Positions 1-64,000 of a stretch of 64,000 bases of DNA are shown here, piece after piece. A program made the position numbers and the translations under genes. The notes under the pieces were generated by a model. That model ran no database searches. It was given only the letters and a program-made list of their open reading frames with translations, and was not told where the DNA came from. The stretch covers positions 3,840,001 through 3,904,000 of the forward strand of contig OZ241917.1 of the NCBI GenBank assembly GCA_965203805.1, written 5' to 3'. Origin of the DNA: Candidatus Latescibacterota bacterium (GTDB taxonomy: Bacteria > Latescibacterota > UBA2968 > GCA-2709665). Position 1 is the stretch's first letter. Each line of letters starts with the position of its first letter.

Positions 1-1
1 T

Positions 2-271
2 TTTGACGAGGATGGAAACGTCACGAAAAACGCCGGGGCCCTGCCCTGCTGGGATGAACCCAGGCCGCCGAAGACGGCGCTGGACAGCGCGTTCGGATTC
101 GCGTGTCGAAACGGCCACGCGACCATCGCGAAGGTCCTGTACGAACGCGGCGCCGATCCGGGATGGGTGAATCCGGCCGGTGAATCCGCATATCAACAGG
201 CGAAGACGGGCGGACACAGGATCGTCATGGACTGGATGAAAACCCGCGGCATCGCGCCCGACGACGCATGA
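2..271 (+). CDS. Ankyrin-repeat protein, C-terminal part (5'-partial)
   Basis: Manual translation gives ...KTALDSAFGFACRNGHATIAKVLYERGADPGWVNPAGESAYQQAKTGGHRIVMDWM..., with ankyrin-like ACRNGH..IAKVL..GAD repeats. Stop TGA at 269-271. Confidence 0.75.
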   Translation, partial: FDEDGNVTKNAGALPCWDEPRPPKTALDSAFGFACRNGHATIAKVLYERGADPGWVNPAGESAYQQAKTGGHRIVMDWMKTRGIAPDDA

Positions 272-437
272 ATCCGGATACGGGGCAACGTGGAGTCAAC
301 GTCAAATACGTTCTCTGACCGGATTTGGCGCTGCAACGTTTTAAGTGAATCGGGTAACCGCAAACGGTAGGAAGAATGTGTATCGTGCACGGTTGCCGCC
401 ATTGCTGGTCGAAGTAGCTGTCTTCGAGCTTCTCGTG

Positions 438-465
438 TTGACAGATCGACAATGAGAACTATATT
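438..465 (+). promoter_or_regulatory. Putative sigma70 promoter of the DUF433/DUF5615 pair
   Basis: TTGACA-N16-TATATT about 50 bp upstream of ATG 517. Confidence 0.45.
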
Positions 466-516
466 TTCAGTGAATTCACCTTAAAGAATGTAGGCTTCTT
501 TCGGGAGCGAATCGTT

Positions 517-741
517 ATGGCCACCTTGATGAAACGTATCACGGTCAATCCGAAACAATGCGGCGGGCGTCCGTGTATTCGGGGCATGCGGATTCGCGTC
601 ACCGACGTGTTGGATCTGCTCGCTCATGATCTTACCCGTGAACAGATTCTGGCTGAGCATCCGGACCTTGAACTCGAGGACATTCGCGCTTGTCTGCGAT
701 TTGCGAGCGATCGGCTTAATCACCCGGTTCTCGCGGCATGA
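517..741 (+). CDS. DUF433-family antitoxin
   Basis: RITVNPKQCGGRPCIRGMRIRV...EHPDLELEDIRACL is the DUF433 signature. ATGA overlap with the next gene. Confidence 0.9.
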   Translation: MATLMKRITVNPKQCGGRPCIRGMRIRVTDVLDLLAHDLTREQILAEHPDLELEDIRACLRFASDRLNHPVLAA

Positions 742-1079
742 CGCTTTGGCTCGATGCACATATCTCACCTCATCTTGCAGCCTGGATTCGGGATACCGTT
801 GGCTCTGTTGTTGTTCATGTACGAGACCTGGGCCTGAATGAAGCAGAGGATTCCCTGATATTTTCCAGTGCGCGGGAAGCGGACGCGATAGTAATTACCA
901 AGGACCGGGATTTTGTCGAACTATTGAGTCGATTGGGCCCGCCCCCGAAGGTAATCTGGTGTACGTGTGGGAATACTTCGAATGATCGATTGATGACTAT
1001 CTTGTCAAAAACGCTGCCAGATGCCCTAAAGTTGCTGAATCAAGGAGAAGGGTTGGTCGAAATAAGCGACATAGTTTGA
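738..1079 (+). CDS. DUF5615 PIN-like toxin (VapC45-like)
   Basis: LWLDAHIS...HVRDLGL..AED..IF...IVITKDRDF...PPKVIW. Coupled to the DUF433 gene. Confidence 0.88.
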   Translation: MTLWLDAHISPHLAAWIRDTVGSVVVHVRDLGLNEAEDSLIFSSAREADAIVITKDRDFVELLSRLGPPPKVIWCTCGNTSNDRLMTILSKTLPDALKLLNQGEGLVEISDIV

Positions 1080-1182
1080 CTTTTTTCACCAGACCATTCC
1101 GACAAGGCGCTAGACGTGAATCCGGAGATACCTTCTCTCGTCTTTATAGGCGGCGAATCCCGGGGCGGATGCGCCGAAACAA

Positions 1183-1208
1183 GGGCAACCACAAGGGTTG
1201 CCCCTACA
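1183..1208 (-). repeat. REP-like GTAG hairpin, copy 1
   Basis: Minus strand reads TGTAGGGGCAACCCTTGTGGTTGCCC. A near-identical copy with compensatory changes is at 22588-22613. Confidence 0.7.
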
Positions 1209-1331
1209 TATCACAGTGACGTGGACGGTATTTGATAGATGGGAAATGCGATTGATGAATTGCGGTCCGGGCCTATGGGATCATCTCTCTTGATTTGTTC
1301 CTTGTGCCTTTGCGTCTTTGTGTGAGGCTGC

Positions 1332-2372
1332 CTATGTCTTCTCCACTAAGGCGCAGGGAGATTGTGTTTCCGTGAACCGCTGGAGCACCTGATCCGGTGA
1401 CGCGGCGCCGGTTGTGCCGATCTGCTGGATCGTAATGGAAGACACCAGCACGCCGACCCGCGCGGCATCGACGTACGACGCGCCTGCACATAACGCGGAG
1501 ACAATCCCGGCGGAGACGCTGTCTCCCGCGCCCACGATGTCGATGGGACCGGGCACCGGGATGCCTGGAATGCGGTGAATCGCGTTCCCATCGACAGAGA
1601 GGATACCGTCCGGACCAAGCGTGACGTATACGGGTCGTCCGGTACGCGCGGAAAGGGACCGGATTGCGGCGTCCAGGCGCCCCGCACCTTTCGCGCCGGA
1701 ATCGCCGGATGACGCCGTGAGCGCCTCCTCGCGGTTGACCTTGACGATCACCTTCTTGAACCGGCCGATTCGCGAACGGGAATCCGCGAGGAAAACGACA
1801 TCGGGGCGCGCGCCAGCAAGGCGTGCGATTCCCTCGCGAACGCGATCCGTAATCACGCCGCAATTGCGTTCCCGGACCTGGTCGAGTACAATGACGCCGT
1901 GGACCTCGCCAAGCAGATTCTCAAGGGCGGTGAGGATGCGGTCTTCCAAGCCTTGTGGAAGGGGCGAGCGATTCTTGATATCGAGTCGCTCCATCTCCTG
2001 TCCGGTCGAACTGAGAACCGGTTTGGTGTAGGTTGGCGTGACCCGCCCCGGGATTTCCATCAGTTGCCGCGTATCCACGCCCGTCGCCCGCAGGCCCGCC
2101 TTCAGATCGTACCCCTGCCCGTCATCGCCGATCACCCCGAGCGCCCGGATCCGACCCACGCCAAGGCCGTTGAGATTACTGGTGACGGTCCCCGCCGCGC
2201 CGGGCCGGTTTCGGATCTGTACGACCTGCCGGGCTTCGAGCCCGGTTTCCAGTGAGACTTCAGCGAGGTCCGGATCCACGATGAGATAGCGATCCAGGAA
2301 AAAGTCACCGATAACCAGAATGGCCAGATCGGAAAACCTGTTCAGCAACTCTTGCAGATCGGAATGGGTCAT
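1332..2372 (-). CDS. PfkB-family carbohydrate kinase (RfaE/HldE kinase domain-like)
   Basis: LVIGDFFLDRY, PGAAGTV..NL..LG and the PfkB motif DIVGAGDS. Confidence 0.85.
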   Translation of the reverse strand: MTHSDLQELLNRFSDLAILVIGDFFLDRYLIVDPDLAEVSLETGLEARQVVQIRNRPGAAGTVTSNLNGLGVGRIRALGVIGDDGQGYDLKAGLRATGVDTRQLMEIPGRVTPTYTKPVLSSTGQEMERLDIKNRSPLPQGLEDRILTALENLLGEVHGVIVLDQVRERNCGVITDRVREGIARLAGARPDVVFLADSRSRIGRFKKVIVKVNREEALTASSGDSGAKGAGRLDAAIRSLSARTGRPVYVTLGPDGILSVDGNAIHRIPGIPVPGPIDIVGAGDSVSAGIVSALCAGASYVDAARVGVLVSSITIQQIGTTGAASPDQVLQRFTETQSPCALVEKT

Positions 2373-2384
2373 AACGACAACGGG

Positions 2385-3281
2385 TTATCCCGCAAGCGTT
2401 CCGGCGGATGGATCCTGCGGATCGAGAAGATAGTCGACGAGGTTCTCCTGGCTCCGAAAATCCGGGACGATCAGATCCGCCCCCGCCTGGATCAGACGTT
2501 CGCGTTTCCAGGCATTCACACCCCGACGTCGGGCCTCGTCCGACGCGACCCCCACGGCCGTTCCACCCGCTGACTTGACATTTTCGATCTCCACGTATCC
2601 GTCGCCGAAGCCCAGCAACTCCCTGCCCCGAATCCCCTCAGTGGCAATCAGATCCCGGATCACTCTTTCTTTGGAAAAATCCTGATATTGATCCCGTGCG
2701 CCGTAGATGCGGTTCTCAAAGAAGGGCGTCAGGCCCAAAAGGGCTGCCTCTTCTTTCACGTAGATTTCGTCGGTCCCGCTTGCCAGGTACAGCGTAAGTC
2801 CCCGGCGTTGCAGGTTGCGAAGAAGATCCAGCGACTTCGGCACCATCAGATCTTCCGCGGGAACCGCGCCGGAACGAAGACGCTGAATGCGGTCCCTTAT
2901 GTGACGATTGAGCCGTTCGTTATAACGGTGTTTGCAGGCGACCGGATCCAGAGGCGCGCCTTCTCGTTTCCGCGCTTCCTCGGCAAGCTGGATCATCTGG
3001 TAGATGGTCTGTTTTCCCGTCAGCCGGTCCACGAAATCCGCGACGACAGACGTCAGTTCGGCTTCGGATTCACCCGAGTTGCATTCGGCAAGGGTTTCGA
3101 CCATCATCGGTACCATGATTTCCCGCCAACCCTGGCGTATCAGCGACAACGTTCCATCGAAATCAAAGAGCACGGAGCGATAGCCGCCCCGCGCAACCCG
3201 CGGGTCGACCAGTTCGATGTCGGACGTCGTCAACGAAACGGAACCCTTCCGTGAAGTCACCACGTACTCCGTTTTTTTCAT
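2385..3281 (-). CDS. HAD-family hydrolase
   Basis: Motif I FDFDGTLS, motif II LASGT and motif IV GFGDGYVE. Confidence 0.85.
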   Translation of the reverse strand: MKKTEYVVTSRKGSVSLTTSDIELVDPRVARGGYRSVLFDFDGTLSLIRQGWREIMVPMMVETLAECNSGESEAELTSVVADFVDRLTGKQTIYQMIQLAEEARKREGAPLDPVACKHRYNERLNRHIRDRIQRLRSGAVPAEDLMVPKSLDLLRNLQRRGLTLYLASGTDEIYVKEEAALLGLTPFFENRIYGARDQYQDFSKERVIRDLIATEGIRGRELLGFGDGYVEIENVKSAGGTAVGVASDEARRRGVNAWKRERLIQAGADLIVPDFRSQENLVDYLLDPQDPSAGTLAG

Positions 3282-3486
3282 GAGCGAACCGGATCTGCAA
3301 AACGGCGTTGTGCCGGAAGGCGCAATCTAATTGCGCATCCGCAATTGTCAAGGTGTTTAACCCGTCCGAGCCTTCGATTTTGAGATCAAATCTGCTTGTA
3401 AAATTTCAATTGTACATTATCTTAATATCGGTACCTGTTTGGTCATCGAGAGTGAAGGAGGCTGAGGGGCGTTTCAGGGGCTGGCT

Positions 3487-4155
3487 ATGGATCGGCAGGT
3501 TGTGCAGCGTTCATCCACCCGTACGGGTGAATTACAGCTTGCGTCCATTAAAGCCGGCCAGGATACCCATTTCGAACTCATCGTCAACGGTGTCTTCCTG
3601 ATGGCCACCTACAATGCGTCGTCCAATCGCGCATTGATGGAAGCTGTCATGGAAACATCGAAGTCGGGCGGGCACATCGACCTCCTGATCGGTGGTTTGG
3701 GATTGGGAATCTCCCTTCGCCAGGCGCTCGCCTATTCGAATGTGCATTCCGTGTGTGTGGTGGAGCTCGAATCCCGGATTGTCAACTGGAACCGCGAGTA
3801 CCTGGATAATGCCGATGTTCTGAACGATGCGCGTACGGAAGTGGTCGTTGGCGATTTTTACGACTTTATCAAGGGAAATCCCCGAAGCTATCACGGCATT
3901 GCACTGGATATCGACAACGGTCCCGACTCGGTCGTACGTTCGGAAAACCGGCGCGCATACAGCGTTTCGGCGCTGCAGACCCTGAGAACACGGTTGCGAC
4001 CGGGGGGAACACTGGCGATCTGGAGCCATGCCGTCAACAGTTCTTACGAACGCGCGCTGGACCGTGTTTTCGGCGGGGTGACAAGAAAGCAAACGTGCGA
4101 CCATAACCTGACCGGTAAACCGCTCGAGAGCATCATCTACGCGGTTCGGGCCTGA
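3487..4155 (+). CDS. Spermidine synthase-like class I SAM-dependent transferase
   Basis: LLIGGLGLG, VVELE, LDIDNGP and LRPGG motifs. Confidence 0.8.
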   Translation: MDRQVVQRSSTRTGELQLASIKAGQDTHFELIVNGVFLMATYNASSNRALMEAVMETSKSGGHIDLLIGGLGLGISLRQALAYSNVHSVCVVELESRIVNWNREYLDNADVLNDARTEVVVGDFYDFIKGNPRSYHGIALDIDNGPDSVVRSENRRAYSVSALQTLRTRLRPGGTLAIWSHAVNSSYERALDRVFGGVTRKQTCDHNLTGKPLESIIYAVRA

Positions 4156-4191
4156 CCGGCAGGGGTAGACCACTGGAAAGGAATTTTGTGG

Positions 4192-5496
4192 ATGAACAAA
4201 GACTCACTCACCATTACGGATAATCGCACCGGAAAAACCTACGACGTTCCCATTCTATATGGCACGTACCCCGAATACGGCGCTGCCATTCGTACCGCTG
4301 ACTTGAAGCAGATAAAGGTCTCGGAGGACGATTTCGGGCTTCTCGGGTACGATCCTTCGTATCTGAATACCGGCTCCTGCCAGAGCTCCGTGACATTCAT
4401 CGACGGCGAGAAGGGCATTCTCAGATACCGCGGATATCCAATCGAGCAACTCGCCGAGCGCAGCACCTACCTGGAAACGTCGTATCTGCTGTTGTACGGC
4501 GAACTTCCTGGACGGGCGCAACTGGATGCCTGGAGCGCGTCGGTGATGGAATACGTGAGATCGGAGCCGAAGTTGACTGAATTGGTGAGCGGGTATCGGG
4601 AAGGTTCTCACGCGATGGGTATGATGGTGGGTGTGCTGGGGTCTTTATCCACGTTCTACGACAATTCAAGAGATATCGGCTCGGAAGAGGCGCAGGAACA
4701 GCATGTCCGCCGTCTGATGGGCATGGCGCCCGTGGCCGCGGCAGCCGTGTACCGTCAAAGCCAGGGCCTGGCTCCTGTGGATCCCGACCCGTCATTGGGG
4801 TTCTGCGCCAATTATCTGAAGATGCTGTTTGACGGAACGAGCGCATACAGATCCGATCCAGCCCTTGAACGGGCGCTGGACGTCCTTCTGATATTACACG
4901 CCGATCACGAACAAAACTGCAGTGCCAGCACCATGCGCGGGGTCGGGAGCAGCGGAGCAGACCCGTATTCGGCCGCGGCGGGAGCCGCCGCCGCGCTGTA
5001 CGGCCCGGCACACGGGGGTGCGAACGAAGCCGTTCTAAAGATGTTGAACGAGATCGGATCCGTGGACAATATCCCCGCGTACATCAAGCGGGTGTATAAC
5101 CGCGAAGTCCTCCTGCAGGGCTTCGGGCACCGGGTATACAAGAATTACGATCCCAGGGCCGCGATCATCAAGAAGACTGCCGAGGAGGTATTCGAAGTCA
5201 CCGGAAGGAATCCGCTGATCGATATCGCTGTGGAACTGGAGCGCATTGCGCTTGAGGAAGAGTTTTTCGTATCTCGCAGCCTGTATCCGAACGTGGACTT
5301 CTATTCGGGTATCATCTACCAGGCGATGGGCCTGCCAACGGACATGATGACGGTGATGTTCGCGGTGGGCCGGATGCCGGGGTGGCTCGCGCAGTGGAAG
5401 GAACTGCTGAACGACAAGGAACAGCGTATCGCACGTCCGCGGCAGATTTACACGGGAGAAGATATCAGGGACTATACGTCGATGGGCGAGCGGTAG
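4192..5496 (+). CDS. gltA: Citrate synthase
   Basis: FIDGEKGILRYRGYPIEQLA, HADHEQNCS, HGGANEAV, GFGHRVYKNYDPRA and LYPNVDFYSG. ATG at 4192 follows a GGAAAGGA RBS. Confidence 0.97.
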   Translation: MNKDSLTITDNRTGKTYDVPILYGTYPEYGAAIRTADLKQIKVSEDDFGLLGYDPSYLNTGSCQSSVTFIDGEKGILRYRGYPIEQLAERSTYLETSYLLLYGELPGRAQLDAWSASVMEYVRSEPKLTELVSGYREGSHAMGMMVGVLGSLSTFYDNSRDIGSEEAQEQHVRRLMGMAPVAAAAVYRQSQGLAPVDPDPSLGFCANYLKMLFDGTSAYRSDPALERALDVLLILHADHEQNCSASTMRGVGSSGADPYSAAAGAAAALYGPAHGGANEAVLKMLNEIGSVDNIPAYIKRVYNREVLLQGFGHRVYKNYDPRAAIIKKTAEEVFEVTGRNPLIDIAVELERIALEEEFFVSRSLYPNVDFYSGIIYQAMGLPTDMMTVMFAVGRMPGWLAQWKELLNDKEQRIARPRQIYTGEDIRDYTSMGER

Positions 5497-5524
5497 GAAA
5501 CGGATCTGTCACGACAATGGAAAA

Positions 5525-5559
5525 ACAGGGCGCAAAAGCCGCCGGCTTTTGCGCCCTGT
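5525..5559. terminator. Hairpin terminator between convergent gltA and brnA
   Basis: ACAGGGCGCAAAAGCC-GCC-GGCTTTTGCGCCCTGT, a 16-bp perfect stem. The upstream A-run gives a U-tract on the minus strand. Confidence 0.7.
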
Positions 5560-5617
5560 CCTATGGGCTCTTCAGCACGGCAACGCGCGGAAGGGCCTCT
5601 TTATTTCCTTCCTATCG

Positions 5618-5908
5618 TTAATTCAATGGATGGGTATCCATGTACTCGCGCACGGCATTCTTGATCACTGTTTAAAACCCTCCACCGTGTTTCGTGCAGT
5701 ATTCAAAGGTTTCCCGGTCTATCGGAATCTGCGCCAGTATTTCGGTCTTTTCCCAATCTTCAGCGCTCATGAAAGGTGGCGCGTCCGGGTCGGAACGTGC
5801 AGCTGCGTTCAATTCCTCTTCCGTCAACACAGCGACCCGATTCCAGTCTGTCTTTGAGTCTTCCGGCAGGTCATCACGGGAATATCTCACGATATTTTCT
5901 TCGCTCAT
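5618..5908 (-). pseudogene. brnA: BrnA-family antitoxin with an internal TAA stop (5672-5674)
   Basis: MSEE...SKTDWNRV..LTEEEL...SDPDAP...IDRETFEY..HGGGF*TVIKNAVREYMDTH. The stop lies at the Q of the family G(W/Y)QTRIN..LR.Y motif. Confidence 0.8.
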
Positions 5909-6146
5909 TTCGATTGGCTCTCCGTGCGGAAATGATTCAAAGGCTTCTGTTTCGAATGGCGTATACAACGAAGAGTTCAGTATCTTCAACCCTGCCAACA
6001 GAAATGTACCGAATTTCTCCGTAATATTTCCGGTTATCGATAATCGTGAAAACGGGTCCATCAAAAACGCGCGCCGCGGACAAGAAGCTCACGCCGTGTT
6101 TCTGAATATTCAGCTCATGCTTGCGTTCGTCCCATTCGAATTCCAT
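5874..6146 (-). pseudogene. brnT: BrnT-family toxin with an internal TGA stop (5937-5939)
   Basis: MEFEWDERKHELNIQKHGVSF...YGEIRYISVG...LFVVYAIRNRSL*IISARRANRNERRKY. The stop replaces the R of the RIISAR motif. Confidence 0.85.
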
Positions 6147-6203
6147 AGCAGTCCGTTGAAGTCAAAGATATGGAATTGGCCTTGTGACGTCAAGGTCGGT
6201 GGA

Positions 6204-6971
6204 TCACTCGCCATAGAGTTTTAGCGGGGAAAGCGTAATGAGGGAGGGGTCGTTATCGAGGACGCGGGAGACAAATTCGATCGTGGGCGCGACGCGGAAG
6301 GCCTGCCAGCCCGAGGGACCGACCGAGGTCCGGGTGACGAGACCGGCGGCTCTGACCCGATCGCCCATAACGCTGAAGTCGAATCCGGGCCACATGCGCG
6401 GCTCATCGGCCATTTTGTATTTGCGCTCGACCCAGAGCGCCTGATTGTAGTGGAAGATTGAGCAAACGTTGAAGCCGACACCCATCAGCAGGTAAAGCGC
6501 GTTGCGATCCACCAACCAGTCCCACGGCGAGCCATGACCGAACGCTTTCTCGTCCCATGGGCTCAGGCGAGGCCCGGCGGACCCGTGGCCGCCCATGGCA
6601 TCTCCGGCGTCGGCGCCGATGGCGGCCAGGGAGTCGCAGCAGTGATCGCTACGCACGGCTTCAGGGCGCCGTCGGAAGACTTCGGTAATGTGTCCGACGT
6701 CGGACGGGGATGTACGAATGTCCCAGGCTTCGCGGCGCGTCCGGTACGTGGCGGATTCGCCGTTGACCTTTTGCACGAACGTCGGAACAATCACGGTACC
6801 CGACTCGCCAACGGCTTCGATGGCGCCGTCGATCACGGTATTGGCGCCGCCCTGCACGTAGCCGAAGCTCTTGAGGGAACTGTGAAACAGAAGCGCGTCG
6901 CCCCTTCGAATGCCAAGTGAGGCGAAGCCTTTCAGTAAATCTTCCTTGTGGACCGTCTTCCGGCTTGCCAT
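6204..6971 (-). CDS. AAC(3)/YokD-family N-acetyltransferase
   Basis: LGIRRGD.LLFHSSLKSFG.V.GGA, GTVIVPTF, G.ITEVFR...AVRS.H, SPW and LMGV.F...SIFH. Confidence 0.85.
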   Translation of the reverse strand: MASRKTVHKEDLLKGFASLGIRRGDALLFHSSLKSFGYVQGGANTVIDGAIEAVGESGTVIVPTFVQKVNGESATYRTRREAWDIRTSPSDVGHITEVFRRRPEAVRSDHCCDSLAAIGADAGDAMGGHGSAGPRLSPWDEKAFGHGSPWDWLVDRNALYLLMGVGFNVCSIFHYNQALWVERKYKMADEPRMWPGFDFSVMGDRVRAAGLVTRTSVGPSGWQAFRVAPTIEFVSRVLDNDPSLITLSPLKLYGE

Positions 6972-7172
6972 TAGCGATGTGTGGATTCCGATCTGCGATT
7001 CAGACCGCCGTAAAGCACCGAGGGCGAAATGAACCGGTATTGTTCAGTCCAACGGCGAGGATGCAGCGTCATCTGTCTCTTTCACCGGTGGAAGATAACT
7101 GAAATTTCCCGCCAACCCCGTCTTCAACGAGAATTTCCAGAGACAGAATCTCAACCCTGATCGGGTCTGCAA

Positions 7173-7388
7173 TCAAATCTTTGGCTGATTACGCATTTTC
7201 TTAATTTCGCCAAGGATCTCTTCCAATGTCATATCCTCGAAAATGCGCTCCCTCTCCTGGGTGTAATTACCATAACCAATCGCAAATTGATTGATGAACC
7301 GTATCGTATTCGCAATTCCAATCTCTTTGGAAAGCACTTCAAGGGCGTCCTTGGTTATTTCACTCAAAGCCTTTTCCTGAATCGTCAT
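7173..7388 (-). CDS. Small putative antitoxin of the type found downstream of PIN toxins
   Basis: ALEVLSKEIG..NTIRFINQF..GYGNYT.ER. ATGA overlap with the upstream PIN-like remnant. Confidence 0.6.
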   Translation of the reverse strand: MTIQEKALSEITKDALEVLSKEIGIANTIRFINQFAIGYGNYTQERERIFEDMTLEEILGEIKKMRNQPKI

Positions 7389-7507
7389 TCCTCAATCTCC
7401 GATATGAGTTCGGTGGGAGAAACAAACTGCGCCCAGTAGTTTCCCGATTCATCTGCTTGACTAAGCCATCGTCGATCACTGGCGAAGAATGTGATATGTA
7501 TTACAAG
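7385..7507 (-). pseudogene. C-terminal remnant of a PIN-domain toxin
   Basis: 40 codons bounded upstream by an in-frame stop at 7508-7510, with no ATG: LVIHITFFASDRRWLSQA...FVSPTELISEIEE*. Resembles the PIN F.T.D..L..A and V.P.E tail. Confidence 0.5.
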
Positions 7508-7564
7508 TCATTGATTTTATTCGCTTTTTCTGATCAAATGGTCTCTCTTATGAGAATTTCGATT

Positions 7565-7593
7565 TTGACAGATGAACAAATGTATAGTATATT
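7565..7593 (+). promoter_or_regulatory. Putative sigma70 promoter of darG-darT
   Basis: TTGACA-N17-TATATT. Confidence 0.6.
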
Positions 7594-7735
7594 AACACAG
7601 GTAATCTATCCGAGTCAGTTTTAGTTTTTTTGCCGCTGAATGGCCCCTGAGAAAAGGAATTGACCGATTTTTGCATTGAGCGCTATACTACATTCAGTCA
7701 TATACAATCGCTCAAATTAGAAAGGTCAAAGGATA

Positions 7736-8665
7736 ATGATCACCTACGTGTTAGGGAATTTGTTCGAATCCCCGGCTCGGGTTCTTGTGAATACGGTTAA
7801 TACCGTAGGGGTCATGGGCAAAGGAGTCGCGAAGGATTTCAAGCGGATATACCCAGAGATGTTTCGTGAATATCAGAAGCATTGCGAAACGAAACGGCTT
7901 ACGGTGGGTAAGCTCTGGCTCTACAAAACTCCAAACAAATGGATTCTCAATTTTCCAACTAAGACAACCTGGCGTAAACCATCGGAAATAGAATACATCG
8001 AGAGTGGCTTAAGTACCTTCGTAAGGGAATATGCGAAACGAGGTATAACTAGCATAGCGTTTCCACCTTTGGGATGTGGAAACGGTGAACTGGATTGGGA
8101 ACGACAGGTCCAACCTTTGATGGTAAGGTACCTGGGAAAGCTCCCGATTGACATTTTTGTGCATATATATGGACAGGGTCCGATAGTTCCAGAACATAGA
8201 GACATGAAAACAATGGCGAGTTGGTTAAGGTCCGATCTTGAATCTCTAGGGTTTTTGGAGGTATGGAAGGATTTGACTGAAATGATCGGATCTGGTATAG
8301 ATTTAAGTACAATGCCTGATCGCGAAATCTTCCACGTTGAGGTTATTTCTGAACTCGACGAACTGGGAATCTGTTTTCATATCGACAACCAGAAAACCTT
8401 TATCCCAGAAGAGGAGATACTTGAACTGTGGACTGCAATCCGAAATTGCGGCTTTGTCATTCCGTCAATTATGCCAGCAGGTTTAGATGAAATTTCGAAT
8501 CAGTTAGTCGCACTTTTTTCGAAACTACCTTATTGTCGGCCGGTGTCAGCTAGCAATGACTATTTCACATTGCGTTCACGCCACAGCATTGGGCTTCAGC
8601 TGTTACCTCAAGCAGTTCCACCTAAGATATTTGAGCAATTCCCTTTTGAGTTTAAACCAGTATGA
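7736..8665 (+). CDS. darG: DarG-like macrodomain ADP-ribosylglycohydrolase with a C-terminal extension
   Basis: GNLFES...LVNTVNTVGVMGKGVA..FK..YPEMF, WILNFPTK..WR.PS..EYI..GL and SIAFPPLGCGNGELDW. Confidence 0.88.
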   Translation: MITYVLGNLFESPARVLVNTVNTVGVMGKGVAKDFKRIYPEMFREYQKHCETKRLTVGKLWLYKTPNKWILNFPTKTTWRKPSEIEYIESGLSTFVREYAKRGITSIAFPPLGCGNGELDWERQVQPLMVRYLGKLPIDIFVHIYGQGPIVPEHRDMKTMASWLRSDLESLGFLEVWKDLTEMIGSGIDLSTMPDREIFHVEVISELDELGICFHIDNQKTFIPEEEILELWTAIRNCGFVIPSIMPAGLDEISNQLVALFSKLPYCRPVSASNDYFTLRSRHSIGLQLLPQAVPPKIFEQFPFEFKPV

Positions 8666-9663
8666 CGAAGTATTTAAAACAAAATGCGGAGAAAATCGTT
8701 GCTCACTTTCGGTCAATTAAACAAGAGGATTGGTTACAAGAATCGCAACGTTGGTGGCCAGGCCACTTGTTCCACTTCACGGATCTGACAAATGCGGCGA
8801 AGATTCTTTGTGATGGCAAATTATCGTCTCGCTCCCAGCTGGAACGAACGGGAGGTTTGATTACGGACATTGCAAGCCCCGAGATAATTTCATCTACAGG
8901 TTCGCAATGGAAAGAGTATGTGCGATTCTATTTTCGGCCGCGCACACCTACACAATACAGAAACGAGGGTTTTCGCCCAGTTTGCAAGCGGGAATTTGGA
9001 GCTCATTGCCCCGTACCAGTTAGTTTTATTTTTGATGCCGAACCAATCCTGACGAACAAGACTACTCTGTTTAGTATTGGAAATTTGGCCGCTGGAGCCG
9101 AGACAGGACACACTGCTGATTTCTTCCAATCGCTCCCCTTCGAGAAGATTTATCATGATCGTAGTTTGTGGGAAATGAATGAAAGTGAAAAGCGCAATAT
9201 TGTCTTCCATCGCCATGCGGAAGTTATAGTCCCGAACTTTATTGATCTATCCACTTTAAAGCTGATCAGTTGTCGGTCCCAAGCCGAATTTGAGACTCTG
9301 ATTTATTCGCTTCCATGGAGAGTGAAACAAAAGTGGTCAAGACACATTGGTGTCAGTCGGAGTTCAATGCTGTTCTTTGGACAATGGCCCTTTTTGGAAA
9401 GAGCTGATCTCAGTATATCGACCAACTCTTTCAGTTTCAACCCATCGGCGAACACTGGTCCTTTTCATGCGAAGATTGAACTTACAGAGACCAGGACAGA
9501 GAAGATTTATGTATGGGAGAAGAAAGACTTCCACGCGAGCGGTACGTTGTCGCTTGACCTGCCAAATTTAGCTAATCCAGAGAGCTATACCGTGAAATTT
9601 TCGCTTGATGGTCATTTGGCTTACGAAAACCGATATTTGGATGATTCAGCGTTACCTTTTTGA
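8662..9663 (+). CDS. darT: DarT-like (DUF4433) DNA ADP-ribosyltransferase toxin
   Basis: LFHFTDLTN...IL..G.LSSR, YVRFYFRPRTPTQYRNEG, FSIGNLA and HAEVIVP, which carries the expected catalytic Glu. ATGA overlap with the macrodomain gene. Confidence 0.85.
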   Translation: MTKYLKQNAEKIVAHFRSIKQEDWLQESQRWWPGHLFHFTDLTNAAKILCDGKLSSRSQLERTGGLITDIASPEIISSTGSQWKEYVRFYFRPRTPTQYRNEGFRPVCKREFGAHCPVPVSFIFDAEPILTNKTTLFSIGNLAAGAETGHTADFFQSLPFEKIYHDRSLWEMNESEKRNIVFHRHAEVIVPNFIDLSTLKLISCRSQAEFETLIYSLPWRVKQKWSRHIGVSRSSMLFFGQWPFLERADLSISTNSFSFNPSANTGPFHAKIELTETRTEKIYVWEKKDFHASGTLSLDLPNLANPESYTVKFSLDGHLAYENRYLDDSALPF

Positions 9664-9692
9664 ACCATCTCACATCGTTTGATTTTGGATTC

Positions 9693-9726
9693 ATGGCGGC
9701 CGAGACGGCCGCCATAGTTTTTTGTT
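9693..9726 (+). terminator. Intrinsic terminator after darT
   Basis: ATGGCGGCCG-AGA-CGGCCGCCAT followed by a T-run. Confidence 0.7.
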
Positions 9727-9997
9727 CGGAGTCTCGTAAAGCTCTCATACTGTAAACATACGATACCGGTAACACAACACTGATCCGAACTGCGAATCTT
9801 CGAATGTTTCGGCTTGGCGGCAAGCAACGTGAATCGTTCCAGAAATTCGACCTGCGCTGAGATGGATTGCCACCAAACTCTGCCCAATTGTACAATTGAC
9901 GAATACGGTATTCTTGTCCGCCAAACGCAGGAAACGGACGAGAATATGACCGAACGGAACCAATACTCAAATGACAGATGAAATATCGCATCGGTTT

Positions 9998-11344
9998 TCA
10001 GCGTCGCGTCTGAAGCGCGTCGTCGACGGCCGAAACCAGCTGATCGATGTGCCGGTCTTCCATCGGCAATGAGACGTTGCCGCCGAGTTTCCAGTATATC
10101 CCCCGGTTGAGCAGGGCGAAGAACAGCCACCGGTGCAACTGCTGGTTGTCGCGGGCGGCCTCCCGGTAGTTGCGGGGTTTTTCGGGAAGAAAGTGGACGC
10201 GGAAGAGGGAACCGGCGGTCGTCACCCCGGCCTGAAGGCCGGCGTCCAGGAAAACGCGTTCGAGCCGGTCGGCAAGGCGCCGGGTGAGCGTATCCAGCCT
10301 TTCGTAGGCGTCCGGCGTGAGCAGTCGAAGGGTCGTGAGGCCCGCGACGACGGCGATGGGGTTGGCGTTATACGTGCCGGAATGGGGAATCTGCGGATTG
10401 CCGCCCGTGGGATTGTAGAGGTCCAGGACGTCGGAGCGTCCGCCGACCACGGCACCGGGGGTGCCGCCGGCGACGACTTTGCCCAGGCACGTCAGGTCCG
10501 GGCGCACGCCATACGTTTCCTGCGCACCGCCGCGGGCAATGCGGAAGCTGACGATCTCGTCGAAGATGAGCAGGATGCCGGCGCGTTCCGTGATTTCGCG
10601 GAGACGAGAAAGGAAGCCGTTAACCGGCAGGGTAAAGCCGGCGGCCGTGGAAAGGGGATCGACCACCACCGCGGCCAGTTCGTCCCGGTGTTCGTTGATG
10701 ATCCCGTCGCAGGCGTCAGGGTCGTTAAACGGGAGGACGATAACATTCCCGATGGCCTCGGGCGTCAGGCCGCGTGAAGAGGGCACGGATTCAGGCCTGT
10801 CGGGCGGCCCCAGAGTCCCGTCTGCGGGAGGAAGATAGCTAACCATAACGTATTCGTCCATCCCGTGGTACGCGCCTTCGAACTTGGCGATTTTCATTCT
10901 GCCGGTGAACGCACGGGCGGCGCGGATGGCATTCAGGATGGCTTCGGTACCCGAGCTGCAGAAGCGCACCTTTTCAAACGAACCGACGCGGTTCTTCAGG
11001 AATTCCGCCATTTCGACTTCGAGGGCCAGCGGCCGCGAGAAGCCTGTGCCCTGGGCTATACGCTCCTGGAGGGCGGCGACGATTTCGGGATGCGCGTGGC
11101 CCAGGATGAGGGCGGTATTGTTGTTCACGAAATCGAGAAGCCTGTGGCCGTCCAGGTCGATGAGGTGAACGCCTTCGCCTCTATCGGCGTAGACCGGGTA
11201 CGGGTCGAAGTGCACGCCGGTGCGCGTATTTCCGCCCGGCAGAGACGCCTGTGCGCGTCTGAACATATCCCGGGATCTCGGGTGGTTGTCCATGTATTCG
11301 GCAATCTGCCGGTCCAGCGATGCCCGTATGGTTCCAGCGTCCAT
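9998..11344 (-). CDS. Class III PLP aminotransferase (glutamate-1-semialdehyde aminomutase-like)
   Basis: SLPGGNTR, LGHAHP, RFCSSGTEA, KFEGAYHG, LIFDEIVSFR, PDLTCLGKVVAGG and SGTYNANP. Start set at MDAG. Confidence 0.88.
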   Translation of the reverse strand: MDAGTIRASLDRQIAEYMDNHPRSRDMFRRAQASLPGGNTRTGVHFDPYPVYADRGEGVHLIDLDGHRLLDFVNNNTALILGHAHPEIVAALQERIAQGTGFSRPLALEVEMAEFLKNRVGSFEKVRFCSSGTEAILNAIRAARAFTGRMKIAKFEGAYHGMDEYVMVSYLPPADGTLGPPDRPESVPSSRGLTPEAIGNVIVLPFNDPDACDGIINEHRDELAAVVVDPLSTAAGFTLPVNGFLSRLREITERAGILLIFDEIVSFRIARGGAQETYGVRPDLTCLGKVVAGGTPGAVVGGRSDVLDLYNPTGGNPQIPHSGTYNANPIAVVAGLTTLRLLTPDAYERLDTLTRRLADRLERVFLDAGLQAGVTTAGSLFRVHFLPEKPRNYREAARDNQQLHRWLFFALLNRGIYWKLGGNVSLPMEDRHIDQLVSAVDDALQTRR

Positions 11345-11584
11345 GCATTCCTCGCTGCGGGTGTGGCGGGCGTCGAAGACGGAGAGGGGAACTTCCTCCC
11401 GCCGATTTCTCTGAATGGTCTCATAATACCGAAAAATATCACGCCATTTCAACTGTTGTTTGCAGGCTCAGGCAAGGGGTCGGCAGGAGGCGGAAGGGGT
11501 TGACTTACCCCGGATACAGGTGTAGCATATAGGATGTGTTTCAGTCTGGTTGGCGTGATTTCGACGTTGGATGGAGGTGTCGTT

Positions 11585-12571
11585 ATGGCGGGTCTTTCGG
11601 GCGAAGGGTTGCCGGCGCTTACCGGGGACCTCTCGATGGCGAAGTCAAATATCGATCGATTCGGATATTGTTTGCTGAAGGACGCGTTGAGCCAGGACCA
11701 GGTGGCGGCCATGCGGGCAAGGCTGGTGGAGCAGGCGGCGGCGGAGAGACAACTGGGCGCCGCGTACGAAGACGGAGGACCGGACCAGAACTGGGGGTCG
11801 TTCCGGGACGAAACCGGCCGGGTGCGGCCGGACGCCTTCACGGCGGCCGCCGGGGGCGTCAACCAGCGGCTCTGGATGTTGATCAACAAGGGACGGGTGT
11901 TTCACCAGGTGCTGTTTCAGGAGCGGGTGCGGGAGGTGGTGAGCCACGTTCTGGGCGATGAGTACCTGCTTTCCAGCTTTACCGCGAATATCGCCAAGGC
12001 CGGCGGCGTGGAGATGGATCTGCACACCGACCAGTGGTGGATGCCCTCACCCACACGCCCCGGCAGGAAGGCAATGCCGGTGGGCTCGATTACTCGAGAG
12101 CGGTTCGATGCAGACGGAGAAGGAGCGCCGTGGATGATTGCGCCGCCGGCAGCGGTGAACGTGTTGTGGATGCTCGTGGAATTCACCGCCGGAAACGGGG
12201 GGACGCGAGTTGTGCCTGGAAGCCACCTGTTCGGGAGGCAGCCGGAAAAGGATTCGAATGCGGATGCGGTTGCCGCGGAAGGACCGGCCGGCACGGCCCT
12301 GGTCATCGACGCGCGAATCTGGCATGGTACCGGGGCCAACGTGACCGGGGGCGAAAGGCTTGCGCTGCTTACGACCTTCTGCGGGCCGCAGTTCCGGCCC
12401 CAGGAAAATCTCACCGTGGGCACGTCGCCGGAGGTGTTGAACGACGCCTCTCCTGAGTTGCTGGCGCTGCTGGGATTCAAGGTGTGGAACGCGTACGGCC
12501 GCATCGAAAACCCGGCGGTGGAGTTCATTTCGCCTGGCGAATCGTCGCTGGGAGCACTGCGGCCGGAGTAA
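11585..12571 (+). CDS. Phytanoyl-CoA dioxygenase (PhyH) family Fe/2OG oxygenase
   Basis: HxD (LHTDQ), NGGTRVVPGSH and distal His in IWHGTGAN. GGAGGTG RBS before ATG 11585. Confidence 0.88.
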   Translation: MAGLSGEGLPALTGDLSMAKSNIDRFGYCLLKDALSQDQVAAMRARLVEQAAAERQLGAAYEDGGPDQNWGSFRDETGRVRPDAFTAAAGGVNQRLWMLINKGRVFHQVLFQERVREVVSHVLGDEYLLSSFTANIAKAGGVEMDLHTDQWWMPSPTRPGRKAMPVGSITRERFDADGEGAPWMIAPPAAVNVLWMLVEFTAGNGGTRVVPGSHLFGRQPEKDSNADAVAAEGPAGTALVIDARIWHGTGANVTGGERLALLTTFCGPQFRPQENLTVGTSPEVLNDASPELLALLGFKVWNAYGRIENPAVEFISPGESSLGALRPE

Positions 12572-12575
12572 CGCA

Positions 12576-12839
12576 ATGGCGCCCCGAGAGCGGGTTGAAC
12601 GCAGGACCATTTCGATCCACTGCGCCAGGTGCCGGACGTTGCTCTACAAGTACCGCAAAGGCGGCCGGGGCGGGCTGGTCAAGTGCATCGTGGAACGGAT
12701 TGTGGAGGACAACACTCACGGAGATCTGAAGTGTCCGGACTGCGGCCAGGCATTTGCGCGGGACCGGATGATGGGCGGGCGGCCGGCGCACAAGATCATC
12801 CAGGGCAAGGTGTATACCAGGGGGATGTCGAGAAAGTGA
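12576..12839 (+). CDS. Small Zn-ribbon protein
   Basis: CARC...LYKYRKGG.G.LVKC...CPDCG. Tightly packed in the operon. Confidence 0.7.
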   Translation: MAPRERVERRTISIHCARCRTLLYKYRKGGRGGLVKCIVERIVEDNTHGDLKCPDCGQAFARDRMMGGRPAHKIIQGKVYTRGMSRK

Positions 12840-12858
12840 TTTCAGTCAGGAGACGATA

Positions 12859-13398
12859 ATGGCCGAAGGACGCGCGACGTTCGGAGGAGGATGCTTCTGG
12901 TGCGTGGAAGCGTTTTATCAGGACCTGAATGGGGTGCTGGAGGTGGTTTCCGGCTATGCGGGAGGGTCGGCCCCGAATCCGACCTACCATGAGGTCTGCG
13001 AGGGAATCACGGGCCATGCCGAGGTGGTTCAGATCCGATTCGATCCCGACTCGGTTTCCTACGGGGACCTGCTGGACGTTTTCTGGCGCACACACGACCC
13101 CACAACGCTGAACCGCCAGGGGGCGGACGTGGGCACACAGTACCGGTCGGTGATACTCTATCACGACGAGCAACAGCGGGCGGAAGCGGAACGATCCATG
13201 GCGGAGACGGATGCGTCGGACCTTTGGTCGGACCCGATCGTGACGGAGGTCTCGCCGCTGACGGAATTTTACCGGGCCGAGGATTACCATCAGAACTACT
13301 ACCGTTCGAATCGCGACCAGCCGTATTGCATGTTCGTTATTGATCCGAAGATGCAGTGGTTCAGAAAGGCGTTTCAGGAACGGTTGAAGACAGGGTAA
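12859..13398 (+). CDS. msrA: Peptide-methionine (S)-S-oxide reductase
   Basis: GGGCFWCVE, SGYAGG, TGHAEVVQ, HDPTTLNRQGADVGTQYRS and AEDYHQNYY. Confidence 0.97.
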   Translation: MAEGRATFGGGCFWCVEAFYQDLNGVLEVVSGYAGGSAPNPTYHEVCEGITGHAEVVQIRFDPDSVSYGDLLDVFWRTHDPTTLNRQGADVGTQYRSVILYHDEQQRAEAERSMAETDASDLWSDPIVTEVSPLTEFYRAEDYHQNYYRSNRDQPYCMFVIDPKMQWFRKAFQERLKTG

Positions 13399-13402
13399 CG
13401 GG

Positions 13403-15628
13403 ATGGCCGACGGGAGGTATGGATTCACACTGGCGGTGACGTCGGCGCTGCCCATGGATCTTGGGCGCATTCCGATGTCGGTGGAGATCGATTTCGGCCG
13501 TATGGCGCGGCAGGTCGACGCCATGGGGGTTTTCGACCCGAATTCCATTGAAGTCGTCAATGCGGTTTCGGGTGAGGCGATCGCGTTCGCCCGCACCGAG
13601 GACTTCGCCTATGGCGACCGGGGAAGGATCGAATGGACGATCGACGATCCCACCCATACGGAGTACGAGATCCGCTTTCGCACCGCGCCCGAGAGACCGC
13701 CGTTGCGGCCGCAGGAGTACACGCCCATGATCGGCGTCGGAGATCTGCTGCGGTACAATGCGGGGGCGCCGCGCCCGATATCACTCGCCCATTCGATGCG
13801 GCTCGTAGACATCACCGGCAACGGTCGCGCCGATCTGGCGGGCTGCTGGAATTACTATTACCGACCGGGGTCGCCGGTCAGCGGGATCGTATGTTATCCC
13901 CGTGAAGGGCCGGATGAGGACTTCACGTTCGGAGATCTCGTCCGGTTGCGGTACCTGGAAGAGCGGGGATCGCGCGAACTCAAGCAATTCCCGGACGTGT
14001 ACGCCGAGGCGGATTTTGGGGATCTGACCGGTAACGGGCTGCCTGATATCGTGTACGCGGGAATGCGTGATAATGGAGTGACGGTCTACCTCAATTCAGG
14101 AACGCGAGACGGGGGCGGGTTGCCCGTCTTCGTGAAGGACATTGAGATTCCTGCGCCGGTTGCCCAGAACGCCGGGATTCAGATCGTCGATCTGAGCGGG
14201 AACGCCACGCTGGATTTGGTGGTCAACGGACATTATATCCGGAATCTGAATCCGGACGGCTGGCCGTTCATAGCCGCCGATCCGGTGGATCTCTCGGTTG
14301 GAAAGCAACTCGCGTTTATGGATCTGGACGGTGACGGCCTGCCGGACGTTATGGCGATGCCGGTTGGCGGGTGCGACCATCCACTCACCTGGCGGAAGCA
14401 TCTGGGCGGTGACCCGCCCCGGTTCGGGCCGGAACGGAAGCTGAACGGCCTGGAACACGAATTCTGCAGCCGGCTCGGCACGGTAACGGACGGCAAACGG
14501 AGCGGCATTCTGGTGCAGCACAATATGTACCAGAATCTTTCATTCTACGAGTTGATTGGCGCGCGCGGCGGCCAGCCGCGTTTCGAACACCGGGGAAGAG
14601 CCCGCTCGATCTCGGCGGTGATGTCATTGAGCGATCAGGCGTGGCCTTGTTCGTGCGACTGGAACGGCGACGGTGTCTTCGACCTCGTCATCGGAGGGGG
14701 TTACGGGTGGCCTCGCGTGGTCGTCAACAACCGGAGCAATGAGCGGCCGGCCTGGTCGGAGCCTGAGGTGATCTGTTCCGAGGGCAAACCCATCCGGGTA
14801 ATGCGCGACGAGATTTTGCACAGCCGTCACTGGCACAATATGGGGTACCCGTATCCCGTATTCGTGGACTGGGACGGCGACGGCCTTCCGGACCTGATGT
14901 TGCCGAACGAAACGAACCGGATCGTCTGGTATCGAAATACCGGAACGCCGGATGAACCCGGGTTTGGCCCCCGCAGGTTTCTTGAAGTGGATGGATTCCC
15001 GGATTCCGATGAGCTTCGTGCGGAATCTGGCAAGGCGGCGGCCGACGAGACCCTCCCCAACAGTCCCTATCCCCGCGATGCGCGTTCGCCGTTTTTCTGG
15101 CGGTCCGGCGCGGCGTTCGCGGACTGGAACGGCGACGGGATGATGGATTTCATCGCACACGACCATACGCGCAAAGCGACGCTGTTCCTTCAGTATCGGG
15201 ACGACGAGGGCCGCCGCAGACTCAAACGAGGCGATCATGTGCGGCTGGTGGACGGGCGGAAGATCGACGATTCCATCGTGGGCCGGACAAAGCACTGGAC
15301 CGAATCTTTCCGCGCCGTGGATTGGGACGGGAACGGGTTGATCGACCTGGTGTATAACCTTGCCGGGACGGGAAAGATCTACCTGCTGCGCAACGTGGGT
15401 TCTACGGATGCGCCGGTTTTCGACCTTCCGAGAGAATTCAGGTGCTACGGCGAGGAGATTGCGTTTACCGTACATGGCCCGAACGCGTGGCCTGGAGACC
15501 TGAATGGCGACGGAAAGCCCGATCTGCTGGGATGCGTGGAGTGGAGCGTGTACCCGTTTTTCTGTCACGCGGCCCTGGAGATGGAGCGTCACCCCGCGTA
15601 CACGATCGGGCCGGTGCTGGACCTATAG
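13403..15628 (+). CDS. FG-GAP/VCBS repeat beta-propeller protein
   Basis: Many D(W/L)(N/D)GDG..D(L/I) repeats. Confidence 0.85.
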   Translation: MADGRYGFTLAVTSALPMDLGRIPMSVEIDFGRMARQVDAMGVFDPNSIEVVNAVSGEAIAFARTEDFAYGDRGRIEWTIDDPTHTEYEIRFRTAPERPPLRPQEYTPMIGVGDLLRYNAGAPRPISLAHSMRLVDITGNGRADLAGCWNYYYRPGSPVSGIVCYPREGPDEDFTFGDLVRLRYLEERGSRELKQFPDVYAEADFGDLTGNGLPDIVYAGMRDNGVTVYLNSGTRDGGGLPVFVKDIEIPAPVAQNAGIQIVDLSGNATLDLVVNGHYIRNLNPDGWPFIAADPVDLSVGKQLAFMDLDGDGLPDVMAMPVGGCDHPLTWRKHLGGDPPRFGPERKLNGLEHEFCSRLGTVTDGKRSGILVQHNMYQNLSFYELIGARGGQPRFEHRGRARSISAVMSLSDQAWPCSCDWNGDGVFDLVIGGGYGWPRVVVNNRSNERPAWSEPEVICSEGKPIRVMRDEILHSRHWHNMGYPYPVFVDWDGDGLPDLMLPNETNRIVWYRNTGTPDEPGFGPRRFLEVDGFPDSDELRAESGKAAADETLPNSPYPRDARSPFFWRSGAAFADWNGDGMMDFIAHDHTRKATLFLQYRDDEGRRRLKRGDHVRLVDGRKIDDSIVGRTKHWTESFRAVDWDGNGLIDLVYNLAGTGKIYLLRNVGSTDAPVFDLPREFRCYGEEIAFTVHGPNAWPGDLNGDGKPDLLGCVEWSVYPFFCHAALEMERHPAYTIGPVLDL

Positions 15629-15696
15629 CCTCAAATTGAAGAAAGAAAGCCGTAAAATCGGCCACAAGAAGCACAAAAGGCACAGAAGGTATCGGT

Positions 15697-15840
15697 GCGA
15701 AACGGGGCGTAAAGGTCGTCCGGAAGGACATTTCTTCCGTTCACGTCCAGTGCCTGAAGGTTTCCGGGAATCCGACGTCAAATCGCATTTATCAACTTAC
15801 GTACATTCGATATAACGTCACCCGGGAATGACGATTCAAG
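15697..15840 (-). repeat. Inverted, diverged copy of the ~190-bp intergenic element
   Basis: The reverse complement contains CTTCAGG.CACTGGACGTGAACGGAAGAAATGTCCTTCCGGACGACCTTT, as in 19691-19884 and 20056-20249. Confidence 0.8.
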
Positions 15841-15841
15841 G

Positions 15842-16693
15842 TCAATCCGTCGTCGATGATTTGGTGATGGCCTGCCGGCGTGCGTCGTCAAGCGCGCGGT
15901 AGCAGGATTCCGCGGCGTGCCACGGGTTGTAGCCGGGCCGACCCCAGATCATGGCGCTGACTTCCGCGCCGACGGGTACTCCGGTACCGGCGTCGAGCAG
16001 GGCCTGGAAATATGCGACGAGGTCAAGGCTGCCTTCGCCAGGCAACAGGAAGGTCACGGCGCCGCCTTCCATGTACCCGTCTTTGATGTGAATGTGGACG
16101 GTGTGAGGAAGGCAGAGATACGCGGCGCGTTTGAGGTCGATGTCCTGCACGTGAAAATGGCTGTGGTCGAAGTGGATTTTAAGGTTGGGATGGCGGGTGT
16201 TCTCCATGAGCCACGCCGCTTTTTCGGGCGTGTCGAAGATCGCGCCGACGTGCGGTTCCACGGCCAGGATCACGTGATGCCCGGCTGCAATGTCCGCGAG
16301 TTCGACCAAATCGGCGGCGACGGTCTCCCTGTCGGTTGCCCAGTCAGTGAGGGGGCCGCTCACCGTGGTGGTGACGATGCCGGGGGCATCCCCATCATTC
16401 AGGTCGCCGGCGAGGACGCAGTTCTGTATGAAGCGGGCTCGCATCGCCCGCCGGTCGCTGCCCCGGGCGCACGTGGCAACCGGGCCGAAGAGGGCCGGCG
16501 CAAGGAAGCCCAGATCGCGCAATGTTCCGGCAAGTTTTCGCCGTGCGTTCCGGTCCAGCTTCCCGGGCGCGGTGGGCCATGCGTCGCCAACGGCGATTTC
16601 GATGGCGTCGTAGCCGATCGCTCGGATCTTCGGCAGGGCTTCGAATACGTCGACACGCTGTGTGGCGTAGGTGCTGAAACCGATGGGGACCAT
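15842..16693 (-). CDS. Sugar phosphate isomerase/epimerase (TIM barrel)
   Basis: IGYDAIEI, LAVEPH, FDHSH, HIHIKD, PGEGSLD and AEVS metal-binding motifs. Confidence 0.85.
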   Translation of the reverse strand: MVPIGFSTYATQRVDVFEALPKIRAIGYDAIEIAVGDAWPTAPGKLDRNARRKLAGTLRDLGFLAPALFGPVATCARGSDRRAMRARFIQNCVLAGDLNDGDAPGIVTTTVSGPLTDWATDRETVAADLVELADIAAGHHVILAVEPHVGAIFDTPEKAAWLMENTRHPNLKIHFDHSHFHVQDIDLKRAAYLCLPHTVHIHIKDGYMEGGAVTFLLPGEGSLDLVAYFQALLDAGTGVPVGAEVSAMIWGRPGYNPWHAAESCYRALDDARRQAITKSSTTD

Positions 16694-16764
16694 ATCAAAA
16701 CCGAATAAAGGAAGAATGAAGAATGAAAAACCTGAAAGCGGTGAGACGGGACGTACCTCCTATG

Positions 16765-16872
16765 CCCCTTCCCACGGGGAGGGGGAACGGTGACCCGCTC
16801 GCGGTGCCCTGGTCTTGCTTCAAGCTGTCTGCTCCCCCTCTCCCCTTGGGAGAGGGGGTTGGGGGGTGAGGG
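16765..16872. repeat. Composite REP-like hairpin element
   Basis: CCCCTTCC..GGAGGGGG hairpin, then CAAGCTGTCTGCT, then CCCCCTCTCCCCTTGGGAGAGGGGGTTGGGGGGTGAGGG. Related copies at 27231, 30115 and 32155. Confidence 0.75.
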
Positions 16873-16986
16873 TTTCCCACGGGAAAGGGCCGGAGCGAGG
16901 TTGCTGCTTTTCGAAGATAGCGAACGAATCCCCTGTGTCAAGGCGCGTCGGGATGGAGGCACGGAGTTTCAAAAAGAGAGCTCGAT

Positions 16987-18225
16987 ATGGAACGGATCAA
17001 CCTGGGTCTGGTAGGGTGCGGCGGCATGGGAACGCGGCACCTCTATGGTCTCCGGACGCTTGCACGGTCACCATTCAACAGGATCGACTTGCGGGCGCTG
17101 TGCGACATCAATCGGGACAATGCCCGGTTGGCGGCCGCGGAAGCCAGGAAGCTGTTGGGTGTGGAGCCGGCGATCTTTACAGACCTGGAGGCAATGGCCG
17201 CCGCGATGCCGGAACTGGATGCTGTCGATGTGGTGACCGATCCTGCGGTGCATCACGAGGTTGTCTGCGCGGCACTGGACCTGGGCCTGCATGTGATGGT
17301 GGAAAAGCCGATGGCGATTACCGTGCGGGCCTGTCTGATGATGATTCAGGCGGCGGAACGGAACCGGCGCGTGCTTTCCGTGGCTGAGAACTACCGACGG
17401 GATCCGTCGGCGCGGCTGGCGCGGCATATGGTTGGCAGCGGAGCGATCGGAGTCCCGTATATGGGCCTGTTTCACCAGGTGAGCGAGGGCGGCCGGATTT
17501 TCATCACCCCGTGGCGCCACCTCAAAAACCGCGGCGGGCCACTGCTGGACATGGGCGTGCACTATACCGACCTGATCCGCTATCAGTTGGGGGATATCCG
17601 TGAAGTGTACGGCGACGTACGGCTTGTGGAGCCGGTGCGACGAAAGGCCGAGACGATGTGGAGGCCCTATGAGTTCTACCGGAAACAATACGATGATATG
17701 GATCCTGTCGTCCGGGCCGACGCCGAGGATTCGTCCGTGGCGATGTTTCGAATGGCTGGCGGCGCGACGGTGAATTGGGTGGTTGGCCTGGGAGGATACG
17801 GGGCATGTGGTAATCAGCTGATTCTCGGTACGGAGGGATGCATCGAGGGTTTCGGAACCCGCGGCGGGCGGGTGCGGATGCGTCGCGGGCGGCGCGATTT
17901 CCAGGAGCAGGAGGAGATGCTGGCATCCACGGACGGCTTCGAGCAGGATCCCCTGTCGGCCCATTTCTTTCCGTCCGGGCAAACGTCGTCCGATCGCGAG
18001 GTCGACTGGAAACTGCTCGCCATGGAGGTTCACGAGTTGGGCGAGGCCATTGCCGAGGGCAAGGCCGTGGAGGTCGACGGAGTTGAGGGCATGAAAGACG
18101 TCGCGGCGGTATACGCGGTGTTCGAGTCCGCGGCGGCGGGACGTGCGGTGCGGATGGCGGACGTGGAAAGCGGCGAAATCGACGCCTACCAGGCGGACAT
18201 TGACGCAGCGCTGGGTATTTCGTGA
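16987..18225 (+). CDS. Gfo/Idh/MocA-family oxidoreductase
   Basis: GLVGCGGMG, HVMVEKPMA, VAENYR and GGPLLDMGVHYTD. Confidence 0.92.
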   Translation: MERINLGLVGCGGMGTRHLYGLRTLARSPFNRIDLRALCDINRDNARLAAAEARKLLGVEPAIFTDLEAMAAAMPELDAVDVVTDPAVHHEVVCAALDLGLHVMVEKPMAITVRACLMMIQAAERNRRVLSVAENYRRDPSARLARHMVGSGAIGVPYMGLFHQVSEGGRIFITPWRHLKNRGGPLLDMGVHYTDLIRYQLGDIREVYGDVRLVEPVRRKAETMWRPYEFYRKQYDDMDPVVRADAEDSSVAMFRMAGGATVNWVVGLGGYGACGNQLILGTEGCIEGFGTRGGRVRMRRGRRDFQEQEEMLASTDGFEQDPLSAHFFPSGQTSSDREVDWKLLAMEVHELGEAIAEGKAVEVDGVEGMKDVAAVYAVFESAAAGRAVRMADVESGEIDAYQADIDAALGIS

Positions 18226-18237
18226 AAGGAGCGTGAA

Positions 18238-19686
18238 GTGGCGGATGATCGACCGAACGTGGTGTTGATTACCACGGATCAGCAGAGGGGGGATTGCGTG
18301 GGTTTGGATCCGCACGCGCCGGAAGTATTGCAGACGCCCAACCTCGATTGGCTGGGCGGTACAGGGGCGTTTTTCAGCCGCGGATACTCGGAGTGTCCCA
18401 GCTGTATTCCCGCGAGGCGTTCCTTGATGACGGGTACGGCGCCCGCGGCGAATGGCGTCGTCGGGTTTCAGCCGGCGGACTGGGAGCCGGCGCATACCCT
18501 GGCGGGCGAACTCTCCAGGGCGGGCTATCAGACGGAGATGATCGGGAAGTTACACCTGTCGCCTGGGCGAAAGCGTTACGGATTCGACCATATGCAGCTT
18601 GCGGACGGCACGCGGGGAAGGGACAACGACTACGTGGACTGGTTGCGTGAGCGCCATGGACGTACGGAGTTGGATCCGGGGATGGCTCACGGGATCTCGT
18701 CGAACGGCTGGGTGGGACGGCCGCACCATCTGCCCGAGGAGCAGATGCATACGTTCTGGTGCGTGGACCGGGCAATGGCGTTTCTTCAGAAACGGGACCC
18801 CGCTGCCCCTTTCTTCCTGAATCTGTCGTTTATCGATCCACATCCGCCGTTGACGCCGCCGCGGTTCTATTATGACCGCTACATCAATCGCGATTTACCG
18901 GAACCCGTTGTGGGAGATTGGGCGCCCGAATTCGATGGGCCGCGGAAGGGGCTGGATCCCGATGCTTCGGAGATCTGTCTCAGTGTGCAGGACATGCAGT
19001 GTGCGCGCGCGGCATACTACGGAATGGTGAATTTCATCGACGACCAGATAGGTCGGCTGATTCAGTTCGCGCGGGGTCTGCTGAATGAGAGTCTTATCAT
19101 CTTCACGTCCGACCACGGTGAGATGCTCGGGGACCATCACCGGTTCCGGAAAACGTGGCCCTACGAGGCGTCGGCGCGGGTGCCGTATCTGATCAGAGCG
19201 TCGCGGAGTTGGGGGGCGCCGGAATCGGTAACCTGTCGCACGCCGGTCGGACTTCAGGACATCATGCCGACGATTCTGGATGCCTGCGGCCTGGAAGTAC
19301 CGGAGACCTGTACCGGAAGGAGCCTGGCGCCGGTGTTGCGCGGCGAATCGGAGGGCGTCCGCGATGTGTTGCACGGCGAACACTCCGGCTGCTATGCGTA
19401 CGAGCACGGAAATCACTTCGTGACCGATGGGCGCCACAAATACGTATGGTACACGCAGACCGGCCGGGAGCACCTGTTCAACCTGGACGAAGACCCGCAA
19501 GAACTGAAAGACCTGGCGATGGGCGACGGTGCGGAGGGGCGGTTGGGGCCCTGGCGAAAGCGGCTGGCGGGGTTCCTCAGAGACAGACCGGAAGGGTTCA
19601 CGGACGGGGAGACGTTGATTGCCGGCCGGGAACATCGGTCGGTGATGCCGGGATACGAACCGGCGCGGATGTTTCCGTTTCTTTAG
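18238..19686 (+). CDS. Formylglycine-dependent sulfatase
   Basis: RPNVVLITTDQQRGD, CxPxR motif (CIPARRSLMTG), GKLH, PHPP and TSDHGEMLG. Confidence 0.93.
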   Translation: MADDRPNVVLITTDQQRGDCVGLDPHAPEVLQTPNLDWLGGTGAFFSRGYSECPSCIPARRSLMTGTAPAANGVVGFQPADWEPAHTLAGELSRAGYQTEMIGKLHLSPGRKRYGFDHMQLADGTRGRDNDYVDWLRERHGRTELDPGMAHGISSNGWVGRPHHLPEEQMHTFWCVDRAMAFLQKRDPAAPFFLNLSFIDPHPPLTPPRFYYDRYINRDLPEPVVGDWAPEFDGPRKGLDPDASEICLSVQDMQCARAAYYGMVNFIDDQIGRLIQFARGLLNESLIIFTSDHGEMLGDHHRFRKTWPYEASARVPYLIRASRSWGAPESVTCRTPVGLQDIMPTILDACGLEVPETCTGRSLAPVLRGESEGVRDVLHGEHSGCYAYEHGNHFVTDGRHKYVWYTQTGREHLFNLDEDPQELKDLAMGDGAEGRLGPWRKRLAGFLRDRPEGFTDGETLIAGREHRSVMPGYEPARMFPFL

Positions 19687-19690
19687 GTTG

Positions 19691-19884
19691 AACTTTGATT
19701 CGTCATTTTTCGGGGACGTTAATTCGAAAATGTGCAAGTGAATAAAGGCGATTTAACTGCTGATTTCTATGATGCTTCAGGTCACCGGACGTGAACGGAA
19801 AAAATGTCCTTCCGGACGACCTTTTCGGCCCAATTCGAAAGGCTTTGTCGCGACGCCGCGTTGCTGATTTTGTCGCACTAAGGT
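19691..19884 (+). repeat. ~194-bp direct repeat, copy A
   Basis: Near-identical to 20056-20249. Confidence 0.9.
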
Positions 19885-20055
19885 GAATCCCCCACGGCCG
19901 CCGCTGCTGGTTTCAATTGCAGGGGCTGGTGACGCCCGCTATATTTCAATGGCCTTTTCAATACGAGGATCGTCACAATCACCCCAACCGTACCCACTGG
20001 CACCTGCCTGGCTGTGGCTGAGCAGAGCGAAGCCGCGCCAGCGGGAATAATTCTT

Positions 20056-20249
20056 AACCTTGATTCGTCATTATTCGGGGACGTTAATTCGAATATGTGC
20101 AAGTAAATAAAGGTGATTTAACTGCTGATTTCTGTGATCCTTCAGGTCACTGGACGTGAACGGAAAAAATGTCCTTCCGGACGACCTTTTCGGCCCAATT
20201 CGAAAGGTGTTGTCGCGCCGCCGCGTTGCTGATTTTGTCGCATTAAGGT
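20056..20249 (+). repeat. ~194-bp direct repeat, copy B
   Basis: Near-identical to 19691-19884, offset by 365 bp. Confidence 0.9.
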
Positions 20250-20318
20250 TAGGTCTTTATCCTGTTCATCCTGTCCATCCATGTTGTATGTTATTCAGAT
20301 TAGAAAGGAGAAGCAAGA

Positions 20319-20750
20319 ATGGATTCGTTCAAACGCATCGTCGGTGTCTATCTGATCCTCGTGGCCGCCGTGGTTGCCATCCACACGGTCGTCGAACCGC
20401 TGTATTATACGTCCACCGAAGCCAGTCCGTACAGCCCGCACTGGAGCAAGATCAACGCGCTTATGGTGCTGGCGATCGTATTGGGTCTGGTATTCGGGTG
20501 CATCCGCAAGCGGGGCGTTGGCGGCGAGGAAGGGAGCGCGGTTACCCGGGAGTACCTGGAAGCGCATGTCCTGTTCTACGGCCTTCTTTTTGTGGCCATT
20601 CTCTTTTTCTGGAATTTCTTCAACCTGCACAGTCCCGGCTTTACGGCGATTGCGCACGATACCGCATCGGCAGTGTGGATTGTGATCGACGCCGCCCTGC
20701 CGATCATCCTGGGTGCAATGGGCGCCTCTCTGCTCAGATCCCGGGGGTAA
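20319..20750 (+). CDS. Hypothetical four-TM membrane protein
   Basis: AAGGAG RBS and four hydrophobic segments. Confidence 0.75.
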   Translation: MDSFKRIVGVYLILVAAVVAIHTVVEPLYYTSTEASPYSPHWSKINALMVLAIVLGLVFGCIRKRGVGGEEGSAVTREYLEAHVLFYGLLFVAILFFWNFFNLHSPGFTAIAHDTASAVWIVIDAALPIILGAMGASLLRSRG

Positions 20751-20886
20751 ATCGGGACCAATCCAGGCGCAGGTCTGGCGCATCGGCTAGGTGAATGACA
20801 AAGCCGTCAGCTGGTCTGAAACCCAGTCTGACGGCTTTACCAATTCAGGTGTTCCTGTCGACAGGCTGCGCAGGTCGATCGCAGGT

Positions 20887-21282
20887 TCAACGCGTTCTTT
20901 CACGCGCGATCAGCAGGTCGGCAGGAATGCCCAGGTTCTCGGTGAGCGACCCGATCTGGCGAAGCGACAGGTTTCGCCTGCCGCTGAAGAATTCCGAGAC
21001 GCGGCTTCTGCCGCCGAGCCATTCGGCGAGATCGGATCGCGAGAGTCCTTTCTGTTCCAGCATAAATGCCACGATCTCTCGGGGATCCATGGTATCATCC
21101 ATGGGAAATCTGACGTCTTCGTACGCCTGTACCAGAACCGATAGAAACTCCAGCCGTTCGTATGCTTCTGAATCAGGCTGGGGATCGGCATCGAGCAGGT
21201 GATCGATTTCGCCCAAAGCCGCGTTGTACTCGTCCTCGTTTCTTAGAACGTGAGGTCTCGTAAAATCGAGAAGCATTGCCAT
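20887..21282 (-). CDS. higA: HigA-type HTH antitoxin
   Basis: P.VLRNEDEYNAAL..IDHLLD...LE.LSVLVQAYE..FP...M.QKGL...DLA..LG.RSRVSEFFSG.R.LS..QI..L...LGIPADLLI. Confidence 0.9.
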   Translation of the reverse strand: MAMLLDFTRPHVLRNEDEYNAALGEIDHLLDADPQPDSEAYERLEFLSVLVQAYEDVRFPMDDTMDPREIVAFMLEQKGLSRSDLAEWLGGRSRVSEFFSGRRNLSLRQIGSLTENLGIPADLLIARERTR

Positions 21283-21304
21283 ATCCGATTCCTTTTGGGA
21301 ACGT

Positions 21305-21601
21305 TCACAGATTGCTGCTTCGGATGCGTCGGGCGTATTCCTGGTGCGTAAGCACGTGTCGGATGTAAACCCTCCCGAGGTCGTAACGCATATCGACAAT
21401 CAGCCTGTACTTGTTGCCACCGATGTTGAAAACTGTCCGCCAACTTCCAAGGAAACTTGCAGTGGGAAAATCACGTCGAACTTCGTAAGGGCTGAGGTAG
21501 CTTTTTGATCTTACGATGGCCAGCCAGGCTCTGAGGGGCCGCTGGGAGTCCGAATGCTTCCGCCAGAATTCCAGCAGTTTCTTGCGGGAAATTACGTGCA
21601 T
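21305..21601 (-). CDS. higB: HigB-family mRNA interferase toxin
   Basis: MHVISRKKLLEFW.KH...L.AW...V...FP.AS...VFNIGGNKYRLIV...Y...VYIRHVLTH.EY. Confidence 0.92.
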   Translation of the reverse strand: MHVISRKKLLEFWRKHSDSQRPLRAWLAIVRSKSYLSPYEVRRDFPTASFLGSWRTVFNIGGNKYRLIVDMRYDLGRVYIRHVLTHQEYARRIRSSNL

Positions 21602-21630
21602 CGGGGAATACCATTGGTTACCTGGATCAT

Positions 21631-21665
21631 GTTCCCAATATGGTAACTTCAGATTGAATTGTCAA
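21631..21665 (-). promoter_or_regulatory. higBA promoter with an overlapping imperfect palindrome (putative operator)
   Basis: Minus strand TTGACA-N17-CATATT. GTTACCATATTGGGAAC spans the -10 element. Confidence 0.55.
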
Positions 21666-21669
21666 GAGA

Positions 21670-22569
21670 TTATTCCTGATTTGTTCGAATCGATCGTGAA
21701 CCGAGTTGCTGGATCAGCAGGCCGACGACGATGAGAATCAGTCCGATGGGGGTGGAGAGAAGGATTTCTTCGCCCACCAGGAAATGGATGAAGACCAGGG
21801 AGACGAACGGAGAGATGAAGATCAGGTTGGCGACTCTGGCCGTGGTTTCGGAGAGTCGTAACGCGACGAGCCAGAAGACGAAGGCGATGCCCATTTCGAT
21901 AACCCCCACGTAGGCTGCGCCCAGAAGGCCGTAGGGACTGGAAACATGGACGTCCGAAAAGAGCAGGCAGAGGACGAAGAGAAACGGCAGGGCAAACGTG
22001 AAGTTGAGGAATAGGCCGACAACCGCGTCGCGTTCATCGCGCGTATTGTAAATCCAGTATAACGCCCATACAATCGTGCTCCCAAGGGCCAGGGTGACTC
22101 CTGCGGGATCTGAGAGCCGGAAGTCCAGGATGTTGCCGCGCGTGGAGATCACCAGAACGCCTGCATAACACACGAACCCCGCGAGGATTTCCTGTGGTCT
22201 AATGCGCTGTTTCAATAGTGGAATGGACAGGATCGAGAGCGTGATCGCCCAGGTGTAGTTCAGGGGCTGGGCTTCCTGAGCGGGCAGAAGATCGTACGCC
22301 TTGAAGAGGATCAGGTAGTAGAGGCACGGGTTGAGCAGGCCGAGAAGGACGGACTTCAGATATTGTCGTCTTGAGTACGAAAAAACGAGGCGTTGTTTGC
22401 CCTGGATGATCACAATGAGTCCCAAGGTCAACGTTGACGCCAGGCCCGCATAGAGCAGAAGTTGGAGGGGATCCAGGTACCGGAGGGAGATCTTGAAGGC
22501 GGAGGCGACGGTGGACCAGAGAAGAACCGTGGCGATGGCGTAGAGGTAGGCTTTATTCTGGTCGCGCAT
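21670..22569 (-). CDS. DMT/EamA-family transporter
   Basis: About 10 TM segments in two EamA repeats, with LLWSTVASAFK and AQPLNYTW. Confidence 0.88.
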   Translation of the reverse strand: MRDQNKAYLYAIATVLLWSTVASAFKISLRYLDPLQLLLYAGLASTLTLGLIVIIQGKQRLVFSYSRRQYLKSVLLGLLNPCLYYLILFKAYDLLPAQEAQPLNYTWAITLSILSIPLLKQRIRPQEILAGFVCYAGVLVISTRGNILDFRLSDPAGVTLALGSTIVWALYWIYNTRDERDAVVGLFLNFTFALPFLFVLCLLFSDVHVSSPYGLLGAAYVGVIEMGIAFVFWLVALRLSETTARVANLIFISPFVSLVFIHFLVGEEILLSTPIGLILIVVGLLIQQLGSRSIRTNQE

Positions 22570-22587
22570 CGAGCGTACGGGTAACAG

Positions 22588-22613
22588 GGGCGACCACATG
22601 GGTCGCCCCTACA
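22588..22613 (-). repeat. REP-like GTAG hairpin, copy 2
   Basis: Minus strand reads TGTAGGGGCGACCCATGTGGTCGCCC. Confidence 0.7.
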
Positions 22614-22690
22614 TTGACAAGGCACCCGCGAATTGATTTCGAGAGGCCGTATCGCAATCCGGTTTTGGCGGAAAGCTGACCGCTTCTCTT

Positions 22691-23626
22691 CTATTCCTTC
22701 TCGACTTTGTCCAGTTTGCGTTCGTAACTCATATCGACCTCGGCGCGGATATTGTCCACGGGTTTCCGGTGGTCTATCCGCCTGACCTCGGGGCGCGTGA
22801 GGTTCGTCCGCATTTTGTGAGAGACTACAATACCGCGGGTGGCGTCGATGACCCAGTCGCCCTTCCCTTCTCCTGTCCCGTGGACAACCAGAGAAAGGGA
22901 GCCGATATTGACGAACGCCTTGTAGCGGACTTTTCTGTCTTCCTCGAACGTGACGATTTTATTTCCCTTCTTGGAACCGACATTTTTTACTTTGTAATTG
23001 CTCTTGAGTTCCACAATGGCCTCGTCATCCAACACCAGGAACGGGGTCTTGAAATTCGTCTCACCGGTCCAGGTGTCGCCGGGTCCGACCGGACCCGGAG
23101 GAAGGACCGGTTGAAGTTCGGGCGTCCAGATTTGCAGCAAGTCCGTGAGGACGTCCGGACGGTTGAGTTCCCGTGCGGAATTTTTGCTCGAGTGCCGTTC
23201 AACCGTGCCGTCCGGCGAAAGAAACCACGTGAGTTCCCAGTCGTCCAACTGCTCCAGCGTATAGGGAAACTGGTCGTGTGTAAGCCGTTTGTTTTCGAAG
23301 AAAAAGCCGTTGACGGCCTTGCTTAGTTTTGCGACAAGCCGTGTGACATTTCCGTCGGATTCACCATCTGAGCCGGCATGGACGCTTTCCCGGCTTCGCC
23401 ATTCGCCCCTGATCTCGCCCGAGGTAAATCCCCGCTTCGTGCGTCCGGGCACGATCACTTCGGAGCGGTCGCTCTTGATGGCGAAAGAGTACTTGTGCTT
23501 GTATTTGATGGTACGACCGTCCGGATAGGTGACCTGAAGCGCGACTTTGTCCGCGGCGCGAATGGATGCGCCTGATGACAACAGCAACGCCAGACACAGG
23601 ACCGGCGGCATGCCCAGGGATTTCAT
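22691..23626 (-). CDS. Hypothetical secreted beta-rich protein
   Basis: AAGGAGGA RBS, signal peptide MKSLGMPPVLCLALLLSSGASIRA and LP..PV.PGDTW motif. Confidence 0.75.
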   Translation of the reverse strand: MKSLGMPPVLCLALLLSSGASIRAADKVALQVTYPDGRTIKYKHKYSFAIKSDRSEVIVPGRTKRGFTSGEIRGEWRSRESVHAGSDGESDGNVTRLVAKLSKAVNGFFFENKRLTHDQFPYTLEQLDDWELTWFLSPDGTVERHSSKNSARELNRPDVLTDLLQIWTPELQPVLPPGPVGPGDTWTGETNFKTPFLVLDDEAIVELKSNYKVKNVGSKKGNKIVTFEEDRKVRYKAFVNIGSLSLVVHGTGEGKGDWVIDATRGIVVSHKMRTNLTRPEVRRIDHRKPVDNIRAEVDMSYERKLDKVEKE

Positions 23627-23652
23627 GTTGAGTCCTCCTTTGTGAACGACCG

Positions 23653-24924
23653 TCACTTGAAAAGAAGCCCGAAATAGAAGAGAGGGCTGAAGAGTTTCTT
23701 CTTGGGAACGGCATTGGCGATCATGCCGGTGATGAGTTCGCTGATCTGCCGATTCTGCGCCGCCTTCTGAATGACGAGATTGAGCAGGGGCCGCCAGCGG
23801 CCCAGGTCCTGCAGGCGCTTGCTGGTTCTGAGCTCGTCGCCGATGGCATCCCACAAACGGTCTTCGTATCGTTTCAGGAAGGCTTCGCTGAAGTCATTCG
23901 CCGCCCGGGCTTCGGCGGCGACCTGAGCGGCGAAGCGAGCGGCATACAGAGCGTTGCCGATGCCCTCCCCCGTAAAGGGGTCGATCAGCCCGGCGGCGTC
24001 GCCGAGCAGCATGAATCCGTTGCCGTAGCTCTTCCTTCGGATGCTGCCGATGGGCAGGTTCCATCCGATGGGTTCTTCCATGGCGCGCGCATTCGCGAAC
24101 CGCCGGTCGAACGGCGGGCGGTTGATCACCGACTGAAGCGCGTCCTTCAGGTTGACTTTGCGGCGTTTGAGGCTGCTGTGCAGCATGCCGATGCCGACGT
24201 TCGCATAGCCGTTCTCAAGGGGAAAGGCCCAGAAGTATCCCGGCAGGACTTCATTGACGAAGTGCAGTTCGATCTGGTCCTTCAGGCCCGTCACGTTCTC
24301 GTAGTAACAGCGCAGGGCAACAACCCAGTGGCGGCCGTCGTGGCGATACTGTCCCGTTCGTCGGGCGACGATGGAGTTGAAGCCGTCACAACCCATCACC
24401 AGGCTGGCGCGGAAAGTGCGCTGTTGTCCGTTAGCGCTGCCGGTTACGCCCGTGACGGTTCCGTCTTCCCTGACAAGGTCCTTTACGGTAAATCCCTCGA
24501 TGCACGTATCGACGGAATTACGGGCCTCGCCGAACAGAAAGGCGTCGAAAACCGTCCGGCGGATGACAAACCCCTCCATGGGGAGATCACGCCCGGTACC
24601 GATGTCGTGAAGGGTATGCCGCTCCAGGTCGATCCAGGCATCCACGTGATTCGGGCTGCTGAAGACGATTTTATTGATAAATGCGCCGGGCAGGTCCCGG
24701 ATCTTATCGAGCAGTCCGAGTTCGAGCAGGACAGCCACGGCTTTTCCCGACAGGGCGTCGCCGCAGACTTTGTCTCTGGGAAAAGTGGATTTGTCCAGCA
24801 GAAGGGTCTTGAGACCGTGTCGGGATGCGTACAATGCGGCGGCGGCGCCCGCCGGCCCCGCGCCGACGATGATCAGATCGTAGGTGGCTCGTTGAAGGTC
24901 CGGCATAGAGTCTCGGAATTGCAA
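23653..24924 (-). CDS. Geranylgeranyl reductase-family FAD oxidoreductase
   Basis: IIVGAGPAG, FPRDKVCGD, GYFWAFP...ANVGIG and LLGDAAGLIDPFTGEGIGNA. Confidence 0.92.
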   Translation of the reverse strand: MQFRDSMPDLQRATYDLIIVGAGPAGAAAALYASRHGLKTLLLDKSTFPRDKVCGDALSGKAVAVLLELGLLDKIRDLPGAFINKIVFSSPNHVDAWIDLERHTLHDIGTGRDLPMEGFVIRRTVFDAFLFGEARNSVDTCIEGFTVKDLVREDGTVTGVTGSANGQQRTFRASLVMGCDGFNSIVARRTGQYRHDGRHWVVALRCYYENVTGLKDQIELHFVNEVLPGYFWAFPLENGYANVGIGMLHSSLKRRKVNLKDALQSVINRPPFDRRFANARAMEEPIGWNLPIGSIRRKSYGNGFMLLGDAAGLIDPFTGEGIGNALYAARFAAQVAAEARAANDFSEAFLKRYEDRLWDAIGDELRTSKRLQDLGRWRPLLNLVIQKAAQNRQISELITGMIANAVPKKKLFSPLFYFGLLFK

Positions 24925-24994
24925 CGTCGTTGAATTCGTCCTTCGGTACCACTTAACTTATCCTGATCGGGCGCACGCGTCAAGCGGGAAAACC

Positions 24995-27196
24995 ATGCCG
25001 CCCGAGGCCGGGGATGGTGAATTGAGCAGACGACGCACGCGAAATCTGAAGCTGGAACGCCCCAACGGACTTCGCCAACCCGCGACCGTGGCCGCCGTCT
25101 TCCTGGGTCTCCACGTCGTTCTGGCATACTGGCGTCCCAATCCCTTCTGGGGCGCTGACCTCCTTACCTATTATCCCGATTCTCTGAAGGGCGTCTTCAT
25201 CCTGCTGGCGATACTCGTTTTCATTCCCGGCGTGCGCGCCCGGTTCCGCGCCCTTTTCGCGGCCCTGCCGGGTGCGGTCTGGGGCAGCGGCGTCCGCACC
25301 TGGATCACCCGCGCCCTGCTGATTCTCCTGGCGCTGGCCGGATTCATTGCGCTGCAGTCCTCCCGGCACCTCCTCGGCGACGGGTACCTCTATCTGCGGG
25401 AACTGGATGCCGGCATCACGCAGCGCGTCGACCGTGCGCCGTTAACCTTCGCGCTGATTCGCGTGCTGCATCACGCCGGCGCCGGGTTATGGCATACCGC
25501 CGAGAATACGTACCGTGTCTACAGCTATGCCTCCGGTCTCCTGTACCTCCTGCTGGCATTTGCCACGGCCGGCGTTCTGGGGAAGAACGATCGCGAAAAA
25601 TCCGTGGTATTGGCGTTCCTTGTCACCGCCGGATACGTGCAACTGTTCTTCGGTTACGTGGAGAACTACGCTTTCTACATGCCGGCCAGCCTGCTGTACC
25701 TGCTTGCGGGGCTTCGGAGTCTGGAAAACCGGGCGCCCCTGTGGGTACCCGCGCTGGCGCTCGGCCTGCTCATCCCGTTTCACTTTCTGTTTGTTCTCTT
25801 TGCGCCTTCCCTGCTCATACTTGCGTATTTCAGGTACAGGCGCCGGGAGACATCAACGCCGCGATGGAAGCGGATTCCGGCCAATGTCGCCGCGCTGTGC
25901 GCCGCCCCGGTTGCCGCCGTGCTGGTCTTCTGGCTGGCCGGGTTCGACGCCGCTGCTTTTCTGGAGCGGACCGGCGGAAAACACCACATCCTCCCGCTGT
26001 TTTCGGACCCCGGTTTTCACGTGCCCTACCGCATCGTTTCCATCTCGCATTTGCTCGACTTCGTCAACCTGCAGATCCTCTCCGCGCCGGCCGCGTTGAT
26101 GGCGCTGTTCCTGTTCGGCAGGCAGGATTTACGTCATCATCCGTTCCTGCTTGCCGCCGCCGTCGTTCCTCTTTTCTTTACGTTCATTGCAAACCCTGAA
26201 ATCGGCGCTTTCAGGGACTGGGACATTCTCGCGCTTCCCGCCCTGCCGCTTACGCTCTGGGCTGCCTCGGCGCTTCTGGAGAACGGCAAACGGGCGGGGC
26301 GGCGAGCCCGCAACATCTCCGTGATCTGCGCCGCGGCCGCCCTGCACACCATGCTGTGGATCGGGGTGAACGCCAATCCGGCGGCCGCCGAAGCGCGATA
26401 TGCGCATCTCGTAAGAAGGCTTGACGGACATGCGGGCTCCTACGGATGGGAGACACTCGGGACGTACTACCGCCTGCGAGGGAAAACGGTACCGGCACTC
26501 AATGCGTACAGGCGCGCGCTCGACGCGAATCCGCGCAACCCCCGACACTGGTTGGCGGTCGGGATCATCTACTGCGACCTCGGCCGGGCGGAGCGTGGGA
26601 TCGACCATCTCAGAAAGGCGGTGGAGATCCGGCCCGACCTCTCGGAGGCGCATATCAATCTGGGCGCCGCGTACCTTGGGACCGGGCGGCACGGGGAAGC
26701 GATTGACCACCTTGAGAAAGCCGTTGAACTCCAGCCGGGAAGCGCGCTCGCGCTCGTCAACCTCGGCGCCGCCTACAACGAGACAGGAAGGTTCAGCGAG
26801 GCTGTCGACCCACTTGGCAAGGCGCTTGAGATACAGCCTGGACACGCGGGAGCGCATGTCAATATCGGCGCGTCCTACCACGGTCTCGGCCGGTACGAGG
26901 AGGCGGTTGAACACCTGAAGAAAGCGCTCGAGCTCCAGCCCGCGCTGCGCAGCGCACAGACCTATCTGAACATCGGCGGCACCTATCACAGCATGGGCCG
27001 GTTCGAAGAGGCGATCCCGTACCTGAAGAAGGCCATTGAAATCAACCCCCGGCTCACGAACGCCTACTTCAATCTGGGCCTGGCCTACGGCGCTCTGAAT
27101 CGGATGGAGGAAGCCAGAGCCAATCTGCGAAAGGTCCTGGAACTGAATCCCGATGATCCCCAGGCGCCGGTGATCAGACAGTTGTTGAGGCGATGA
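24995..27196 (+). CDS. Multi-TM membrane protein with a C-terminal TPR array
   Basis: Hydrophobic N-terminal ~470 aa followed by about seven TPRs (A..NLG..Y...GR..EA...L.KA.E..P). Confidence 0.85.
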   Translation: MPPEAGDGELSRRRTRNLKLERPNGLRQPATVAAVFLGLHVVLAYWRPNPFWGADLLTYYPDSLKGVFILLAILVFIPGVRARFRALFAALPGAVWGSGVRTWITRALLILLALAGFIALQSSRHLLGDGYLYLRELDAGITQRVDRAPLTFALIRVLHHAGAGLWHTAENTYRVYSYASGLLYLLLAFATAGVLGKNDREKSVVLAFLVTAGYVQLFFGYVENYAFYMPASLLYLLAGLRSLENRAPLWVPALALGLLIPFHFLFVLFAPSLLILAYFRYRRRETSTPRWKRIPANVAALCAAPVAAVLVFWLAGFDAAAFLERTGGKHHILPLFSDPGFHVPYRIVSISHLLDFVNLQILSAPAALMALFLFGRQDLRHHPFLLAAAVVPLFFTFIANPEIGAFRDWDILALPALPLTLWAASALLENGKRAGRRARNISVICAAAALHTMLWIGVNANPAAAEARYAHLVRRLDGHAGSYGWETLGTYYRLRGKTVPALNAYRRALDANPRNPRHWLAVGIIYCDLGRAERGIDHLRKAVEIRPDLSEAHINLGAAYLGTGRHGEAIDHLEKAVELQPGSALALVNLGAAYNETGRFSEAVDPLGKALEIQPGHAGAHVNIGASYHGLGRYEEAVEHLKKALELQPALRSAQTYLNIGGTYHSMGRFEEAIPYLKKAIEINPRLTNAYFNLGLAYGALNRMEEARANLRKVLELNPDDPQAPVIRQLLRR

Positions 27197-27230
27197 GCTG
27201 TCAGCCGTCAGCCAAAACCGAAAGGCGAGA

Positions 27231-27343
27231 CCTACCCCCTATCCCCCTTCCCGGGGGGAAGGGGGAAACTGTGACCCGCTCAAGGTCTCCTGGTTTTCTC
27301 CCCCTCTCCCCCCGGGAGAGGGGGCCGGGGGGAGAGGTCTGCG
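27231..27343. repeat. Composite REP-like hairpin element
   Basis: CCTACCCCCT..CCCCTTCC..GGAAGGGGG...CCCCTCTCCCCCCGGGAGAGGGGGCCGGGGGGAGAGGTCTGCG. Confidence 0.75.
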
Positions 27344-27383
27344 CCTCTTCCGGGCATGCCATATCACGGCGCTGACGTCAACG

Positions 27384-27535
27384 GGTTTGGTTCTTGCTTC
27401 AAGCTGACTGCCGAACGCTAACTGCTGAAAGCTGCTTCTCGACGGCAGGGAATTTGGGGAAAGGGGTTTTGGATTTGCTTTTTGTCTTTTGCTTCAAGCT
27501 GACTGCTGAACGCTGATAGCTGACAGCTGCTTTTC
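27384..27535. repeat. GCTGA-type heptamer repeat tract sharing a block with 32457-32605
   Basis: TTGCTTCAAGCTGACTGC...GCTGATAGCTGACAGC, and GGGAATTTGGGGAAA.GGGGTTTTG shared with 32457. Confidence 0.6.
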
Positions 27536-27542
27536 TACACAG

Positions 27543-28388
27543 GTGACTTATTTGGAACGAATCTACTTCATATCCGACGTCCACATCGGGTCGCCTGGAG
27601 TGGGAGACGCAACCCGGGAGCGGGAAGACGTCCTGATCGACTTTCTGAAGTCGATCCGCCACAACGCCGGGACGCTCTATATTGTCGGCGATCTATTCGA
27701 CTTCTGGTTCGAGTACCGCACGACGGTCCCTTCGACCGGCGCCCGCGTCCTGTTCGAGCTCTACAACCTGGTGGAGTCCGGCGTGCGCGTGATCTACCTG
27801 CCCGGCAATCACGATCTCTGGCCTGGCGAGTACTTCTCCGAACAACTCGGCGTTGAACTCCCCGGCGGTCCGATCACGGTCACCCATCAGGGACTCAGGA
27901 TCCACATCGCCCACGGAGACGAAATCCGGACCGACTGGCGGTTCCGCCTGAGCCGCGGCATCCTGAAAAACCGATTCTGCATGGGCCTGTTTCGCCTCCT
28001 TCATCCGGACCTAGGCGCCACCCTCGCCCGGTACACCTCCCGGCTTTCCGAGTTCCGGATCCGGAGGCGGGGTTCCGGTAACCGGGATATTCTCTATAAG
28101 GCCGCCCGCGGGAAAATCGCGCACGGCGTCGACGTCGTGATTCATGGACACTACCACTTTTCGCTTCACGCTCGTGTGGGCGGTTCGAGCGACGACCGGG
28201 GACGTACGGAAACGGGTCCCGTTGATCGTGCCGATGACCCCGCCGAACGCAGAGGAGAACTCGTTGTCCTGGGCGACTGGATACAAAAATACACGTACGC
28301 GGTATTGGAAGACGGGAAAATCCAGCTCAAGCAATGGGAAAAGCGCGGTTCGCCTGAACTGTCGATCTCACCCGAAGAAGCACCGTAG
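27543..28388 (+). CDS. lpxH: UDP-2,3-diacylglucosamine diphosphatase (LpxH-like metallophosphoesterase)
   Basis: FISDVH, VGDLFDFWFEY, PGNHD, AHGD, HGHYH and LGDW. Confidence 0.8.
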   Translation: MTYLERIYFISDVHIGSPGVGDATREREDVLIDFLKSIRHNAGTLYIVGDLFDFWFEYRTTVPSTGARVLFELYNLVESGVRVIYLPGNHDLWPGEYFSEQLGVELPGGPITVTHQGLRIHIAHGDEIRTDWRFRLSRGILKNRFCMGLFRLLHPDLGATLARYTSRLSEFRIRRRGSGNRDILYKAARGKIAHGVDVVIHGHYHFSLHARVGGSSDDRGRTETGPVDRADDPAERRGELVVLGDWIQKYTYAVLEDGKIQLKQWEKRGSPELSISPEEAP

Positions 28389-28451
28389 CGAAACAGCATT
28401 GCGCCGGCGATTCCTCGGGAAACCATAGCCCGGCCATCAGAGAGCGTAAAA

Positions 28452-29942
28452 GTGATCCTCGCCATCGACCAGGGCACCACGGGCACGACCGTGCTCGTTA
28501 TCAACCGTACAGGCGACATCGCCGGCCGCGCCTATGCGGAATTCAACCAGATTTATCCGAAGCCCGGTTGGGTTTCTCACAACGCGGAGGAAATCTGGCG
28601 TTCCACGCTGTCCGTGATCGCCGAGGCGGTCCGAGACGCGGGTGTGCGGCCGCGGGACATGGCGGGGATCGGGATCGCCAACCAGCGGGAGACCGCCGTC
28701 CTGTGGGACAGGCTTTCAGGCGAACCCGTACACGACGCCATTGTCTGGCAGTGCCGGCGTACGACCGACCTGTGTCGCGCGTACCGGGAACGAGGGCTCG
28801 AGGAAACGGTCAGTGAAAAAACGGGTCTTGTCATCGACCCCTACTTTTCCGCGACCAAAATCGTCTGGCTCCTGGAAAACGTACCCGGCCTCCGATGCCG
28901 CGCCGAAAAGGGCGACATCTGCTTCGGCACCATTGACGCCTATCTTCTATACCGCCTGACTGGCGGCAAGGCACACGCGACGGACCTCACCAACGCATCC
29001 CGCACCATGTGTTTCAATATTCACACGAAGGCATGGGACGCCGATCTGCTGGACGCGTTCGACATTCCGCGGGCGATTCTCCCCGAGGTCCACCCCTCCG
29101 CCCACGAGTTCGGCAGGACGGCGGGCGCGGGACCACTGCCGGCGGGTATCCCCATCGCCGGTATCGCGGGAGACCAGCAGGCCGCCCTCTTCGGGCAGCG
29201 CGGCGTATCCGAGGGCGACGTCAAGAACACCTATGGGACAGGCTGCTTCGCCCTGTTTCACACTGGGTCCAAAGCGTTTCCTTCGAAAAACGGCCTGCTC
29301 ACCACACTGGCCTGCGATGCCGGCGGCGGCCCGGCCTACGCCCTGGAAGGTTCCGTCTTCAGCGCCGGATCGGCCGTTCAATGGTTGCGCGACGGCCTGG
29401 GCCTGATCGCGAGTGCGTCCGAAACGGAAATCCTCGCCCGATCGGTTCCGGATAACGACGGCGTCTACCTGGTCCCCGCGTTCACGGGCCTGGGCGCGCC
29501 CTACTGGGACCCGGATGCCCGCGGGACCATTGTGGGCATCAATCGCGGAACAGACCGGGCCCACCTGGCGCGGGCCACGCTCGAATCCATCGCCTATCAA
29601 AGCGCCGCTCTTGTGGACGCCATGGCCGCCGACACGGGGCGACCGGTAACCGGAATCCGCGTTGACGGCGGCGCTTCCGGGAACGACTTTCTGATGCAGT
29701 TCCAGGCCGATATCCTCAATACGCGCGTGATCCGGCCCCGGCATACGGAGACCACCGCCCTGGGCGCCGCCATGCTCGCGGGGCTTACGACCGGTGTCTG
29801 GACCGGCCCTGAGGCGCTGTCGGGTTTGAATCCTCCCGAACGTACGTTCGAACCGTCAATGTCCCAAAAAAAGCGCGACGCCCTGCTGAAACGCTGGCGT
29901 CACGCCGTTGAGACCGCCCGCCGCCACGGGAATCCCGAATAA
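28452..29942 (+). CDS. glpK: Glycerol kinase
   Basis: AIDQGTTG, NQRET, AIVWQCRRT, DPYFSATK, TNASRT, GDQQAALFGQ, KNTYGTGCF and PAFTGLGAPYWD. Confidence 0.97.
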   Translation: MILAIDQGTTGTTVLVINRTGDIAGRAYAEFNQIYPKPGWVSHNAEEIWRSTLSVIAEAVRDAGVRPRDMAGIGIANQRETAVLWDRLSGEPVHDAIVWQCRRTTDLCRAYRERGLEETVSEKTGLVIDPYFSATKIVWLLENVPGLRCRAEKGDICFGTIDAYLLYRLTGGKAHATDLTNASRTMCFNIHTKAWDADLLDAFDIPRAILPEVHPSAHEFGRTAGAGPLPAGIPIAGIAGDQQAALFGQRGVSEGDVKNTYGTGCFALFHTGSKAFPSKNGLLTTLACDAGGGPAYALEGSVFSAGSAVQWLRDGLGLIASASETEILARSVPDNDGVYLVPAFTGLGAPYWDPDARGTIVGINRGTDRAHLARATLESIAYQSAALVDAMAADTGRPVTGIRVDGGASGNDFLMQFQADILNTRVIRPRHTETTALGAAMLAGLTTGVWTGPEALSGLNPPERTFEPSMSQKKRDALLKRWRHAVETARRHGNPE

Positions 29943-30114
29943 AAAAGCGATCGCTAAAACCGGGGAGACGTAAGCCGGTAGACGGTAGTTAAAGGCGGTG
30001 AGACGTAAGACGGTAGACGGTAGAGGAAGTCATTTACAGTAGTGTTTCTGCAGTAACCGTGCCTGTTAATTTACCGTTATCGTAACGATAAGAAAAACCA
30101 TAGAGCACTAAAAT

Positions 30115-30161
30115 CCTCTCCCCTCTCACGTCTCCCCCTGGGGAGGGGCCGGGGGGAGAGG
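30115..30161. repeat. Partial REP-like element between convergent glpK and ilvD
   Basis: CCTCTCCCC...CCCCCTGGGGAGGGGCCGGGGGGAGAGG, near GAGACGTAAG/ACGGTAG heptamers at 29965-30025. Confidence 0.55.
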
Positions 30162-30258
30162 TTCCGCCCGTATCGCTGATGGACTTCGCCTGGCCATATC
30201 GATATCCTGTGGGCGCGGTGTGATCCTCTCCCCTCTCCCCTCTCACGTCTCCCCGCCT

Positions 30259-31932
30259 TTATTCGTCCGTCACGCATCCCTCGGAAGCCGTGGTCACGGT
30301 TTTGATGTATTTGTATAGCGTACCTTGCGTTGCCTTGAATGGCGGCGCCGTCCAGGCCGCTCGCCGTTTCGCCAGTTCCTCGCCGCCCAGGTCGACGCTG
30401 ATCTCGTTGGCTTCCGCGTCGATTGTGATCACGTCCCCGTTTTCGACCAGGGCGATGGCGCCGCCCTCCTGCGCTTCGGGCGTGATATGCCCCACGACGA
30501 ACCCGTGCGAACCCCCCGAAAAGCGTCCGTCCGTAATCAACGCCACGTCATTGCCCAGGCCCGCGCCCATGATCACCGACGTGGGCGTGAGCATCTCCGG
30601 CATACCGGGACCGCCTTTGGGCCCCTCATAACGGATGACGACAACGCATCCCTTCCTGACATCGTCTCGCTCCACCGCACCGAGGAGGTCCTCCTCGCGG
30701 TCGAACACCATCGCGGGCCCGGTGAACCGCACGCCCTCCTTGCCTGTGATCTTTGCCACCGCGCCCTCCGACGCCAGATTTCCTCTCAAGATCCGCAAAT
30801 GGCCCGTGGCCTTGATCGGCCGATCCATCGGCCGGACCACCTGCTGCCCTTCGTCGAGCCCGGGCAACTCGGCCAGGTTCTCCGCAATCGTCCCGCCCGT
30901 TACCGTCAGGCAGTCGCCGTTCAGCAGGCCGTTCTCCAGCAGGTACTTCATCGCGCCGGGCGTTCCGCCCACGTTGTGCAGATCCTCCATGACGAACTGT
31001 CCGCTGGGCTTGAAGTCCGACAACAATGGTACCCGGTCGCTCACCGCCTGAAAATCGTCGATTGTCAACGAGACGCCGACGGATTTCGCAATTGCGATCA
31101 TGTGCAACACCGCGTTGGTCGATCCGCCAAGGGCCATGATCACGACCATCGCGTTTTGGAACGCCTCGCGGGTCATAATGTCCCGAGGCTTGATGTCCTT
31201 CTCCAGCAGGTTCCGGATGGCCGCGCCGGACTGGAAGCACTCCTCCAGCTTTCCCTTGTCCACGGCCGGCGTCGAGGAACTGTAGGGCAGCGACATGCCC
31301 ATCGCTTCGATGGCGGAGGCCATGGTATTCGCGGTATACATCCCCCCGCACGCGCCAGCGCCCGGGCAGGCGTGCTGCACAACGCCCTTCCGCCCCTCCT
31401 CGTCCAGTTCGCCGGCCAGGTACTCGCCGTAGCTCTGAAAAGCGGACACGATGTCGAGCTTCTTCTGGTTGCTGAAGCCCGGTTTGATGGTCCCTCCGTA
31501 GATCATCAATGACGGCCGGTTCAACCGCCCCATGGCCATCACGCAGCCCGGCATGTTCTTGTCGCAGCCCGGGAGGGATATATTGGCGTCGTACCACTGC
31601 GCGCCCATTACCGTTTCGATGGAATCCGCGATGAGGTCCCGCGACTGCAGCGAAAAGCTCATGCCCTCGGTCCCCATCGAAATCCCGTCGCTGACGCCGA
31701 TGGTGTTGAAGCGCATGCCAAGCAGACCCGCCGCATCCACGCCCTGCTTCACCTTCGCCGCGAGGTCCAGGAGGTGCATGTTGCAGGTATTGCCCTCGTA
31801 CCACATGCTGGCGATGCCGACCTGAGCCTTGTCCATATCGGCTTCGGTCATTCCGGTTCCGTACAACATTGCCTGGGACGCGCCCTGGGACTTCACCTGT
31901 GTAATCCGGGAGCTGTACTTGTTCAGCGCCAT
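30259..31932 (-). CDS. ilvD: Dihydroxy-acid dehydratase
   Basis: [55 protein letters not shown] and TDGRFSGG. Confidence 0.98.
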
Positions 31933-32154
31933 GGTGTTCCTTTCTCCGTTCTCGCTCTGAAACCGTATCGTTCGCGGTTCCGTGACATTTCCGTTTTGTA
32001 TCCTTTTAATCGAGATTTAATTTAATCGAATGCACCAGACCCGTCAACTGTCACAAAAAAGCTGTCAGCGGTCAGCCATCAGCGCTCAGCAAAAAGCAAA
32101 AGGCAAAGACCAAACTGCAAATCGTAAACTGCGCCGCTCGGAGCAGGGCCGGGA

Positions 32155-32314
32155 CCTACCCCCTGACCCCCTTCCTGAAGGAAGGGGGAAGCGGGATTCT
32201 ATCGCGGTGTCCTGGTTTTGCCTCAAGCTGTCTGCTCCCCCTCTCCCCTTGGGAGAGGGGGTTGGGGGGTGAGGGCATCCCCCCGGGAGAGGGGGCCGGA
32301 GGGAGAGGTCTGCG
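32155..32314. repeat. Composite REP-like hairpin element (longest copy)
   Basis: Combines the 16765-type and 27231-type modules. Confidence 0.75.
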
Positions 32315-32642
32315 TAAATTCGGTGAGACGTAAGAGGGTAGACGGTAGATGACGTCTTTGCCCGATTGGTTCTTCCACTATGCCTGCGGCAAGAGATGAT
32401 ACCGAACAGGCAATCATGTCTTCTCCCGTCTCCCGTCTAACGTCTCCCCGCCTTTAGGGAATTTGGGGAAAAGGGGTTTTGAATTTGATGTTCGACTTCG
32501 ATTCAAGCTGTTCCCTGCCTTTTCCTTTGTGTCTTCGTGTCTTTGTGTGAGCGGTTTTCGCTCTTGCTTCAAGCTGAATGCTGAAAGCTGACCGCTGATT
32601 GCTGTTTTTCTCCCCTCTTATCGCCTTTAGGAGACCTTCTCC

Positions 32643-33920
32643 ATGACGACTGGAGAGGCCTCCACGATTCATCCTGCACAGGGTTCGAGCGCCGCGCCAG
32701 TCCCGCAGACGGAACGCATCGACTCGATCGACGTCCTGCGCGGCTTCGCCCTGCTCGGCATCCTCGTGATGAACATCCAGGCATTTGCCATGCCCCAGAC
32801 GGCGTACTTCAACCCGACCGCGTACGGCGACCTCACCGGCGCGAACCGCTACGTCTGGATCGCGGGCCGTATGTTCGCCGACCAGAAGTTCATGACCATC
32901 TTCTCGATGCTGTTCGGCGCGGGCATCGTCCTGATGACGGCGCGGGCCGAGGCTCGCGGTGACGGCCGCAGGGTGCATTACCGCCGCATGAGATGGCTGC
33001 TGGTCATCGGGCTTCTCCATGGATACCTTCTCTGGTGGGGCGATATCCTCTTCCATTACGCGGTCTGCGGGATGCTGGTGTACCCGCTGCGCCGGCAGTC
33101 GCCGGGAAGGCTGATCGCAATCGGATTGGCGCTGCTCGTGGCTGCTTCCGCGTTCTGGGGCCTGGTGGGCCTGTCATTTCCGTACTGGCCGGAGGAGGTA
33201 CGCACCGAGATCGAGGAAGAAGCCTGGCGGCCGACGCCGGAGAAGATCGACACGGAACTCGCCACGTACCGCGGCGGCTGGCTCGATCAGTTGCCGCACC
33301 GTTCGGCGACCGCGCTGGGTATGCAGACGTTATTGCTGATCATTTGGGTTGTATGGCGCGCCGGCGGGTTGATGCTGATCGGGATGGCGCTTTTCAAGAA
33401 AGAGGTGTTCAGCGCGCGGCGCTCGTCCGGCTTCTACGCGGCGCTGATCGCCGTGGCGGCCGTGGTCGGCCTTCCGCTACAGGCATACGGAATCTCACTC
33501 AGTTTTGCGGACGCATGGTCGTTCGGTTCGCTATTCGTAGACACGCAACTCGTCTACTGGGCGAGCATCGCGGTCGGGCTCGGCTACGTCGGCGCCGTCA
33601 TGCTGGCGTGCCGGACGGCGGCGCTTCGCCGCGTCACGCGTCCGTTCGCGGCCGTGGGCCAGACCGCCCTCACCAACTACCTGCTGCAGACGGTCATCTG
33701 TACGACGATCTTCTACGGACACGGCCTCGGTCTGTTCGGCGCCGTGGACCGCGTTGGGCAGGTTGGCGTCATGGCTGGCGTCTGGGCGGTGCAGCTCATC
33801 GCGTCGCCGCTTTGGCTGAGGCGGTTTCGCTTGGGTCCCGTCGAGTGGCTCTGGCGGTCGCTCACCTACCGCGCGCGCCAGCCCATGCGGCGGAACCCGG
33901 TCCCGTTAACCGCGGAGTGA
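32643..33920 (+). CDS. DUF418 (YeiB-like) membrane protein
   Basis: RIDSIDVLRGFALLGILVMNI, KF.TIFSMLFGAG, GDIL..YA, VGQTALTNYLLQ and GPVEWLWR. Confidence 0.92.
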   Translation: MTTGEASTIHPAQGSSAAPVPQTERIDSIDVLRGFALLGILVMNIQAFAMPQTAYFNPTAYGDLTGANRYVWIAGRMFADQKFMTIFSMLFGAGIVLMTARAEARGDGRRVHYRRMRWLLVIGLLHGYLLWWGDILFHYAVCGMLVYPLRRQSPGRLIAIGLALLVAASAFWGLVGLSFPYWPEEVRTEIEEEAWRPTPEKIDTELATYRGGWLDQLPHRSATALGMQTLLLIIWVVWRAGGLMLIGMALFKKEVFSARRSSGFYAALIAVAAVVGLPLQAYGISLSFADAWSFGSLFVDTQLVYWASIAVGLGYVGAVMLACRTAALRRVTRPFAAVGQTALTNYLLQTVICTTIFYGHGLGLFGAVDRVGQVGVMAGVWAVQLIASPLWLRRFRLGPVEWLWRSLTYRARQPMRRNPVPLTAE

Positions 33921-34020
33921 CCGCCAAGGGTTCAGGGCGGGCGAAGTCCACCTGACTGGAAAGATCTCTCTCGTGCCGATCGCGCCTGTTTGCGGGATTC
34001 CAAAAAACGGATCGCCCCGC

Positions 34021-34049
34021 TTGACAGGGCGAGGCGACCGGGCTAAATT
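34021..34049 (+). promoter_or_regulatory. Duplicate of the ssrA promoter upstream of a small ORF
   Basis: CGCCCCGC-TTGACA-GGGCGAGGCGACCGGGC-TAAATT, near-identical to 34522-34558. Confidence 0.7.
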
Positions 34050-34145
34050 TTGAACAGTTGGGCGACACCATCTGCCCCAACCTTGAATTCGAAATCGTAA
34101 ATTCCCTCTCCCATTCAGTATTGGTGTTGTTGAAAAGGATACAAG

Positions 34146-34358
34146 ATGAACGAGGTGGAAACCAGAGTTACGGATCTTGACAGTCGCCAAGCCAGACTCG
34201 AAGGCGTCATCGAACAGGTCAATGAGCGCCTGAACAGCATTGACAGGCGTTTGGATGGACAGCAACAATGGTTGCGATGGATTGTCGGGATCCAGATCAC
34301 GTCCTTCGTTACACTGGGCAGTCTTATCATTACCGTCGTTTTGAAACTCTATTCATGA
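34146..34358 (+). CDS. Small coiled-coil protein with a C-terminal TM helix
   Basis: AAAGGA RBS, heptad pattern, then WIVGIQITSFVTLGSLIITVVL. Confidence 0.7.
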   Translation: MNEVETRVTDLDSRQARLEGVIEQVNERLNSIDRRLDGQQQWLRWIVGIQITSFVTLGSLIITVVLKLYS

Positions 34359-34529
34359 CCGTTACCCAAGGCTCTGGATGAATCCAGGCCCATCCTCGAT
34401 ACCCTCCAGAAGTTCCCCGCCATCCAGATTTCCACCGTCCGTTTTCCTGCACGCTTCCAGATTGAAGTTTCAGGACGGTTTTCCATCCCTGCCTTTGCCC
34501 ACTGTATAGCCCGGAAAAGACCGCCCCGC

Positions 34530-34558
34530 TTGACAGGGCGAGGCTGCCGGGCTATATT
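34530..34558 (+). promoter_or_regulatory. ssrA sigma70 promoter
   Basis: TTGACA-N17-TATATT about 40 bp upstream of the tmRNA 5' end. Confidence 0.75.
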
Positions 34559-34599
34559 TTCATCGGTCCGGGCGACCAGGCGAATCGGGCTTATCGTGT

Positions 34600-34959
34600 G
34601 GGGGCGACCTGGATTCGACGGGGGTGGAGAGGCGATGGCTGCGTGTCGAGGTCCCATAACCTCGTTAAATCGTGGGAACACTCTATAATTGCGGACGATA
34701 CGTACGCAATGGCTGCGTAACGAAAACGCAGCCCGTTCCGCCGGGCTTCGCCCGCAGGGCCCGACCGGAGCGCCGACTAATGCGGGCTGGCTCGCGGACC
34801 TCCGTTCGAGGGTGCGAGAGCGAGAGCTGTTCGAACTGGCGTGCCGGCAACCCCGTTTACCGGGGCGCCGTCGCGTGAGATTCAAAAGGTAAACTACACA
34901 CGTAGACGCTGTCGTTGATCTGCTTTCGGACGCGGGTTCGATTCCCGCCGCCTCCACCA
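34600..34959 (+). ncRNA. ssrA: tmRNA
   Basis: 5' GGGGGCGACCTGGATTCGAC pairs with 3' CGCCTCC-ACCA, including the G3-U wobble. T-arm GGGTTCGATTCCC. Tag frame 34691-34720 reads ADDTYAMAA*. Confidence 0.97.
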
Positions 34960-35235
34960 TACAATCCCCTCAATCCGTTGTCTTCAGTCAATCGACCGGC
35001 CGGACAAATCATACCCCCTGTTGATTTACCGAAGTCCGGCTTTTCCGTTTTACACGCCAATCTGCAGAGCCCCCGTCGCGTTGTCGTATCAACAGCTTTC
35101 CTGTCTCCAGACCAACCTCGGCCCGCAGGCGCACGTCAGTGCGCACCGCAAACAGCAGCGCCGGACCACCTGGTTTCGTCATTCCTTCCATAGCCGCTAA
35201 TTGCGCCATGAAGCGTTCGTTAACCTCCCGTAGAA

Positions 35236-36678
35236 GTGAAGCGCCCGACCATCACCGGCAGCCGAATCGGGCAAGAATACCATAGCCGGTATGGATCCGC
35301 CCGGATGAGCACGAACACACTGACGGCATCGCACTGCGACCGAGCCATATGCGGCACGTCCCGGCGCCACGCCAGGCGTTGTCCGGAGGTTGCGCGTCTC
35401 CTCCGGACGGTCGGATTCGTACTGGTATCCGCGGCGGCGCTTAGCGCATGCCGTACCGACGAGAAACGCGCCGCAAGCACCTCAGAATGCGTGTCGTGTC
35501 ACCGGGAAACGACGCCGAACATCGTCAAGGACTGGGAATTGAGCCAGCACCGCGTAAGGGGCGTGGACTGCGCCATGTGCCATGGGTCCGAGCATCGTTC
35601 GGCAGAGGACGTTGAGCTTGTCAAGACCGCCACACCGGATGTCTGCGCCACCTGCCACCCGGTCCAGACAGACCAATTCAAGGCTGGCAAACACGCGTTG
35701 GCATGGGCCAGCATGGAGGCCATGCCAACGACCCATTGGCTGCCCATGGCGCTCACCGGCGGCATGAAGGGATGTGGAGGATGCCACCAGGTTGGGATCA
35801 AGAGTGAAGAGCAGATTCGCCGGTTGAAGGATGAAGGCATCCGGTTTGGTCTGGCCTCCTGCGACGCCTGTCACACCAGGCATCTCTTTTCCGTGAAGGA
35901 AGCGCGGGAGCCTCAAGCCTGCCGCACGTGCCATATGGGCATGGACCATCCTCAGTGGGAGATGTATTCTTCGTCGAAGCACGGCGTCCGGCATGCGCTC
36001 AAACAGAGCGGAACGTTGCCCGCGGAAGCCGCGGCCCCGACCTGCCAGACGTGTCACATGCCCAAAGGGGACCATGAAGTGCGGACGGCCTGGGGCTTCC
36101 TCGCCGTCCGGCTTCCCATGCCGGAGGACGAGCGGTGGGCGGCCGACCGGGCCACCATTCTCACGGCCCTCGGCGTATTGGATCCGGAGGGAAATCCGAC
36201 CGCGCGGCTGGACGTTGTCAAAAAAGCAGACGTTGCCCGGCTCACGCAGGAAGACTGGCAAAGGGAGAGAGACCGGATGATTCACGTTTGCGAACAGTGC
36301 CATTCCGGCAATCTCGTCCGCGCCGAAATGAAGAAGGGCGACGACATGGTTCGCGAAACCGACCGGCTGCTGGCCGAGGCGATCCGCATCATCGCGGGCC
36401 TGTACAAAGACGGGACGCTTCGCAAGCCGGACCACTACGCGTACGACTATCCCGACCTGCTGGCGTTCCACGACGCGCCCACCGTCATCGAACAGAGACT
36501 CTTCAAAATGCACCTGGAACACAGAATGAGGGCGTTTCAGGGGACGTTTCACAACAATCCCGATTACGCGCTCTGGTACGGTTGGAGCGAGATGCTTCAG
36601 GATCTGACCGAGATCAGGACCCTGGCGGAAGAGATGCGCGGAAACCATCAGCGGATGCCCCGGAACCCGTCCGAGTGA
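35236..36678 (+). CDS. Octaheme HAO-family cytochrome c, probable lipoprotein (start uncertain)
   Basis: Eight CxxCH motifs (CVSCH, CAMCH, CATCH, CGGCH, CDACH, CRTCH, CQTCH, CEQCH). Also CHTRHLFS, CHMGMDHPQWEMY..SKHG, HNNPDYALWYGW and lipobox LSA-C. Confidence 0.88.
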   Translation: MKRPTITGSRIGQEYHSRYGSARMSTNTLTASHCDRAICGTSRRHARRCPEVARLLRTVGFVLVSAAALSACRTDEKRAASTSECVSCHRETTPNIVKDWELSQHRVRGVDCAMCHGSEHRSAEDVELVKTATPDVCATCHPVQTDQFKAGKHALAWASMEAMPTTHWLPMALTGGMKGCGGCHQVGIKSEEQIRRLKDEGIRFGLASCDACHTRHLFSVKEAREPQACRTCHMGMDHPQWEMYSSSKHGVRHALKQSGTLPAEAAAPTCQTCHMPKGDHEVRTAWGFLAVRLPMPEDERWAADRATILTALGVLDPEGNPTARLDVVKKADVARLTQEDWQRERDRMIHVCEQCHSGNLVRAEMKKGDDMVRETDRLLAEAIRIIAGLYKDGTLRKPDHYAYDYPDLLAFHDAPTVIEQRLFKMHLEHRMRAFQGTFHNNPDYALWYGWSEMLQDLTEIRTLAEEMRGNHQRMPRNPSE

Positions 36679-37292
36679 CCGACTTCACCATCATCCTGAG
36701 TATCTTGGCGGTTGCAACCCTCGGCGCGATCGTATTTCTCGTTCGCAGACCCGAACTGGCGTCCAATCTGGGGGGAAAGGTCCTCGCGTTCCTGGCGCTC
36801 TGCATCCTGCCGGGACTCCTGCTGATCGGCGGCGCGGAACGCCACTACGAACAGGCCAAGACCACGACGTTCTGTGTTTCCTGTCACGTGATCCGGCCCT
36901 ACGCCGAGAGTCTCCTTATAGACCATCCGCGCTTCCTTCCCGCGTCGCACTTTCAGAACCGGCGAATACCCGCCGAGCGTGCCTGTTATACCTGCCACAC
37001 CAACTACACGATGTTCGGGGACGTCGACGACAAGGTCAGAGGCGTGCGGCACGTGTGGCACGCCGTGTTGGGTACCGGGTCCGATCCGGTCGTGCTGTAC
37101 AAGCCGTTCGAGAATCTCGCCTGTCTGAATTGCCACGAAGGCGCCCGCTCTTACGCGGAGCAGGTAGCCCATGTCCCATTCAGGACGCAACTGGCGGAAG
37201 GTGAAATGTCATGCCTGATGTGCCACAACCTGATTCACGCGGTCGACAAGCTGGACCGGTTTCCGCGGTGGGATCCGGTGTCAGCACGATGA
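36675..37292 (+). CDS. NapC/NirT-family membrane-anchored tetraheme cytochrome c
   Basis: GTG start overlaps the previous TGA. N-terminal TM helices, TT.FCVSCH, then CYTCH, CLNCH and CLMCH. Confidence 0.85.
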   Translation: MTDFTIILSILAVATLGAIVFLVRRPELASNLGGKVLAFLALCILPGLLLIGGAERHYEQAKTTTFCVSCHVIRPYAESLLIDHPRFLPASHFQNRRIPAERACYTCHTNYTMFGDVDDKVRGVRHVWHAVLGTGSDPVVLYKPFENLACLNCHEGARSYAEQVAHVPFRTQLAEGEMSCLMCHNLIHAVDKLDRFPRWDPVSAR

Positions 37293-37543
37293 GCCGGCTT
37301 CGGATGCGCGGCCTGCGGACCGGAATTGCCGGGCGCCTCCAGGCGTCGGGATTGCTGATTGCATCGGGGCTCGCGCTCAAACTCGTCACGCTGTTCTGGA
37401 ACCATCCGATATCACTTTTCCTCTTCCTGATCCCGGGATCCCTGCTGGTGGGCGCAGGCATAGTGCTCTACCTTTGGTCCATCGTGACCAGGGCGGGGAA
37501 ATCGGACGCCAACGAAGAACGCGACCGACCTGCCACGCCTTGA
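37289..37543 (+). CDS. Small two-TM membrane protein
   Basis: ATGA overlap with the NapC-like gene. GLLIASGLALKLVTLFWNHPISLFLFLIPGSLLVGAGIVLYLW. Confidence 0.7.
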   Translation: MSRLRMRGLRTGIAGRLQASGLLIASGLALKLVTLFWNHPISLFLFLIPGSLLVGAGIVLYLWSIVTRAGKSDANEERDRPATP

Positions 37544-37659
37544 GGCGCCCAACCGCGGACAACGCCGGCGCCAGCGATGTGTTCGGACGACGCCCTTCCG
37601 CAGGGGTTCGATTCCCGCCGCCTCCACCAATTATTCCACGGCTTGTAATCCATCATATA

Positions 37660-37803
37660 AACGAACTCAGGGCCGGGTGAAGTCCGTTGCGTCCATTCGC
37701 GATTGACATCACCCGGCTCCGGTGCGTTCAGTGCGCCTGGCATCCTGAGCCGCTCCCTGAGCATGCGTTGCCCTGAGCTTGTCGAAGGGTCGAAGGGTCA
37801 AAA
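37660..37803 (+). repeat. ~140-bp direct repeat, left copy flanking the AbiE module
   Basis: ACTCAGGGCCGGGTGAAGTCCGTTGCG...CCCTGAGCTTGTCGAAGGGTCGAAGGGTC, near-identical to 38784-38922. Confidence 0.9.
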
Positions 37804-37933
37804 AGGGCACCGGAACGCGGGTGTTTTCCATATTGTGGCAGCGTGATTTCGATTTTTCTTGCCCTTTCGACCAGAATCAGACATAATATTATCACTTATT
37901 ATTAAATATAGACAATTTGTCCGAGCCCGAACC

Positions 37934-38527
37934 ATGCAAAGGCGAGCCGAAGAGATATTCCGCCGGCACGGCGGCCAACTTCGCATGAGCGAAGCACTGG
38001 CGCAAGGGATCACGCGCTACACGCTTTACACGCTGAGGGACCGGGGTGTTGTGGAGCCGGTGAGCAGGGGCATCTACCGGCTGGCGGAACTGCCTCCCTT
38101 CGGCAACCCGGACTTTGTGACCGTTAGCCTGCGCTTTCCAAACGCCGTAATCTGTCTTGTCTCCGCGCTGACGTTTCATGACCTGACGACCCAGATCCCC
38201 CGTGCGGTTTCCGTGGCGGTGCCGCGGGGGTCGCGTGCGCCGTCGCTGGACTACCCGCCTGTTCGCGCGCACAGGATCTCCACCGAAGCCTATGAGAACG
38301 GCATCCAAACACATCGGATCGATGGCGTGAATGTCAAAATCTACAGCCGCGAAAAGACCCTGGCCGACTGTTTCAAATTCCGCAATCGGATCGGGATGGA
38401 CGTCGTACTTGAGGCGCTGAGGTTTTACAGGGAACGAAACGGATTCGATCTCGGCGCTGTGCTCGCCTGCGCAAGGGTCTGTCGGGTGGAGAACGTGATG
38501 CGGCCCTATCTTGAGGCTATGCTGTGA
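37934..38527 (+). CDS. abiEi: AbiEi type IV TA antitoxin / transcriptional regulator
   Basis: IF..HGG.LR.SEA...GI....L..L...G..E.VSRGIYRL, P.AVICL.SAL.FHDLTTQIP and IYSREKTLADCFKFRN.IG. Confidence 0.88.
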   Translation: MQRRAEEIFRRHGGQLRMSEALAQGITRYTLYTLRDRGVVEPVSRGIYRLAELPPFGNPDFVTVSLRFPNAVICLVSALTFHDLTTQIPRAVSVAVPRGSRAPSLDYPPVRAHRISTEAYENGIQTHRIDGVNVKIYSREKTLADCFKFRNRIGMDVVLEALRFYRERNGFDLGAVLACARVCRVENVMRPYLEAML

Positions 38528-38766
38528 CGCCGCCCCGAAACGTGCCCGCCTCGGTTCGACAACGGCTCCTCAATCGGGCCAGGAGCGACCGGCGTCCGTT
38601 CAATGAGCTCTTGCAATACTTCGCCATGGAGCGGTTTCTCTATCGGCTTTCCCGATCCGACCATGTTGTAGCCTCAATCGCTGAATTCCTTTCGCCTATC
38701 ACCGCGGCCGTTTCCTCTGGACATCCATCACCGATCCGCTGGAACGCGCCTGGTCCGTGGACCTGA
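38524..38766 (+). pseudogene. abiEii: AbiEii nucleotidyltransferase toxin with an in-frame internal deletion
   Basis: The N-terminus NVPASVRQRLLN.AR...PF..LL..FAMERFLYRLS.S is fused directly to the C-terminal ..FL.P....W...GPW. The catalytic LKG/T.D.D core is absent. Only 80 aa. Confidence 0.8.
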
Positions 38767-38783
38767 GCGGACGACCTTGATTG

Positions 38784-38922
38784 AACGTACTCAGGGCCGG
38801 GTGAAGTCCGTTGCGTCCATTCGCGATTGACATCACCCGGCTCTGACGCGTTCAGTGCGCCTGCCATCCTGAGCCGCTCCCTGAGCTTGTCGAAGGGTCG
38901 AAGGGTCGGCGAAGGGTCAAAA
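38784..38922 (+). repeat. ~140-bp direct repeat, right copy
   Basis: Matches 37660-37803. Confidence 0.9.
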
Positions 38923-39031
38923 TACGTCACATGCGTCAACCCGGCGACGTTGGTGCTCCTTTGTAGCATTTTGCGGCACTTCGGCGCCGGATCATTGACG
39001 AATGGCCGCAGAATGCGACACTCGCGCGGAC

Positions 39032-39060
39032 TTGACAGAACAAATCTTCGCACTTATATT
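39032..39060 (+). promoter_or_regulatory. Putative sigma70 promoter with a long leader before the GT2 gene
   Basis: TTGACA-N17-TATATT. Confidence 0.55.
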
Positions 39061-39633
39061 CTGGCGGCTTCCGCCGCTCCAGCCCTCGCGTGCGGACAGC
39101 AGGGACTGGAGAACGTGAAGAGATGATGCCTTTCTAATTCAAACGCTCCGGGTTCTGGCCTGCTTCGTTCCGACCGTAGCTCCCATTTATCCTGATTGAC
39201 TGGCAGATGTTCGTTTTCGGATCAGGGAAAGGGCATCCAGTTGACGCTATGGGATCAGGAATTACCGTGAAGCGAGACTTTGAGAGTCAGAATGTTCTGT
39301 AGCATACTTAGACGTTATGTTTGAGTTGTCTTTGCCCACGGCTTTCGTTCCGAATCCGTGCGAGGTCGGATCCACGTTTCATAAGCACCAGTTAGCCAAT
39401 AGGAGGCTGGCTGTGCCGGCGTTCGTTTCTAGTAACGGACGCGTTTTCCGAATCATGCAAAACGAACGAGGGTTTCAGACTGGCAATCGGTGCCCCTTCA
39501 AGATCGGAATAAGCGGCCTGTTTACGTGTTCGTCCTACGCCGGCCACTTGATCAGTCGAACCGATCGTCTGCCAGCTCCTCGTAACATGTCGAACTAAAT
39601 CACGCGCCTCCGGCACCGCCGGGGGCGTATTTC

Positions 39634-40650
39634 GTGTTGGCCATGAGCAATCGAGAGTTGGTTTCCGTCATCATTCCAACGTATAATCGGGCGAGTTATC
39701 TGGTGCAGTCGCTGGAAAGTGTATTGGCTCAATCGTACCGGAACCTCGAAGTAATCGTTGTTAACGATGGCTCCACTGATGAGACAAGAGCGATATTGGA
39801 GCCTTACCGTAATCGAATTGCGTACTACGAAAAAACAAACGGCGGCAAATCATCAGCGTTGAATCTGGGACTCAAATACATTTCGGGAGAGTATGTCTGG
39901 GTTTTTGATGACGACGACGTCGCACTGCCTGAACTGGTCGAGTCCCATATGTCGGTTTTTGAATCCCAACCCCAGGTCGATTTCGTATATAGCGGATATG
40001 CGTTTTTTGAGGGCAAAGACTCAGACAACGTCATCGAGACGGTCAAGGCTCGTGCATATCCGGATCGTGAGATGGTGGGCGAACTGCTGAATGGGAATTT
40101 CATCAGTGGCGTTTCAGTCGTAGTCCGAAAACGATGTTACGATCGTGTGGGATGTTATGATGAACGGCTGATTCGCGCTCAGGACTACGATATGTGGATC
40201 CGCCTGGCACGCGCAGGTTTTAAAGCGGGCGTAATAGGACGGCCGTTAGTGAGGGTGCGTAAACACGAAGGCTTGCGGGGATCTGAAGAGGACCGGTTTG
40301 ACACCTCCGTTTTGATGGAAAAACACCTGGAGTATCATCGAATAATCATGCAAAAGGTTTATTGGGAAGTCCCGTTGGATGTCATCTCGCCGGAAATGGC
40401 GGATGCTCCGGATGATCCGAAACGAATCTTGCGGGCGTTGTTGAAGCGCACCTGGATTGTGGCCAATAGAATGTTGGTGGATGAGACCACCCGAGATCTT
40501 CGTATCGTTCGTGACCACCTTTCGCAATATGAAAAATTGCGCCTGGATGATCGTCAAAGGTCATTTCTTTCTGCATTGAAGGACTACGCGGGCAGACGAA
40601 GACAGTCCGAGATTGTGTCGTTGAGTGAGCTCTTATTACAATCTGCATGA
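39634..40650 (+). CDS. GT2-family glycosyltransferase
   Basis: VSVIIPTYNR, VVNDGSTD, N.GKSSALN.G, FDDDD and QDYDMW.R. Confidence 0.92.
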   Translation: MLAMSNRELVSVIIPTYNRASYLVQSLESVLAQSYRNLEVIVVNDGSTDETRAILEPYRNRIAYYEKTNGGKSSALNLGLKYISGEYVWVFDDDDVALPELVESHMSVFESQPQVDFVYSGYAFFEGKDSDNVIETVKARAYPDREMVGELLNGNFISGVSVVVRKRCYDRVGCYDERLIRAQDYDMWIRLARAGFKAGVIGRPLVRVRKHEGLRGSEEDRFDTSVLMEKHLEYHRIIMQKVYWEVPLDVISPEMADAPDDPKRILRALLKRTWIVANRMLVDETTRDLRIVRDHLSQYEKLRLDDRQRSFLSALKDYAGRRRQSEIVSLSELLLQSA

Positions 40651-42548
40651 CATGGGCGGCGGGGTATGTGGATGGCAGTGATTGGGATTCGTCGATGACA
40701 TCCAGAATAACCTCAATTGCAAAATCACTTATGTTCGTTCTGGTGTGGTTCGTGAGCCTGAACGTTGAAATGGCTGCAGCCGACAGTGTATGGGCACAGG
40801 TTGAAGACATCTTGGCGACAGATCAAGGATTGATGGTGCTGGATGGGATGGAAAAGGTTCCTGCGCGGTACGCAGGCAAAGACGATCCGGTCTACGGCGA
40901 CTGGCTGGTCCTCCACGCGTTTTCCGAGCCGGGAACGTTCAACCCGTATGGCGGGATGGACTATAGTTCTTACAGAATCCTGGAGAACGTGTTCGAGTCG
41001 ATGTTGTATATGGAGGCGCCGTCGCCGTACGAGTTCAAGGGCAAATTGGCGAAGGGGTATCCGGCGGTGTCCGAGGACAGGCTCTCCTACACCTTCGATC
41101 TACGGGAGGAGATTCGCTTTTCGGATGGGAGACCATTAACCACCGAAGATGTACTGTTCACCTTCAAGGTGATCAAGAATCCGGACGTCCAGTTATCGGG
41201 ATTCGTGCGAAGCGGCTTCAAGGACCTGAGTGCGGTTCGACCCGAGGGGCCTTATAGAATCACGTTTGCCTACCGGGAACCCTATTTTTATAATGCGATC
41301 AATATTGGACGGCGGTGGATCCTTCCGAAGCACTATTACGACCCCGACGGGCTGATGGACCGTGTCCGTATCGAGGACCTGATCGACGGCTCGTGGGAGG
41401 CGGGTCCCCAGGCCGACCTGGTGCGCCGGTTCGCGGAGCGGTTCAACAGGGATTTCAGCAAGCATGCGCTCGGCTCCGGCCCCTACGTGCTTCCCCATTC
41501 AGACGACGCGGCGTCGCCGGGGAAGACCGTTCTGGACCGGGACCCGGACTATTGGGGACGAGGCAGGAAGGACCTTCCTCCCGCAGGGTACGTGGACAAA
41601 CTGGTGTTCAACGTGGTTGTGAACCCGGATGCGGCGTTTATCGAACTGGTCAACGGCAACCTGGACGTCTTGAACATGTACCCCCTGCCATTCAAGGAGA
41701 AAAGCTGGTCTCCTGAATTCACGTCGCGATTTCTTAAGGTTATCCGTTACGCAAGCGGCATCAATTTCATCGCGTGGAACAACACCCATCCGATTTTCCG
41801 CGATAGGCGGGTCCGCCGGGCGATGAGTCATCTCACGCCGCGCAAGAGCATCATCCGAAATCTGATCTACGGACTCGGCGTACCCATCGACGGACCGGTG
41901 CATATGTCTCGCCCGGAATTTCACGCGGGACTGGAACCCCTTGAGCATAACCGCGATCGGGCGGTCGAATTGCTGCAGGCGGCAGGCTGGACGGACACAG
42001 ACCGGGACGGCGTTCTGGACCGTGTTGTGGACGGCGCCAAGACAGCATTCGAGTTTGAATTCCTGGTAGCGGCCGGCTCGCAGCTCAGCAAAGATATCGC
42101 CCTGGTGATGCAGGACGAACTTGCGGACGTGGGAATCGGCTGCAGGGTGCGTGAAATAGATCGTTCCATTTTTGGCGAGCGGTTGCGAAAGCGGGAGTAC
42201 GATGCGTTGTTCACCGGCGTGGGCAGCCATCCGGCGCTGCCGCTGGATCTACATTCAAGCTGGCATTCGTCGCAGGTCAAAGACGGCGCCAATTATTCCT
42301 GTTTCGCGAACGAAGAGGCGGACCGCATCCTGGAACGGTATCGCCGTACGTTCGACCCTGACCGACGGATCTCGCTCTACCGGAGGCTCCAGGAAATCCT
42401 GTACGATGAACAGCCCTATACGTTTATCTTCGTGGGGCGGTCGGTCACGGCCTACAGCAAGCGGTTCCAAGGGGTCAACTGGTATCCTTCGGGACGGACC
42501 GATTTTCTGGAATGGTGGGCGCCACCGTCGGACCGGCGTTATCCGTAA
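40647..42548 (+). CDS. ABC peptide substrate-binding protein (family 5), orphan
   Basis: EPGTFNP, LSYTFDLRE.IRFSDG.PLT.EDVLFTF, GSGPY, F.D.RVRRAMS and LQEILYDEQPY. No permease or ATPase gene nearby. Confidence 0.88.
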   Translation: MTWAAGYVDGSDWDSSMTSRITSIAKSLMFVLVWFVSLNVEMAAADSVWAQVEDILATDQGLMVLDGMEKVPARYAGKDDPVYGDWLVLHAFSEPGTFNPYGGMDYSSYRILENVFESMLYMEAPSPYEFKGKLAKGYPAVSEDRLSYTFDLREEIRFSDGRPLTTEDVLFTFKVIKNPDVQLSGFVRSGFKDLSAVRPEGPYRITFAYREPYFYNAINIGRRWILPKHYYDPDGLMDRVRIEDLIDGSWEAGPQADLVRRFAERFNRDFSKHALGSGPYVLPHSDDAASPGKTVLDRDPDYWGRGRKDLPPAGYVDKLVFNVVVNPDAAFIELVNGNLDVLNMYPLPFKEKSWSPEFTSRFLKVIRYASGINFIAWNNTHPIFRDRRVRRAMSHLTPRKSIIRNLIYGLGVPIDGPVHMSRPEFHAGLEPLEHNRDRAVELLQAAGWTDTDRDGVLDRVVDGAKTAFEFEFLVAAGSQLSKDIALVMQDELADVGIGCRVREIDRSIFGERLRKREYDALFTGVGSHPALPLDLHSSWHSSQVKDGANYSCFANEEADRILERYRRTFDPDRRISLYRRLQEILYDEQPYTFIFVGRSVTAYSKRFQGVNWYPSGRTDFLEWWAPPSDRRYP

Positions 42549-42878
42549 GTCAGAAATCTGGCAGCCTGGCGAATGGAAATCCTGGGAGCGAGGGCGTCTC
42601 GCCCCCGAGGGTTTTCAACCCAGCTTCCTGCCCTGTGAACTGTCAGCTTTTGGCTGCCGGAGCCACCTATCGCCAACCAATTCAACGGTGGGGTGGAGGG
42701 AGCTGATAGCTGACGGATGAATGCTCACAGTAGAACAGGCTGTCAAGCCACGCAATTCCTGCTTCGCGACAGTTTTCATCATCGTGATGACCATTAAACC
42801 AATCCACAAATAGTTTCGTATGGAAGACGTGAACGAATCTGTTTACGTATACAAGAGACCTATTTCGCAGGGTTTGTT

Positions 42879-45800
42879 ATGGCCGATCTTGATGCCGGAA
42901 CGATCGTAGACGGACACTATGAGATTATCGCGCCGGTCGGGAGTGGGGGTATGGGAACCGTTTATCGTGCGCGCGACGTCCAGGATAATGAGACCATTGC
43001 GTTGAAGATGCTTAACATTCCGAAACACGGAGCGCAGCGTAGGTTCTTAAGGGAGTTTAGCATCCTGTCCAGGATCCGTTACCCCCGAATTGTACGCTCA
43101 CACAGGTGGGGGGTGTACAAGGGAAGACCTTATTTTTCCATGGATTACGTCCGGGGTCGGACTCTGTCTGACGTAATTGACGACGCGGTGGACCACGAGA
43201 AGCTGAGAACGACGTGGTTCCTCCAATTTGTACAGCAGATTGGCGATGGATTGGTGCACATCCACGAACAGGGCCTGATACACCGGGACTTGAAGCCATC
43301 CAACATAATGATTTCCCAAGCTGGCGGAAATCTCTACGTTACGATTATGGATCTGGGACTCGCACGATTTCAGGAGTCGTTTTACGGGCAACTTACTCAG
43401 CCCGGGACGACCACAGGTACGGTGGAGTATATATCTCCAGAACAGATCCGTGGTCGGTCTGTCGACCAACGTTCTGACTTGTATTCGCTGGGGGTAATAC
43501 TGTACGAAATTCTCACCGGGAAACCGCCGTTCTGCGGCGGAAATCCAGCTTCGGTAATCTTTCGGCATCTCAGAGATCGACCCCGTACGCCTCACGTGCA
43601 AGGCATTCACGACCGGATCACGAGCGTGGTCCTGAAGCTGCTGGAAAAGGATCCGATTGACCGCTATAACTCTGTTCGGAGTCTTCTTCAGGATCTGCGG
43701 GAAAACGCCAGTGCCAAATCCGCTATTGGGATCGGGACTCCTTCTGCTACAAAGCCACCCGATCATTTTTTGCAACCCCAATTTCAGGGCCGGGAAAGTG
43801 AATTGATGGTGCTTCGGAAGGTTCTGAGCGAATCTCGCGATAGTGTGACACGAATGGTCCTGATTAGCGGAGAGGCCGGAATCGGGAAATCTCAGCTGCT
43901 GAATGAGTTCCAAGCCGATGCCCGCGTTCACGGGATGCGTATCCTTAGCGGGCGTTGTTATGAGAGCGGTGGGCGGGCATACGGTCCATTCCTGAAAGCG
44001 TTGACGGACCTGGCAGGGAGGCCGGGCAATCAAGGTTCGGATCTGGAAGTATCCGTTATGCGGGTTCTGGCGCAAATTGAACAGCTGGCGGATAACGATC
44101 AGAATGATCCTTACGCAGTGATGGAAATTTTGTCGGAGTTCTTCCGGATCCTTAGCCGTGAAACACCTACCCTCGTTTGCGTGGACGATATTCAGTGGGC
44201 AGACGATCTGAGTTTGCGGTTTCTGGATTTCATGAGACGCGATACAGACCCATCGAAACTCTACTTCGGCCTGACGTGCCGGAAGGAGGGCGAAGACCAG
44301 TTGCCGGCTCGTATCGAGGCGGTATTTCCCAACGCAGACGGACCCGGAATCGCCCATTTGAGACTCGAGCCGCTCAGTTTTGTGGAAATCAAGAATCTTG
44401 TTGCATCCATACTAGGCGAACCGACCGTGCCGGATGACGAAGCCCGCAGAATTCGTAGGGAGACAGGTGGAAATCCTCTGTTTGCCGTCGAACTGGTCCG
44501 CGGGGCCATCGATGATGGCTCAATTCACCAGGACATTTCAGGCGGGTGGACATGGTCGCGGTCAACCGCGTGGCCCATGCCCGCGGGCATCACGCAGGCG
44601 ATCGATTCGCGTCTCCGTCGGTTGCGGTCTGACGACCGCCGGGCGCTGGAATACGCTTCGATTTTTCGGGGGGCGGTTTCATTCGATCTGATTTCGGAAA
44701 TATGGCGCGGCGATAACTTGCGGTTGCTGGAAGCACTTGAAGGGCTTGTCCGCCTGGGTCTTCTGAGAGCTCTCGAGGACAGCGAGGGGCGGTACCGGTT
44801 TTCTCATGGGTTGATCCAGCGGGCGGTTTACCACGGTATCTCAGAAAAGAAACGCGAACTGTTGCATCTGGAAGCAGGCCGAGCCCTGGAGCCGCGATTC
44901 GAGACGGACTCGGATGAGACGTTGGACGATCTGGCTTATCATTTCTCAAGGTCGAACGACATCGAGAAAACGGTGAGTTGGGTACTGGCAGCTGGTCGCA
45001 AGGCCGTTAATATGAGTGACTTTATACAGGCTGTAGACCACTTTGAAACCGCAATTAAAAGAGGCGCGTTCTTGGCGGATGCGCCAGATAGGATTTGTGA
45101 GGGGTCATTGCATTACATTGATTTTCTCTGCGCATATGCGGAAGCACTTTCCGGATGTGACAGGTTTGACGAAGCCCTAGCCGAGTTGGAGAAGGCCATG
45201 CGGTGGATTTCCAACGATACGCCCGCTCAAAAGGCCGCCGCCCTTACTATGTTGGGTATAAACCACTCAAATTCGGGGGAATTTAAGAAGGCCGAATCGG
45301 TGTGGATGAAAGCTCTGAGCCTTTACCGAGATCTGGGCGATGATGAGAACGAATTGGTGACCCTAGGACTTCTATCGAACGTCTACTTGGATCTGAACTA
45401 TAACAAAGCGGCGGCTAACTATTTTCGCTTGGCCGCTGAAAAGTGCCAGCAGCTAGGTGGCGCTGTAAACAATGCTCGCGCGGAGCTTTTTCTCGCATTT
45501 GAGGCAGAATTGGAGTGCCGAACTGAAGGAGCAAGAACGCTTCTGCAGTCTTCGCTCGATCAGTTGGATCAGAACGGAGACCGTATCTATCGATATTCAT
45601 GTTTGTACCAGTTGGGGCGCATTGAATTACGCTTGGGAAATCTTGACCGTGCGCAGGAGATTTTTCAAGAGCTTCTAGTCTTCTGGCGCAGGTGCGGATC
45701 GAGGAGTTCTGAAGCCAATGCCAATTTGTATCTCGGCAGGATTGCACTGGAACAGGGAGACGCCAACGGCGCGGAATCGCAGGCTCGTGCCGCGGAGCGA

Positions 45801-47741
45801 CTTGCTGTGGATCGAGATCTATGCAATGAATACCATAGGGCTTGTGCGCTTCTCGCCGAGATAATGGCAGAAAGCGGACGTGTCGATGAGGCTCTTTCTT
45901 GGGCTGAACGGGCATCTCCCGGTGTAGACGCCGGCGACGATATGCGCAGTACGGTTCTGACAGCTAAAGCAAAAGCTCTCTCGGCCGCGGGCCAAGATGA
46001 AAATGTCCAATCGCTATTGGAAGTAGCACTTCAAAGCCAGGACGCGCAGCCAGCATCGGAACAGGTACGTCTTCTTCTCGTTGCAGGAATACACCATTTG
46101 GACAGGGGTCAATCCGAGGATGCCCGATGTTACCTGGAGAGAGCCAAACGTGGAGCGGAGGTGATGGGAATGAGTTATTTATCTCGTAAAGCTTCCGACA
46201 TGATTGGCAGAATTCCAGTTCAATTCCGCGAGGAGTCAAACGTAGACCAGTTGGCTCGTGGACTTACTGAGAAGCAACTTGCGACACTTTACGAAGTGTC
46301 AAACGATTTGACGTCTGTGCTCGAATTGAATACGCTACTGGATCGAATTCTTGATCGGCTAATAGGAGTAAGCAGAGCCGAACGCGCTGTAATTGCCCTT
46401 AAGGACCAGACGGCGCAAGGTGTTCAGGCGGCACGTGTCTACAACCTAGAACATGCGGCAACACAGGAGATTAGCAGAAGCGTTATTAGGGAGTCGATGC
46501 GACGAAACGAACCGATTTTATGTGTGAACGCGCAGGTTGATGAACGTTTTGGTCAGCAGGCGAGTGTTGTCGCGTACGGCATCCGTTCGGTGCTTTGCGT
46601 CCCTCTACACCATGAAGAGTTGGGCGTAATTGGAGCGTTGTATATAGACCACCGCGGCATAGAGGACCTATTTGCGGAACGGGACCGGGCCATGTTATCG
46701 GCCTTTGGGAATCTGGTATCCATTGCGGTTGTCAATGCTCGGATGTACTCGCAAATCAGGGACCGGGCGCTATTCTTTCAGAAGCAGATCGAGGGTCGCC
46801 ACCAATTGGAAGAACTGATCGGTCAGAGCCGGGCGATGCAGGACGTGTTCAGCCTGGTTGACGTTGCGGCGGAAAGCGACGTGACCGTACTGATTCAGGG
46901 TGAAACCGGAACGGGCAAGGAACTGGCCGCTCAGGCCATCCACGCACGCAGCGAACGAAAGGAACAGCCTTTCATGTCGGCCAATTGCGCCGCGCTCACC
47001 CACGAACTGCTTCAGAGCGAACTCTTCGGTCACAAGAGGGGTGCCTTCACCGGGGCCGTATCCGACCGAAAAGGGCTGTTTCTATCCGCGGACGGCGGCA
47101 CGGTATTCCTGGACGAAATTGGAGATGCTTCTCCACAATTGCAAGCAAGCCTATTGCGGGTACTTCAGGACGGTGAGATACAGCGAGTCGGTGAGACGGT
47201 GGTCCGGAAAGTAGATGTCAGGGTGATCGCAGCCACGAACCGCGACCTGGAAGCGGATGTTCGCAACGGCTTGTTTCGAGAGGATCTATACTATCGCCTG
47301 AGGGTATTGCAGATTGAGATGCCGCCCCTTCGTGATCACATTGACGATATTCCGCTGCTGTCGGAGCATATTCTGAAACGTGTCTGTGCGGACCAGGGTA
47401 AGTCTGTGCCGGGTTTTACCGTAGGGTCAATACAGGCAATGATGGGTCATGAGTGGCCGGGAAACGTGCGAGAATTGGAAAACGAGATCAGACGCGCGGT
47501 TGCCCTGGTAGAAGAAGGCAAGGAAATCGCTGTCGATCTATTGTCCGAGAAGATCGGGCTTCACGAAAAATTGAACGGCCGGGAACGCGGTTATTTCAAA
47601 GCAAGTGTGATGGCCGTGAAAAGGAGGATGATTGTTGAAGCTCTCGGCAAATGCGGCGGGAATATCACTCGCACAGCCGATCAACTCGGGCTGAGCCGAA
47701 ACGGGCTTCAAAAGATGATGGCACGTTTCGGCATGAGGTGA
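42879..47741 (+). CDS. Ser/Thr kinase-STAND ATPase-TPR-GAF-sigma54 enhancer-binding activator with Fis HTH
   Basis: Kinase: [35 protein letters not shown]: [33 protein letters not shown]: [16 protein letters not shown]. Activator: [49 protein letters not shown]: [14 protein letters not shown]. Confidence 0.93.
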
Positions 47742-47882
47742 TTGCATGCAAAGATATTGTTAATGGATGTAGCCGGCGTGCGCAACAAATGGTGAGGGCA
47801 CGACGTCGACGTCGACGATGTGCCACCTGTTATGAGATACTGATATTAAATGAGTTAAACGTACAATATCCGTGAAACACCA

Positions 47883-47915
47883 CAAATAGACGTATAAAGT
47901 GTATACATCTATTTG
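47883..47915. promoter_or_regulatory. Inverted repeat, putative upstream activating sequence
   Basis: CAAATAGACGTATA-AAGTG-TATACATCTATTTG has 14-bp arms with one mismatch. It lies about 90-120 bp upstream of the -24 element. Confidence 0.6.
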
Positions 47916-48001
47916 CTTAGGACTGGCTGAAGACTATAGACATATTGTTATAATCTATTGTTTTTAAATCGCTTGTGCAACTGCATGAGCGATTTTTTTA
48001 T

Positions 48002-48017
48002 TGGCATGCCAATTGCT
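48002..48017 (+). promoter_or_regulatory. sigma54 (-24/-12) promoter
   Basis: TGGCATGCCAATTGCT versus consensus TGGCACGNNNNTTGCW. GG at 48003-48004 and GC at 48015-48016 give exact N10 spacing. Directly downstream of a sigma54 activator gene. Confidence 0.85.
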
Positions 48018-48071
48018 ATAAACGTAACACGATAAATGCCAAAGCTTGTCCGCCCAAAAGGAGGAAGAATT

Positions 48072-48275
48072 ATGAAATCCGATGGATCCAAGAGGAATCT
48101 GCGTGCGATTAATGCAGCCGTAGGTAGGAACGGCAGGATCAACAGCTATCTGACATCGTCCGAGCCGTTTAAGGGGTTTGTCTGCACCTGGCCACGATTT
48201 CGCGTACTACCCCCTCCCACCAAGACAGTGGCCCACGTAGAGGCGTTCACCGAGGGATCTAGTCATTCGGGTTAG
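48072..48275 (+). CDS. Putative RiPP precursor peptide (67 aa, PapA-like leader)
   Basis: Strong RBS AAAGGAGGA before ATG. MKSDGSKRNLRAINAAVGRNGRINSY-LTSSEPFKGFVCTWPRFRVLPPPTKTVAHVEAFTEGSSHSG. Lies between the sigma54 promoter and the radical SAM gene. Confidence 0.78.
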   Translation: MKSDGSKRNLRAINAAVGRNGRINSYLTSSEPFKGFVCTWPRFRVLPPPTKTVAHVEAFTEGSSHSG

Positions 48276-48324
48276 GGCGTGTTTTCAGATTAAAGCGCGC
48301 CGCCAATCCGTAGGGGGAAATCAC

Positions 48325-49806
48325 TTGCTAAAGATTAAAAGATGTGAAATGCATCTTTTTAGGACGCCGCAAACTATCCATGCAATTGTATTCCAGGTCC
48401 GCACAGGTATTTTTTTCGAATTGGACCCGGTCTGCGAATCGATCTTGAAACGATGCGACGGGCTTTCGGCCGAAGCTTCTGTCTCCGAACTTGCTACTGA
48501 GCACAATCGTGACGATGTCCTCAATTCTATCGAGGTTCTGGAAAAGGTAGGGTTAATATCCGACGCTTCCTTGCAACTCCTTTCGTCGACAACATTGTAC
48601 GATGAACTGCCTTGCGAGAACCCAGGACTTAACAACTACTCAGATCCGTTTCATGTCACACTTCACGTGGCGCATGCGTGCAACATCAAATGCGCCTATT
48701 GCTTCGCCCATGGAGGCGACTACGGCGGACCGCCGGGTTTGATGCATCTCGACGTCGCGCATCAGGCCGTACGATGGGCGTTGGTTTCAGCCATCCCGCA
48801 CAAGAGATGCCAGATCGACTTCTTCGGCGGTGAGCCGCTACTGAATTTCGAACTGATTCAATCGACCGTGCCGTATGCCCGCGAATACGCCCATGAGTTA
48901 GGGGTTGGGGTATCATTTGGTGTAACTACCAACGGATCTTTGCTATCAGAAGAAATAGTCCAGTATCTAACTGGCGAAGAAATCCAGGTTATGGTTAGCG
49001 TAGATGGAAACGCGGCTATTCAAGATCGACTTCGAAAGTTCAATGACGGTAGCAAAACCTTCGATGTTGTGGCTCAAGGAGTCAAAAGGTTAACCCAGAA
49101 GTCGGCAGGGCAGGTGACTGTACATGCAACGATGACATCATTCAATATGGACGGAGACGCAATTGAAAGGGACTTGGAAAAACTAGGTGCGGCTCAGCTA
49201 GAGTTCGCTCAAGTCGTGGCATCCCCGAATGTTCCCTATGCATTTCGAGAGGAGCATCTTCCGGAGTTAAAGCGCGGACTTTACAAGAAGAGCAAGCGAG
49301 AACTTGAGGCAATTCTCAACGGTTCGCAGAATGCCGGATTTTTCGATGAATATATAGAGAGGTTGATGAGACGTGATAATGTCTGCCATGGCTGCCAGGG
49401 CGGGAAGACATTTTTCGCGGTGGCTGCGGACGGCGCGATCTATTTCTGTTCCAGTTTGGCGGACAGCCCGGAATTTAAGATGGGGGATGTATTCGCCGGA
49501 TTGGACGTACAAATCCAAGACCGAATCAAAGAGACGTTTCAGGTAGACAACCGAACCGATTGCCGGGCCTGCTGGGCAAGGAATCTGTGCGGCGGAAGCT
49601 GTTTATTTGATGCACGTACTTCAACCGGGGATCCGTTGAAACCCAATCCGGTGTCGTGCGAACAGATACGGTATCGATACGAGTTGGCGATGGAGATGAG
49701 TTTGGAAATCCAAAACCGAGACGAGGGGATTCTTAGAAACAGATACGATTTGGAGTGGACAGATCAAGAAGATGAACCGCCCCAACATTGTATTAGTCGC
49801 GAATAA
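48325..49806 (+). CDS. Radical SAM/SPASM peptide maturase with N-terminal RRE (CteB/PapB-like)
   Basis: RRE-like N-terminus (HLF...IVFQVRTGIFFELD), CNIKCAYCF, FFGGEPLLNF, TTNGSLL and SVDG...QD.LR. SPASM: CHGC...IYFC...CRACWARNLCGGSC...C. Confidence 0.92.
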   Translation: MLKIKRCEMHLFRTPQTIHAIVFQVRTGIFFELDPVCESILKRCDGLSAEASVSELATEHNRDDVLNSIEVLEKVGLISDASLQLLSSTTLYDELPCENPGLNNYSDPFHVTLHVAHACNIKCAYCFAHGGDYGGPPGLMHLDVAHQAVRWALVSAIPHKRCQIDFFGGEPLLNFELIQSTVPYAREYAHELGVGVSFGVTTNGSLLSEEIVQYLTGEEIQVMVSVDGNAAIQDRLRKFNDGSKTFDVVAQGVKRLTQKSAGQVTVHATMTSFNMDGDAIERDLEKLGAAQLEFAQVVASPNVPYAFREEHLPELKRGLYKKSKRELEAILNGSQNAGFFDEYIERLMRRDNVCHGCQGGKTFFAVAADGAIYFCSSLADSPEFKMGDVFAGLDVQIQDRIKETFQVDNRTDCRACWARNLCGGSCLFDARTSTGDPLKPNPVSCEQIRYRYELAMEMSLEIQNRDEGILRNRYDLEWTDQEDEPPQHCISRE

Positions 49807-49941
49807 TGACTGTTGGGGATGGCTGAGACAACGTCAACCGCCAGTGGATTTCCACTTGAGTCGCACGTCTTCGTCGGCGCTTGACTCGACCCGAATTCCG
49901 AAACCACTTGAGTATGGTTCTTATGAGACAGGATCTGAATC

Positions 49942-51111
49942 GTGCATAAGTGTGACCCACGAACTACAGTGGAATATCCGCTCGCCGTCTTCACACCTCA
50001 GGTTGGAACTGTTTCGGAGACCTTCATTCGTCGGCATGTAAATGATCTGTGCACTGGCGCATCCGTTACGATTACCTGTCAAGTCGGCGACCCGGTAAGA
50101 TCCAGTTGGAACTTTGTTGGACCGATGTTGGTTTTGGATCACGTAGAGCCGGTTCGTTTCACACGAGAGACAGGCTGGGAGTTCACTTCGAAGCACCTTA
50201 ACGCGATAAAGGGGTTTTTACAGGAACATCACGTTCAGATTGTGATGGGAGAATACCTGGATGTCTGTTTGCCTCTATTGGAGATCGCTGTAGAGTTGAA
50301 GATTCCATTTTGGGGGCATGCTCATGGCTACGACATTTCCATGCGCTTGCGCGATCACCGGCTTCGGAATGCATACCGCCGCTATAGGGAGGCGGCTGGA
50401 ATTATTGTGGGCTGTGATTGGGCCCGCAAACGGTTAATCCGTTTGGGTTTGACGGCAGACAATGTTCATGTGGTCCCATGCGGTGTAGACTTACCTAAAC
50501 AGCCTGTGGTTCGATCTCACTCGGAATATATCCGTTGCTTAGCCGTGGGTCGGTTTATTGAAAAGAAAGCACCTCTTGTAACGCTGGATGCATTCCGGCA
50601 GGCTATGACGGCATGTCCAAGATTGCGATTGCACTATATCGGTTCAGGTGATTTGGTTCCGTCGGCCCAAGAGTATATACGAAATCATGATTTGGTGAGT
50701 TGTGTCACGCTTTACGGTAGTCGATCTCACGATTTCGTGAAACAATCGATGCAGTGGGCGGATATTTTCCTACAACACAGTATGACCGATCCGGCAACTG
50801 GCGACCAGGAAATGATGCCAGTTGGGATTCTGGAGGCAATGGCAAACAGCCTGCCGGTAGTTTCGACCCGGCATGCGGGAATTCCCGAGGCAGTAGAAGA
50901 GAGTATAACAGGGTATCTGGTAGATGAAGGTGATAGCAGCGGTATGTGCGACTGCATTGTTCAACTGGCACAGAATCGTGAGTTGCGCAAACGAATGGGA
51001 TGTGCAGCCCGTGAGCGCGTCAATGGTCGTTTCTCCTGGGACCTTGAACGCACTGCTTTGTTGGAATTATTAGACCTTAGATACGTGGCCAATCGCTTTG
51101 GCGCTTCATGA
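49942..51111 (+). CDS. GT4-family glycosyltransferase (WcaL-like; start may be GTG 49969)
   Basis: SETFI, HAHGYD, VGRFIEKK, ADIFLQHS.T...GDQE..PV.ILEAMA..LPVVSTRHAGIPE. Confidence 0.92.
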   Translation: MHKCDPRTTVEYPLAVFTPQVGTVSETFIRRHVNDLCTGASVTITCQVGDPVRSSWNFVGPMLVLDHVEPVRFTRETGWEFTSKHLNAIKGFLQEHHVQIVMGEYLDVCLPLLEIAVELKIPFWGHAHGYDISMRLRDHRLRNAYRRYREAAGIIVGCDWARKRLIRLGLTADNVHVVPCGVDLPKQPVVRSHSEYIRCLAVGRFIEKKAPLVTLDAFRQAMTACPRLRLHYIGSGDLVPSAQEYIRNHDLVSCVTLYGSRSHDFVKQSMQWADIFLQHSMTDPATGDQEMMPVGILEAMANSLPVVSTRHAGIPEAVEESITGYLVDEGDSSGMCDCIVQLAQNRELRKRMGCAARERVNGRFSWDLERTALLELLDLRYVANRFGAS

Positions 51112-51292
51112 GTGGGAAATGACAGAGGCGTCTCTCTAATGGATGTGTAGATTTGATGCGCATTGAGGTTCGCCATAGGGTCGTGGATCGTGCCTTTGAA
51201 GCCGAAAAAAGTGTTTCATTGTCAGAAAATATCCAGTCAGATGCACCGGTCTTGGGACGATACAACTGGCGGGCCTTGGAGCATCTGAGATA

Positions 51293-51883
51293 ATGCACAG
51301 ACTCGACGACGATAATGAGTATTTCGCGCTTGTAATGTTGGACGTTCGGACAGCGTTTTTCGACATCCAACGTATATTGCAGGTGGACCAGGAAAAACAT
51401 CCCGATTATGACGTCTTGTTTGTAGTCGGACGCGATGTACGGGACAATTTGAATCGGGCGTTACGGCAACGAGCCCCAGACGTTACGGTAATACCGAGGA
51501 AGGACGCAGCGTCGCATCTGGCCCTCGCCAAACTCGTCGAGGCACGCCAAAGATATTCACATGTTCTTGCGGAGAGACTGGATCGCTATCTCGAGACGCA
51601 CTTTCAGAAGAAGTCGCTGTCATTGGGAGATTTGCGAGAGAGTTTTCAAATTTCATCGAGTTATATTACCCGGCTGTTCCGGGAACACGTAGGGATGTCA
51701 TTTCGAAAACGGTTGAATTCGTACCGTGTACAAAAAGCCAAGCACCTGTTAAAAACTACAGATCAGACAGTGGATTGCATTGCAAGAGAGGTTGGATTCA
51801 GGAATCACGCACGGCTGACAGAAGCGTTTTACAGGTTCGAAGGCATGCCGCCGGGCCGGTTTCGCAGGATGTGTGTTTTTTGA
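51293..51883 (+). CDS. AraC-family transcriptional regulator (start uncertain)
   Basis: YLETHF....LSL..L...F.IS.SYI.RLF....G.SF...L...R...AK.LL......IA..VGF....L...F....G..P..FR. Confidence 0.85.
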   Translation: MHRLDDDNEYFALVMLDVRTAFFDIQRILQVDQEKHPDYDVLFVVGRDVRDNLNRALRQRAPDVTVIPRKDAASHLALAKLVEARQRYSHVLAERLDRYLETHFQKKSLSLGDLRESFQISSSYITRLFREHVGMSFRKRLNSYRVQKAKHLLKTTDQTVDCIAREVGFRNHARLTEAFYRFEGMPPGRFRRMCVF

Positions 51884-51938
51884 GACTTCGTAATGTAGGA
51901 AATCCAAGTCAGGCAGGACAAGCTGAGGTTGTTGCCCT

Positions 51939-52889
51939 ATGGTTACGGTCAAAAACATGCCGGAAGGAACTTCACACCGGGTTCATTCATCCGCTGTCGT
52001 CGGAACCGGAACAATGATTGGGGATTATACTTCGATTATGAAGGGGGTAATGGTTGGCGCAGAATGTGAAATCGGACAACATGTGGTAATTCACCCGGAT
52101 ACGATAATTGAAGATGGTGTGCGTATTGACGACCATGCGACGATCGGGAAGTTGCCAATGAGAAGTGTTGCCAGCGCTTTCAATCGAAGTGACCAGCCCG
52201 AGCCAGCAAGGATCGGAAGCGGCTGTTTGGTTGGTACATCAGCGATCCTGTACCGAGGGTGTCGAATTGGAAATCATGTCCTGATTGCTGACCAGGCGAC
52301 TGTACGAGAGGATAGCACGGTGGGGGATTATACGATTATTGGACGGAACGTCGCGCTCGAAAGCCAGGTAATCGTAGGGAGGTTGTGCAAGATTGAGGCA
52401 GGAGCGTATGTTGCCGGACCTTCAGAGATTGAGGAAGGTTGTTTTGTTGCCCCAGGCGTGGTTGTTACCAATGACAACTTCATGGGCCGGACGGAAGCCA
52501 GAAAACGGAAATTTAGAGGGATTAGAATTGAAGTCGGAGGCCGAATTGGTGCTAATTCTACAATCCTCCCCGGTAAACGAATCGCGCCTGATGGAGTGGT
52601 GGCCGCAGGTGCGGTTGTAACACGTGACGTGCCGGCGCGCACGGTGGTTTCCGGACTCCCTGCGCGTTATCTCCGCGATGTAACGCCCGAGGAGTTTTGG
52701 CGGCATCAAGAACCAGTGGTACGCGGTGACCTCGAAATGGAACCCCGAGGCACAGATTCCAGTTCACGAGAATGCGAACGGAACAGGGGGTCGGCAGAAG
52801 AGGGTCGCCTAGCGGGGTACTTCTTCAACGAATTGACATTTGAGTATCAAGAACTACCTGGAAATGGGGGATCGGCATTTGGGAATTGA
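51939..52889 (+). CDS. Hexapeptide-repeat acyltransferase (WbpD-like sugar N-acyltransferase)
   Basis: Left-handed beta-helix repeats, with FVAPGVVVTND, IGANSTILPG and VAAGAVVTRDVP...VSGLPAR. Confidence 0.88.
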   Translation: MVTVKNMPEGTSHRVHSSAVVGTGTMIGDYTSIMKGVMVGAECEIGQHVVIHPDTIIEDGVRIDDHATIGKLPMRSVASAFNRSDQPEPARIGSGCLVGTSAILYRGCRIGNHVLIADQATVREDSTVGDYTIIGRNVALESQVIVGRLCKIEAGAYVAGPSEIEEGCFVAPGVVVTNDNFMGRTEARKRKFRGIRIEVGGRIGANSTILPGKRIAPDGVVAAGAVVTRDVPARTVVSGLPARYLRDVTPEEFWRHQEPVVRGDLEMEPRGTDSSSRECERNRGSAEEGRLAGYFFNELTFEYQELPGNGGSAFGN

Positions 52890-53460
52890 AATGGGGCCGC
52901 AGCATTATGACAAGGTATACGAGTCTACGGAACTCTACCGCCTTCACTATTCGCAGTCCCGCTGCTACGAATTATGGAAGCGGGTCTTGAGGTTTATGCG
53001 GGTATTTCCGTCACCGCGTGTTTTGGAAATCGGGTGCGGAACCGGGCAGTTTGCGCATATGCTCTGGGATACGGGCTATAGGCAATACCATGGTTTCGAT
53101 TTCAGTACCGCAGCAGTTCGAATTGCGACGGGTGCCTGCGAACAGTCGTTTACGGTCGCTGACGCAAGAAAGCCTGAAGCATATCAATGGAATTACAATC
53201 TGGCGCTTGCAATCGATTTTCTGGAACACGTTGAAGACGATTTTGAGATCCTTGGACACATTAGTCCGGGGACGCCACTTGTATTTACCTTGCCGACCTT
53301 CGATGATCCAGCGCATGTGAGATGGTTTCGGCATCCGGACGAGATCTATGATCGGTATGGAGTCTGCATCAGTTTTACAGGTTTATCGTTTGTCAAGCCG
53401 TGGTTCGTGTGTCTGGGACACGTGGCTCGACCGGCAGTGAAATCTGTACCATTGGTTTGA
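52840..53460 (+). CDS. Class I SAM-dependent methyltransferase
   Basis: VLEIGCGTG, YHGFDFS, VADA and FLEHVEDD. Confidence 0.88.
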   Translation: MSIKNYLEMGDRHLGIEMGPQHYDKVYESTELYRLHYSQSRCYELWKRVLRFMRVFPSPRVLEIGCGTGQFAHMLWDTGYRQYHGFDFSTAAVRIATGACEQSFTVADARKPEAYQWNYNLALAIDFLEHVEDDFEILGHISPGTPLVFTLPTFDDPAHVRWFRHPDEIYDRYGVCISFTGLSFVKPWFVCLGHVARPAVKSVPLV

Positions 53461-53519
53461 GTTAAACCGTCGTCGATATCAAAGAAATCCCGATATCCAA
53501 TCTGTCGAAGAGATGATGC

Positions 53520-54305
53520 ATGTCACCTATCTGGGACTCTGATTTCAGTTACGCATATTTTGAAAATATCCTCGAAGTTGCGAAACGCAATTATTGTCTG
53601 AGTCTCCTTGGTGACGCTCCAGAGGTACTACAGCGACCTTCCGCAAGGCCGCGGCTATTCCTTCGCCATGACGTGGATTTCGATTTGGGTGCGGCGCTTA
53701 GGTTGGCGGAAGTAGAGAGCAGGTTCAATGTCACTGCCACCTATATGGTTATGGTCAATTCCCCTTTCTATCGTGCAGACACGAAGCACGCAAGTAGCAT
53801 ATTCCTTCGTCTTATGTCACTGGGACATGAAATAGGTTTACACTTTTACTTTAGGCGGTGTGCTTGTTTGGGCGAGGACGTCGGGGTCGATGCCTTGTTG
53901 CCAGAAATACAAAATGCATGCGCGCAACTTGAAGATAGTATTCGACTTCCTGTAACGTCCTTTTCTCTTCATCGTCCGTTAAGCCGGTTCTTGGGTGGCG
54001 ACTTGCTTGTCGGTGGGAAAGTGAATGCATACGCAGGTGTTCTAATGGATTGGTATCTGTCTGATTCAAAAGGATCCTGGCGCGAAGGAGAACCGCTGCC
54101 GAAACTGTTAAATCCAGTACGTCCAAATTTGCAGCTGTTGATCCATCCCATTTGGTGGGGCGGCAGTCGGATTGCACCAAGGATGCGCTTAGAACGGTTC
54201 CTAGATGAAAAGGCTTGCGGTCTGACCGCACATCAACTGAAGGAACTAAATGCTACACTCCAAGAATATGTCACGATCCCGAATTTAAGGATTCGTGGAG
54301 GCTAA
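53520..54305 (+). CDS. Polysaccharide deacetylase-like (NodB/WbmS-like) protein
   Basis: LRHDVD, ATYMV, GHEIGLH, FS.HRP, YLSDS...W and LQLLIHPIWW. Confidence 0.8.
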   Translation: MSPIWDSDFSYAYFENILEVAKRNYCLSLLGDAPEVLQRPSARPRLFLRHDVDFDLGAALRLAEVESRFNVTATYMVMVNSPFYRADTKHASSIFLRLMSLGHEIGLHFYFRRCACLGEDVGVDALLPEIQNACAQLEDSIRLPVTSFSLHRPLSRFLGGDLLVGGKVNAYAGVLMDWYLSDSKGSWREGEPLPKLLNPVRPNLQLLIHPIWWGGSRIAPRMRLERFLDEKACGLTAHQLKELNATLQEYVTIPNLRIRGG

Positions 54306-54380
54306 CTTCGACGGAAAAGTCGTGTGCATGCTGCGCAATGGATTCTCGTAGTTAAGACAAAGACCGGGGGGAATAACGAA

Positions 54381-55097
54381 GTGCCGATTGTAATGAGTGC
54401 GCATCAACCCAATTGTTTGCCCTGGCTGGGTTTCTTTCACAAAATGACCTATAGCGACGTATTCGTTTTTCTGGATGATGTTCAATTTACAAATAAGACA
54501 TATACAAATCGGTACTATGTGAAATTCAACGGCAATAAAGTGCGCCTAAGCGTACCTGTGCTTAAATCAAAATCGCTTCGAAAGATAAGAGAGATCGAAA
54601 TAGACACTCGTATGTTCTCGTACAAACACATTCAGACATTCCATCATGCGTACGGGAAATCTATCGGTTTTGATGAGATATTCCCAATTCTCCTTCCGCA
54701 CTTTGAGATGGGAAAAATCAATCTTGCGGAATTAAATATGGGGCTCATTAGGGCACTGGCAGACTATATGGAGTTGACACCCCGATTTATAAGGTTGTCG
54801 GATCTGGGACTCAAGAGTAAGAAAAACCAGCTACTAATCGATATAGCTAAAAAATGTGAAGTGGACATTTTTGTTTCAGGAGTTGGCGCCAGAGCCTATA
54901 TCTCAGGTCACGAATACAGATATGCAGAGAAAGGGATATTATTGGCATTCCAGAATTTCATCCATCCTGTTTACGTCCAATCAACCGGCCCCTTCCTGGC
55001 AGGGTGCAGTATTGTCGACTTGCTATTTAATACTGGAAGACTTGCTCTGGACCATCTAGTCAGCCAGAAGCAAGCTCCATACATATATGCTAAGTGA
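54381..55097 (+). CDS. WbqC-family protein
   Basis: HQPN.LPWLGFFHK...DVFVFLDDVQF...NR, LSVPV, SG.GA..Y, F.HPVY.Q and SIVDLLFN.G. Confidence 0.9.
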   Translation: MPIVMSAHQPNCLPWLGFFHKMTYSDVFVFLDDVQFTNKTYTNRYYVKFNGNKVRLSVPVLKSKSLRKIREIEIDTRMFSYKHIQTFHHAYGKSIGFDEIFPILLPHFEMGKINLAELNMGLIRALADYMELTPRFIRLSDLGLKSKKNQLLIDIAKKCEVDIFVSGVGARAYISGHEYRYAEKGILLAFQNFIHPVYVQSTGPFLAGCSIVDLLFNTGRLALDHLVSQKQAPYIYAK

Positions 55098-55185
55098 TAT
55101 AGGGCGCGGAAAAGTGCTCAATGAACTCCTAAGGGTTTGAGGTCGGCCGGCAGTTCGTACCCTTTAATGCTTCGGATGGTTAACG

Positions 55186-56709
55186 GTGCTAATACTCACA
55201 GGCGTCTGCATCATTGCGGCGTTGGTTAGAGTTATCCCTCGGTTATTCGCGCCAGCTATGGTCACCGATACCTATGGGCATTGGATCCTAATAAAAAAAA
55301 TAAGGGAAAAGGGTATTATCGAGGCACATAATGATGTGCACTATTACCCGTTAGGCTTTCATTGGCTGCTCAGTTTTATTCCAGATAGACTTTTGCCCCA
55401 TTGGGACCGGATCAATGGGGCCTTTTTTGACGTTTTACACGTCGTCCTCTTTTCATTCGCAATTTGGAGGCATTCGGTCGAAAGCAAAATGCCTGATGAA
55501 ATTGTGTGGGGCTGGGCGCCGTTACTTCTGGCGCTATCTCCGGCCTGGTTATCGTTGGGGCGAGGCCCAAGAGCTTACCATGGCACTGCGCGCGTATTTG
55601 GTGAGTTATTGGTCAGCGGAGTCTTCGTATGTATTTGGATATACCAGGATACTGGTTCGATGGAGTGGCTGACTTGTGCGATCATTGTGAGCGTAGTACT
55701 GATGCTATCGAGCAAATTTGGCTCGCAGGTCCTTTTGTCGTTCTGTTTGATTATTGGCGTACTCCAACGCAGTATCATTCTAATGTCTATACCTTTTGTC
55801 TCAGGTCTGCTGGCATATGCGTTCTCAAAGAAGGCATATGGCACGATTCTTAAAGGGCATATCCGTCATTTAAAATGGTATGCGAGCAATATCAAAAAGA
55901 AGAGAATGTTTATTGCAAACCGTAACTCCCTCCGGGAAATATGGCGGATATACAGGCAATCTGGCATTCTAGCGGCTGCGTACAGGTTTTTTGGTGTAAA
56001 TAGCGTGGGTGTAGGGATTTTTCAACATCTAATTTTGATAGTCGTCCTGATCCAAACCGGCGGAAGCGACGTATCTGGTACGTTGCCAAATTACCTATGG
56101 CATTGGTTGTTCGCGGGCGTCTGTCTGTGGATGCTTTCTTCCATGAAATTTCTGTTGTTTATCGGCGCTGCTGAAAGGTATCTCTTTGCAATGGCGATCC
56201 CGGAATACATCCTGATCGCAGACTACTTGCTCGATGGTCCGGCAGGAGCACGCTGGGTGATACTCTTCGGATCTGTTTTCGTTTGGCTAGTCTTCGTATG
56301 GCAGATGCGCATACAGTATGGTGGGTACTATTATTTGGAGACCAAAGCAAGAAAACAAACCATAGGTTTTCTTAATACGCTAACTTCAATGAGACTGCTC
56401 ACGTTCGACCGATCGCCTGCATGGGACATAGCATATAAGACCAATCACCACCATTTTATGATTGTTCCGGAATTTGACGCAACATCATCATGGGATGATC
56501 TCTTTGAATATGATACATATCCCAGCTGGAAGGCTGTGTCCCTTTTAGATCTACGATTAATTGTAGTGAGTCGCGAGGCAGTGATGGATGCCATACGAAA
56601 GAAGATCCCTGTTGCATTTCCGTTTTCGGAGCTTGAGAAGCTGTTCGACAATGGAATGTATCAGGTATATCGTGTGCCAGAGTCCTTGTTTCATCCAATC
56701 GGGTCCTGA
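55186..56709 (+). CDS. Multi-TM protein, possible GT-C-fold transferase
   Basis: TDTYGH, YYPLGFHWLL, about 11 TMs, ERY, and a soluble C-terminal domain ending LEKLFDNGMYQVYRV. Confidence 0.6.
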   Translation: MLILTGVCIIAALVRVIPRLFAPAMVTDTYGHWILIKKIREKGIIEAHNDVHYYPLGFHWLLSFIPDRLLPHWDRINGAFFDVLHVVLFSFAIWRHSVESKMPDEIVWGWAPLLLALSPAWLSLGRGPRAYHGTARVFGELLVSGVFVCIWIYQDTGSMEWLTCAIIVSVVLMLSSKFGSQVLLSFCLIIGVLQRSIILMSIPFVSGLLAYAFSKKAYGTILKGHIRHLKWYASNIKKKRMFIANRNSLREIWRIYRQSGILAAAYRFFGVNSVGVGIFQHLILIVVLIQTGGSDVSGTLPNYLWHWLFAGVCLWMLSSMKFLLFIGAAERYLFAMAIPEYILIADYLLDGPAGARWVILFGSVFVWLVFVWQMRIQYGGYYYLETKARKQTIGFLNTLTSMRLLTFDRSPAWDIAYKTNHHHFMIVPEFDATSSWDDLFEYDTYPSWKAVSLLDLRLIVVSREAVMDAIRKKIPVAFPFSELEKLFDNGMYQVYRVPESLFHPIGS

Positions 56710-56804
56710 ACCCCATCTAAATGGATAGAACAAAAGGGCACAGGGCCGGGATAAGACTCTTACTCGCACAGTCGCAGGGACGCGTTCGTTTCCCGTGAAC
56801 TGAA

Positions 56805-58589
56805 ATGCTAATTTCAAAAGCCCAATCGACCAGTCTGTGTAAACGATTCGGAATCGTAGCCTTGAGTTTACTTTCCGCGTTATCCTTCGGTGTGACCTAC
56901 GGATGGTCTGATCAGACAGTTTACATGCTTCCCGGACTCAAGTTGGCAAACCCTTCTCTATGGAACAACGACTGGCTTGTATCGGAGACTACACACCCTC
57001 ACGTCGCGTTCAATTACCTCGTTTATGCGCTTTCAATGATTGGTCCTGTTGAGTGGACAACGGCGGCACTTCATCTGGTGATGATGTTTGCGGTAGTCGT
57101 AAGTGTTTTTTTCCTTCTCGCCGGCCTGTATGAACGCCCACTCTTGCCGTTTTTGTTCTCGCTTGTTCTCTTGCACATGATTTTTGGCAGGGTGGTCTTA
57201 TCTCATGGGTTCTTCCTGCCGTTGCTGTTGCCGACGAATATTGCGGCGTGTTTTTTTCTCGTGGGTATTGCGACGTTAACTCGCGCAGTAAGGCAATGGT
57301 CGAATACAGGGCGCCAACCGAATTGCCCTACAGCGGCTGCGCACGGCCTACGTTTTCTTGGGCTTTATGGGTTTTTCGTTTCTGGTCTGCTGTTTGGCCT
57401 CAGTGGTCTTTTTCACGGCACTTTTCTCTGCCTGGTTCCGGTGTTTCTGGTGGGTTTGCTAATTTGCCGGCGAATGGCTGTATGTCAGGTGGTTGTCCTT
57501 GGCGTACCGTTCTTCGTGGTGATTCTTCCTGCCCTCTGGTGGGCCTTACGCTCATTCGTTGTGGACGAGGCGGGAAGTCTTGAAAGGTTAGACGAAATCG
57601 CACGTATCCGGATTCCGCATCACTATCTGCCATCGACTTGGGGAAAAGAAACGATATTGATGTTTGCTGGTAGCATGTTGCTGGGTGCGATAGGGATCAT
57701 CCTGAGACGGCCGGCGAGAAAGGAAGCTTCAGTCGTGTTCGCCTCGGTAGCCTCAATCGCGGGCGTTTCAGTCTTGGTGTTCTTCTCGACTGTTGTATTC
57801 TTCGTGCCTCAAATTGCTATGCTTCAGACTTATCGATTTGTGGCATTTCTCTCGGTCTTCAGTGTCTTGTTTTTTGCGGGTGCAATTGCAGGGCAGGTCG
57901 AATTAGCACCGAGTTCGCGTTGGGCTTTGAAGACTGGTGTAACGTACATATTTGTGGCAATTGGGCTATCGGTCGCGTCTTGGATAGATGTTTACGTTGG
58001 GATCACTCTTGGGGTACTGTATTTGTTCGGGCTGGCAGGAACACAGTTAGAATGGCATCGTCCAAGTTTATCATGGATTGGGGAATTATCGCTCATTTTC
58101 GTCGTAACAATCTTTGTTGGCTTGTACGCTGTTGAACGATTTCCATATTCCAGGCAGGCATTGATACCGGTACAAAAATCGAGAGCCGCACTATTTAAGT
58201 GGGTGCAAGAAACTACCCCGAAGGATGCGGTCTTCATTGTGCCGATCGATTTACAGAGGTTTCGGCTGCACACAAAACGCAGCATCGTAGCTGACTGGAA
58301 AGGCAATTCATATCGACTTGAAGACGTGGAAGAGTGGGTCCGCCGAATTCGCGCAGTTTGTGGAAATCCGATGGCCTATTCATACCGTGAGCTGTATAGA
58401 GGATATCAGACAATGGAAGTAAATAGAGCTCGACGGTTGGCCGATGAATTTGGAGCACAGTATGTGGTCGTTAAAGCCTTTCAGCACAAGGGTCATCTCG
58501 GCGAATTTGAAAGGGTTTATTCTCGAGGTGGGTTCTTGGTCTACCGAATTTGTCGGTCGATCGCAATTTCGGAGGAATTCGTCACATGA
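56805..58589 (+). CDS. Multi-TM protein with DUF6798-like domain
   Basis: NP.LW.NDW, RIPHHYLP..W, WVQETTPKDAVF..P...FRL...RS.V.DWK, W..R and FLVYRI. Confidence 0.7.
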   Translation: MLISKAQSTSLCKRFGIVALSLLSALSFGVTYGWSDQTVYMLPGLKLANPSLWNNDWLVSETTHPHVAFNYLVYALSMIGPVEWTTAALHLVMMFAVVVSVFFLLAGLYERPLLPFLFSLVLLHMIFGRVVLSHGFFLPLLLPTNIAACFFLVGIATLTRAVRQWSNTGRQPNCPTAAAHGLRFLGLYGFFVSGLLFGLSGLFHGTFLCLVPVFLVGLLICRRMAVCQVVVLGVPFFVVILPALWWALRSFVVDEAGSLERLDEIARIRIPHHYLPSTWGKETILMFAGSMLLGAIGIILRRPARKEASVVFASVASIAGVSVLVFFSTVVFFVPQIAMLQTYRFVAFLSVFSVLFFAGAIAGQVELAPSSRWALKTGVTYIFVAIGLSVASWIDVYVGITLGVLYLFGLAGTQLEWHRPSLSWIGELSLIFVVTIFVGLYAVERFPYSRQALIPVQKSRAALFKWVQETTPKDAVFIVPIDLQRFRLHTKRSIVADWKGNSYRLEDVEEWVRRIRAVCGNPMAYSYRELYRGYQTMEVNRARRLADEFGAQYVVVKAFQHKGHLGEFERVYSRGGFLVYRICRSIAISEEFVT

Positions 58590-59803
58590 AGGTCTGCATG
58601 ATTACGTTTCAATATCCGCCGGTGTTTAACGGGGGTGTAGGGAGTGTCGCCTTCCGATTGGCTAGGAATCTGGCGTCGGCAGGAGTTGACGTGCATGTTA
58701 TCGCTCCGGGTACCCATCATTTGGATGACCCGATAGCGCCTGCCTCCGAGGATGGAGCAATTGTCCACCGAACTTATCCGGCGCTTGGTTCCTACTTTGG
58801 AGACCATACCCAACTGGGGCGAATCGGCGACCACGTAATCAAATTGCATCGCGAGGTGGATTTCGATTTGGTACATGCTTTGTTTCTGGTGCCGGCGGGA
58901 CAGTTAGGCGCGATTGTAGCTGGGCAAATCGACCGGCCATTGGTGGCTAGCGCTCATGGAAGCGATATTGAATTGATGCGGTACAACCCGGCGCTGATCG
59001 GGACATTGCGGTGGGTACTCAATGAGGCGGATATCGTTACGGCTGTTAGTGCTGAGTTGCTGAACAAAGCACAAAGATTCGCCAACATAAGGGACGGGAG
59101 AGTTATTCCGAATGCTTTCGATCCGGAATCGTTCGAGCCGTGGTCCCTTAAGGAAGTATCGGCCAACCAGGGATGGCGGTTTCAGGTATTCGTGGAGTCG
59201 TTTTTGCGTACGAAACGGCGTGGCGGGCCGGTGATCGGCACAGCCGGGATGATTCGACCTGCTAAGGGTCTCCCGGTTCTGCTGGATGCTTTTCATAAGT
59301 TAATGGGGACGGTGTCAGATGCGCATCTGCTGATAGTAGGTGATATCGTAAACCCCCAGGATAAGAAGAGATATTTAAGTCGAATCAAGACTATGGGATT
59401 GAAACGAAAGGTAACATTGACCGGTTCGGTACCGCCAAGGCAGGTGATGGCCTGGATGCGGGAAATGGATGTTTTCGCCCTTCCGTCGTTACATGAAGGA
59501 TCTCCTTGCGCATTGATGGAGGCGATGGGTTCTGGGCTCGCCGTAGTCGCGACGAACGTAGGCGGAATACCAGACCTCGTGACGGATGGTGTGAATGGAA
59601 TGCTGGTTGACTACGGCGACTCAGGGATACTGGCGGAGAAACTGTCCGCATTGTGTCTTGATACTGCGACCCGCGCCCGGCTCGGCATTGCTGCGAAGCA
59701 AACAGTCGAAACCGGCCTCCTGCCGAAAGACGAAACGGAAACCTGGCTGGACGCGTATTGTTCTGTCATTGCTGAAACATGCCCGCCCGAAATTGTGAAA
59801 TAA
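58586..59803 (+). CDS. GT4-family glycosyltransferase
   Basis: MKVCMITFQYPP..GG, HGSD, TAVS, IPNAFD, KG..VLL.A and LPSLHEG.P..LMEAM..G..VVATNVGGIPD. ATGA overlap and GGAGG RBS. Confidence 0.93.
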   Translation: MKVCMITFQYPPVFNGGVGSVAFRLARNLASAGVDVHVIAPGTHHLDDPIAPASEDGAIVHRTYPALGSYFGDHTQLGRIGDHVIKLHREVDFDLVHALFLVPAGQLGAIVAGQIDRPLVASAHGSDIELMRYNPALIGTLRWVLNEADIVTAVSAELLNKAQRFANIRDGRVIPNAFDPESFEPWSLKEVSANQGWRFQVFVESFLRTKRRGGPVIGTAGMIRPAKGLPVLLDAFHKLMGTVSDAHLLIVGDIVNPQDKKRYLSRIKTMGLKRKVTLTGSVPPRQVMAWMREMDVFALPSLHEGSPCALMEAMGSGLAVVATNVGGIPDLVTDGVNGMLVDYGDSGILAEKLSALCLDTATRARLGIAAKQTVETGLLPKDETETWLDAYCSVIAETCPPEIVK

Positions 59804-60579
59804 CAACCATTGAATATTGTACGTGTGTACCTGGTGAATATTGGAGTGGACTATTTGGCCAAAACCAAATCGACGCGAATATTGAGTAGGTTTGTTTCTC
59901 TACAGGAGTCACCCGAGTTTCGTAGAATCTAGCTGGAAGTCGGTATTGCAGTCCTTGGTGCGCGTGTTCCTAGCTTTGGAAGATGATATATAATGCGAGG
60001 GTCACATCTGAAGCTCGGGTACGGTCTCTTAGCTCTTCTTGTGAAGGCTCTGCATTTGACGGGCTTCGCGGCCGTTCAACGAAGGCCTTGTCTAGGACAC
60101 GTTCCTGGCTGTCCGTGCGGATGAGGGTGTTTTTCCCCTTGAGGCGATTGCTGAACCGTGGATACGTAAACTAAGAATCGTGATGGGAGCTTAAAATGTC
60201 GGGCGTGGCCTTACTCAGGGCCTTTTGTCGAGCGCGCTAAAGCGGAAAGCCGCCTTCAGCGCACCGGAGACCGGCTGAGCAAGCAGATATTGGCTAATCC
60301 AATCCATCGCTGCCTTCAGATAGAAAAACTAAAGCGACCGGCGCCCCGGGTAGGTAATGTCGGTGCGCAAGACCGGATTGGGTAGGTTGATCACTAGATT
60401 CCGCAGTCGGTCAGGATAGGCAAGATAGTCTGGTGTTGGGCCGCGGATTGATCGTTTCCAGCACATCTAATCAAACCCGCACGGTCTTGCAGTTGACTCA
60501 GTAACCCAATCTCTACAAGAACAGATAATTCGTCGACGCGAGATCCCTAGAGACGCGTTCGGGTATTCTGCTGAGCAAT

Positions 60580-61671
60580 CTAGTGTCCTGTCCCAGAAAT
60601 AGCTTTACATAATCGTTCGATTTTGCGGAGGATGGATTCCGCGGTTGCGGTCCAGACAAAGGGCTTGGAAGTCTCGTTATAGTTGTCAGTGAAGGTTTGG
60701 ATTCTGTCGATGAGTTCTCTCACGGATCTGAAGGTGCCCCTTCTGATGGCCTTTTGCGTGATGATATTGAACCAGATCTCGACCTGGTTGAGCCAGGAGG
60801 CGTACGTCGGGGTAAAGTGAACGTGGTATCGGGGCCGTTTCGCCAGCCACTGTTTCACCTTGTTGTGCTTATGGGTACTATAGTTGTCGACGATCAAGTG
60901 AATCTCAAGATCTTCAGGCACGTTGTGGTCGATGTGATTGAGAAACTGCAAAAACTCCTGGTGGCGGTGTCTGCGCTTGCATTGCGTCAACACCTCTCCG
61001 GAAGCAATGTCCAAGGCAGCGAACAAGGTCGTGGTACCGTGCCGGATGTAATTGTGCGTCACGTTCTCCACGTATCCCAGCCCCATCGGCAACAGCGGCT
61101 GGGTGCGTTCCAGCGCCTGCGTCTGGCTTTTCTCGTCGACGCAAAGCACCATCGCGCTGTCGGGTGGGTCCAGGTATAAGCCCACAATGTCGTGCACCTT
61201 CTCGACGAAGAAGGGATCGGTGGACAGCTTGAAGTGCTTCTGACGGTGTGGCGCAATGCCCAAGGTGGACCAGACACGTTGAATCTCGGATTTGGATATC
61301 GTCGTTTCGGCAGCGATGGACCGACACGTCCAATGCGTGCTGCCATCGTCAGGTTTTGTGGTGAGCGTCTTCCGGATCAGTCCTGTGATCTTCTCGGCGT
61401 CAACCGTGCGCGGTCTGCCCGGACGGCGTTCATCATACAGACCCATTAATCCCTGTTGGAGAAAGCGGTTGCGCCATTTGATGACACTTTGCAAGCTCAA
61501 CTGTACCCTATCGGCAATGACACGGTTGCTGAGACCCTCGGCGCTCATCAAAACGATGTTGGCGCGTCGCACGAGACCGTGTGACAACGTACGAGACCGT
61601 GAAAGCGACGTTAGTTCCTCACGGACCTGGGGACTCAACACGACCGGCTTTCGCGGACGACCCCGTCCCAT
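60580..61671 (-). CDS. IS630 transposase
   Basis: RRANIVL, RPGRPR, THW, FKLSTDP.F.EKV.DIVGLYL.PP, CVDEK, YIRHGTT.LFAAL, DNYSTHK and HFTPT.ASWLNQVE. The stop codon lies in the terminal CTAG. Confidence 0.96.
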   Translation of the reverse strand: MGRGRPRKPVVLSPQVREELTSLSRSRTLSHGLVRRANIVLMSAEGLSNRVIADRVQLSLQSVIKWRNRFLQQGLMGLYDERRPGRPRTVDAEKITGLIRKTLTTKPDDGSTHWTCRSIAAETTISKSEIQRVWSTLGIAPHRQKHFKLSTDPFFVEKVHDIVGLYLDPPDSAMVLCVDEKSQTQALERTQPLLPMGLGYVENVTHNYIRHGTTTLFAALDIASGEVLTQCKRRHRHQEFLQFLNHIDHNVPEDLEIHLIVDNYSTHKHNKVKQWLAKRPRYHVHFTPTYASWLNQVEIWFNIITQKAIRRGTFRSVRELIDRIQTFTDNYNETSKPFVWTATAESILRKIERLCKAISGTGH

Positions 61672-61765
61672 GGTTCTCTCCTTTCTTGAAAGGCGTGACA
61701 AACGGTTAGAGAGAACATAGGACAGCTTCTATAATTAATCAAGTTATTTTAGGGACAAGACACTA
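60581..61765 (-). mobile_element. IS630-family insertion sequence, apparently complete
   Basis: Terminal IRs TAGTGTCCTGTCCCAGAAATAGCTT and (reverse complement) TAGTGTCTTGTCCCTAAAATAACTT. CTAG at both ends is consistent with a TA target duplication. Confidence 0.92.
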
Positions 61766-62094
61766 GTTTGTCAAGCTTCTCGTGCTTCTTCAACGCTTCA
61801 AGGACGCCACGAAATTTGAACTGAGGAACCCGAATTCTAGGGTTCGTCGTTTGCTTCTTGCCTTGACCTGGTTTTCCATCTTCTACACTGGTCCATTGTT
61901 CAGGATCCACAAATTTCCCGAATTTGCATTGACGGACGGACATTTTACCATAAAACGTACAAGTGGAATCTTGCAAATGCCGGATGTTCATTCATTTATT
62001 ATGACAATGAGGGACATTCAACCTCCGTGTTCGATCTTTCAGCCTGAGGTAGTTGTTCTTTTAATTTAGTCGACCGCCCGCTAGCAACGGAGAA

Positions 62095-63243
62095 TTGACG
62101 CGTTCGGCTTCAGAACACATGACGGCACGAAACAACTTGCAAGAAGGTCGCTTGAATTCTATGTCACCAATTCAGAACAGTAACTGCTTTAGTATTTCGT
62201 TCGCGTTTATTTTTCTCATCTGCGACTGTTCGCGTACTTCTCGAAGTAAGGAACTAATCTCGGGCGTTGAAGAAATCTCGCTAAGTCAGGCTCCCCAAGG
62301 AGAGTATCTAAACGTCTCTGCAGTAACTACAAACAGCAAGGGTGAAATTTACCTTTGTGACAGCGAGAATAGTCGGCTCCTATGGTTTGGTTCGGATGGT
62401 GTCTTTCGTTCGGAATTAGGACGTCGAAATAGGTACTCCGGGGACGTACGATTTCCAACTGCACTAACCGTCGGAAAAAATGATGAGATCTATGTTGCCT
62501 GTTTGGATGAAGTATTGGTCTTCAGTTCATCCGGGCGTCTCGTCAGACGATTTTCGCCGACAATTCCCGACACTAGTCTGGAGTCGAAACAACACAAAGT
62601 CATCTTCAGTCCACGATCGATCGCGGTAGACTCATTGGGAGCTATATATCTATCTGGATTCTGGCCTAATGGCTGCATTCATAAGTTTTCTGCGAATGGA
62701 AATTGGTTAGCATCGTTTGGTGATATATTCCCGCACTCAGACACGAGGGTTCAGCAAAACTACTCTGGAGGAATTCTCCTAGCGTCCTGCCAGAGGATAT
62801 TGATCAGTTACTTGATGGCGTACAGGATTAGTACTTACAGTTTGGACGGAATTCCATTAACAAACATTGATCGAGCAGACGTAAACCTCGCACCTAGCTT
62901 TGATCTGTCTGGTTCCCAAAACAGATACTTCCTGCGTTCCCGCACTTTGGGCATATTCAAGATCGGCCACCTGTTTCTACATCAATACTACATACGCGGG
63001 GTTGGAAAATTCGTCGATGTCTACAATACAAATACAGAGAAATTAACAACCAATATTCCAATCAATGTACGTATACATCACATAGATTCCGAGCATTACA
63101 TTTACTATACGACTTCCGATCGTTTGGGTAGCACAGTGTTTCGAGGAAAGATTCAGGGTTCCAGATTGGTGGCAAGAATCACGGGTTCTTGTCGGGTACC
63201 GTTACGCTACCCGACAAGGCACATAAGGGTGAGAGGCTTATAA
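62095..63243 (+). CDS. NHL/6-bladed beta-propeller protein, probably exported (start uncertain)
   Basis: Repeats such as GEIYLCDSENSRL, PTALTVGKNDEIYV, PRSIAVDSLGAIY and IHKFSANG. Confidence 0.75.
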   Translation: MTRSASEHMTARNNLQEGRLNSMSPIQNSNCFSISFAFIFLICDCSRTSRSKELISGVEEISLSQAPQGEYLNVSAVTTNSKGEIYLCDSENSRLLWFGSDGVFRSELGRRNRYSGDVRFPTALTVGKNDEIYVACLDEVLVFSSSGRLVRRFSPTIPDTSLESKQHKVIFSPRSIAVDSLGAIYLSGFWPNGCIHKFSANGNWLASFGDIFPHSDTRVQQNYSGGILLASCQRILISYLMAYRISTYSLDGIPLTNIDRADVNLAPSFDLSGSQNRYFLRSRTLGIFKIGHLFLHQYYIRGVGKFVDVYNTNTEKLTTNIPINVRIHHIDSEHYIYYTTSDRLGSTVFRGKIQGSRLVARITGSCRVPLRYPTRHIRVRGL

Positions 63244-63311
63244 TTCGGAATTTCTGACCAAACTTGAGAATATCTCTATGTAGGGAAGGATTTGCGTAGA
63301 GGAGATAACCT

Positions 63312-64000
63312 ATGTGTCTTGTCAGAGCTTTTTGCCTCTGCGTAGGATTTGTGCTCAGCAATGGTTGTAGTTGGCCATTGACGGAATCAATTTTTCTAAC
63401 CTATACCGTACATGTTACTGATCCACAGATGGGTGTTTTTTCTGTTAAGCTACACATCGGTAACGCTTCAGACAAGGTTACATTAAGGTCGTATGTGCCT
63501 GACGAACATACACCGATTACCAATTTGGAAGCGTTTGATATGCAAGGCAACTCCCTCGGTATAGTACGTGCTACCGAAGAGAGGGGGTATGAGGGCAGCA
63601 CGCTCTCGATGAACTTATTCGAGATCGACAATTCTGAAGAAGGTGATATTACCGTTACCTATAATACGATGGTCGGGACTAAATACGCCAAGCACGGTAG
63701 GCAGCCTTACAATACCCACGGCTACATGAATGCTAATTTCGCGCTTGTGTCTGGTAGGAATCTATTCTTGCTGCCGGACGCGTCAATTGACTCTGCGTAT
63801 GTTAATTTTTCGTTGCCGAACAACTGGCAGATAGCAATTCCCTGGCCTGAAAAGCAGGGCGGATATATGCCTAACATTCATTCCGCCCACCTGAAGGATG
63901 AGTTGATGAATGCCACCATATCTCTCGGCTTACTCGAATGTGAGACCAGAACAATCAACAACGTTCGTGTTTCTTCGTATGTCTATAAGGGATGGGATCG
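63312..64000 (+). CDS. Exported protein resembling the M61 glycyl aminopeptidase N-terminal domain (3'-partial)
   Basis: GAGGAG RBS. Manual translation: MCLVRAFCLCVGFVLSNGC...LTYTVHVTDP...V.LHI...GYMNANFALVSGRNLFLLP...FSLPNNWQIAIPW. Open to the window end, and no HExxH motif is visible in the window. Confidence 0.55.
   Translation, partial: MCLVRAFCLCVGFVLSNGCSWPLTESIFLTYTVHVTDPQMGVFSVKLHIGNASDKVTLRSYVPDEHTPITNLEAFDMQGNSLGIVRATEERGYEGSTLSMNLFEIDNSEEGDITVTYNTMVGTKYAKHGRQPYNTHGYMNANFALVSGRNLFLLPDASIDSAYVNFSLPNNWQIAIPWPEKQGGYMPNIHSAHLKDELMNATISLGLLECETRTINNVRVSSYVYKGWD

Follow-up and report, generated by a model that had tools for sequence, protein, structure and literature searches.

A sigma-54-controlled peptide and radical SAM cassette in Latescibacterota, with a variable sugar gene set downstream

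The gene row described here is, in our modestly favoured reading, composed of two layers: an autonomous Latescibacterota cassette and interchangeable cargo behind its promoter. It lies in a 64,000-nt stretch (the window) of a Candidatus Latescibacterota bacterium (assembly GCA_965203805.1, contig OZ241917.1, positions 3,840,001-3,904,000, forward strand). The first layer by itself, in which an activator acts on a sigma-54 promoter in front of a peptide gene and a CteB-like radical SAM (rSAM) enzyme gene, is held with high confidence and appears largely established by comparison with relatives, whereas the second layer is one that we infer. The cassette is a ranthipeptide-like kind of RiPP, unusually wired, accompanied by a variable glycan island. 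The first-pass annotation had described the peptide locus and the sugar genes as one candidate system. Its sigma-54-controlled peptide locus with an RRE-rSAM/SPASM enzyme of the CteB type proves to be real and conserved, but the sugar genes do not accompany it in a conserved way. The genes are present in the order described and on one strand (+), and Pfam and NCBIfam match every gene listed (the 261-aa protein and TM1 being without a Pfam family). Against the two-layer reading it can be said that no transcript has been observed, nor any chemical product.

The activator (42879-47741, + strand, 1620 aa) is an enhancer-binding protein with a Ser/Thr kinase-STAND-TPR-GAF-sigma-54 AAA+-HTH_8 architecture. 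Pfam assigns Pkinase to residues 14-268, AAA_16 to 301-457, TPR/MalT-like repeats to 786-1088, GAF to 1149-1284, Sigma54_activat to 1313-1480 (PF00158, 239 bits) and HTH_8 to 1582-1616. Catalytic motifs of the kinase are intact (HRDLK at 135, K43), as is GAFTGA at 1388; the AAA+ domain, GAFTGA loop, C-terminal HTH and GG-N10-GC promoter expected of sigma-54 enhancer-binding control are all found. The N-terminal part scores 264 bits against NCBIfam TIGR03903, below its cut-off of 705.75. The kinase-STAND fusion is more than had been reported for this gene earlier. An orthologue lies 5' of the rSAM gene in 36 of the 39 related loci, and for two of the three others no upstream DNA is available. 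Upstream of the activator are a GT2 glycosyltransferase (39634-40650, +) and a family-5 solute-binding protein (SBP5; 40647-42548, +). GT2 precedes the activator in 16 of the 39 loci, and SBP5 has orthologues (77-87% identity) in all but one of the other 14 genomes in this genus (13 of 14), that one having only a 52-53% paralogue.

The gene row had been placed downstream of a sigma-54 promoter, and a near-consensus -24/-12 element is indeed located there (TGGCATGCCAATTGCT; 48002-48017, +; GG at 48003-4, GC at 48015-6), as identified by a consensus scan together with conservation. It has one mismatch to TGGCAC-N5-TTGCW and is one of two such one-mismatch sites in the 64 kb. The consensus alone is weak evidence for a promoter, since 16 sites with at most two mismatches were found in the 64 kb against 25 expected by chance; it is conservation in relatives that counts, and all 37 loci checked have the element in the corresponding position (31/31 g6 loci and 6/6 loci of genus g1). 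The inverted repeat noted before between activator and promoter turns out to be one of three (47797-47824, 47883-47915 and 47966-47995). The first, a 28-nt palindrome (GGCACGACGTCGACGTCGACGATGTGCC), might be a distal activator site, and a similar element (GACGTCGAC) is seen in one paralogous locus. The second (CAAATAGACGTATA-N5-TATACATCTATTTG) is a candidate UAS that sits about 100 nt before the -24 element and carries a TGTATACA-type motif, which is conserved in congeners. With at most two mismatches, TGTATACANTGTATACA is found at three places in the 5.87-Mb genome, two of which are at the two cassettes, while the reversed control gives 0 matches in the same genome. The third repeat forms part of a GC-rich hairpin with T run directly 5' of the promoter (47966-48001, +), a candidate terminator of the activator gene or insulator; loci of genus g1 have the same hairpin and T run before the promoter, and in g6 loci a T run precedes it. 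In the mechanism we propose, the activator would sense a signal, bind the TGTATACA-type palindromes that lie about 100 nt before it, and open the -24/-12 promoter, and the transcript would encode the 67-aa precursor and the CteB-like RRE-rSAM-SPASM enzyme.

The precursor peptide (48072-48275, +), found as an ORF and by profile, has a leader with L10-x3-N14, a single Cys38 and a Pro-rich part with PPP at 47-49, and is preceded by a ribosome-binding site (AAAGGAGG). Inspection of the 67-aa sequence by eye revealed no signal peptide. The peptide is located 5' of the rSAM gene in 38 of 39 loci, with the ORF kept open and a ribosome-binding site in front; 25 of the 31 sequences in its profile come from these 39 loci, and the matches at the other 13 loci are independent. 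N14, C38 and P49 are invariant across the 31 sequences (16-53% identity to the peptide of the window), and the six residues after the Cys are hypervariable beside conserved flanks. A search with the profile returned 20 representatives among 1.84 billion proteins. Neither Pfam nor NCBIfam has a matching family. The peptides define a precursor family in which the one invariant Cys is accompanied by six hypervariable residues and a follower rich in Pro.

The maturase gene follows (48325-49806, +) and encodes a CteB-like protein consisting of a putative RRE (PqqD-like), a radical SAM and a SPASM part, as judged from Pfam, NCBIfam, a structure match and motifs. CteB (5WGG) is the best match among solved structures, with an alignment over residues 21-456 (E 3.8e-54). 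The putative N-terminal RRE scores 19.6 bits with the PqqD family of Pfam, below the cut-off of 23.4, and the CteB alignment starts at residue 21. The Cys residues of the CxxxCxxC motif (C119, C123, C126) are invariant in 12/12 homologues, and so are those of the SPASM part (C357...G370-x4-C375, C413-x2-C416-x5-C422-x3-C426, C445). The SPASM motif is defined as C-x9-15-G-x4-C ... C-x2-C-x5-C-x3-C ... C. A complex of enzyme and peptide is predicted with a score of 0.82, against 0.00 for the best of three controls; among solved complexes 116 of 157 come up to the mark applied, as do 2 of 215 mismatched pairs. Between runs at least 66% of contacts agree, and the partner pLDDT is at least 53. The predicted complex places leader residues 8-17 against enzyme residues 27-34, with core residues 35-46 in the barrel. 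It counts against this evidence that likeness to the solved CteB-leader complex may explain why the mark is passed. The enzyme would hold the leader (L10-N14) on its RRE strand, and invariant Cys38 would most likely, judging from the enzyme family, be closed into a single intramolecular thioether ring in the Pro-rich core. Ranthipeptides have a thioether from the Cys sulfur to a non-alpha carbon, and the product may belong to that class.

The cassette (activator, promoter, peptide and rSAM) was found in 26 of 168 Latescibacterota genomes, most of which carry two or three paralogous activator/peptide/rSAM sets, and nowhere outside the phylum in the collections searched. What follows the cassette varies. 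In 34 of 41 loci, among them the second copy in this genome, homologous activator/peptide/rSAM units stand without the sugar genes, an outcome that the annotation itself had named as one that would refute its proposal. The synteny of peptide, rSAM, GT4, WbqC and DUF6798 genes that it had suggested as a check is not conserved; even the nearest relative has nothing corresponding to WbqC, to the deacetylase-like gene or to the DUF6798 protein. Sugar genes of the window type are found only in that relative (G001; 6 of 9, plus an extra rSAM), and TM1 in 3/168 genomes of the phylum. The second cassette of this genome (G000) is followed by five ORFs whose lengths and order match one other locus, which encodes a propeller, an AhpC-like protein, an ABC exporter, a rhodanese and a subtilase. 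Genes cl43/cl44 are situated directly 3' of the rSAM gene in G002, but 3' of GT4b in G001. In all five congeners without the rSAM the palindromes, hairpin and promoter are kept along with an orthologous activator (63-69% identity), and the cargo consists of tandem TPR proteins of 700-1256 aa. Anything behind the sigma-54 promoter would be interchangeable cargo, here a low-GC, IS-bounded set of nine genes. In sister species one sensor and promoter drive different cargo, a natural case of regulatory-module reuse.

The sugar set, entirely on the + strand, opens with glycosyltransferase GT4a (49942-51111) and an AraC-type regulator (51293-51883, HTH_18 at 100-192, the N-terminal half having no assignment). 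A hexapeptide-repeat acyltransferase (51939-52889) is nearest to NeuD/PglB/VioB sugar N-acetyltransferases (126 bits, below the cut-off of 160.8). The class I SAM methyltransferase after it (52864-53460; ORF opening at 52840) starts at ATG 52864 or 52891, giving an overlap or a 1-nt gap. A 261-aa protein without a Pfam family (53520-54305) may be polysaccharide-deacetylase-like according to its feature neighbours, a lead by features only, and is followed by a WbqC-family protein (54324-55097, Pfam, 192.8 bits). TM1 (55186-56709), a polytopic membrane protein of 507 aa, has no Pfam, NCBIfam or PDB sequence match; as a further lead by features only it might be GT-C-like, with PMT_2-bearing clusters at 0.97 in the feature search, where only 26-32% of members carry PMT_2, and an AF2 model of pLDDT 47. 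TM2 (56805-58589, 594 aa) is a membrane protein with DUF6798, and GT4b (58586-59803) concludes the row. The overlapping stop and start codons noted before are seen as ATGA at TM2/GT4b and at GT2/SBP5. A first terminator-like hairpin with T run follows at 60207-60230 (+), and a DDE_3 (IS630-like) transposase bounds the set (60580-61701, - strand); a 42% relative of it is located behind the promoter in a congener.

With 49.2% GC against 59.0% for the genome, the island is near the 1st percentile of 12-kb windows. Composition does not separate it from the peptide/rSAM pair, because the latter is equally low (50.3%), which counts against the two-layer reading. As had been noted, Wzx, Wzy, an initiating phosphoglycosyltransferase and a sugar dehydratase were not recognised; Pfam found none of these, nor an ABC polysaccharide exporter, among 50 ORFs of the window that were scanned, and TM1 and TM2 belong to no flippase or polymerase family in Pfam. 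The row does not have the make-up of a Wzx/Wzy- or ABC-dependent O-antigen/EPS cluster. From 48275 to 60207 no intergenic terminator-like site was found, those listed there being inside ORFs, with such sites overall at chance level (19 against 18.6 expected). Transcription from the sigma-54 promoter probably continues into the cargo, which is probably also modulated by an AraC regulator of its own. Its N-acyltransferase, methyltransferase, deacetylase-like protein and WbqC would tailor nucleotide sugars, which the two GT4 enzymes and two GT-C-like membrane proteins would transfer. The product is most likely a surface glycan, and the set not a fixed partner of the peptide.

A closer link between sugars and peptide deserves consideration, as the recurrence of GT4 genes, their sharing with L033 (other family) and the interleaving of rSAM and GT genes in deep-branching relatives all count against the two-layer reading. 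A GT4 gene lies within about 10 kb 3' of 7/41 cassettes, loci that are kin and for which we claim no statistic; this genome has only 13 GT4 matches in 5.87 Mb. In L033 the cassette is again followed by orthologues of GT4a and GT4b, by an NHL propeller and by an M61-like gene, and GT4a orthologues lie 3' of the cassette in two other genomes. Two genomes of another family (f3), which represent two genera, share the order rSAM-GT9-rSAM2-GT4 (GT9-like), and rSAM-rSAM2-GT4 occurs in three more genomes (G010, G038 and G001). rSAM2 is mostly degenerate (CxxxCxxC absent in 5/6), and its presence in basal branches of the rSAM tree suggests that it is probably ancestral. Since the deepest-branching relatives interleave GTs with rSAMs, glycosyl transfer may be an ancestral part of the system; together with the missing intergenic terminator, GT recurrence may mean conditional co-expression and glycosylation of the peptide. 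It might thus be argued that one cluster makes a cross-linked peptide that is glycosylated by GT4a, perhaps with further GTs, using an unusual sugar from the tailoring enzymes. We regard this as possible but rather doubtful. The arrangements in relatives, the probably ancestral rSAM2, the single clade of rSAM2-linked GT4s from four genomes (SH-aLRT 99, quick tree), the lack of a terminator between rSAM and GT4a and a g6 locus with GT4-GT28, GT4, a CAAX protease and a C39 ABC exporter downstream are in its favour, as is the existence of TIGR04157, an NCBIfam family of GT4 enzymes whose defining trait is that they are linked to an rSAM peptide maturase. However, GT4a and GT4b reach only 32 and 57 bits with that Bacteroidota family (cut-off 400), 34/41 cassettes have no GT4 nearby, and GT4a itself falls outside the rSAM2-linked clade, as sister to the GT4 of an unrelated GT4-PhyH-rSAM operon. 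The peptide also has, by eye, no signal peptide to reach periplasmic GT-C enzymes, and the nearest relative lacks WbqC, the deacetylase-like gene and TM2. Moreover, GT-C-like membrane proteins together with NeuD-like, WbqC and deacetylase-like enzymes are the tools with which lipid-linked surface glycans are made. A joint version, in which the family makes a glycosylated thioether-bridged peptide, in its ancestral form by means of a catalytic rSAM, a mostly degenerate rSAM2 and one or two GTs on a single-Cys precursor, a whole tailoring set for an unusual sugar being recruited here under one sigma-54 promoter fired by the kinase/STAND protein, seems to us unlikely. Still, the interleaving in relatives offers a definite and testable starting point for finding glycosylated rSAM peptides.

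Two further explanations concern the peptide itself. It could be an autoinducer, sensed after maturation by the TPR/GAF part of the activator in positive feedback, with the cargo (here surface-glycan remodelling) as output. In its favour, TPR receptors bind peptides in RRNPP systems, most carrier genomes have paralogous sets, and hypervariable residues beside conserved flanks would be expected of pherotypes. Yet the activator does not need this peptide as a ligand, since 5/5 congeners without peptide and rSAM retain it at full length with its promoter and other cargo; with no exporter or binding protein consistently adjacent to the cassette and no signal sequence by eye, we consider this quite improbable. 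That the small ORF is instead a conserved leader or untranslated region, with the rSAM acting on another protein or a sugar, is very improbable: it would agree with the unseen product and the PqqD match below cut-off, but not with an ORF kept open behind a ribosome-binding site in 38/39 loci, conservation at the amino-acid level or the predicted leader-RRE pairing.

Compared with known systems, the cassette resembles SCIFF/CteA-CteB in the putative N-terminal RRE, radical SAM core, SPASM part with auxiliary clusters and short precursor gene directly upstream. It differs in the precursor (one Cys, C38, in 67 aa, against six in about forty-five residues), in a TIGR03974 score of 243 (cut-off 425), in occurring as two or three copies in most carriers, in its sigma-54 promoter and giant kinase-fused activator, and in its restriction to Latescibacterota in the collections searched. 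Scores with PapB/freyrasin (NF047865, 223 bits) and QhpD/QhpC (TIGR03906, 234 bits) are similar but below both cut-offs (340 and 453), as is that with the nif11 rSAM family (TIGR04064, 236 against 519). PapB/QhpD-type enzymes bond the sulfur of Cys to a carbon in the beta or gamma position; genus-g1 peptides have neither a Cys-X3-Asp repeat nor a conserved acidic acceptor beside the Cys. The maturases of the cassette form a distinct branch of CteB-like enzymes. A dedicated regulator also switches on peptide and rSAM maturase in Rgg/SHP-controlled streptide (StrA-StrB) and other regulator-wired rSAM RiPPs, though these presumably differ in regulator class, lack of sigma-54 and cross-link. In gene content (49942-59803), in its low GC and bordering IS, and in being present or absent to a differing extent among close relatives, the sugar set resembles variable O-antigen/EPS modification islands (NeuD/PglB/VioB acetyltransferases, WbqC, WbmS-like deacetylases, GT4, GT-C); unlike these, it has no recognised flippase, polymerase, initiating transferase or sugar-nucleotide synthesis genes in the window, and it stands behind a sigma-54 promoter with no terminator between.

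Wiring by a 1620-aa kinase-STAND-GAF sigma-54 activator is unusual for RiPPs, and none was found in the literature on ranthipeptides or radical SAM precursor peptides with sigma-54. To our knowledge, Latescibacterota have no cultured members. A large kinase-STAND-TPR protein beside RiPP genes is described in the consulted part of a 2010 report (PMC2887384), where output is a cyclase and the maturase a cyclodehydratase; here, the activator ends in GAF, sigma-54 AAA+ and HTH, and the maturase is an rSAM. In the portion of PMC12993501 considered, the antiSMASH calls of 'ranthipeptide' made for sponge Latescibacterota MAGs appear only as list entries. The host phylum is sponge-associated and uncultivated, and the kinase of the activator is eukaryote-like.

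The ORF listing and the Pfam and NCBIfam scans reproduce the gene order of the first-pass annotation, with all genes on the + strand. A 1620-aa activator (42879-47741; Ser/Thr kinase, AAA_16 STAND module, TPR, GAF, sigma-54 AAA+ and HTH_8), whose HRDLK motif, catalytic Lys and GAFTGA motif are undamaged, is followed by a 67-aa peptide ORF (48072-48275, with the ribosome-binding site AAAGGAGG in front), a 493-aa radical SAM (rSAM)/SPASM protein (48325-49806) and nine sugar-related genes running from 49942 to 59803, 3' of which a DDE transposase lies on the opposite strand. The locus is best viewed as a member of a so far undescribed family that pairs a single-Cys precursor with a CteB-like maturase under a sigma-54 activator fused to a kinase, and the glycan island as lineage-specific additional cargo of this cassette.

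Conservation of the cassette and the CteB-like nature of the enzyme support the reading of the peptide/rSAM pair as a RiPP system. Many full-length rSAM homologues are found among relatives (two to three in most carrier genomes, two in the source genome G000); across the phylum, 26 of 168 genomes carry an rSAM of this family, including 4/15 of the window's genus (g1) and 19/31 of family f2. Within 10-kb flanks the giant activator stands directly 5' in 36 of 39 rSAM loci (two of the three misses have less than 700 nt of upstream DNA), and an ORF matching the peptide profile directly precedes the rSAM gene at 38; the remaining locus holds a divergent peptide candidate, recognized by eye.

The peptide matches no Pfam or NCBIfam family, and a word-index search returned only the peptide itself; homologues came from a profile search, in which 1.84 billion proteins yielded no more than 20 representatives. 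N14, C38 and P49 are invariant in the 31-sequence alignment and the leader is conserved (RKLTLINGxIDxEGxI in genus g6), while the Cys is followed by about six variable residues and a Pro-rich motif, with in g6 also an acidic tail. The leader profile also has five matches (LRLVNGxxxxEGRIEIY) in P0015, a 642-aa SRCR-repeat protein, which may be coincidental or may mimic the start of a host-type domain; Pfam does not back an SRCR relationship of the peptide (SRCR hits in 0/31 peptides).

The enzyme scores under every curated NCBIfam cut-off (SCIFF 243/425, nif11 236/519, QhpD 234/453 and PapB 223/340 bits), its top matches all being maturases that form thioethers or are related to such enzymes. 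The closest solved relative is CteB (5WGG; E 3.8e-54, residues 21-456), and homologues keep every radical SAM and SPASM cysteine. The GPMC-system families (NF038229/30) were discarded for this locus given scores far under their cut-offs. A predicted enzyme-peptide complex passed with a score of 0.82 against 0.00 for the best of three controls (the mark is attained by 116/157 solved complexes and 2/215 mismatched pairs), at least 66% of the contacts recur between runs, and partner pLDDT is 53 or higher. In this model enzyme residues 27-34 carry residues 8-17 of the leader, and residues 35-46 of the core sit inside the barrel; as a comparable leader complex exists for CteB, the prediction shows likeness rather than proof. 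Since the peptide has a single Cys, one thioether ring would be the most parsimonious outcome; the g1 peptides offer no conserved Asp, Glu or Thr after the Cys that would point to the acceptor residue.

The gap between activator and peptide holds, besides a 28-nt palindrome, a separate inverted repeat (14+14) and a hairpin with T run; next to these, at 48002-48017, lies TGGCATGCCAATTGCT, which equals the sigma-54 consensus with one mismatch. An element GGCAC-N5-TTGC lies at most 150 nt from the peptide start in 31/31 g6 loci, and GG[CT]A[CT]-N5-xTGC is found at 6/6 g1 loci. The palindrome motif has three sites in the entire source genome, two of them at its two cassettes (a reversed control gave none); the third (C1:1499490) was rejected as another cassette promoter, having neither a nearby -24/-12 element nor an activator. 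Five congeners that are devoid of the rSAM family retain GT2/SBP5 and then a full-length orthologous activator (63-69% identity), 3' of which stand two ATGTATACAnTGTATACA palindromes, the T-run hairpin and TGGTACGAAGATTGCA. At these loci (L095-L099, in G012, G013, G009, G008 and G014) the pair of palindromes (TGTATACA), hairpin and sigma-54 promoter are kept without peptide or rSAM, and the cargo is a tandem of TPR proteins, 700-1256 aa long and in some cases weakly matching GWxTD, separated from the promoter by a DDE_3 transposase in G012. Given that congeners keep the module without peptide and rSAM, and that the palindromes of the source genome mark its cassettes, the sensor-promoter unit is a stable module whose cargo can be exchanged. 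This argues against a need of the activator for the peptide as ligand, and makes read-through into whatever genes lie downstream plausible. No terminator-like sites occur in the intergenic gaps from 48275 to 60207; those listed within this range are all located inside ORFs, their total count being at chance level. A look through public sequencing runs listed no RNA dataset that contains 47900-52000.

The first-pass annotation proposed a single system in which the RiPP genes and the sugar genes are integrated, and named a conserved synteny of peptide, rSAM, GT4, WbqC and DUF6798 protein as what would support it. Window-type sugar genes stand 3' of the rSAM gene only in the nearest relative (G001), which has GT4a, AraC, acyltransferase, methyltransferase, TM1 and GT4b with an extra rSAM gene in front; this synteny breaks down even here, as the deacetylase-like gene, WbqC and the DUF6798 protein TM2 are missing. 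A homologous peptide/rSAM pair moreover occurs without the sugar genes, for instance at the second cassette of the source genome, where no window-type sugar gene is seen downstream; the set is therefore no fixed partner of the cassette. The five ORFs 3' of this second cassette have the lengths and order of a congener's locus (propeller, AhpC-like protein, ABC exporter, rhodanese and subtilase), and in the downstream regions of the remaining loci transposases and defence genes are mixed with other RiPP genes and genes of unrelated metabolism. Two genes directly 3' of the rSAM gene in G002 stand 3' of GT4b in G001, a shift by which the sugar set behaves as an insertion behind the rSAM gene, as judged from gene order. 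TM1 is present in 3/168 genomes of the phylum. The GC content of the island is 49.2% against 59.0% for the genome, and was dismissed as a divider between sugar set and peptide/rSAM pair, both being equally low.

The integrated reading is supported only in part. Interleaving of glycosyltransferases and rSAM genes in relatives leaves room for the idea that the cassette peptide itself is glycosylated. Two genera of family f3, which are more distant members of the family (rSAM 42-44% identical), have in common the order activator, peptide, rSAM, GT9-like, rSAM2 (a second rSAM/SPASM-like gene), GT4, receiver and GAF histidine kinase, and the order rSAM-rSAM2-GT4 is found in G010, G038 and G001. All rSAM2 proteins following the maturase (L090 in G077, L091 in G079, L028 in G010, L065 in G038, L093 in G080 and L058 in G001) form their own clade and, the G001 copy excepted, lack CxxxCxxC (5/6), so that rSAM2 may be a non-catalytic partner. 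The rSAM2-linked GT4s of four genomes group as one clade in a quick tree (SH-aLRT 99). Given that the rSAM2-bearing lineages branch earliest on the midpoint-rooted FastTree phylogeny of rSAM, rSAM2 and glycosyltransferase may be ancestral, with loss in g6 and at the window locus. Against a glycosylated peptide, however, the GT4a of the window falls outside the rSAM2-linked clade: it groups with G001 and L033, in a clade whose sister is a GT4 from an unrelated operon of the source genome (GT4-PhyH-rSAM/SPASM). A GT4 is present in the downstream flank of 7/41 cassettes, against 13 GT4 hits in the whole 5.87-Mb genome; as these loci share descent, the contrast carries no statistical claim.

The gene content of the sugar set most likely points to a modified surface glycan as its product. 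Among 50 ORFs scanned in the window, Pfam detected neither a flippase or polymerase nor an exporter or initiating transferase, in agreement with the first-pass annotation, which recognised no Wzx/Wzy-type functions. The acyltransferase is closest to NeuD/PglB/VioB enzymes (126 bits, under the 160.8 cut-off), of which the substrates are nucleotide amino sugars. Likeness of the 261-aa protein to polysaccharide deacetylases comes from language-model features alone (0.98), and by such features TM1 is near clusters that bear PMT_2 as well as unnamed ones (0.97-0.99). For TM1, an AF2 model built from 8 sequences (pLDDT 47) is too poor for a fold search; TM1 and TM2 have no detectable relationship (hhalign probability 0.2), and PDB sequence searches with both gave nothing meaningful. 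Receiver domains that relatives have at the corresponding position do not resemble the N-terminal half of the AraC protein. An ATGA overlap joining TM2 and GT4b and a tight Hexa/MT junction indicate translational coupling inside the set.

In the literature we found no description of the cassette under sigma-54-wired or glycosylated rSAM peptides or Latescibacterota RiPPs, and article listings on WbqC and on glycosylated ranthipeptides contained nothing relevant. One study lists, without analysing them, clusters that antiSMASH calls 'ranthipeptide' in MAGs of sponge Latescibacterota (PMC12993501), and a large Ser/Thr kinase adjoining certain TOMM precursors is mentioned by Haft et al. 2010 (PMC2887384).

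Several further observations concern the neighbourhoods. A fragment of SBP5, interrupted by four stops in frame (G000:C1:1928489-1929253, outside the window), adjoins the second cassette and a similar partial copy is present in G002, which suggests that GT2-SBP5-activator-peptide-rSAM was duplicated as a segment and subsequently decayed. Twelve g6 loci (L030, L035, L044, L047-L049, L051, L055, L056, L059, L061 and L062) share extra neighbours: a GntR-ABC-CAAX protease set 5' of the giant activator and, shortly 3' of the rSAM gene (immediately behind it in most), a sensorless 331-aa sigma-54 activator and a 1094-aa UvrD-like helicase fusion. A 302-aa protein follows the rSAM gene in 15/39 loci (e.g. 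L031:11587-12492) and is missing from the window; it matches no Pfam or NCBIfam family and has, by eye, a class I methyltransferase-like GxGxG motif. Other RiPP machinery follows the cassette at two loci: ThiF-like, nitroreductase, ABC-2 and YcaO genes in L028 (12307-21431), and in L037 (12824-21419) a fusion of GT4 and GT28 together with a CAAX protease and a C39 ABC exporter that binds cNMP. The GT4-PhyH dioxygenase-rSAM/SPASM operon (L094, G000:C1:1404000-1421000) encodes the closest paralogue of the window's GT4a and an rSAM protein that bears a SEC-C motif at its C terminus and is kept, at about 28% identity to the query, in every other searched genome of the genus. The window itself also contains a DarTG-like toxin-antitoxin/defence pair in a 44% GC patch (7736-9660, a Macro-domain protein adjoining a DarT-like ssDNA ADP-ribosyltransferase), an AbiEi-type antitoxin/regulator domain protein just 5' of the GT2 gene (37859-38524), an aminoglycoside 3-N-acetyltransferase-family protein (6204-6968, - strand) and a FAD-dependent, Trp-halogenase-like oxidoreductase (23653-24921, - strand).

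What the first reader, a model, noticed from the sequence alone, without database searches (positions are those of the whole stretch)
48072..48275. Precursor with a PapA/freyrasin-type leader but a non-canonical one-Cys core
Seen: residues 10-26, LRAINAAVGRNGRINSY, align without gaps to the PapA leader as I recall it (LKQINVIAGVKEPIRAY), with the pattern L-[KR]-x-I-N-x3-G-x4-I-x-[AS]-Y. PapA cores carry repeated CX3D motifs. This core has a single Cys (C38, in FVCTWPRF) with Arg at i+4, an aromatic-rich stretch, a PPP motif and ten Ser/Thr. The other two forward frames hide no Cys-rich core. The supplied ORF starts at 48036, but the RBS points to 48072. Inference: the crosslink may be unusual (Cys to a non-acidic residue, Cys-Trp or an aromatic C-C bond), and the Ser/Thr residues are candidate glycosylation sites.
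Basis: partly seen in the sequence, partly recalled or inferred. Interest (0 to 1): 0.85.

Follow-up and report, generated by a model that had tools for sequence, protein, structure and literature searches.

The report
One-cysteine RiPP precursor of Latescibacterota
The small gene is a real precursor peptide of a previously undescribed family found only in uncultured Latescibacterota, switched on by a sigma-54 regulator and handed to a neighbouring radical-SAM enzyme that probably ties its single cysteine into one ring.

Summary
ORF 48072-48275 encodes the 67-aa peptide as described. The recalled PapA leader matches the printed one (6 of 17 identities), including the Asn reported to matter for RRE binding.

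The peptide is not a one-off. A related small ORF sits just upstream of every homologue of the adjacent rSAM/SPASM maturase that I examined: 39 of 39 named loci, and a paralogous pair in the same genome.

- **Conserved residues:** N14, C38 and P49 are invariant. L10, G21, I23, P44 and P47 are nearly so.
- **Selection:** the ORF is under purifying selection.
- **Regulation:** each module follows a giant sigma-54 activator gene and carries a -24/-12 promoter. In the window it lies at 48002-48017 and is the only match in 64 kb.
- **Enzyme:** it scores about equally against the SCIFF, Nif11, QhpD and PapB maturase models and passes no curated cut-off.
- **Binding model:** the leader is placed on the RRE strand and C38 near the SPASM cysteines (score 0.83, best control 0.00).

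My best reading is a new Latescibacterota-restricted, ranthipeptide-like family with one thioether from C38. The acceptor is unknown; T50/T52 or E57 are candidates. Glycosylation by the neighbouring GT4 is possible but weakly supported. This is a new variant of a known kind.

The parts
42879..47741 (+). Sigma-54 enhancer-binding activator, 1620 aa: Ser/Thr kinase, AAA_16, MalT-like TPR, GAF, sigma-54 AAA+ and Fis-type HTH domains.
   Evidence: Pfam. The same architecture precedes the paralogous module (L008). TPR-GAF-sigma54-HTH is seen in the upstream ORFs of g6 loci that are cut at 3 kb. An activator C-terminus ending RLGLR lies upstream of the peptide in most loci.
47883..47945 (.). Candidate activator binding sites: three copies of ATAGAYRTAT, two of them forming a 14-nt inverted repeat. 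They lie 57-119 nt upstream of the promoter.
   Evidence: 3 of the window's 4 matches lie here, against 0.15 expected. The pattern was defined from this same stretch, so this is a lead only.
47966..47995 (+). Terminator-like hairpin with a T-run, lying between the activator gene and the peptide promoter.
48002..48017 (+). Sigma-54 -24/-12 promoter, TGGCATGCCAATTGCT.
   Evidence: the only match to TGGCAY-N5-TTGCW on either strand of the 64 kb (expected 0.10). A looser version lies within 200 nt upstream of the peptide start in 33 of 33 loci whose peptide was picked up by regex with an ATG. rpoN is present in the genome (422.7 bits, cut-off 277.35).
48060..48065 (+). Ribosome-binding site GGAGGA.
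48072..48149 (+). Leader, residues 1-26, holding the motif L10-x-x-I13-N14 ... G21-x-I23-x-x-Y26.
   Evidence: Alignments. The complex model puts residues 8-17 against the RRE strand 27-34.
48150..48275 (+). Core, residues 27-67, plus the stop codon. Invariant C38 (48183-48185), the block W40-P41-x-F43-x-x-L46-P47-P48-P49, then T50/T52 and E57.
48325..49806 (+). Radical SAM/SPASM maturase, 493 aa, with an N-terminal PqqD-like RRE (residues 21-78).
   Evidence: Pfam (the PqqD match, 19.6 bits, is below its 23.4 cut-off). NCBIfam. CX3CX2C (C119, C123, C126) and eight SPASM-region Cys are invariant in 12 homologues. The closest solved structure is CteB, 5WGG, E 3.8e-54.
49942..51111 (+). GT4 glycosyltransferase. 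A possible tailoring enzyme, but membership in the module is uncertain.
   Evidence: Pfam. 58% identical to the GT4 in the orthologous locus L070/L101. No terminator-like site between it and the rSAM gene.

Best explanation
ORF 48072-48275 is the precursor of a ribosomally made, post-translationally modified peptide. It belongs to a family found so far only in Candidatus Latescibacterota.

Proposed mechanism:
1. The upstream kinase-TPR-GAF sigma-54 activator switches on the -24/-12 promoter at 48002-48017. The transcript carries the peptide gene, the rSAM gene and perhaps the GT4 gene.
2. The leader (about L10 to V17, with the invariant N14) binds as an added strand to the PqqD-like RRE of the rSAM/SPASM enzyme. 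This places the invariant C38 at the auxiliary-cluster side of the active site.
3. The enzyme makes one intramolecular thioether from C38, as its nearest relatives CteB, PapB and QhpD do. The acceptor probably lies just past the Pro-rich block (T50/T52) or at E57, giving a ring of 13 to 20 residues.

Shown: the gene is real and conserved, it is linked to the enzyme and to sigma-54 control, and the enzyme's cluster ligands are intact.
Inferred: binding (a model only), thioether chemistry (by homology), and the acceptor site (from the conservation pattern).

The confidence of 0.6 is for the whole statement. Taken separately: real precursor of this enzyme about 0.9, a thioether from C38 about 0.55, the named acceptor sites about 0.25.
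For: 1. Conservation with the enzyme.
- In the own genome a second pair exists: an rSAM 60% identical with, directly upstream, a peptide 38% identical, again behind a 1628-aa activator of the same build.
- In 26 of 27 loci from relatives a family peptide lies 1-49 nt before the rSAM match. The 27th is cut by a contig end and shows the peptide's C-terminal half.
- Of 39 named-record loci whose rSAM is at least 44% identical, all 39 have the peptide: 33 by regex with an ATG, 5 seen in printed frames, and L045 by HMM. These 39 largely overlap the first set, being the same species genomes.

2. It is coding. In the g6 subtype the median dN/dS is 0.35 over 300 pairs, and 99.7% of pairs are below 1. 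Among peptides of the window's type, 69-83% of synonymous sites differ against 31-49% of non-synonymous sites (L006/L010 left out).

3. Family signature. N14, C38 and P49 are invariant. L10, G21, I23, P44 and P47 are at least 90% conserved in 32 peptides. A profile search of 1.84 billion representative proteins gave 20 hits at E<=0.001. The 18 short ones were fetched and are of this family; the two long proteins were not read.

4. Leader. It matches the printed PapA leader at L, I, N, I and Y, which are conserved leader positions here. A conserved leader Asn is reported as proposed to be required for RRE binding (passage of PMC9413430). For the matrix test.

5. Enzyme. NCBIfam scores are SCIFF maturase 243 bits, Nif11 rSAM 236, QhpD 234 and PapB 223. 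All cluster cysteines are invariant. CteB is the closest solved structure.

6. Complex model. Score 0.83, best of 3 controls 0.00. The mark was reached by 58 of 80 solved complexes and 2 of 110 mismatched pairs. The runs agree in at least 71% of contacts, and the partner's pLDDT is at least 50. Leader residues 8-17 lie against enzyme residues 27-34. Residues 38-39 and 42 are among the contacts, as are enzyme residues 356-359, 375 and 426.

7. Sigma-54 control.

8. Acceptor hint. In 27 of 29 g6 peptides an Asp run begins 14-15 residues after the core Cys. In 10 of 11 peptides of the window's type a Ser or Thr lies within 12-14 residues after it. 7 of 11 have Glu at +19.
Against: - The enzyme passes none of the curated cut-offs (243 against 425, 236 against 519, 234 against 453, 223 against 340), so its chemistry is inferred from a clade, not from a family.
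- No acidic acceptor is conserved in the window's peptide type. L010, P0016 and P0023 lack Glu at +19 or +20, and P0023 has no Asp or Glu after the Cys.
- The window's copy departs from the family at two nearly invariant positions: G18 where others have D, and R44 where others have P.
- PapB modifies leaderless and foreign-leader substrates in vitro (passages of PMC12715619). A leader match therefore does not prove leader dependence.
- The complex model used my own alignments and carried ligands, unlike its calibration. A similar complex is solved (5WGG; that it holds bound CteA is recalled), so the pass may reflect likeness rather than binding of this copy.
- No peptidase or exporter was found among the nine downstream ORFs (48.3-56.7 kb) scanned.
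Confidence: 0.6

Rival explanations
1. It is the same precursor-enzyme pair, but the enzyme does something other than a Cys-to-Asp/Glu/Thr thioether. Examples would be a link from C38 to a carbon of the invariant W-P-x-F / P-x-x-P-x-P block, a sactionine (S-C-alpha) bond, or an oxidation of the Cys.
For: The only residues conserved across the whole family after the leader are C38 and the prolines. No acidic residue is conserved in the window's type. The enzyme falls outside every curated family.
Against: The four best-scoring models are named thioether or ranthipeptide maturases for SCIFF and PapB. That QhpD forms thioethers is recalled, and the chemistry of the Nif11 maturase was not checked. 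Sactisynthase and cyclophane models score far lower (RumMC 113 bits, YhhB 84, FxsB 63). The g6 subtype carries an Asp run at a fixed distance from the Cys in 27 of 29 peptides, as expected for a PapB/QhpD-like acceptor.
Confidence: 0.2
2. The modified peptide is not an exported natural product. It would be an intracellular signal or cofactor precursor. It might be sensed by the TPR/GAF domains of its own activator, forming an auto-inducing cassette. Or it might be processed and glycosylated into a small molecule, as in mycofactocin (recalled).
For: Each module has its own activator with ligand-type domains. Genomes of genus g6 carry up to 3 modules. No exporter or peptidase lies in the window's module. 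Glycosyltransferase genes recur beside the two-rSAM loci.
Against: The paralogous module is followed on the same strand by a beta-propeller protein, an AhpC/TSA-like protein and an ABC exporter, which fits export. Nothing tested here speaks to sensing. No excising peptidase was found.
Confidence: 0.12
3. The ORF is a chance or non-substrate small ORF, for example an upstream regulatory ORF of the rSAM gene, and the PapA resemblance is coincidence.
For: The peptide has no hit in Pfam or NCBIfam. A word-based search of 5.8 billion proteins returned only itself. The PapA match is only 6 of 17 residues.
Against: Conservation of frame, start, RBS and residues is seen across loci whose enzymes are only 44-60% identical. 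Purifying selection is seen. The profile search gave hits of the same family. The complex model passed against its controls.
Confidence: 0.03

Closest known systems
PapA/PapB (freyrasin ranthipeptide of Paenibacillus polymyxa)
   Same: An rSAM/SPASM maturase with an N-terminal RRE. The leader shares L-x-x-I-N ... I-x-x-Y with the printed PapA leader. Cys is the likely sulfur donor.
   Different: PapA has six CX3(D/E) motifs (passage), whereas this core has one Cys and no D/E at +4. The enzyme scores 223 bits against a PapB cut-off of 340. The family-wide hallmark here is a Pro-rich block after the Cys. Control is by sigma-54. The host phylum is Latescibacterota.
SCIFF peptides and their maturase CteB (PDB 5WGG)
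   Same: Best NCBIfam score (243 bits) and closest solved structure (E 3.8e-54). The predicted way of binding the leader resembles the CteB-CteA complex as I recall it.
   Different: SCIFF cores carry six Cys in about 45 residues, as seen in the Caldisericota loci, where the rSAM is only about 30% identical. The score is below the 425 cut-off.
QhpD/QhpC (quinohemoprotein amine dehydrogenase maturation)
   Same: A similar score (234 bits). QhpD forms Cys-to-Asp/Glu thioethers (recalled).
   Different: The score is below the 453 cut-off. The peptide here is free-standing, with no dehydrogenase genes seen in the neighbourhood scanned.
Sigma-54-controlled natural-product genes of Myxococcus (PMC7910581, listing and abstract only)
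   Same: A sigma-54 system switching on secondary-metabolite genes.
   Different: That work concerns polyketide and non-ribosomal peptide genes. Here a dedicated giant kinase-type activator is paired with each RiPP module.

Membership tests
PapB family ranthipeptide maturase (NF047865) with PapA-type precursor | The enzyme reaches the curated score of the PapB model. | tested here: not met
   223.1 bits against a cut-off of 340.
PapB family ranthipeptide maturase (NF047865) with PapA-type precursor | The core carries repeated CX3(D/E) motifs. | tested here: not met
   There is one Cys, with R42 at +4. No CX3D/E motif occurs at the core Cys in the 11 peptides of the window's type.
PapB family ranthipeptide maturase (NF047865) with PapA-type precursor | A leader with L-x-x-I-N and a conserved Asn, recognised by the RRE. 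| tested here: met
   The binding pose comes from a model only.
SCIFF system (TIGR03974 maturase, six-Cys-in-45 peptide) | The enzyme reaches the curated score, and the peptide has six Cys in about 45 residues. | tested here: not met
   243 bits against a cut-off of 425. The peptide has one Cys.
QhpD (TIGR03906) | The enzyme reaches the curated score. | tested here: not met
   233.7 bits against a cut-off of 453.
Nif11-type peptide rSAM maturase (TIGR04064) | The enzyme reaches the curated score. | tested here: not met
   235.6 bits against a cut-off of 518.7.
Radical SAM/SPASM RiPP maturase with RRE (broad class) | A CX3CX2C motif, SPASM cysteines for two auxiliary clusters, and an N-terminal PqqD-like domain. 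| tested here: met
   C119, C123 and C126 plus C354, C357, C375, C413, C416, C422, C426 and C445 are invariant in 12 homologues. Radical_SAM E 4.6e-12. The PqqD match at residues 21-78 has E 0.0012, below the Pfam cut-off.
Ranthipeptide (radical non-alpha thioether peptide) class | A thioether from the Cys sulfur to a beta or gamma carbon of the acceptor residue. | not testable with these tools
   This needs mass spectrometry and NMR of the product.
Sigma-54-dependent operon | A -24 GG / -12 GC promoter with correct spacing, an activator with a sigma-54 interaction domain, and rpoN in the genome. | tested here: met
   Actual transcription was not tested.

The most novel reading that the evidence does not exclude
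The family makes a crosslink not yet described for this enzyme clade. The invariant Cys would be joined across the invariant Pro-rich block to a non-acidic acceptor: Thr or Ser just after LPPP in the window's type, or a carbon of the block itself. In the window's lineage the product would then be glycosylated by the co-transcribed GT4. Each module would be a self-contained sigma-54 cassette whose kinase-TPR-GAF activator responds to a specific signal, possibly the peptide itself.
Probability: 0.25. Interest if true: 0.8.

Novelty: new variant of a known kind. Interest (0 to 1): 0.6.

Why it matters
Latescibacterota has no cultured member that I know of (recalled). In the one paper I read on its RiPPs, they appear only as automatic antiSMASH 'ranthipeptide' labels, with function stated as unknown (passages of PMC12993501).

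This work defines the actual precursor family: its leader motif, its single donor Cys, its Pro-rich hallmark and its two subtypes. It ties the family to a distinct enzyme clade and to a dedicated sigma-54 activator.

That gives a small, directly testable system of two genes that could be co-expressed in E. coli. It may reveal a new acceptor residue or ring size for thioether-forming rSAM enzymes. It would also be a clear example of a RiPP under enhancer-dependent control.

Tried and rejected
- **Word-based protein search with the peptide:** it returned only the peptide itself. Small ORFs are seldom called, so this is no evidence of uniqueness.
- **Pfam and NCBIfam on the peptide and its paralogue, up to E=10:** nothing.
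- **ESM Atlas:** the best score was 0.85, to eukaryotic transposase fragments. That is at chance level and was ignored.
- **Sequencing runs:** no RNA holder was listed.
- **Literature:**
  - 'ranthipeptide' with 'sigma-54' gave 0 papers.
  - 'ranthipeptide', 'precursor' and 'proline-rich' gave 1 review, which I did not open.
  - 'Latescibacter' with 'ranthipeptide' gave 6 papers. I read one in passages; it holds antiSMASH labels only.
  - On those searches I found no description of this precursor family.
- **Formylglycine idea, rejected:** the anaerobic sulfatase maturase model scores only 109 bits, and the core lacks a C-x-P-x-R motif (motif recalled).
- **Cys-Trp link as the family-wide reaction, rejected:** Trp after the Cys is not conserved in the g6 subtype.
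- **Downstream genes of g6 loci:** they are variable. They include an unnamed 300-aa protein, a short sigma-54 activator with a UvrD-like protein, and DUF354. No common tailoring gene emerged.
- **A real PapA-family alignment for a profile-to-profile test:** I could not build one, because no Paenibacillus handle was available. The PapA comparison therefore rests on one 17-residue string from a paper.
- **The search of earlier findings:** it was closed, so no earlier notes were used.

Full report
**The sequence.** Translating window 48072-48275 (+) gives a 67-aa peptide.
- residues 10-26 are LRAINAAVGRNGRINSY;
- there is one Cys (C38) in FVCTWPRF, with R42 at i+4;
- PPP lies at 47-49;
- there are ten Ser/Thr in residues 27-67.

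GGAGGA lies at 48060-48065, six bases before the ATG at 48072. The ATG at 48036 has no such site. The recalled PapA leader is correct. Passages of PMC12715619 print it as LKQINVIAGVKEPIRA, followed by Y in a construct. The ungapped alignment gives 6 of 17 identities.

**Surroundings.**
- Upstream, 42879-47741: a 1620-aa protein with Ser/Thr kinase, AAA_16, MalT-like TPR, GAF, sigma-54 AAA+ and Fis-type HTH domains.
- 47966-47995: a terminator-like hairpin.
- 48002-48017: TGGCATGCCAATTGCT, the only match to the sigma-54 consensus TGGCAY-N5-TTGCW on either strand of the 64 kb (expected 0.10).
- rpoN is present in the genome.
- 47886-47945: three copies of ATAGAYRTAT, two of them forming a 14-nt inverted repeat, at the distance where enhancer sites usually lie. 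This is a post-hoc pattern and a lead only.
- Downstream, 48325-49806: a radical SAM/SPASM enzyme with a PqqD-like N-terminal domain.
- 49942-51111: a GT4 glycosyltransferase, with no terminator-like site in between.
- Further downstream: AraC, a NeuD-like acetyltransferase, a methyltransferase and WbqC.

**Is the small ORF real?**

*Paralogue.* The same genome holds a second module. Its rSAM is 60% identical, a peptide 38% identical lies directly upstream, and a 1628-aa activator of the same architecture precedes both.

*Relatives.* Among 41 related genomes, 16 have the rSAM, with up to three copies per genome in genus g6. Across the phylum sample, 26 of 168 genomes have it. That is 3 of 14 other species of the window's own genus and 16 of 21 species of g6.

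*Peptide next to the enzyme.* In 26 of 27 such loci a related small ORF ends 1-49 nt before the rSAM match. The 27th locus is cut by a contig end and shows the peptide's C-terminal half. In the named records found with the rSAM alignment, all 39 loci whose rSAM is at least 44% identical have the peptide. These largely overlap the first set.

*Host.* Of those 39 records, 37 are labelled Candidatus Latescibacterota or Latescibacteria. One is labelled Gemmatimonadota and one Poribacteria; the first of these belongs to the window's own genus in the genome collection. The next most similar enzymes found, about 30% identical, are SCIFF maturases of Caldisericota with typical six-Cys peptides.

*Start and selection.* Start codons with strong AAGGAGG-type sites sit at fixed distances before the leader motif. 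The ORF is under purifying selection. In the g6 subtype the median dN/dS is 0.35 over 300 pairs. In the window's subtype most pairs (L006/L010 left out) differ at 69-83% of synonymous sites, with non-synonymous difference at 31-49%.

**The family.** An alignment of 32 peptides has N14, C38 and P49 invariant. L10, G21, I23, P44 and P47 are at least 90% conserved. There are two main subtypes.
- The window's subtype (11 sequences): L-x-x-[IV]-N-[GA]-x-x-D-x-x-G-x-I-x-x-[YC], then C-x-W-P-x-F-P-x-L-P-P-P.
- The g6 subtype: M-A-T-R-R-K-L-T-L-I-N-G, then C-x(6-7)-V-P-P-L-P-F-P-D-D-D-D-W-D-D-F-D.

The window's copy is the odd one at two positions: G18 where others have D, and R44 where others have P. 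A profile search of 1.84 billion representative proteins found only 20 proteins at E<=0.001. The 18 short ones were fetched and are of this family, and no PapA-like peptide was among them; the two long proteins were not read. More distant loci have shorter peptides that keep L-x-x-[IV]-N. L073, L097 and L099 also keep a single Cys in a [TS]-L-S-C context; L098 has its only Cys at the C-terminus. These loci also carry a second rSAM gene.

**Leader.** PapA shares L, I, N, I and Y with the family's conserved leader positions. A weight matrix from the family's leader columns gives the PapA leader 5.28 bits. That is reached by 102 of 200,000 shuffles and by 7 of 25,382 background 17-mers. A passage of PMC9413430 says a conserved leader Asn was proposed to be required for RRE binding.

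The complex model scored 0.83 against a best control of 0.00.
- The mark was reached by 58 of 80 solved complexes and 2 of 110 mismatched pairs.
- The runs agree in at least 71% of contacts, and the partner's pLDDT is at least 50.
- Leader residues 8-17 lie along enzyme residues 27-34, inside the PqqD-like domain.
- N14 touches enzyme residues 347-350 and 459.
- Residues 38-39 and 42 are among the contacts, as are enzyme residues 356-359, 375 and 426.

Caveats: I used my own alignments and carried ligands along, which the calibration did not. A similar complex is solved (5WGG; that it holds bound CteA is recalled), so the pass may reflect likeness rather than binding of this copy. PapB works without its leader in vitro.

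**Enzyme and chemistry.** The enzyme scores 243 bits against the SCIFF maturase model, 236 against the Nif11 rSAM model, 234 against QhpD and 223 against PapB. All are below their curated cut-offs. It is therefore a separate clade among thioether-forming maturases. The CX3CX2C motif and eight SPASM-region cysteines are invariant in 12 homologues. CteB is the nearest solved structure.

By homology the likeliest reaction is one thioether from C38. The acceptor is not settled.
- In 27 of 29 g6 peptides an Asp run starts 14-15 residues after the Cys.
- In 10 of 11 peptides of the window's subtype a Ser or Thr lies within 12-14 residues after the Cys. In the window these are T50 and T52.
- 7 of 11 have Glu at +19, which is E57 in the window.
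- L010, P0016 and P0023 lack that Glu, and P0023 has no acidic residue after the Cys.

This pattern suggests a ring closed just past the Pro-rich block. The acceptor would be Asp in g6 and Thr/Ser, or else Glu, in the window's subtype. That is inference only.

**The glycosyltransferase.** The orthologous locus in a sister species (L101) is syntenic with the window from 40.6 to 59.8 kb. It carries a second thioether-clade rSAM gene between the first rSAM and the GT4. The window lacks about 1.6 kb there.

GT4 genes also follow the rSAM genes in L039, L073 and L098, and L098 has in addition a heptosyltransferase-like gene. However, these GT4s are not close to one another. The paralogous module has instead a beta-propeller protein, an AhpC/TSA-like protein and an ABC exporter. 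The g6 loci have other, variable neighbours. In the window the GT4 leads a polysaccharide-type gene run. I put glycosylation of this peptide at roughly one in four.

**Known or new.** Passages of PMC12993501 show that antiSMASH labels 'ranthipeptide' clusters in sponge-associated Latescibacterota, with the function stated as unknown. I found no description of the precursors, of the single-Cys Pro-rich core or of the sigma-54 pairing. Subscription papers and supplements were not searchable.

**Verdict.** This is a real precursor of a new, phylum-restricted variant of the ranthipeptide-type RiPP systems. Its chemistry is still to be shown.

Noticed in passing
G000:C1:1912000-1930000 (L008); peptide about L008:10662-10952 (-), rSAM 9160-10767 (-): A paralogous module lies in the same genome. 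It runs: 1628-aa kinase-type sigma-54 activator, 72-aa peptide with two Cys, rSAM (60% identical), then on the same strand a DUF5128-like beta-propeller protein, an AhpC/TSA-like protein and an ABC exporter. Fragments similar to window gene 40647-42548 lie upstream, so the duplication covered more than the module.
   Followed up: partly
L101:10897-12375 (G001), compared with window 49734-49976: The orthologous locus of a sister species has a second rSAM/SPASM gene between the first rSAM and the GT4. Its best models are QhpD (195 bits) and SCIFF (185 bits), both below cut-off. The window lacks about 1.6 kb there. A second rSAM is also present in L039, L073, L097, L098 and L099.
   Followed up: partly
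L102 (G038:C1:2098000-2114000) = L073: This looks like a decaying module. The first rSAM is split into two ORFs of 143 and 329 aa. An ISL3 transposase gene lies where the activator gene lies in other loci. The peptide is short and divergent, beginning MAHLRRINRH.
   Followed up: no
window 47883-47945: Three copies of ATAGAYRTAT, two of them forming a 14-nt inverted repeat with a 5-nt spacer, lie 57-119 nt upstream of the sigma-54 promoter. They are candidate activator binding sites. Conservation in other loci was not checked.
   Followed up: partly
window 51293-59803: A run of polysaccharide-type genes follows the GT4: AraC-family regulator, NeuD/PglB-like hexapeptide acetyltransferase, methyltransferase, an unnamed 261-aa protein, WbqC-like protein, an unnamed 507-aa protein, and a second ORF at 58550-59803 that matches GT4-like genes by BLAST only. 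The run is syntenic in L101, except that the 261-aa and WbqC genes had no match there.
   Followed up: partly
g6-type loci, e.g. L042:4548-7417, L041:4447-5355: In 11 loci each, the rSAM gene is followed by one of two arrangements. One is a short (about 335 aa) sigma-54 activator plus a roughly 615-aa protein with a UvrD-helicase N-terminal domain. The other is an unnamed 300-aa protein with a SAM-methyltransferase-like glycine motif (by eye) and no Pfam or NCBIfam hit.
   Followed up: no
window 48072-48275 compared with L101: At the DNA level the peptide gene did not align between the window and its orthologous locus (blastn, word size 9), while the adjacent rSAM gene is 74% identical. The peptide therefore diverges faster than its enzyme (53% amino-acid identity).
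   Followed up: no
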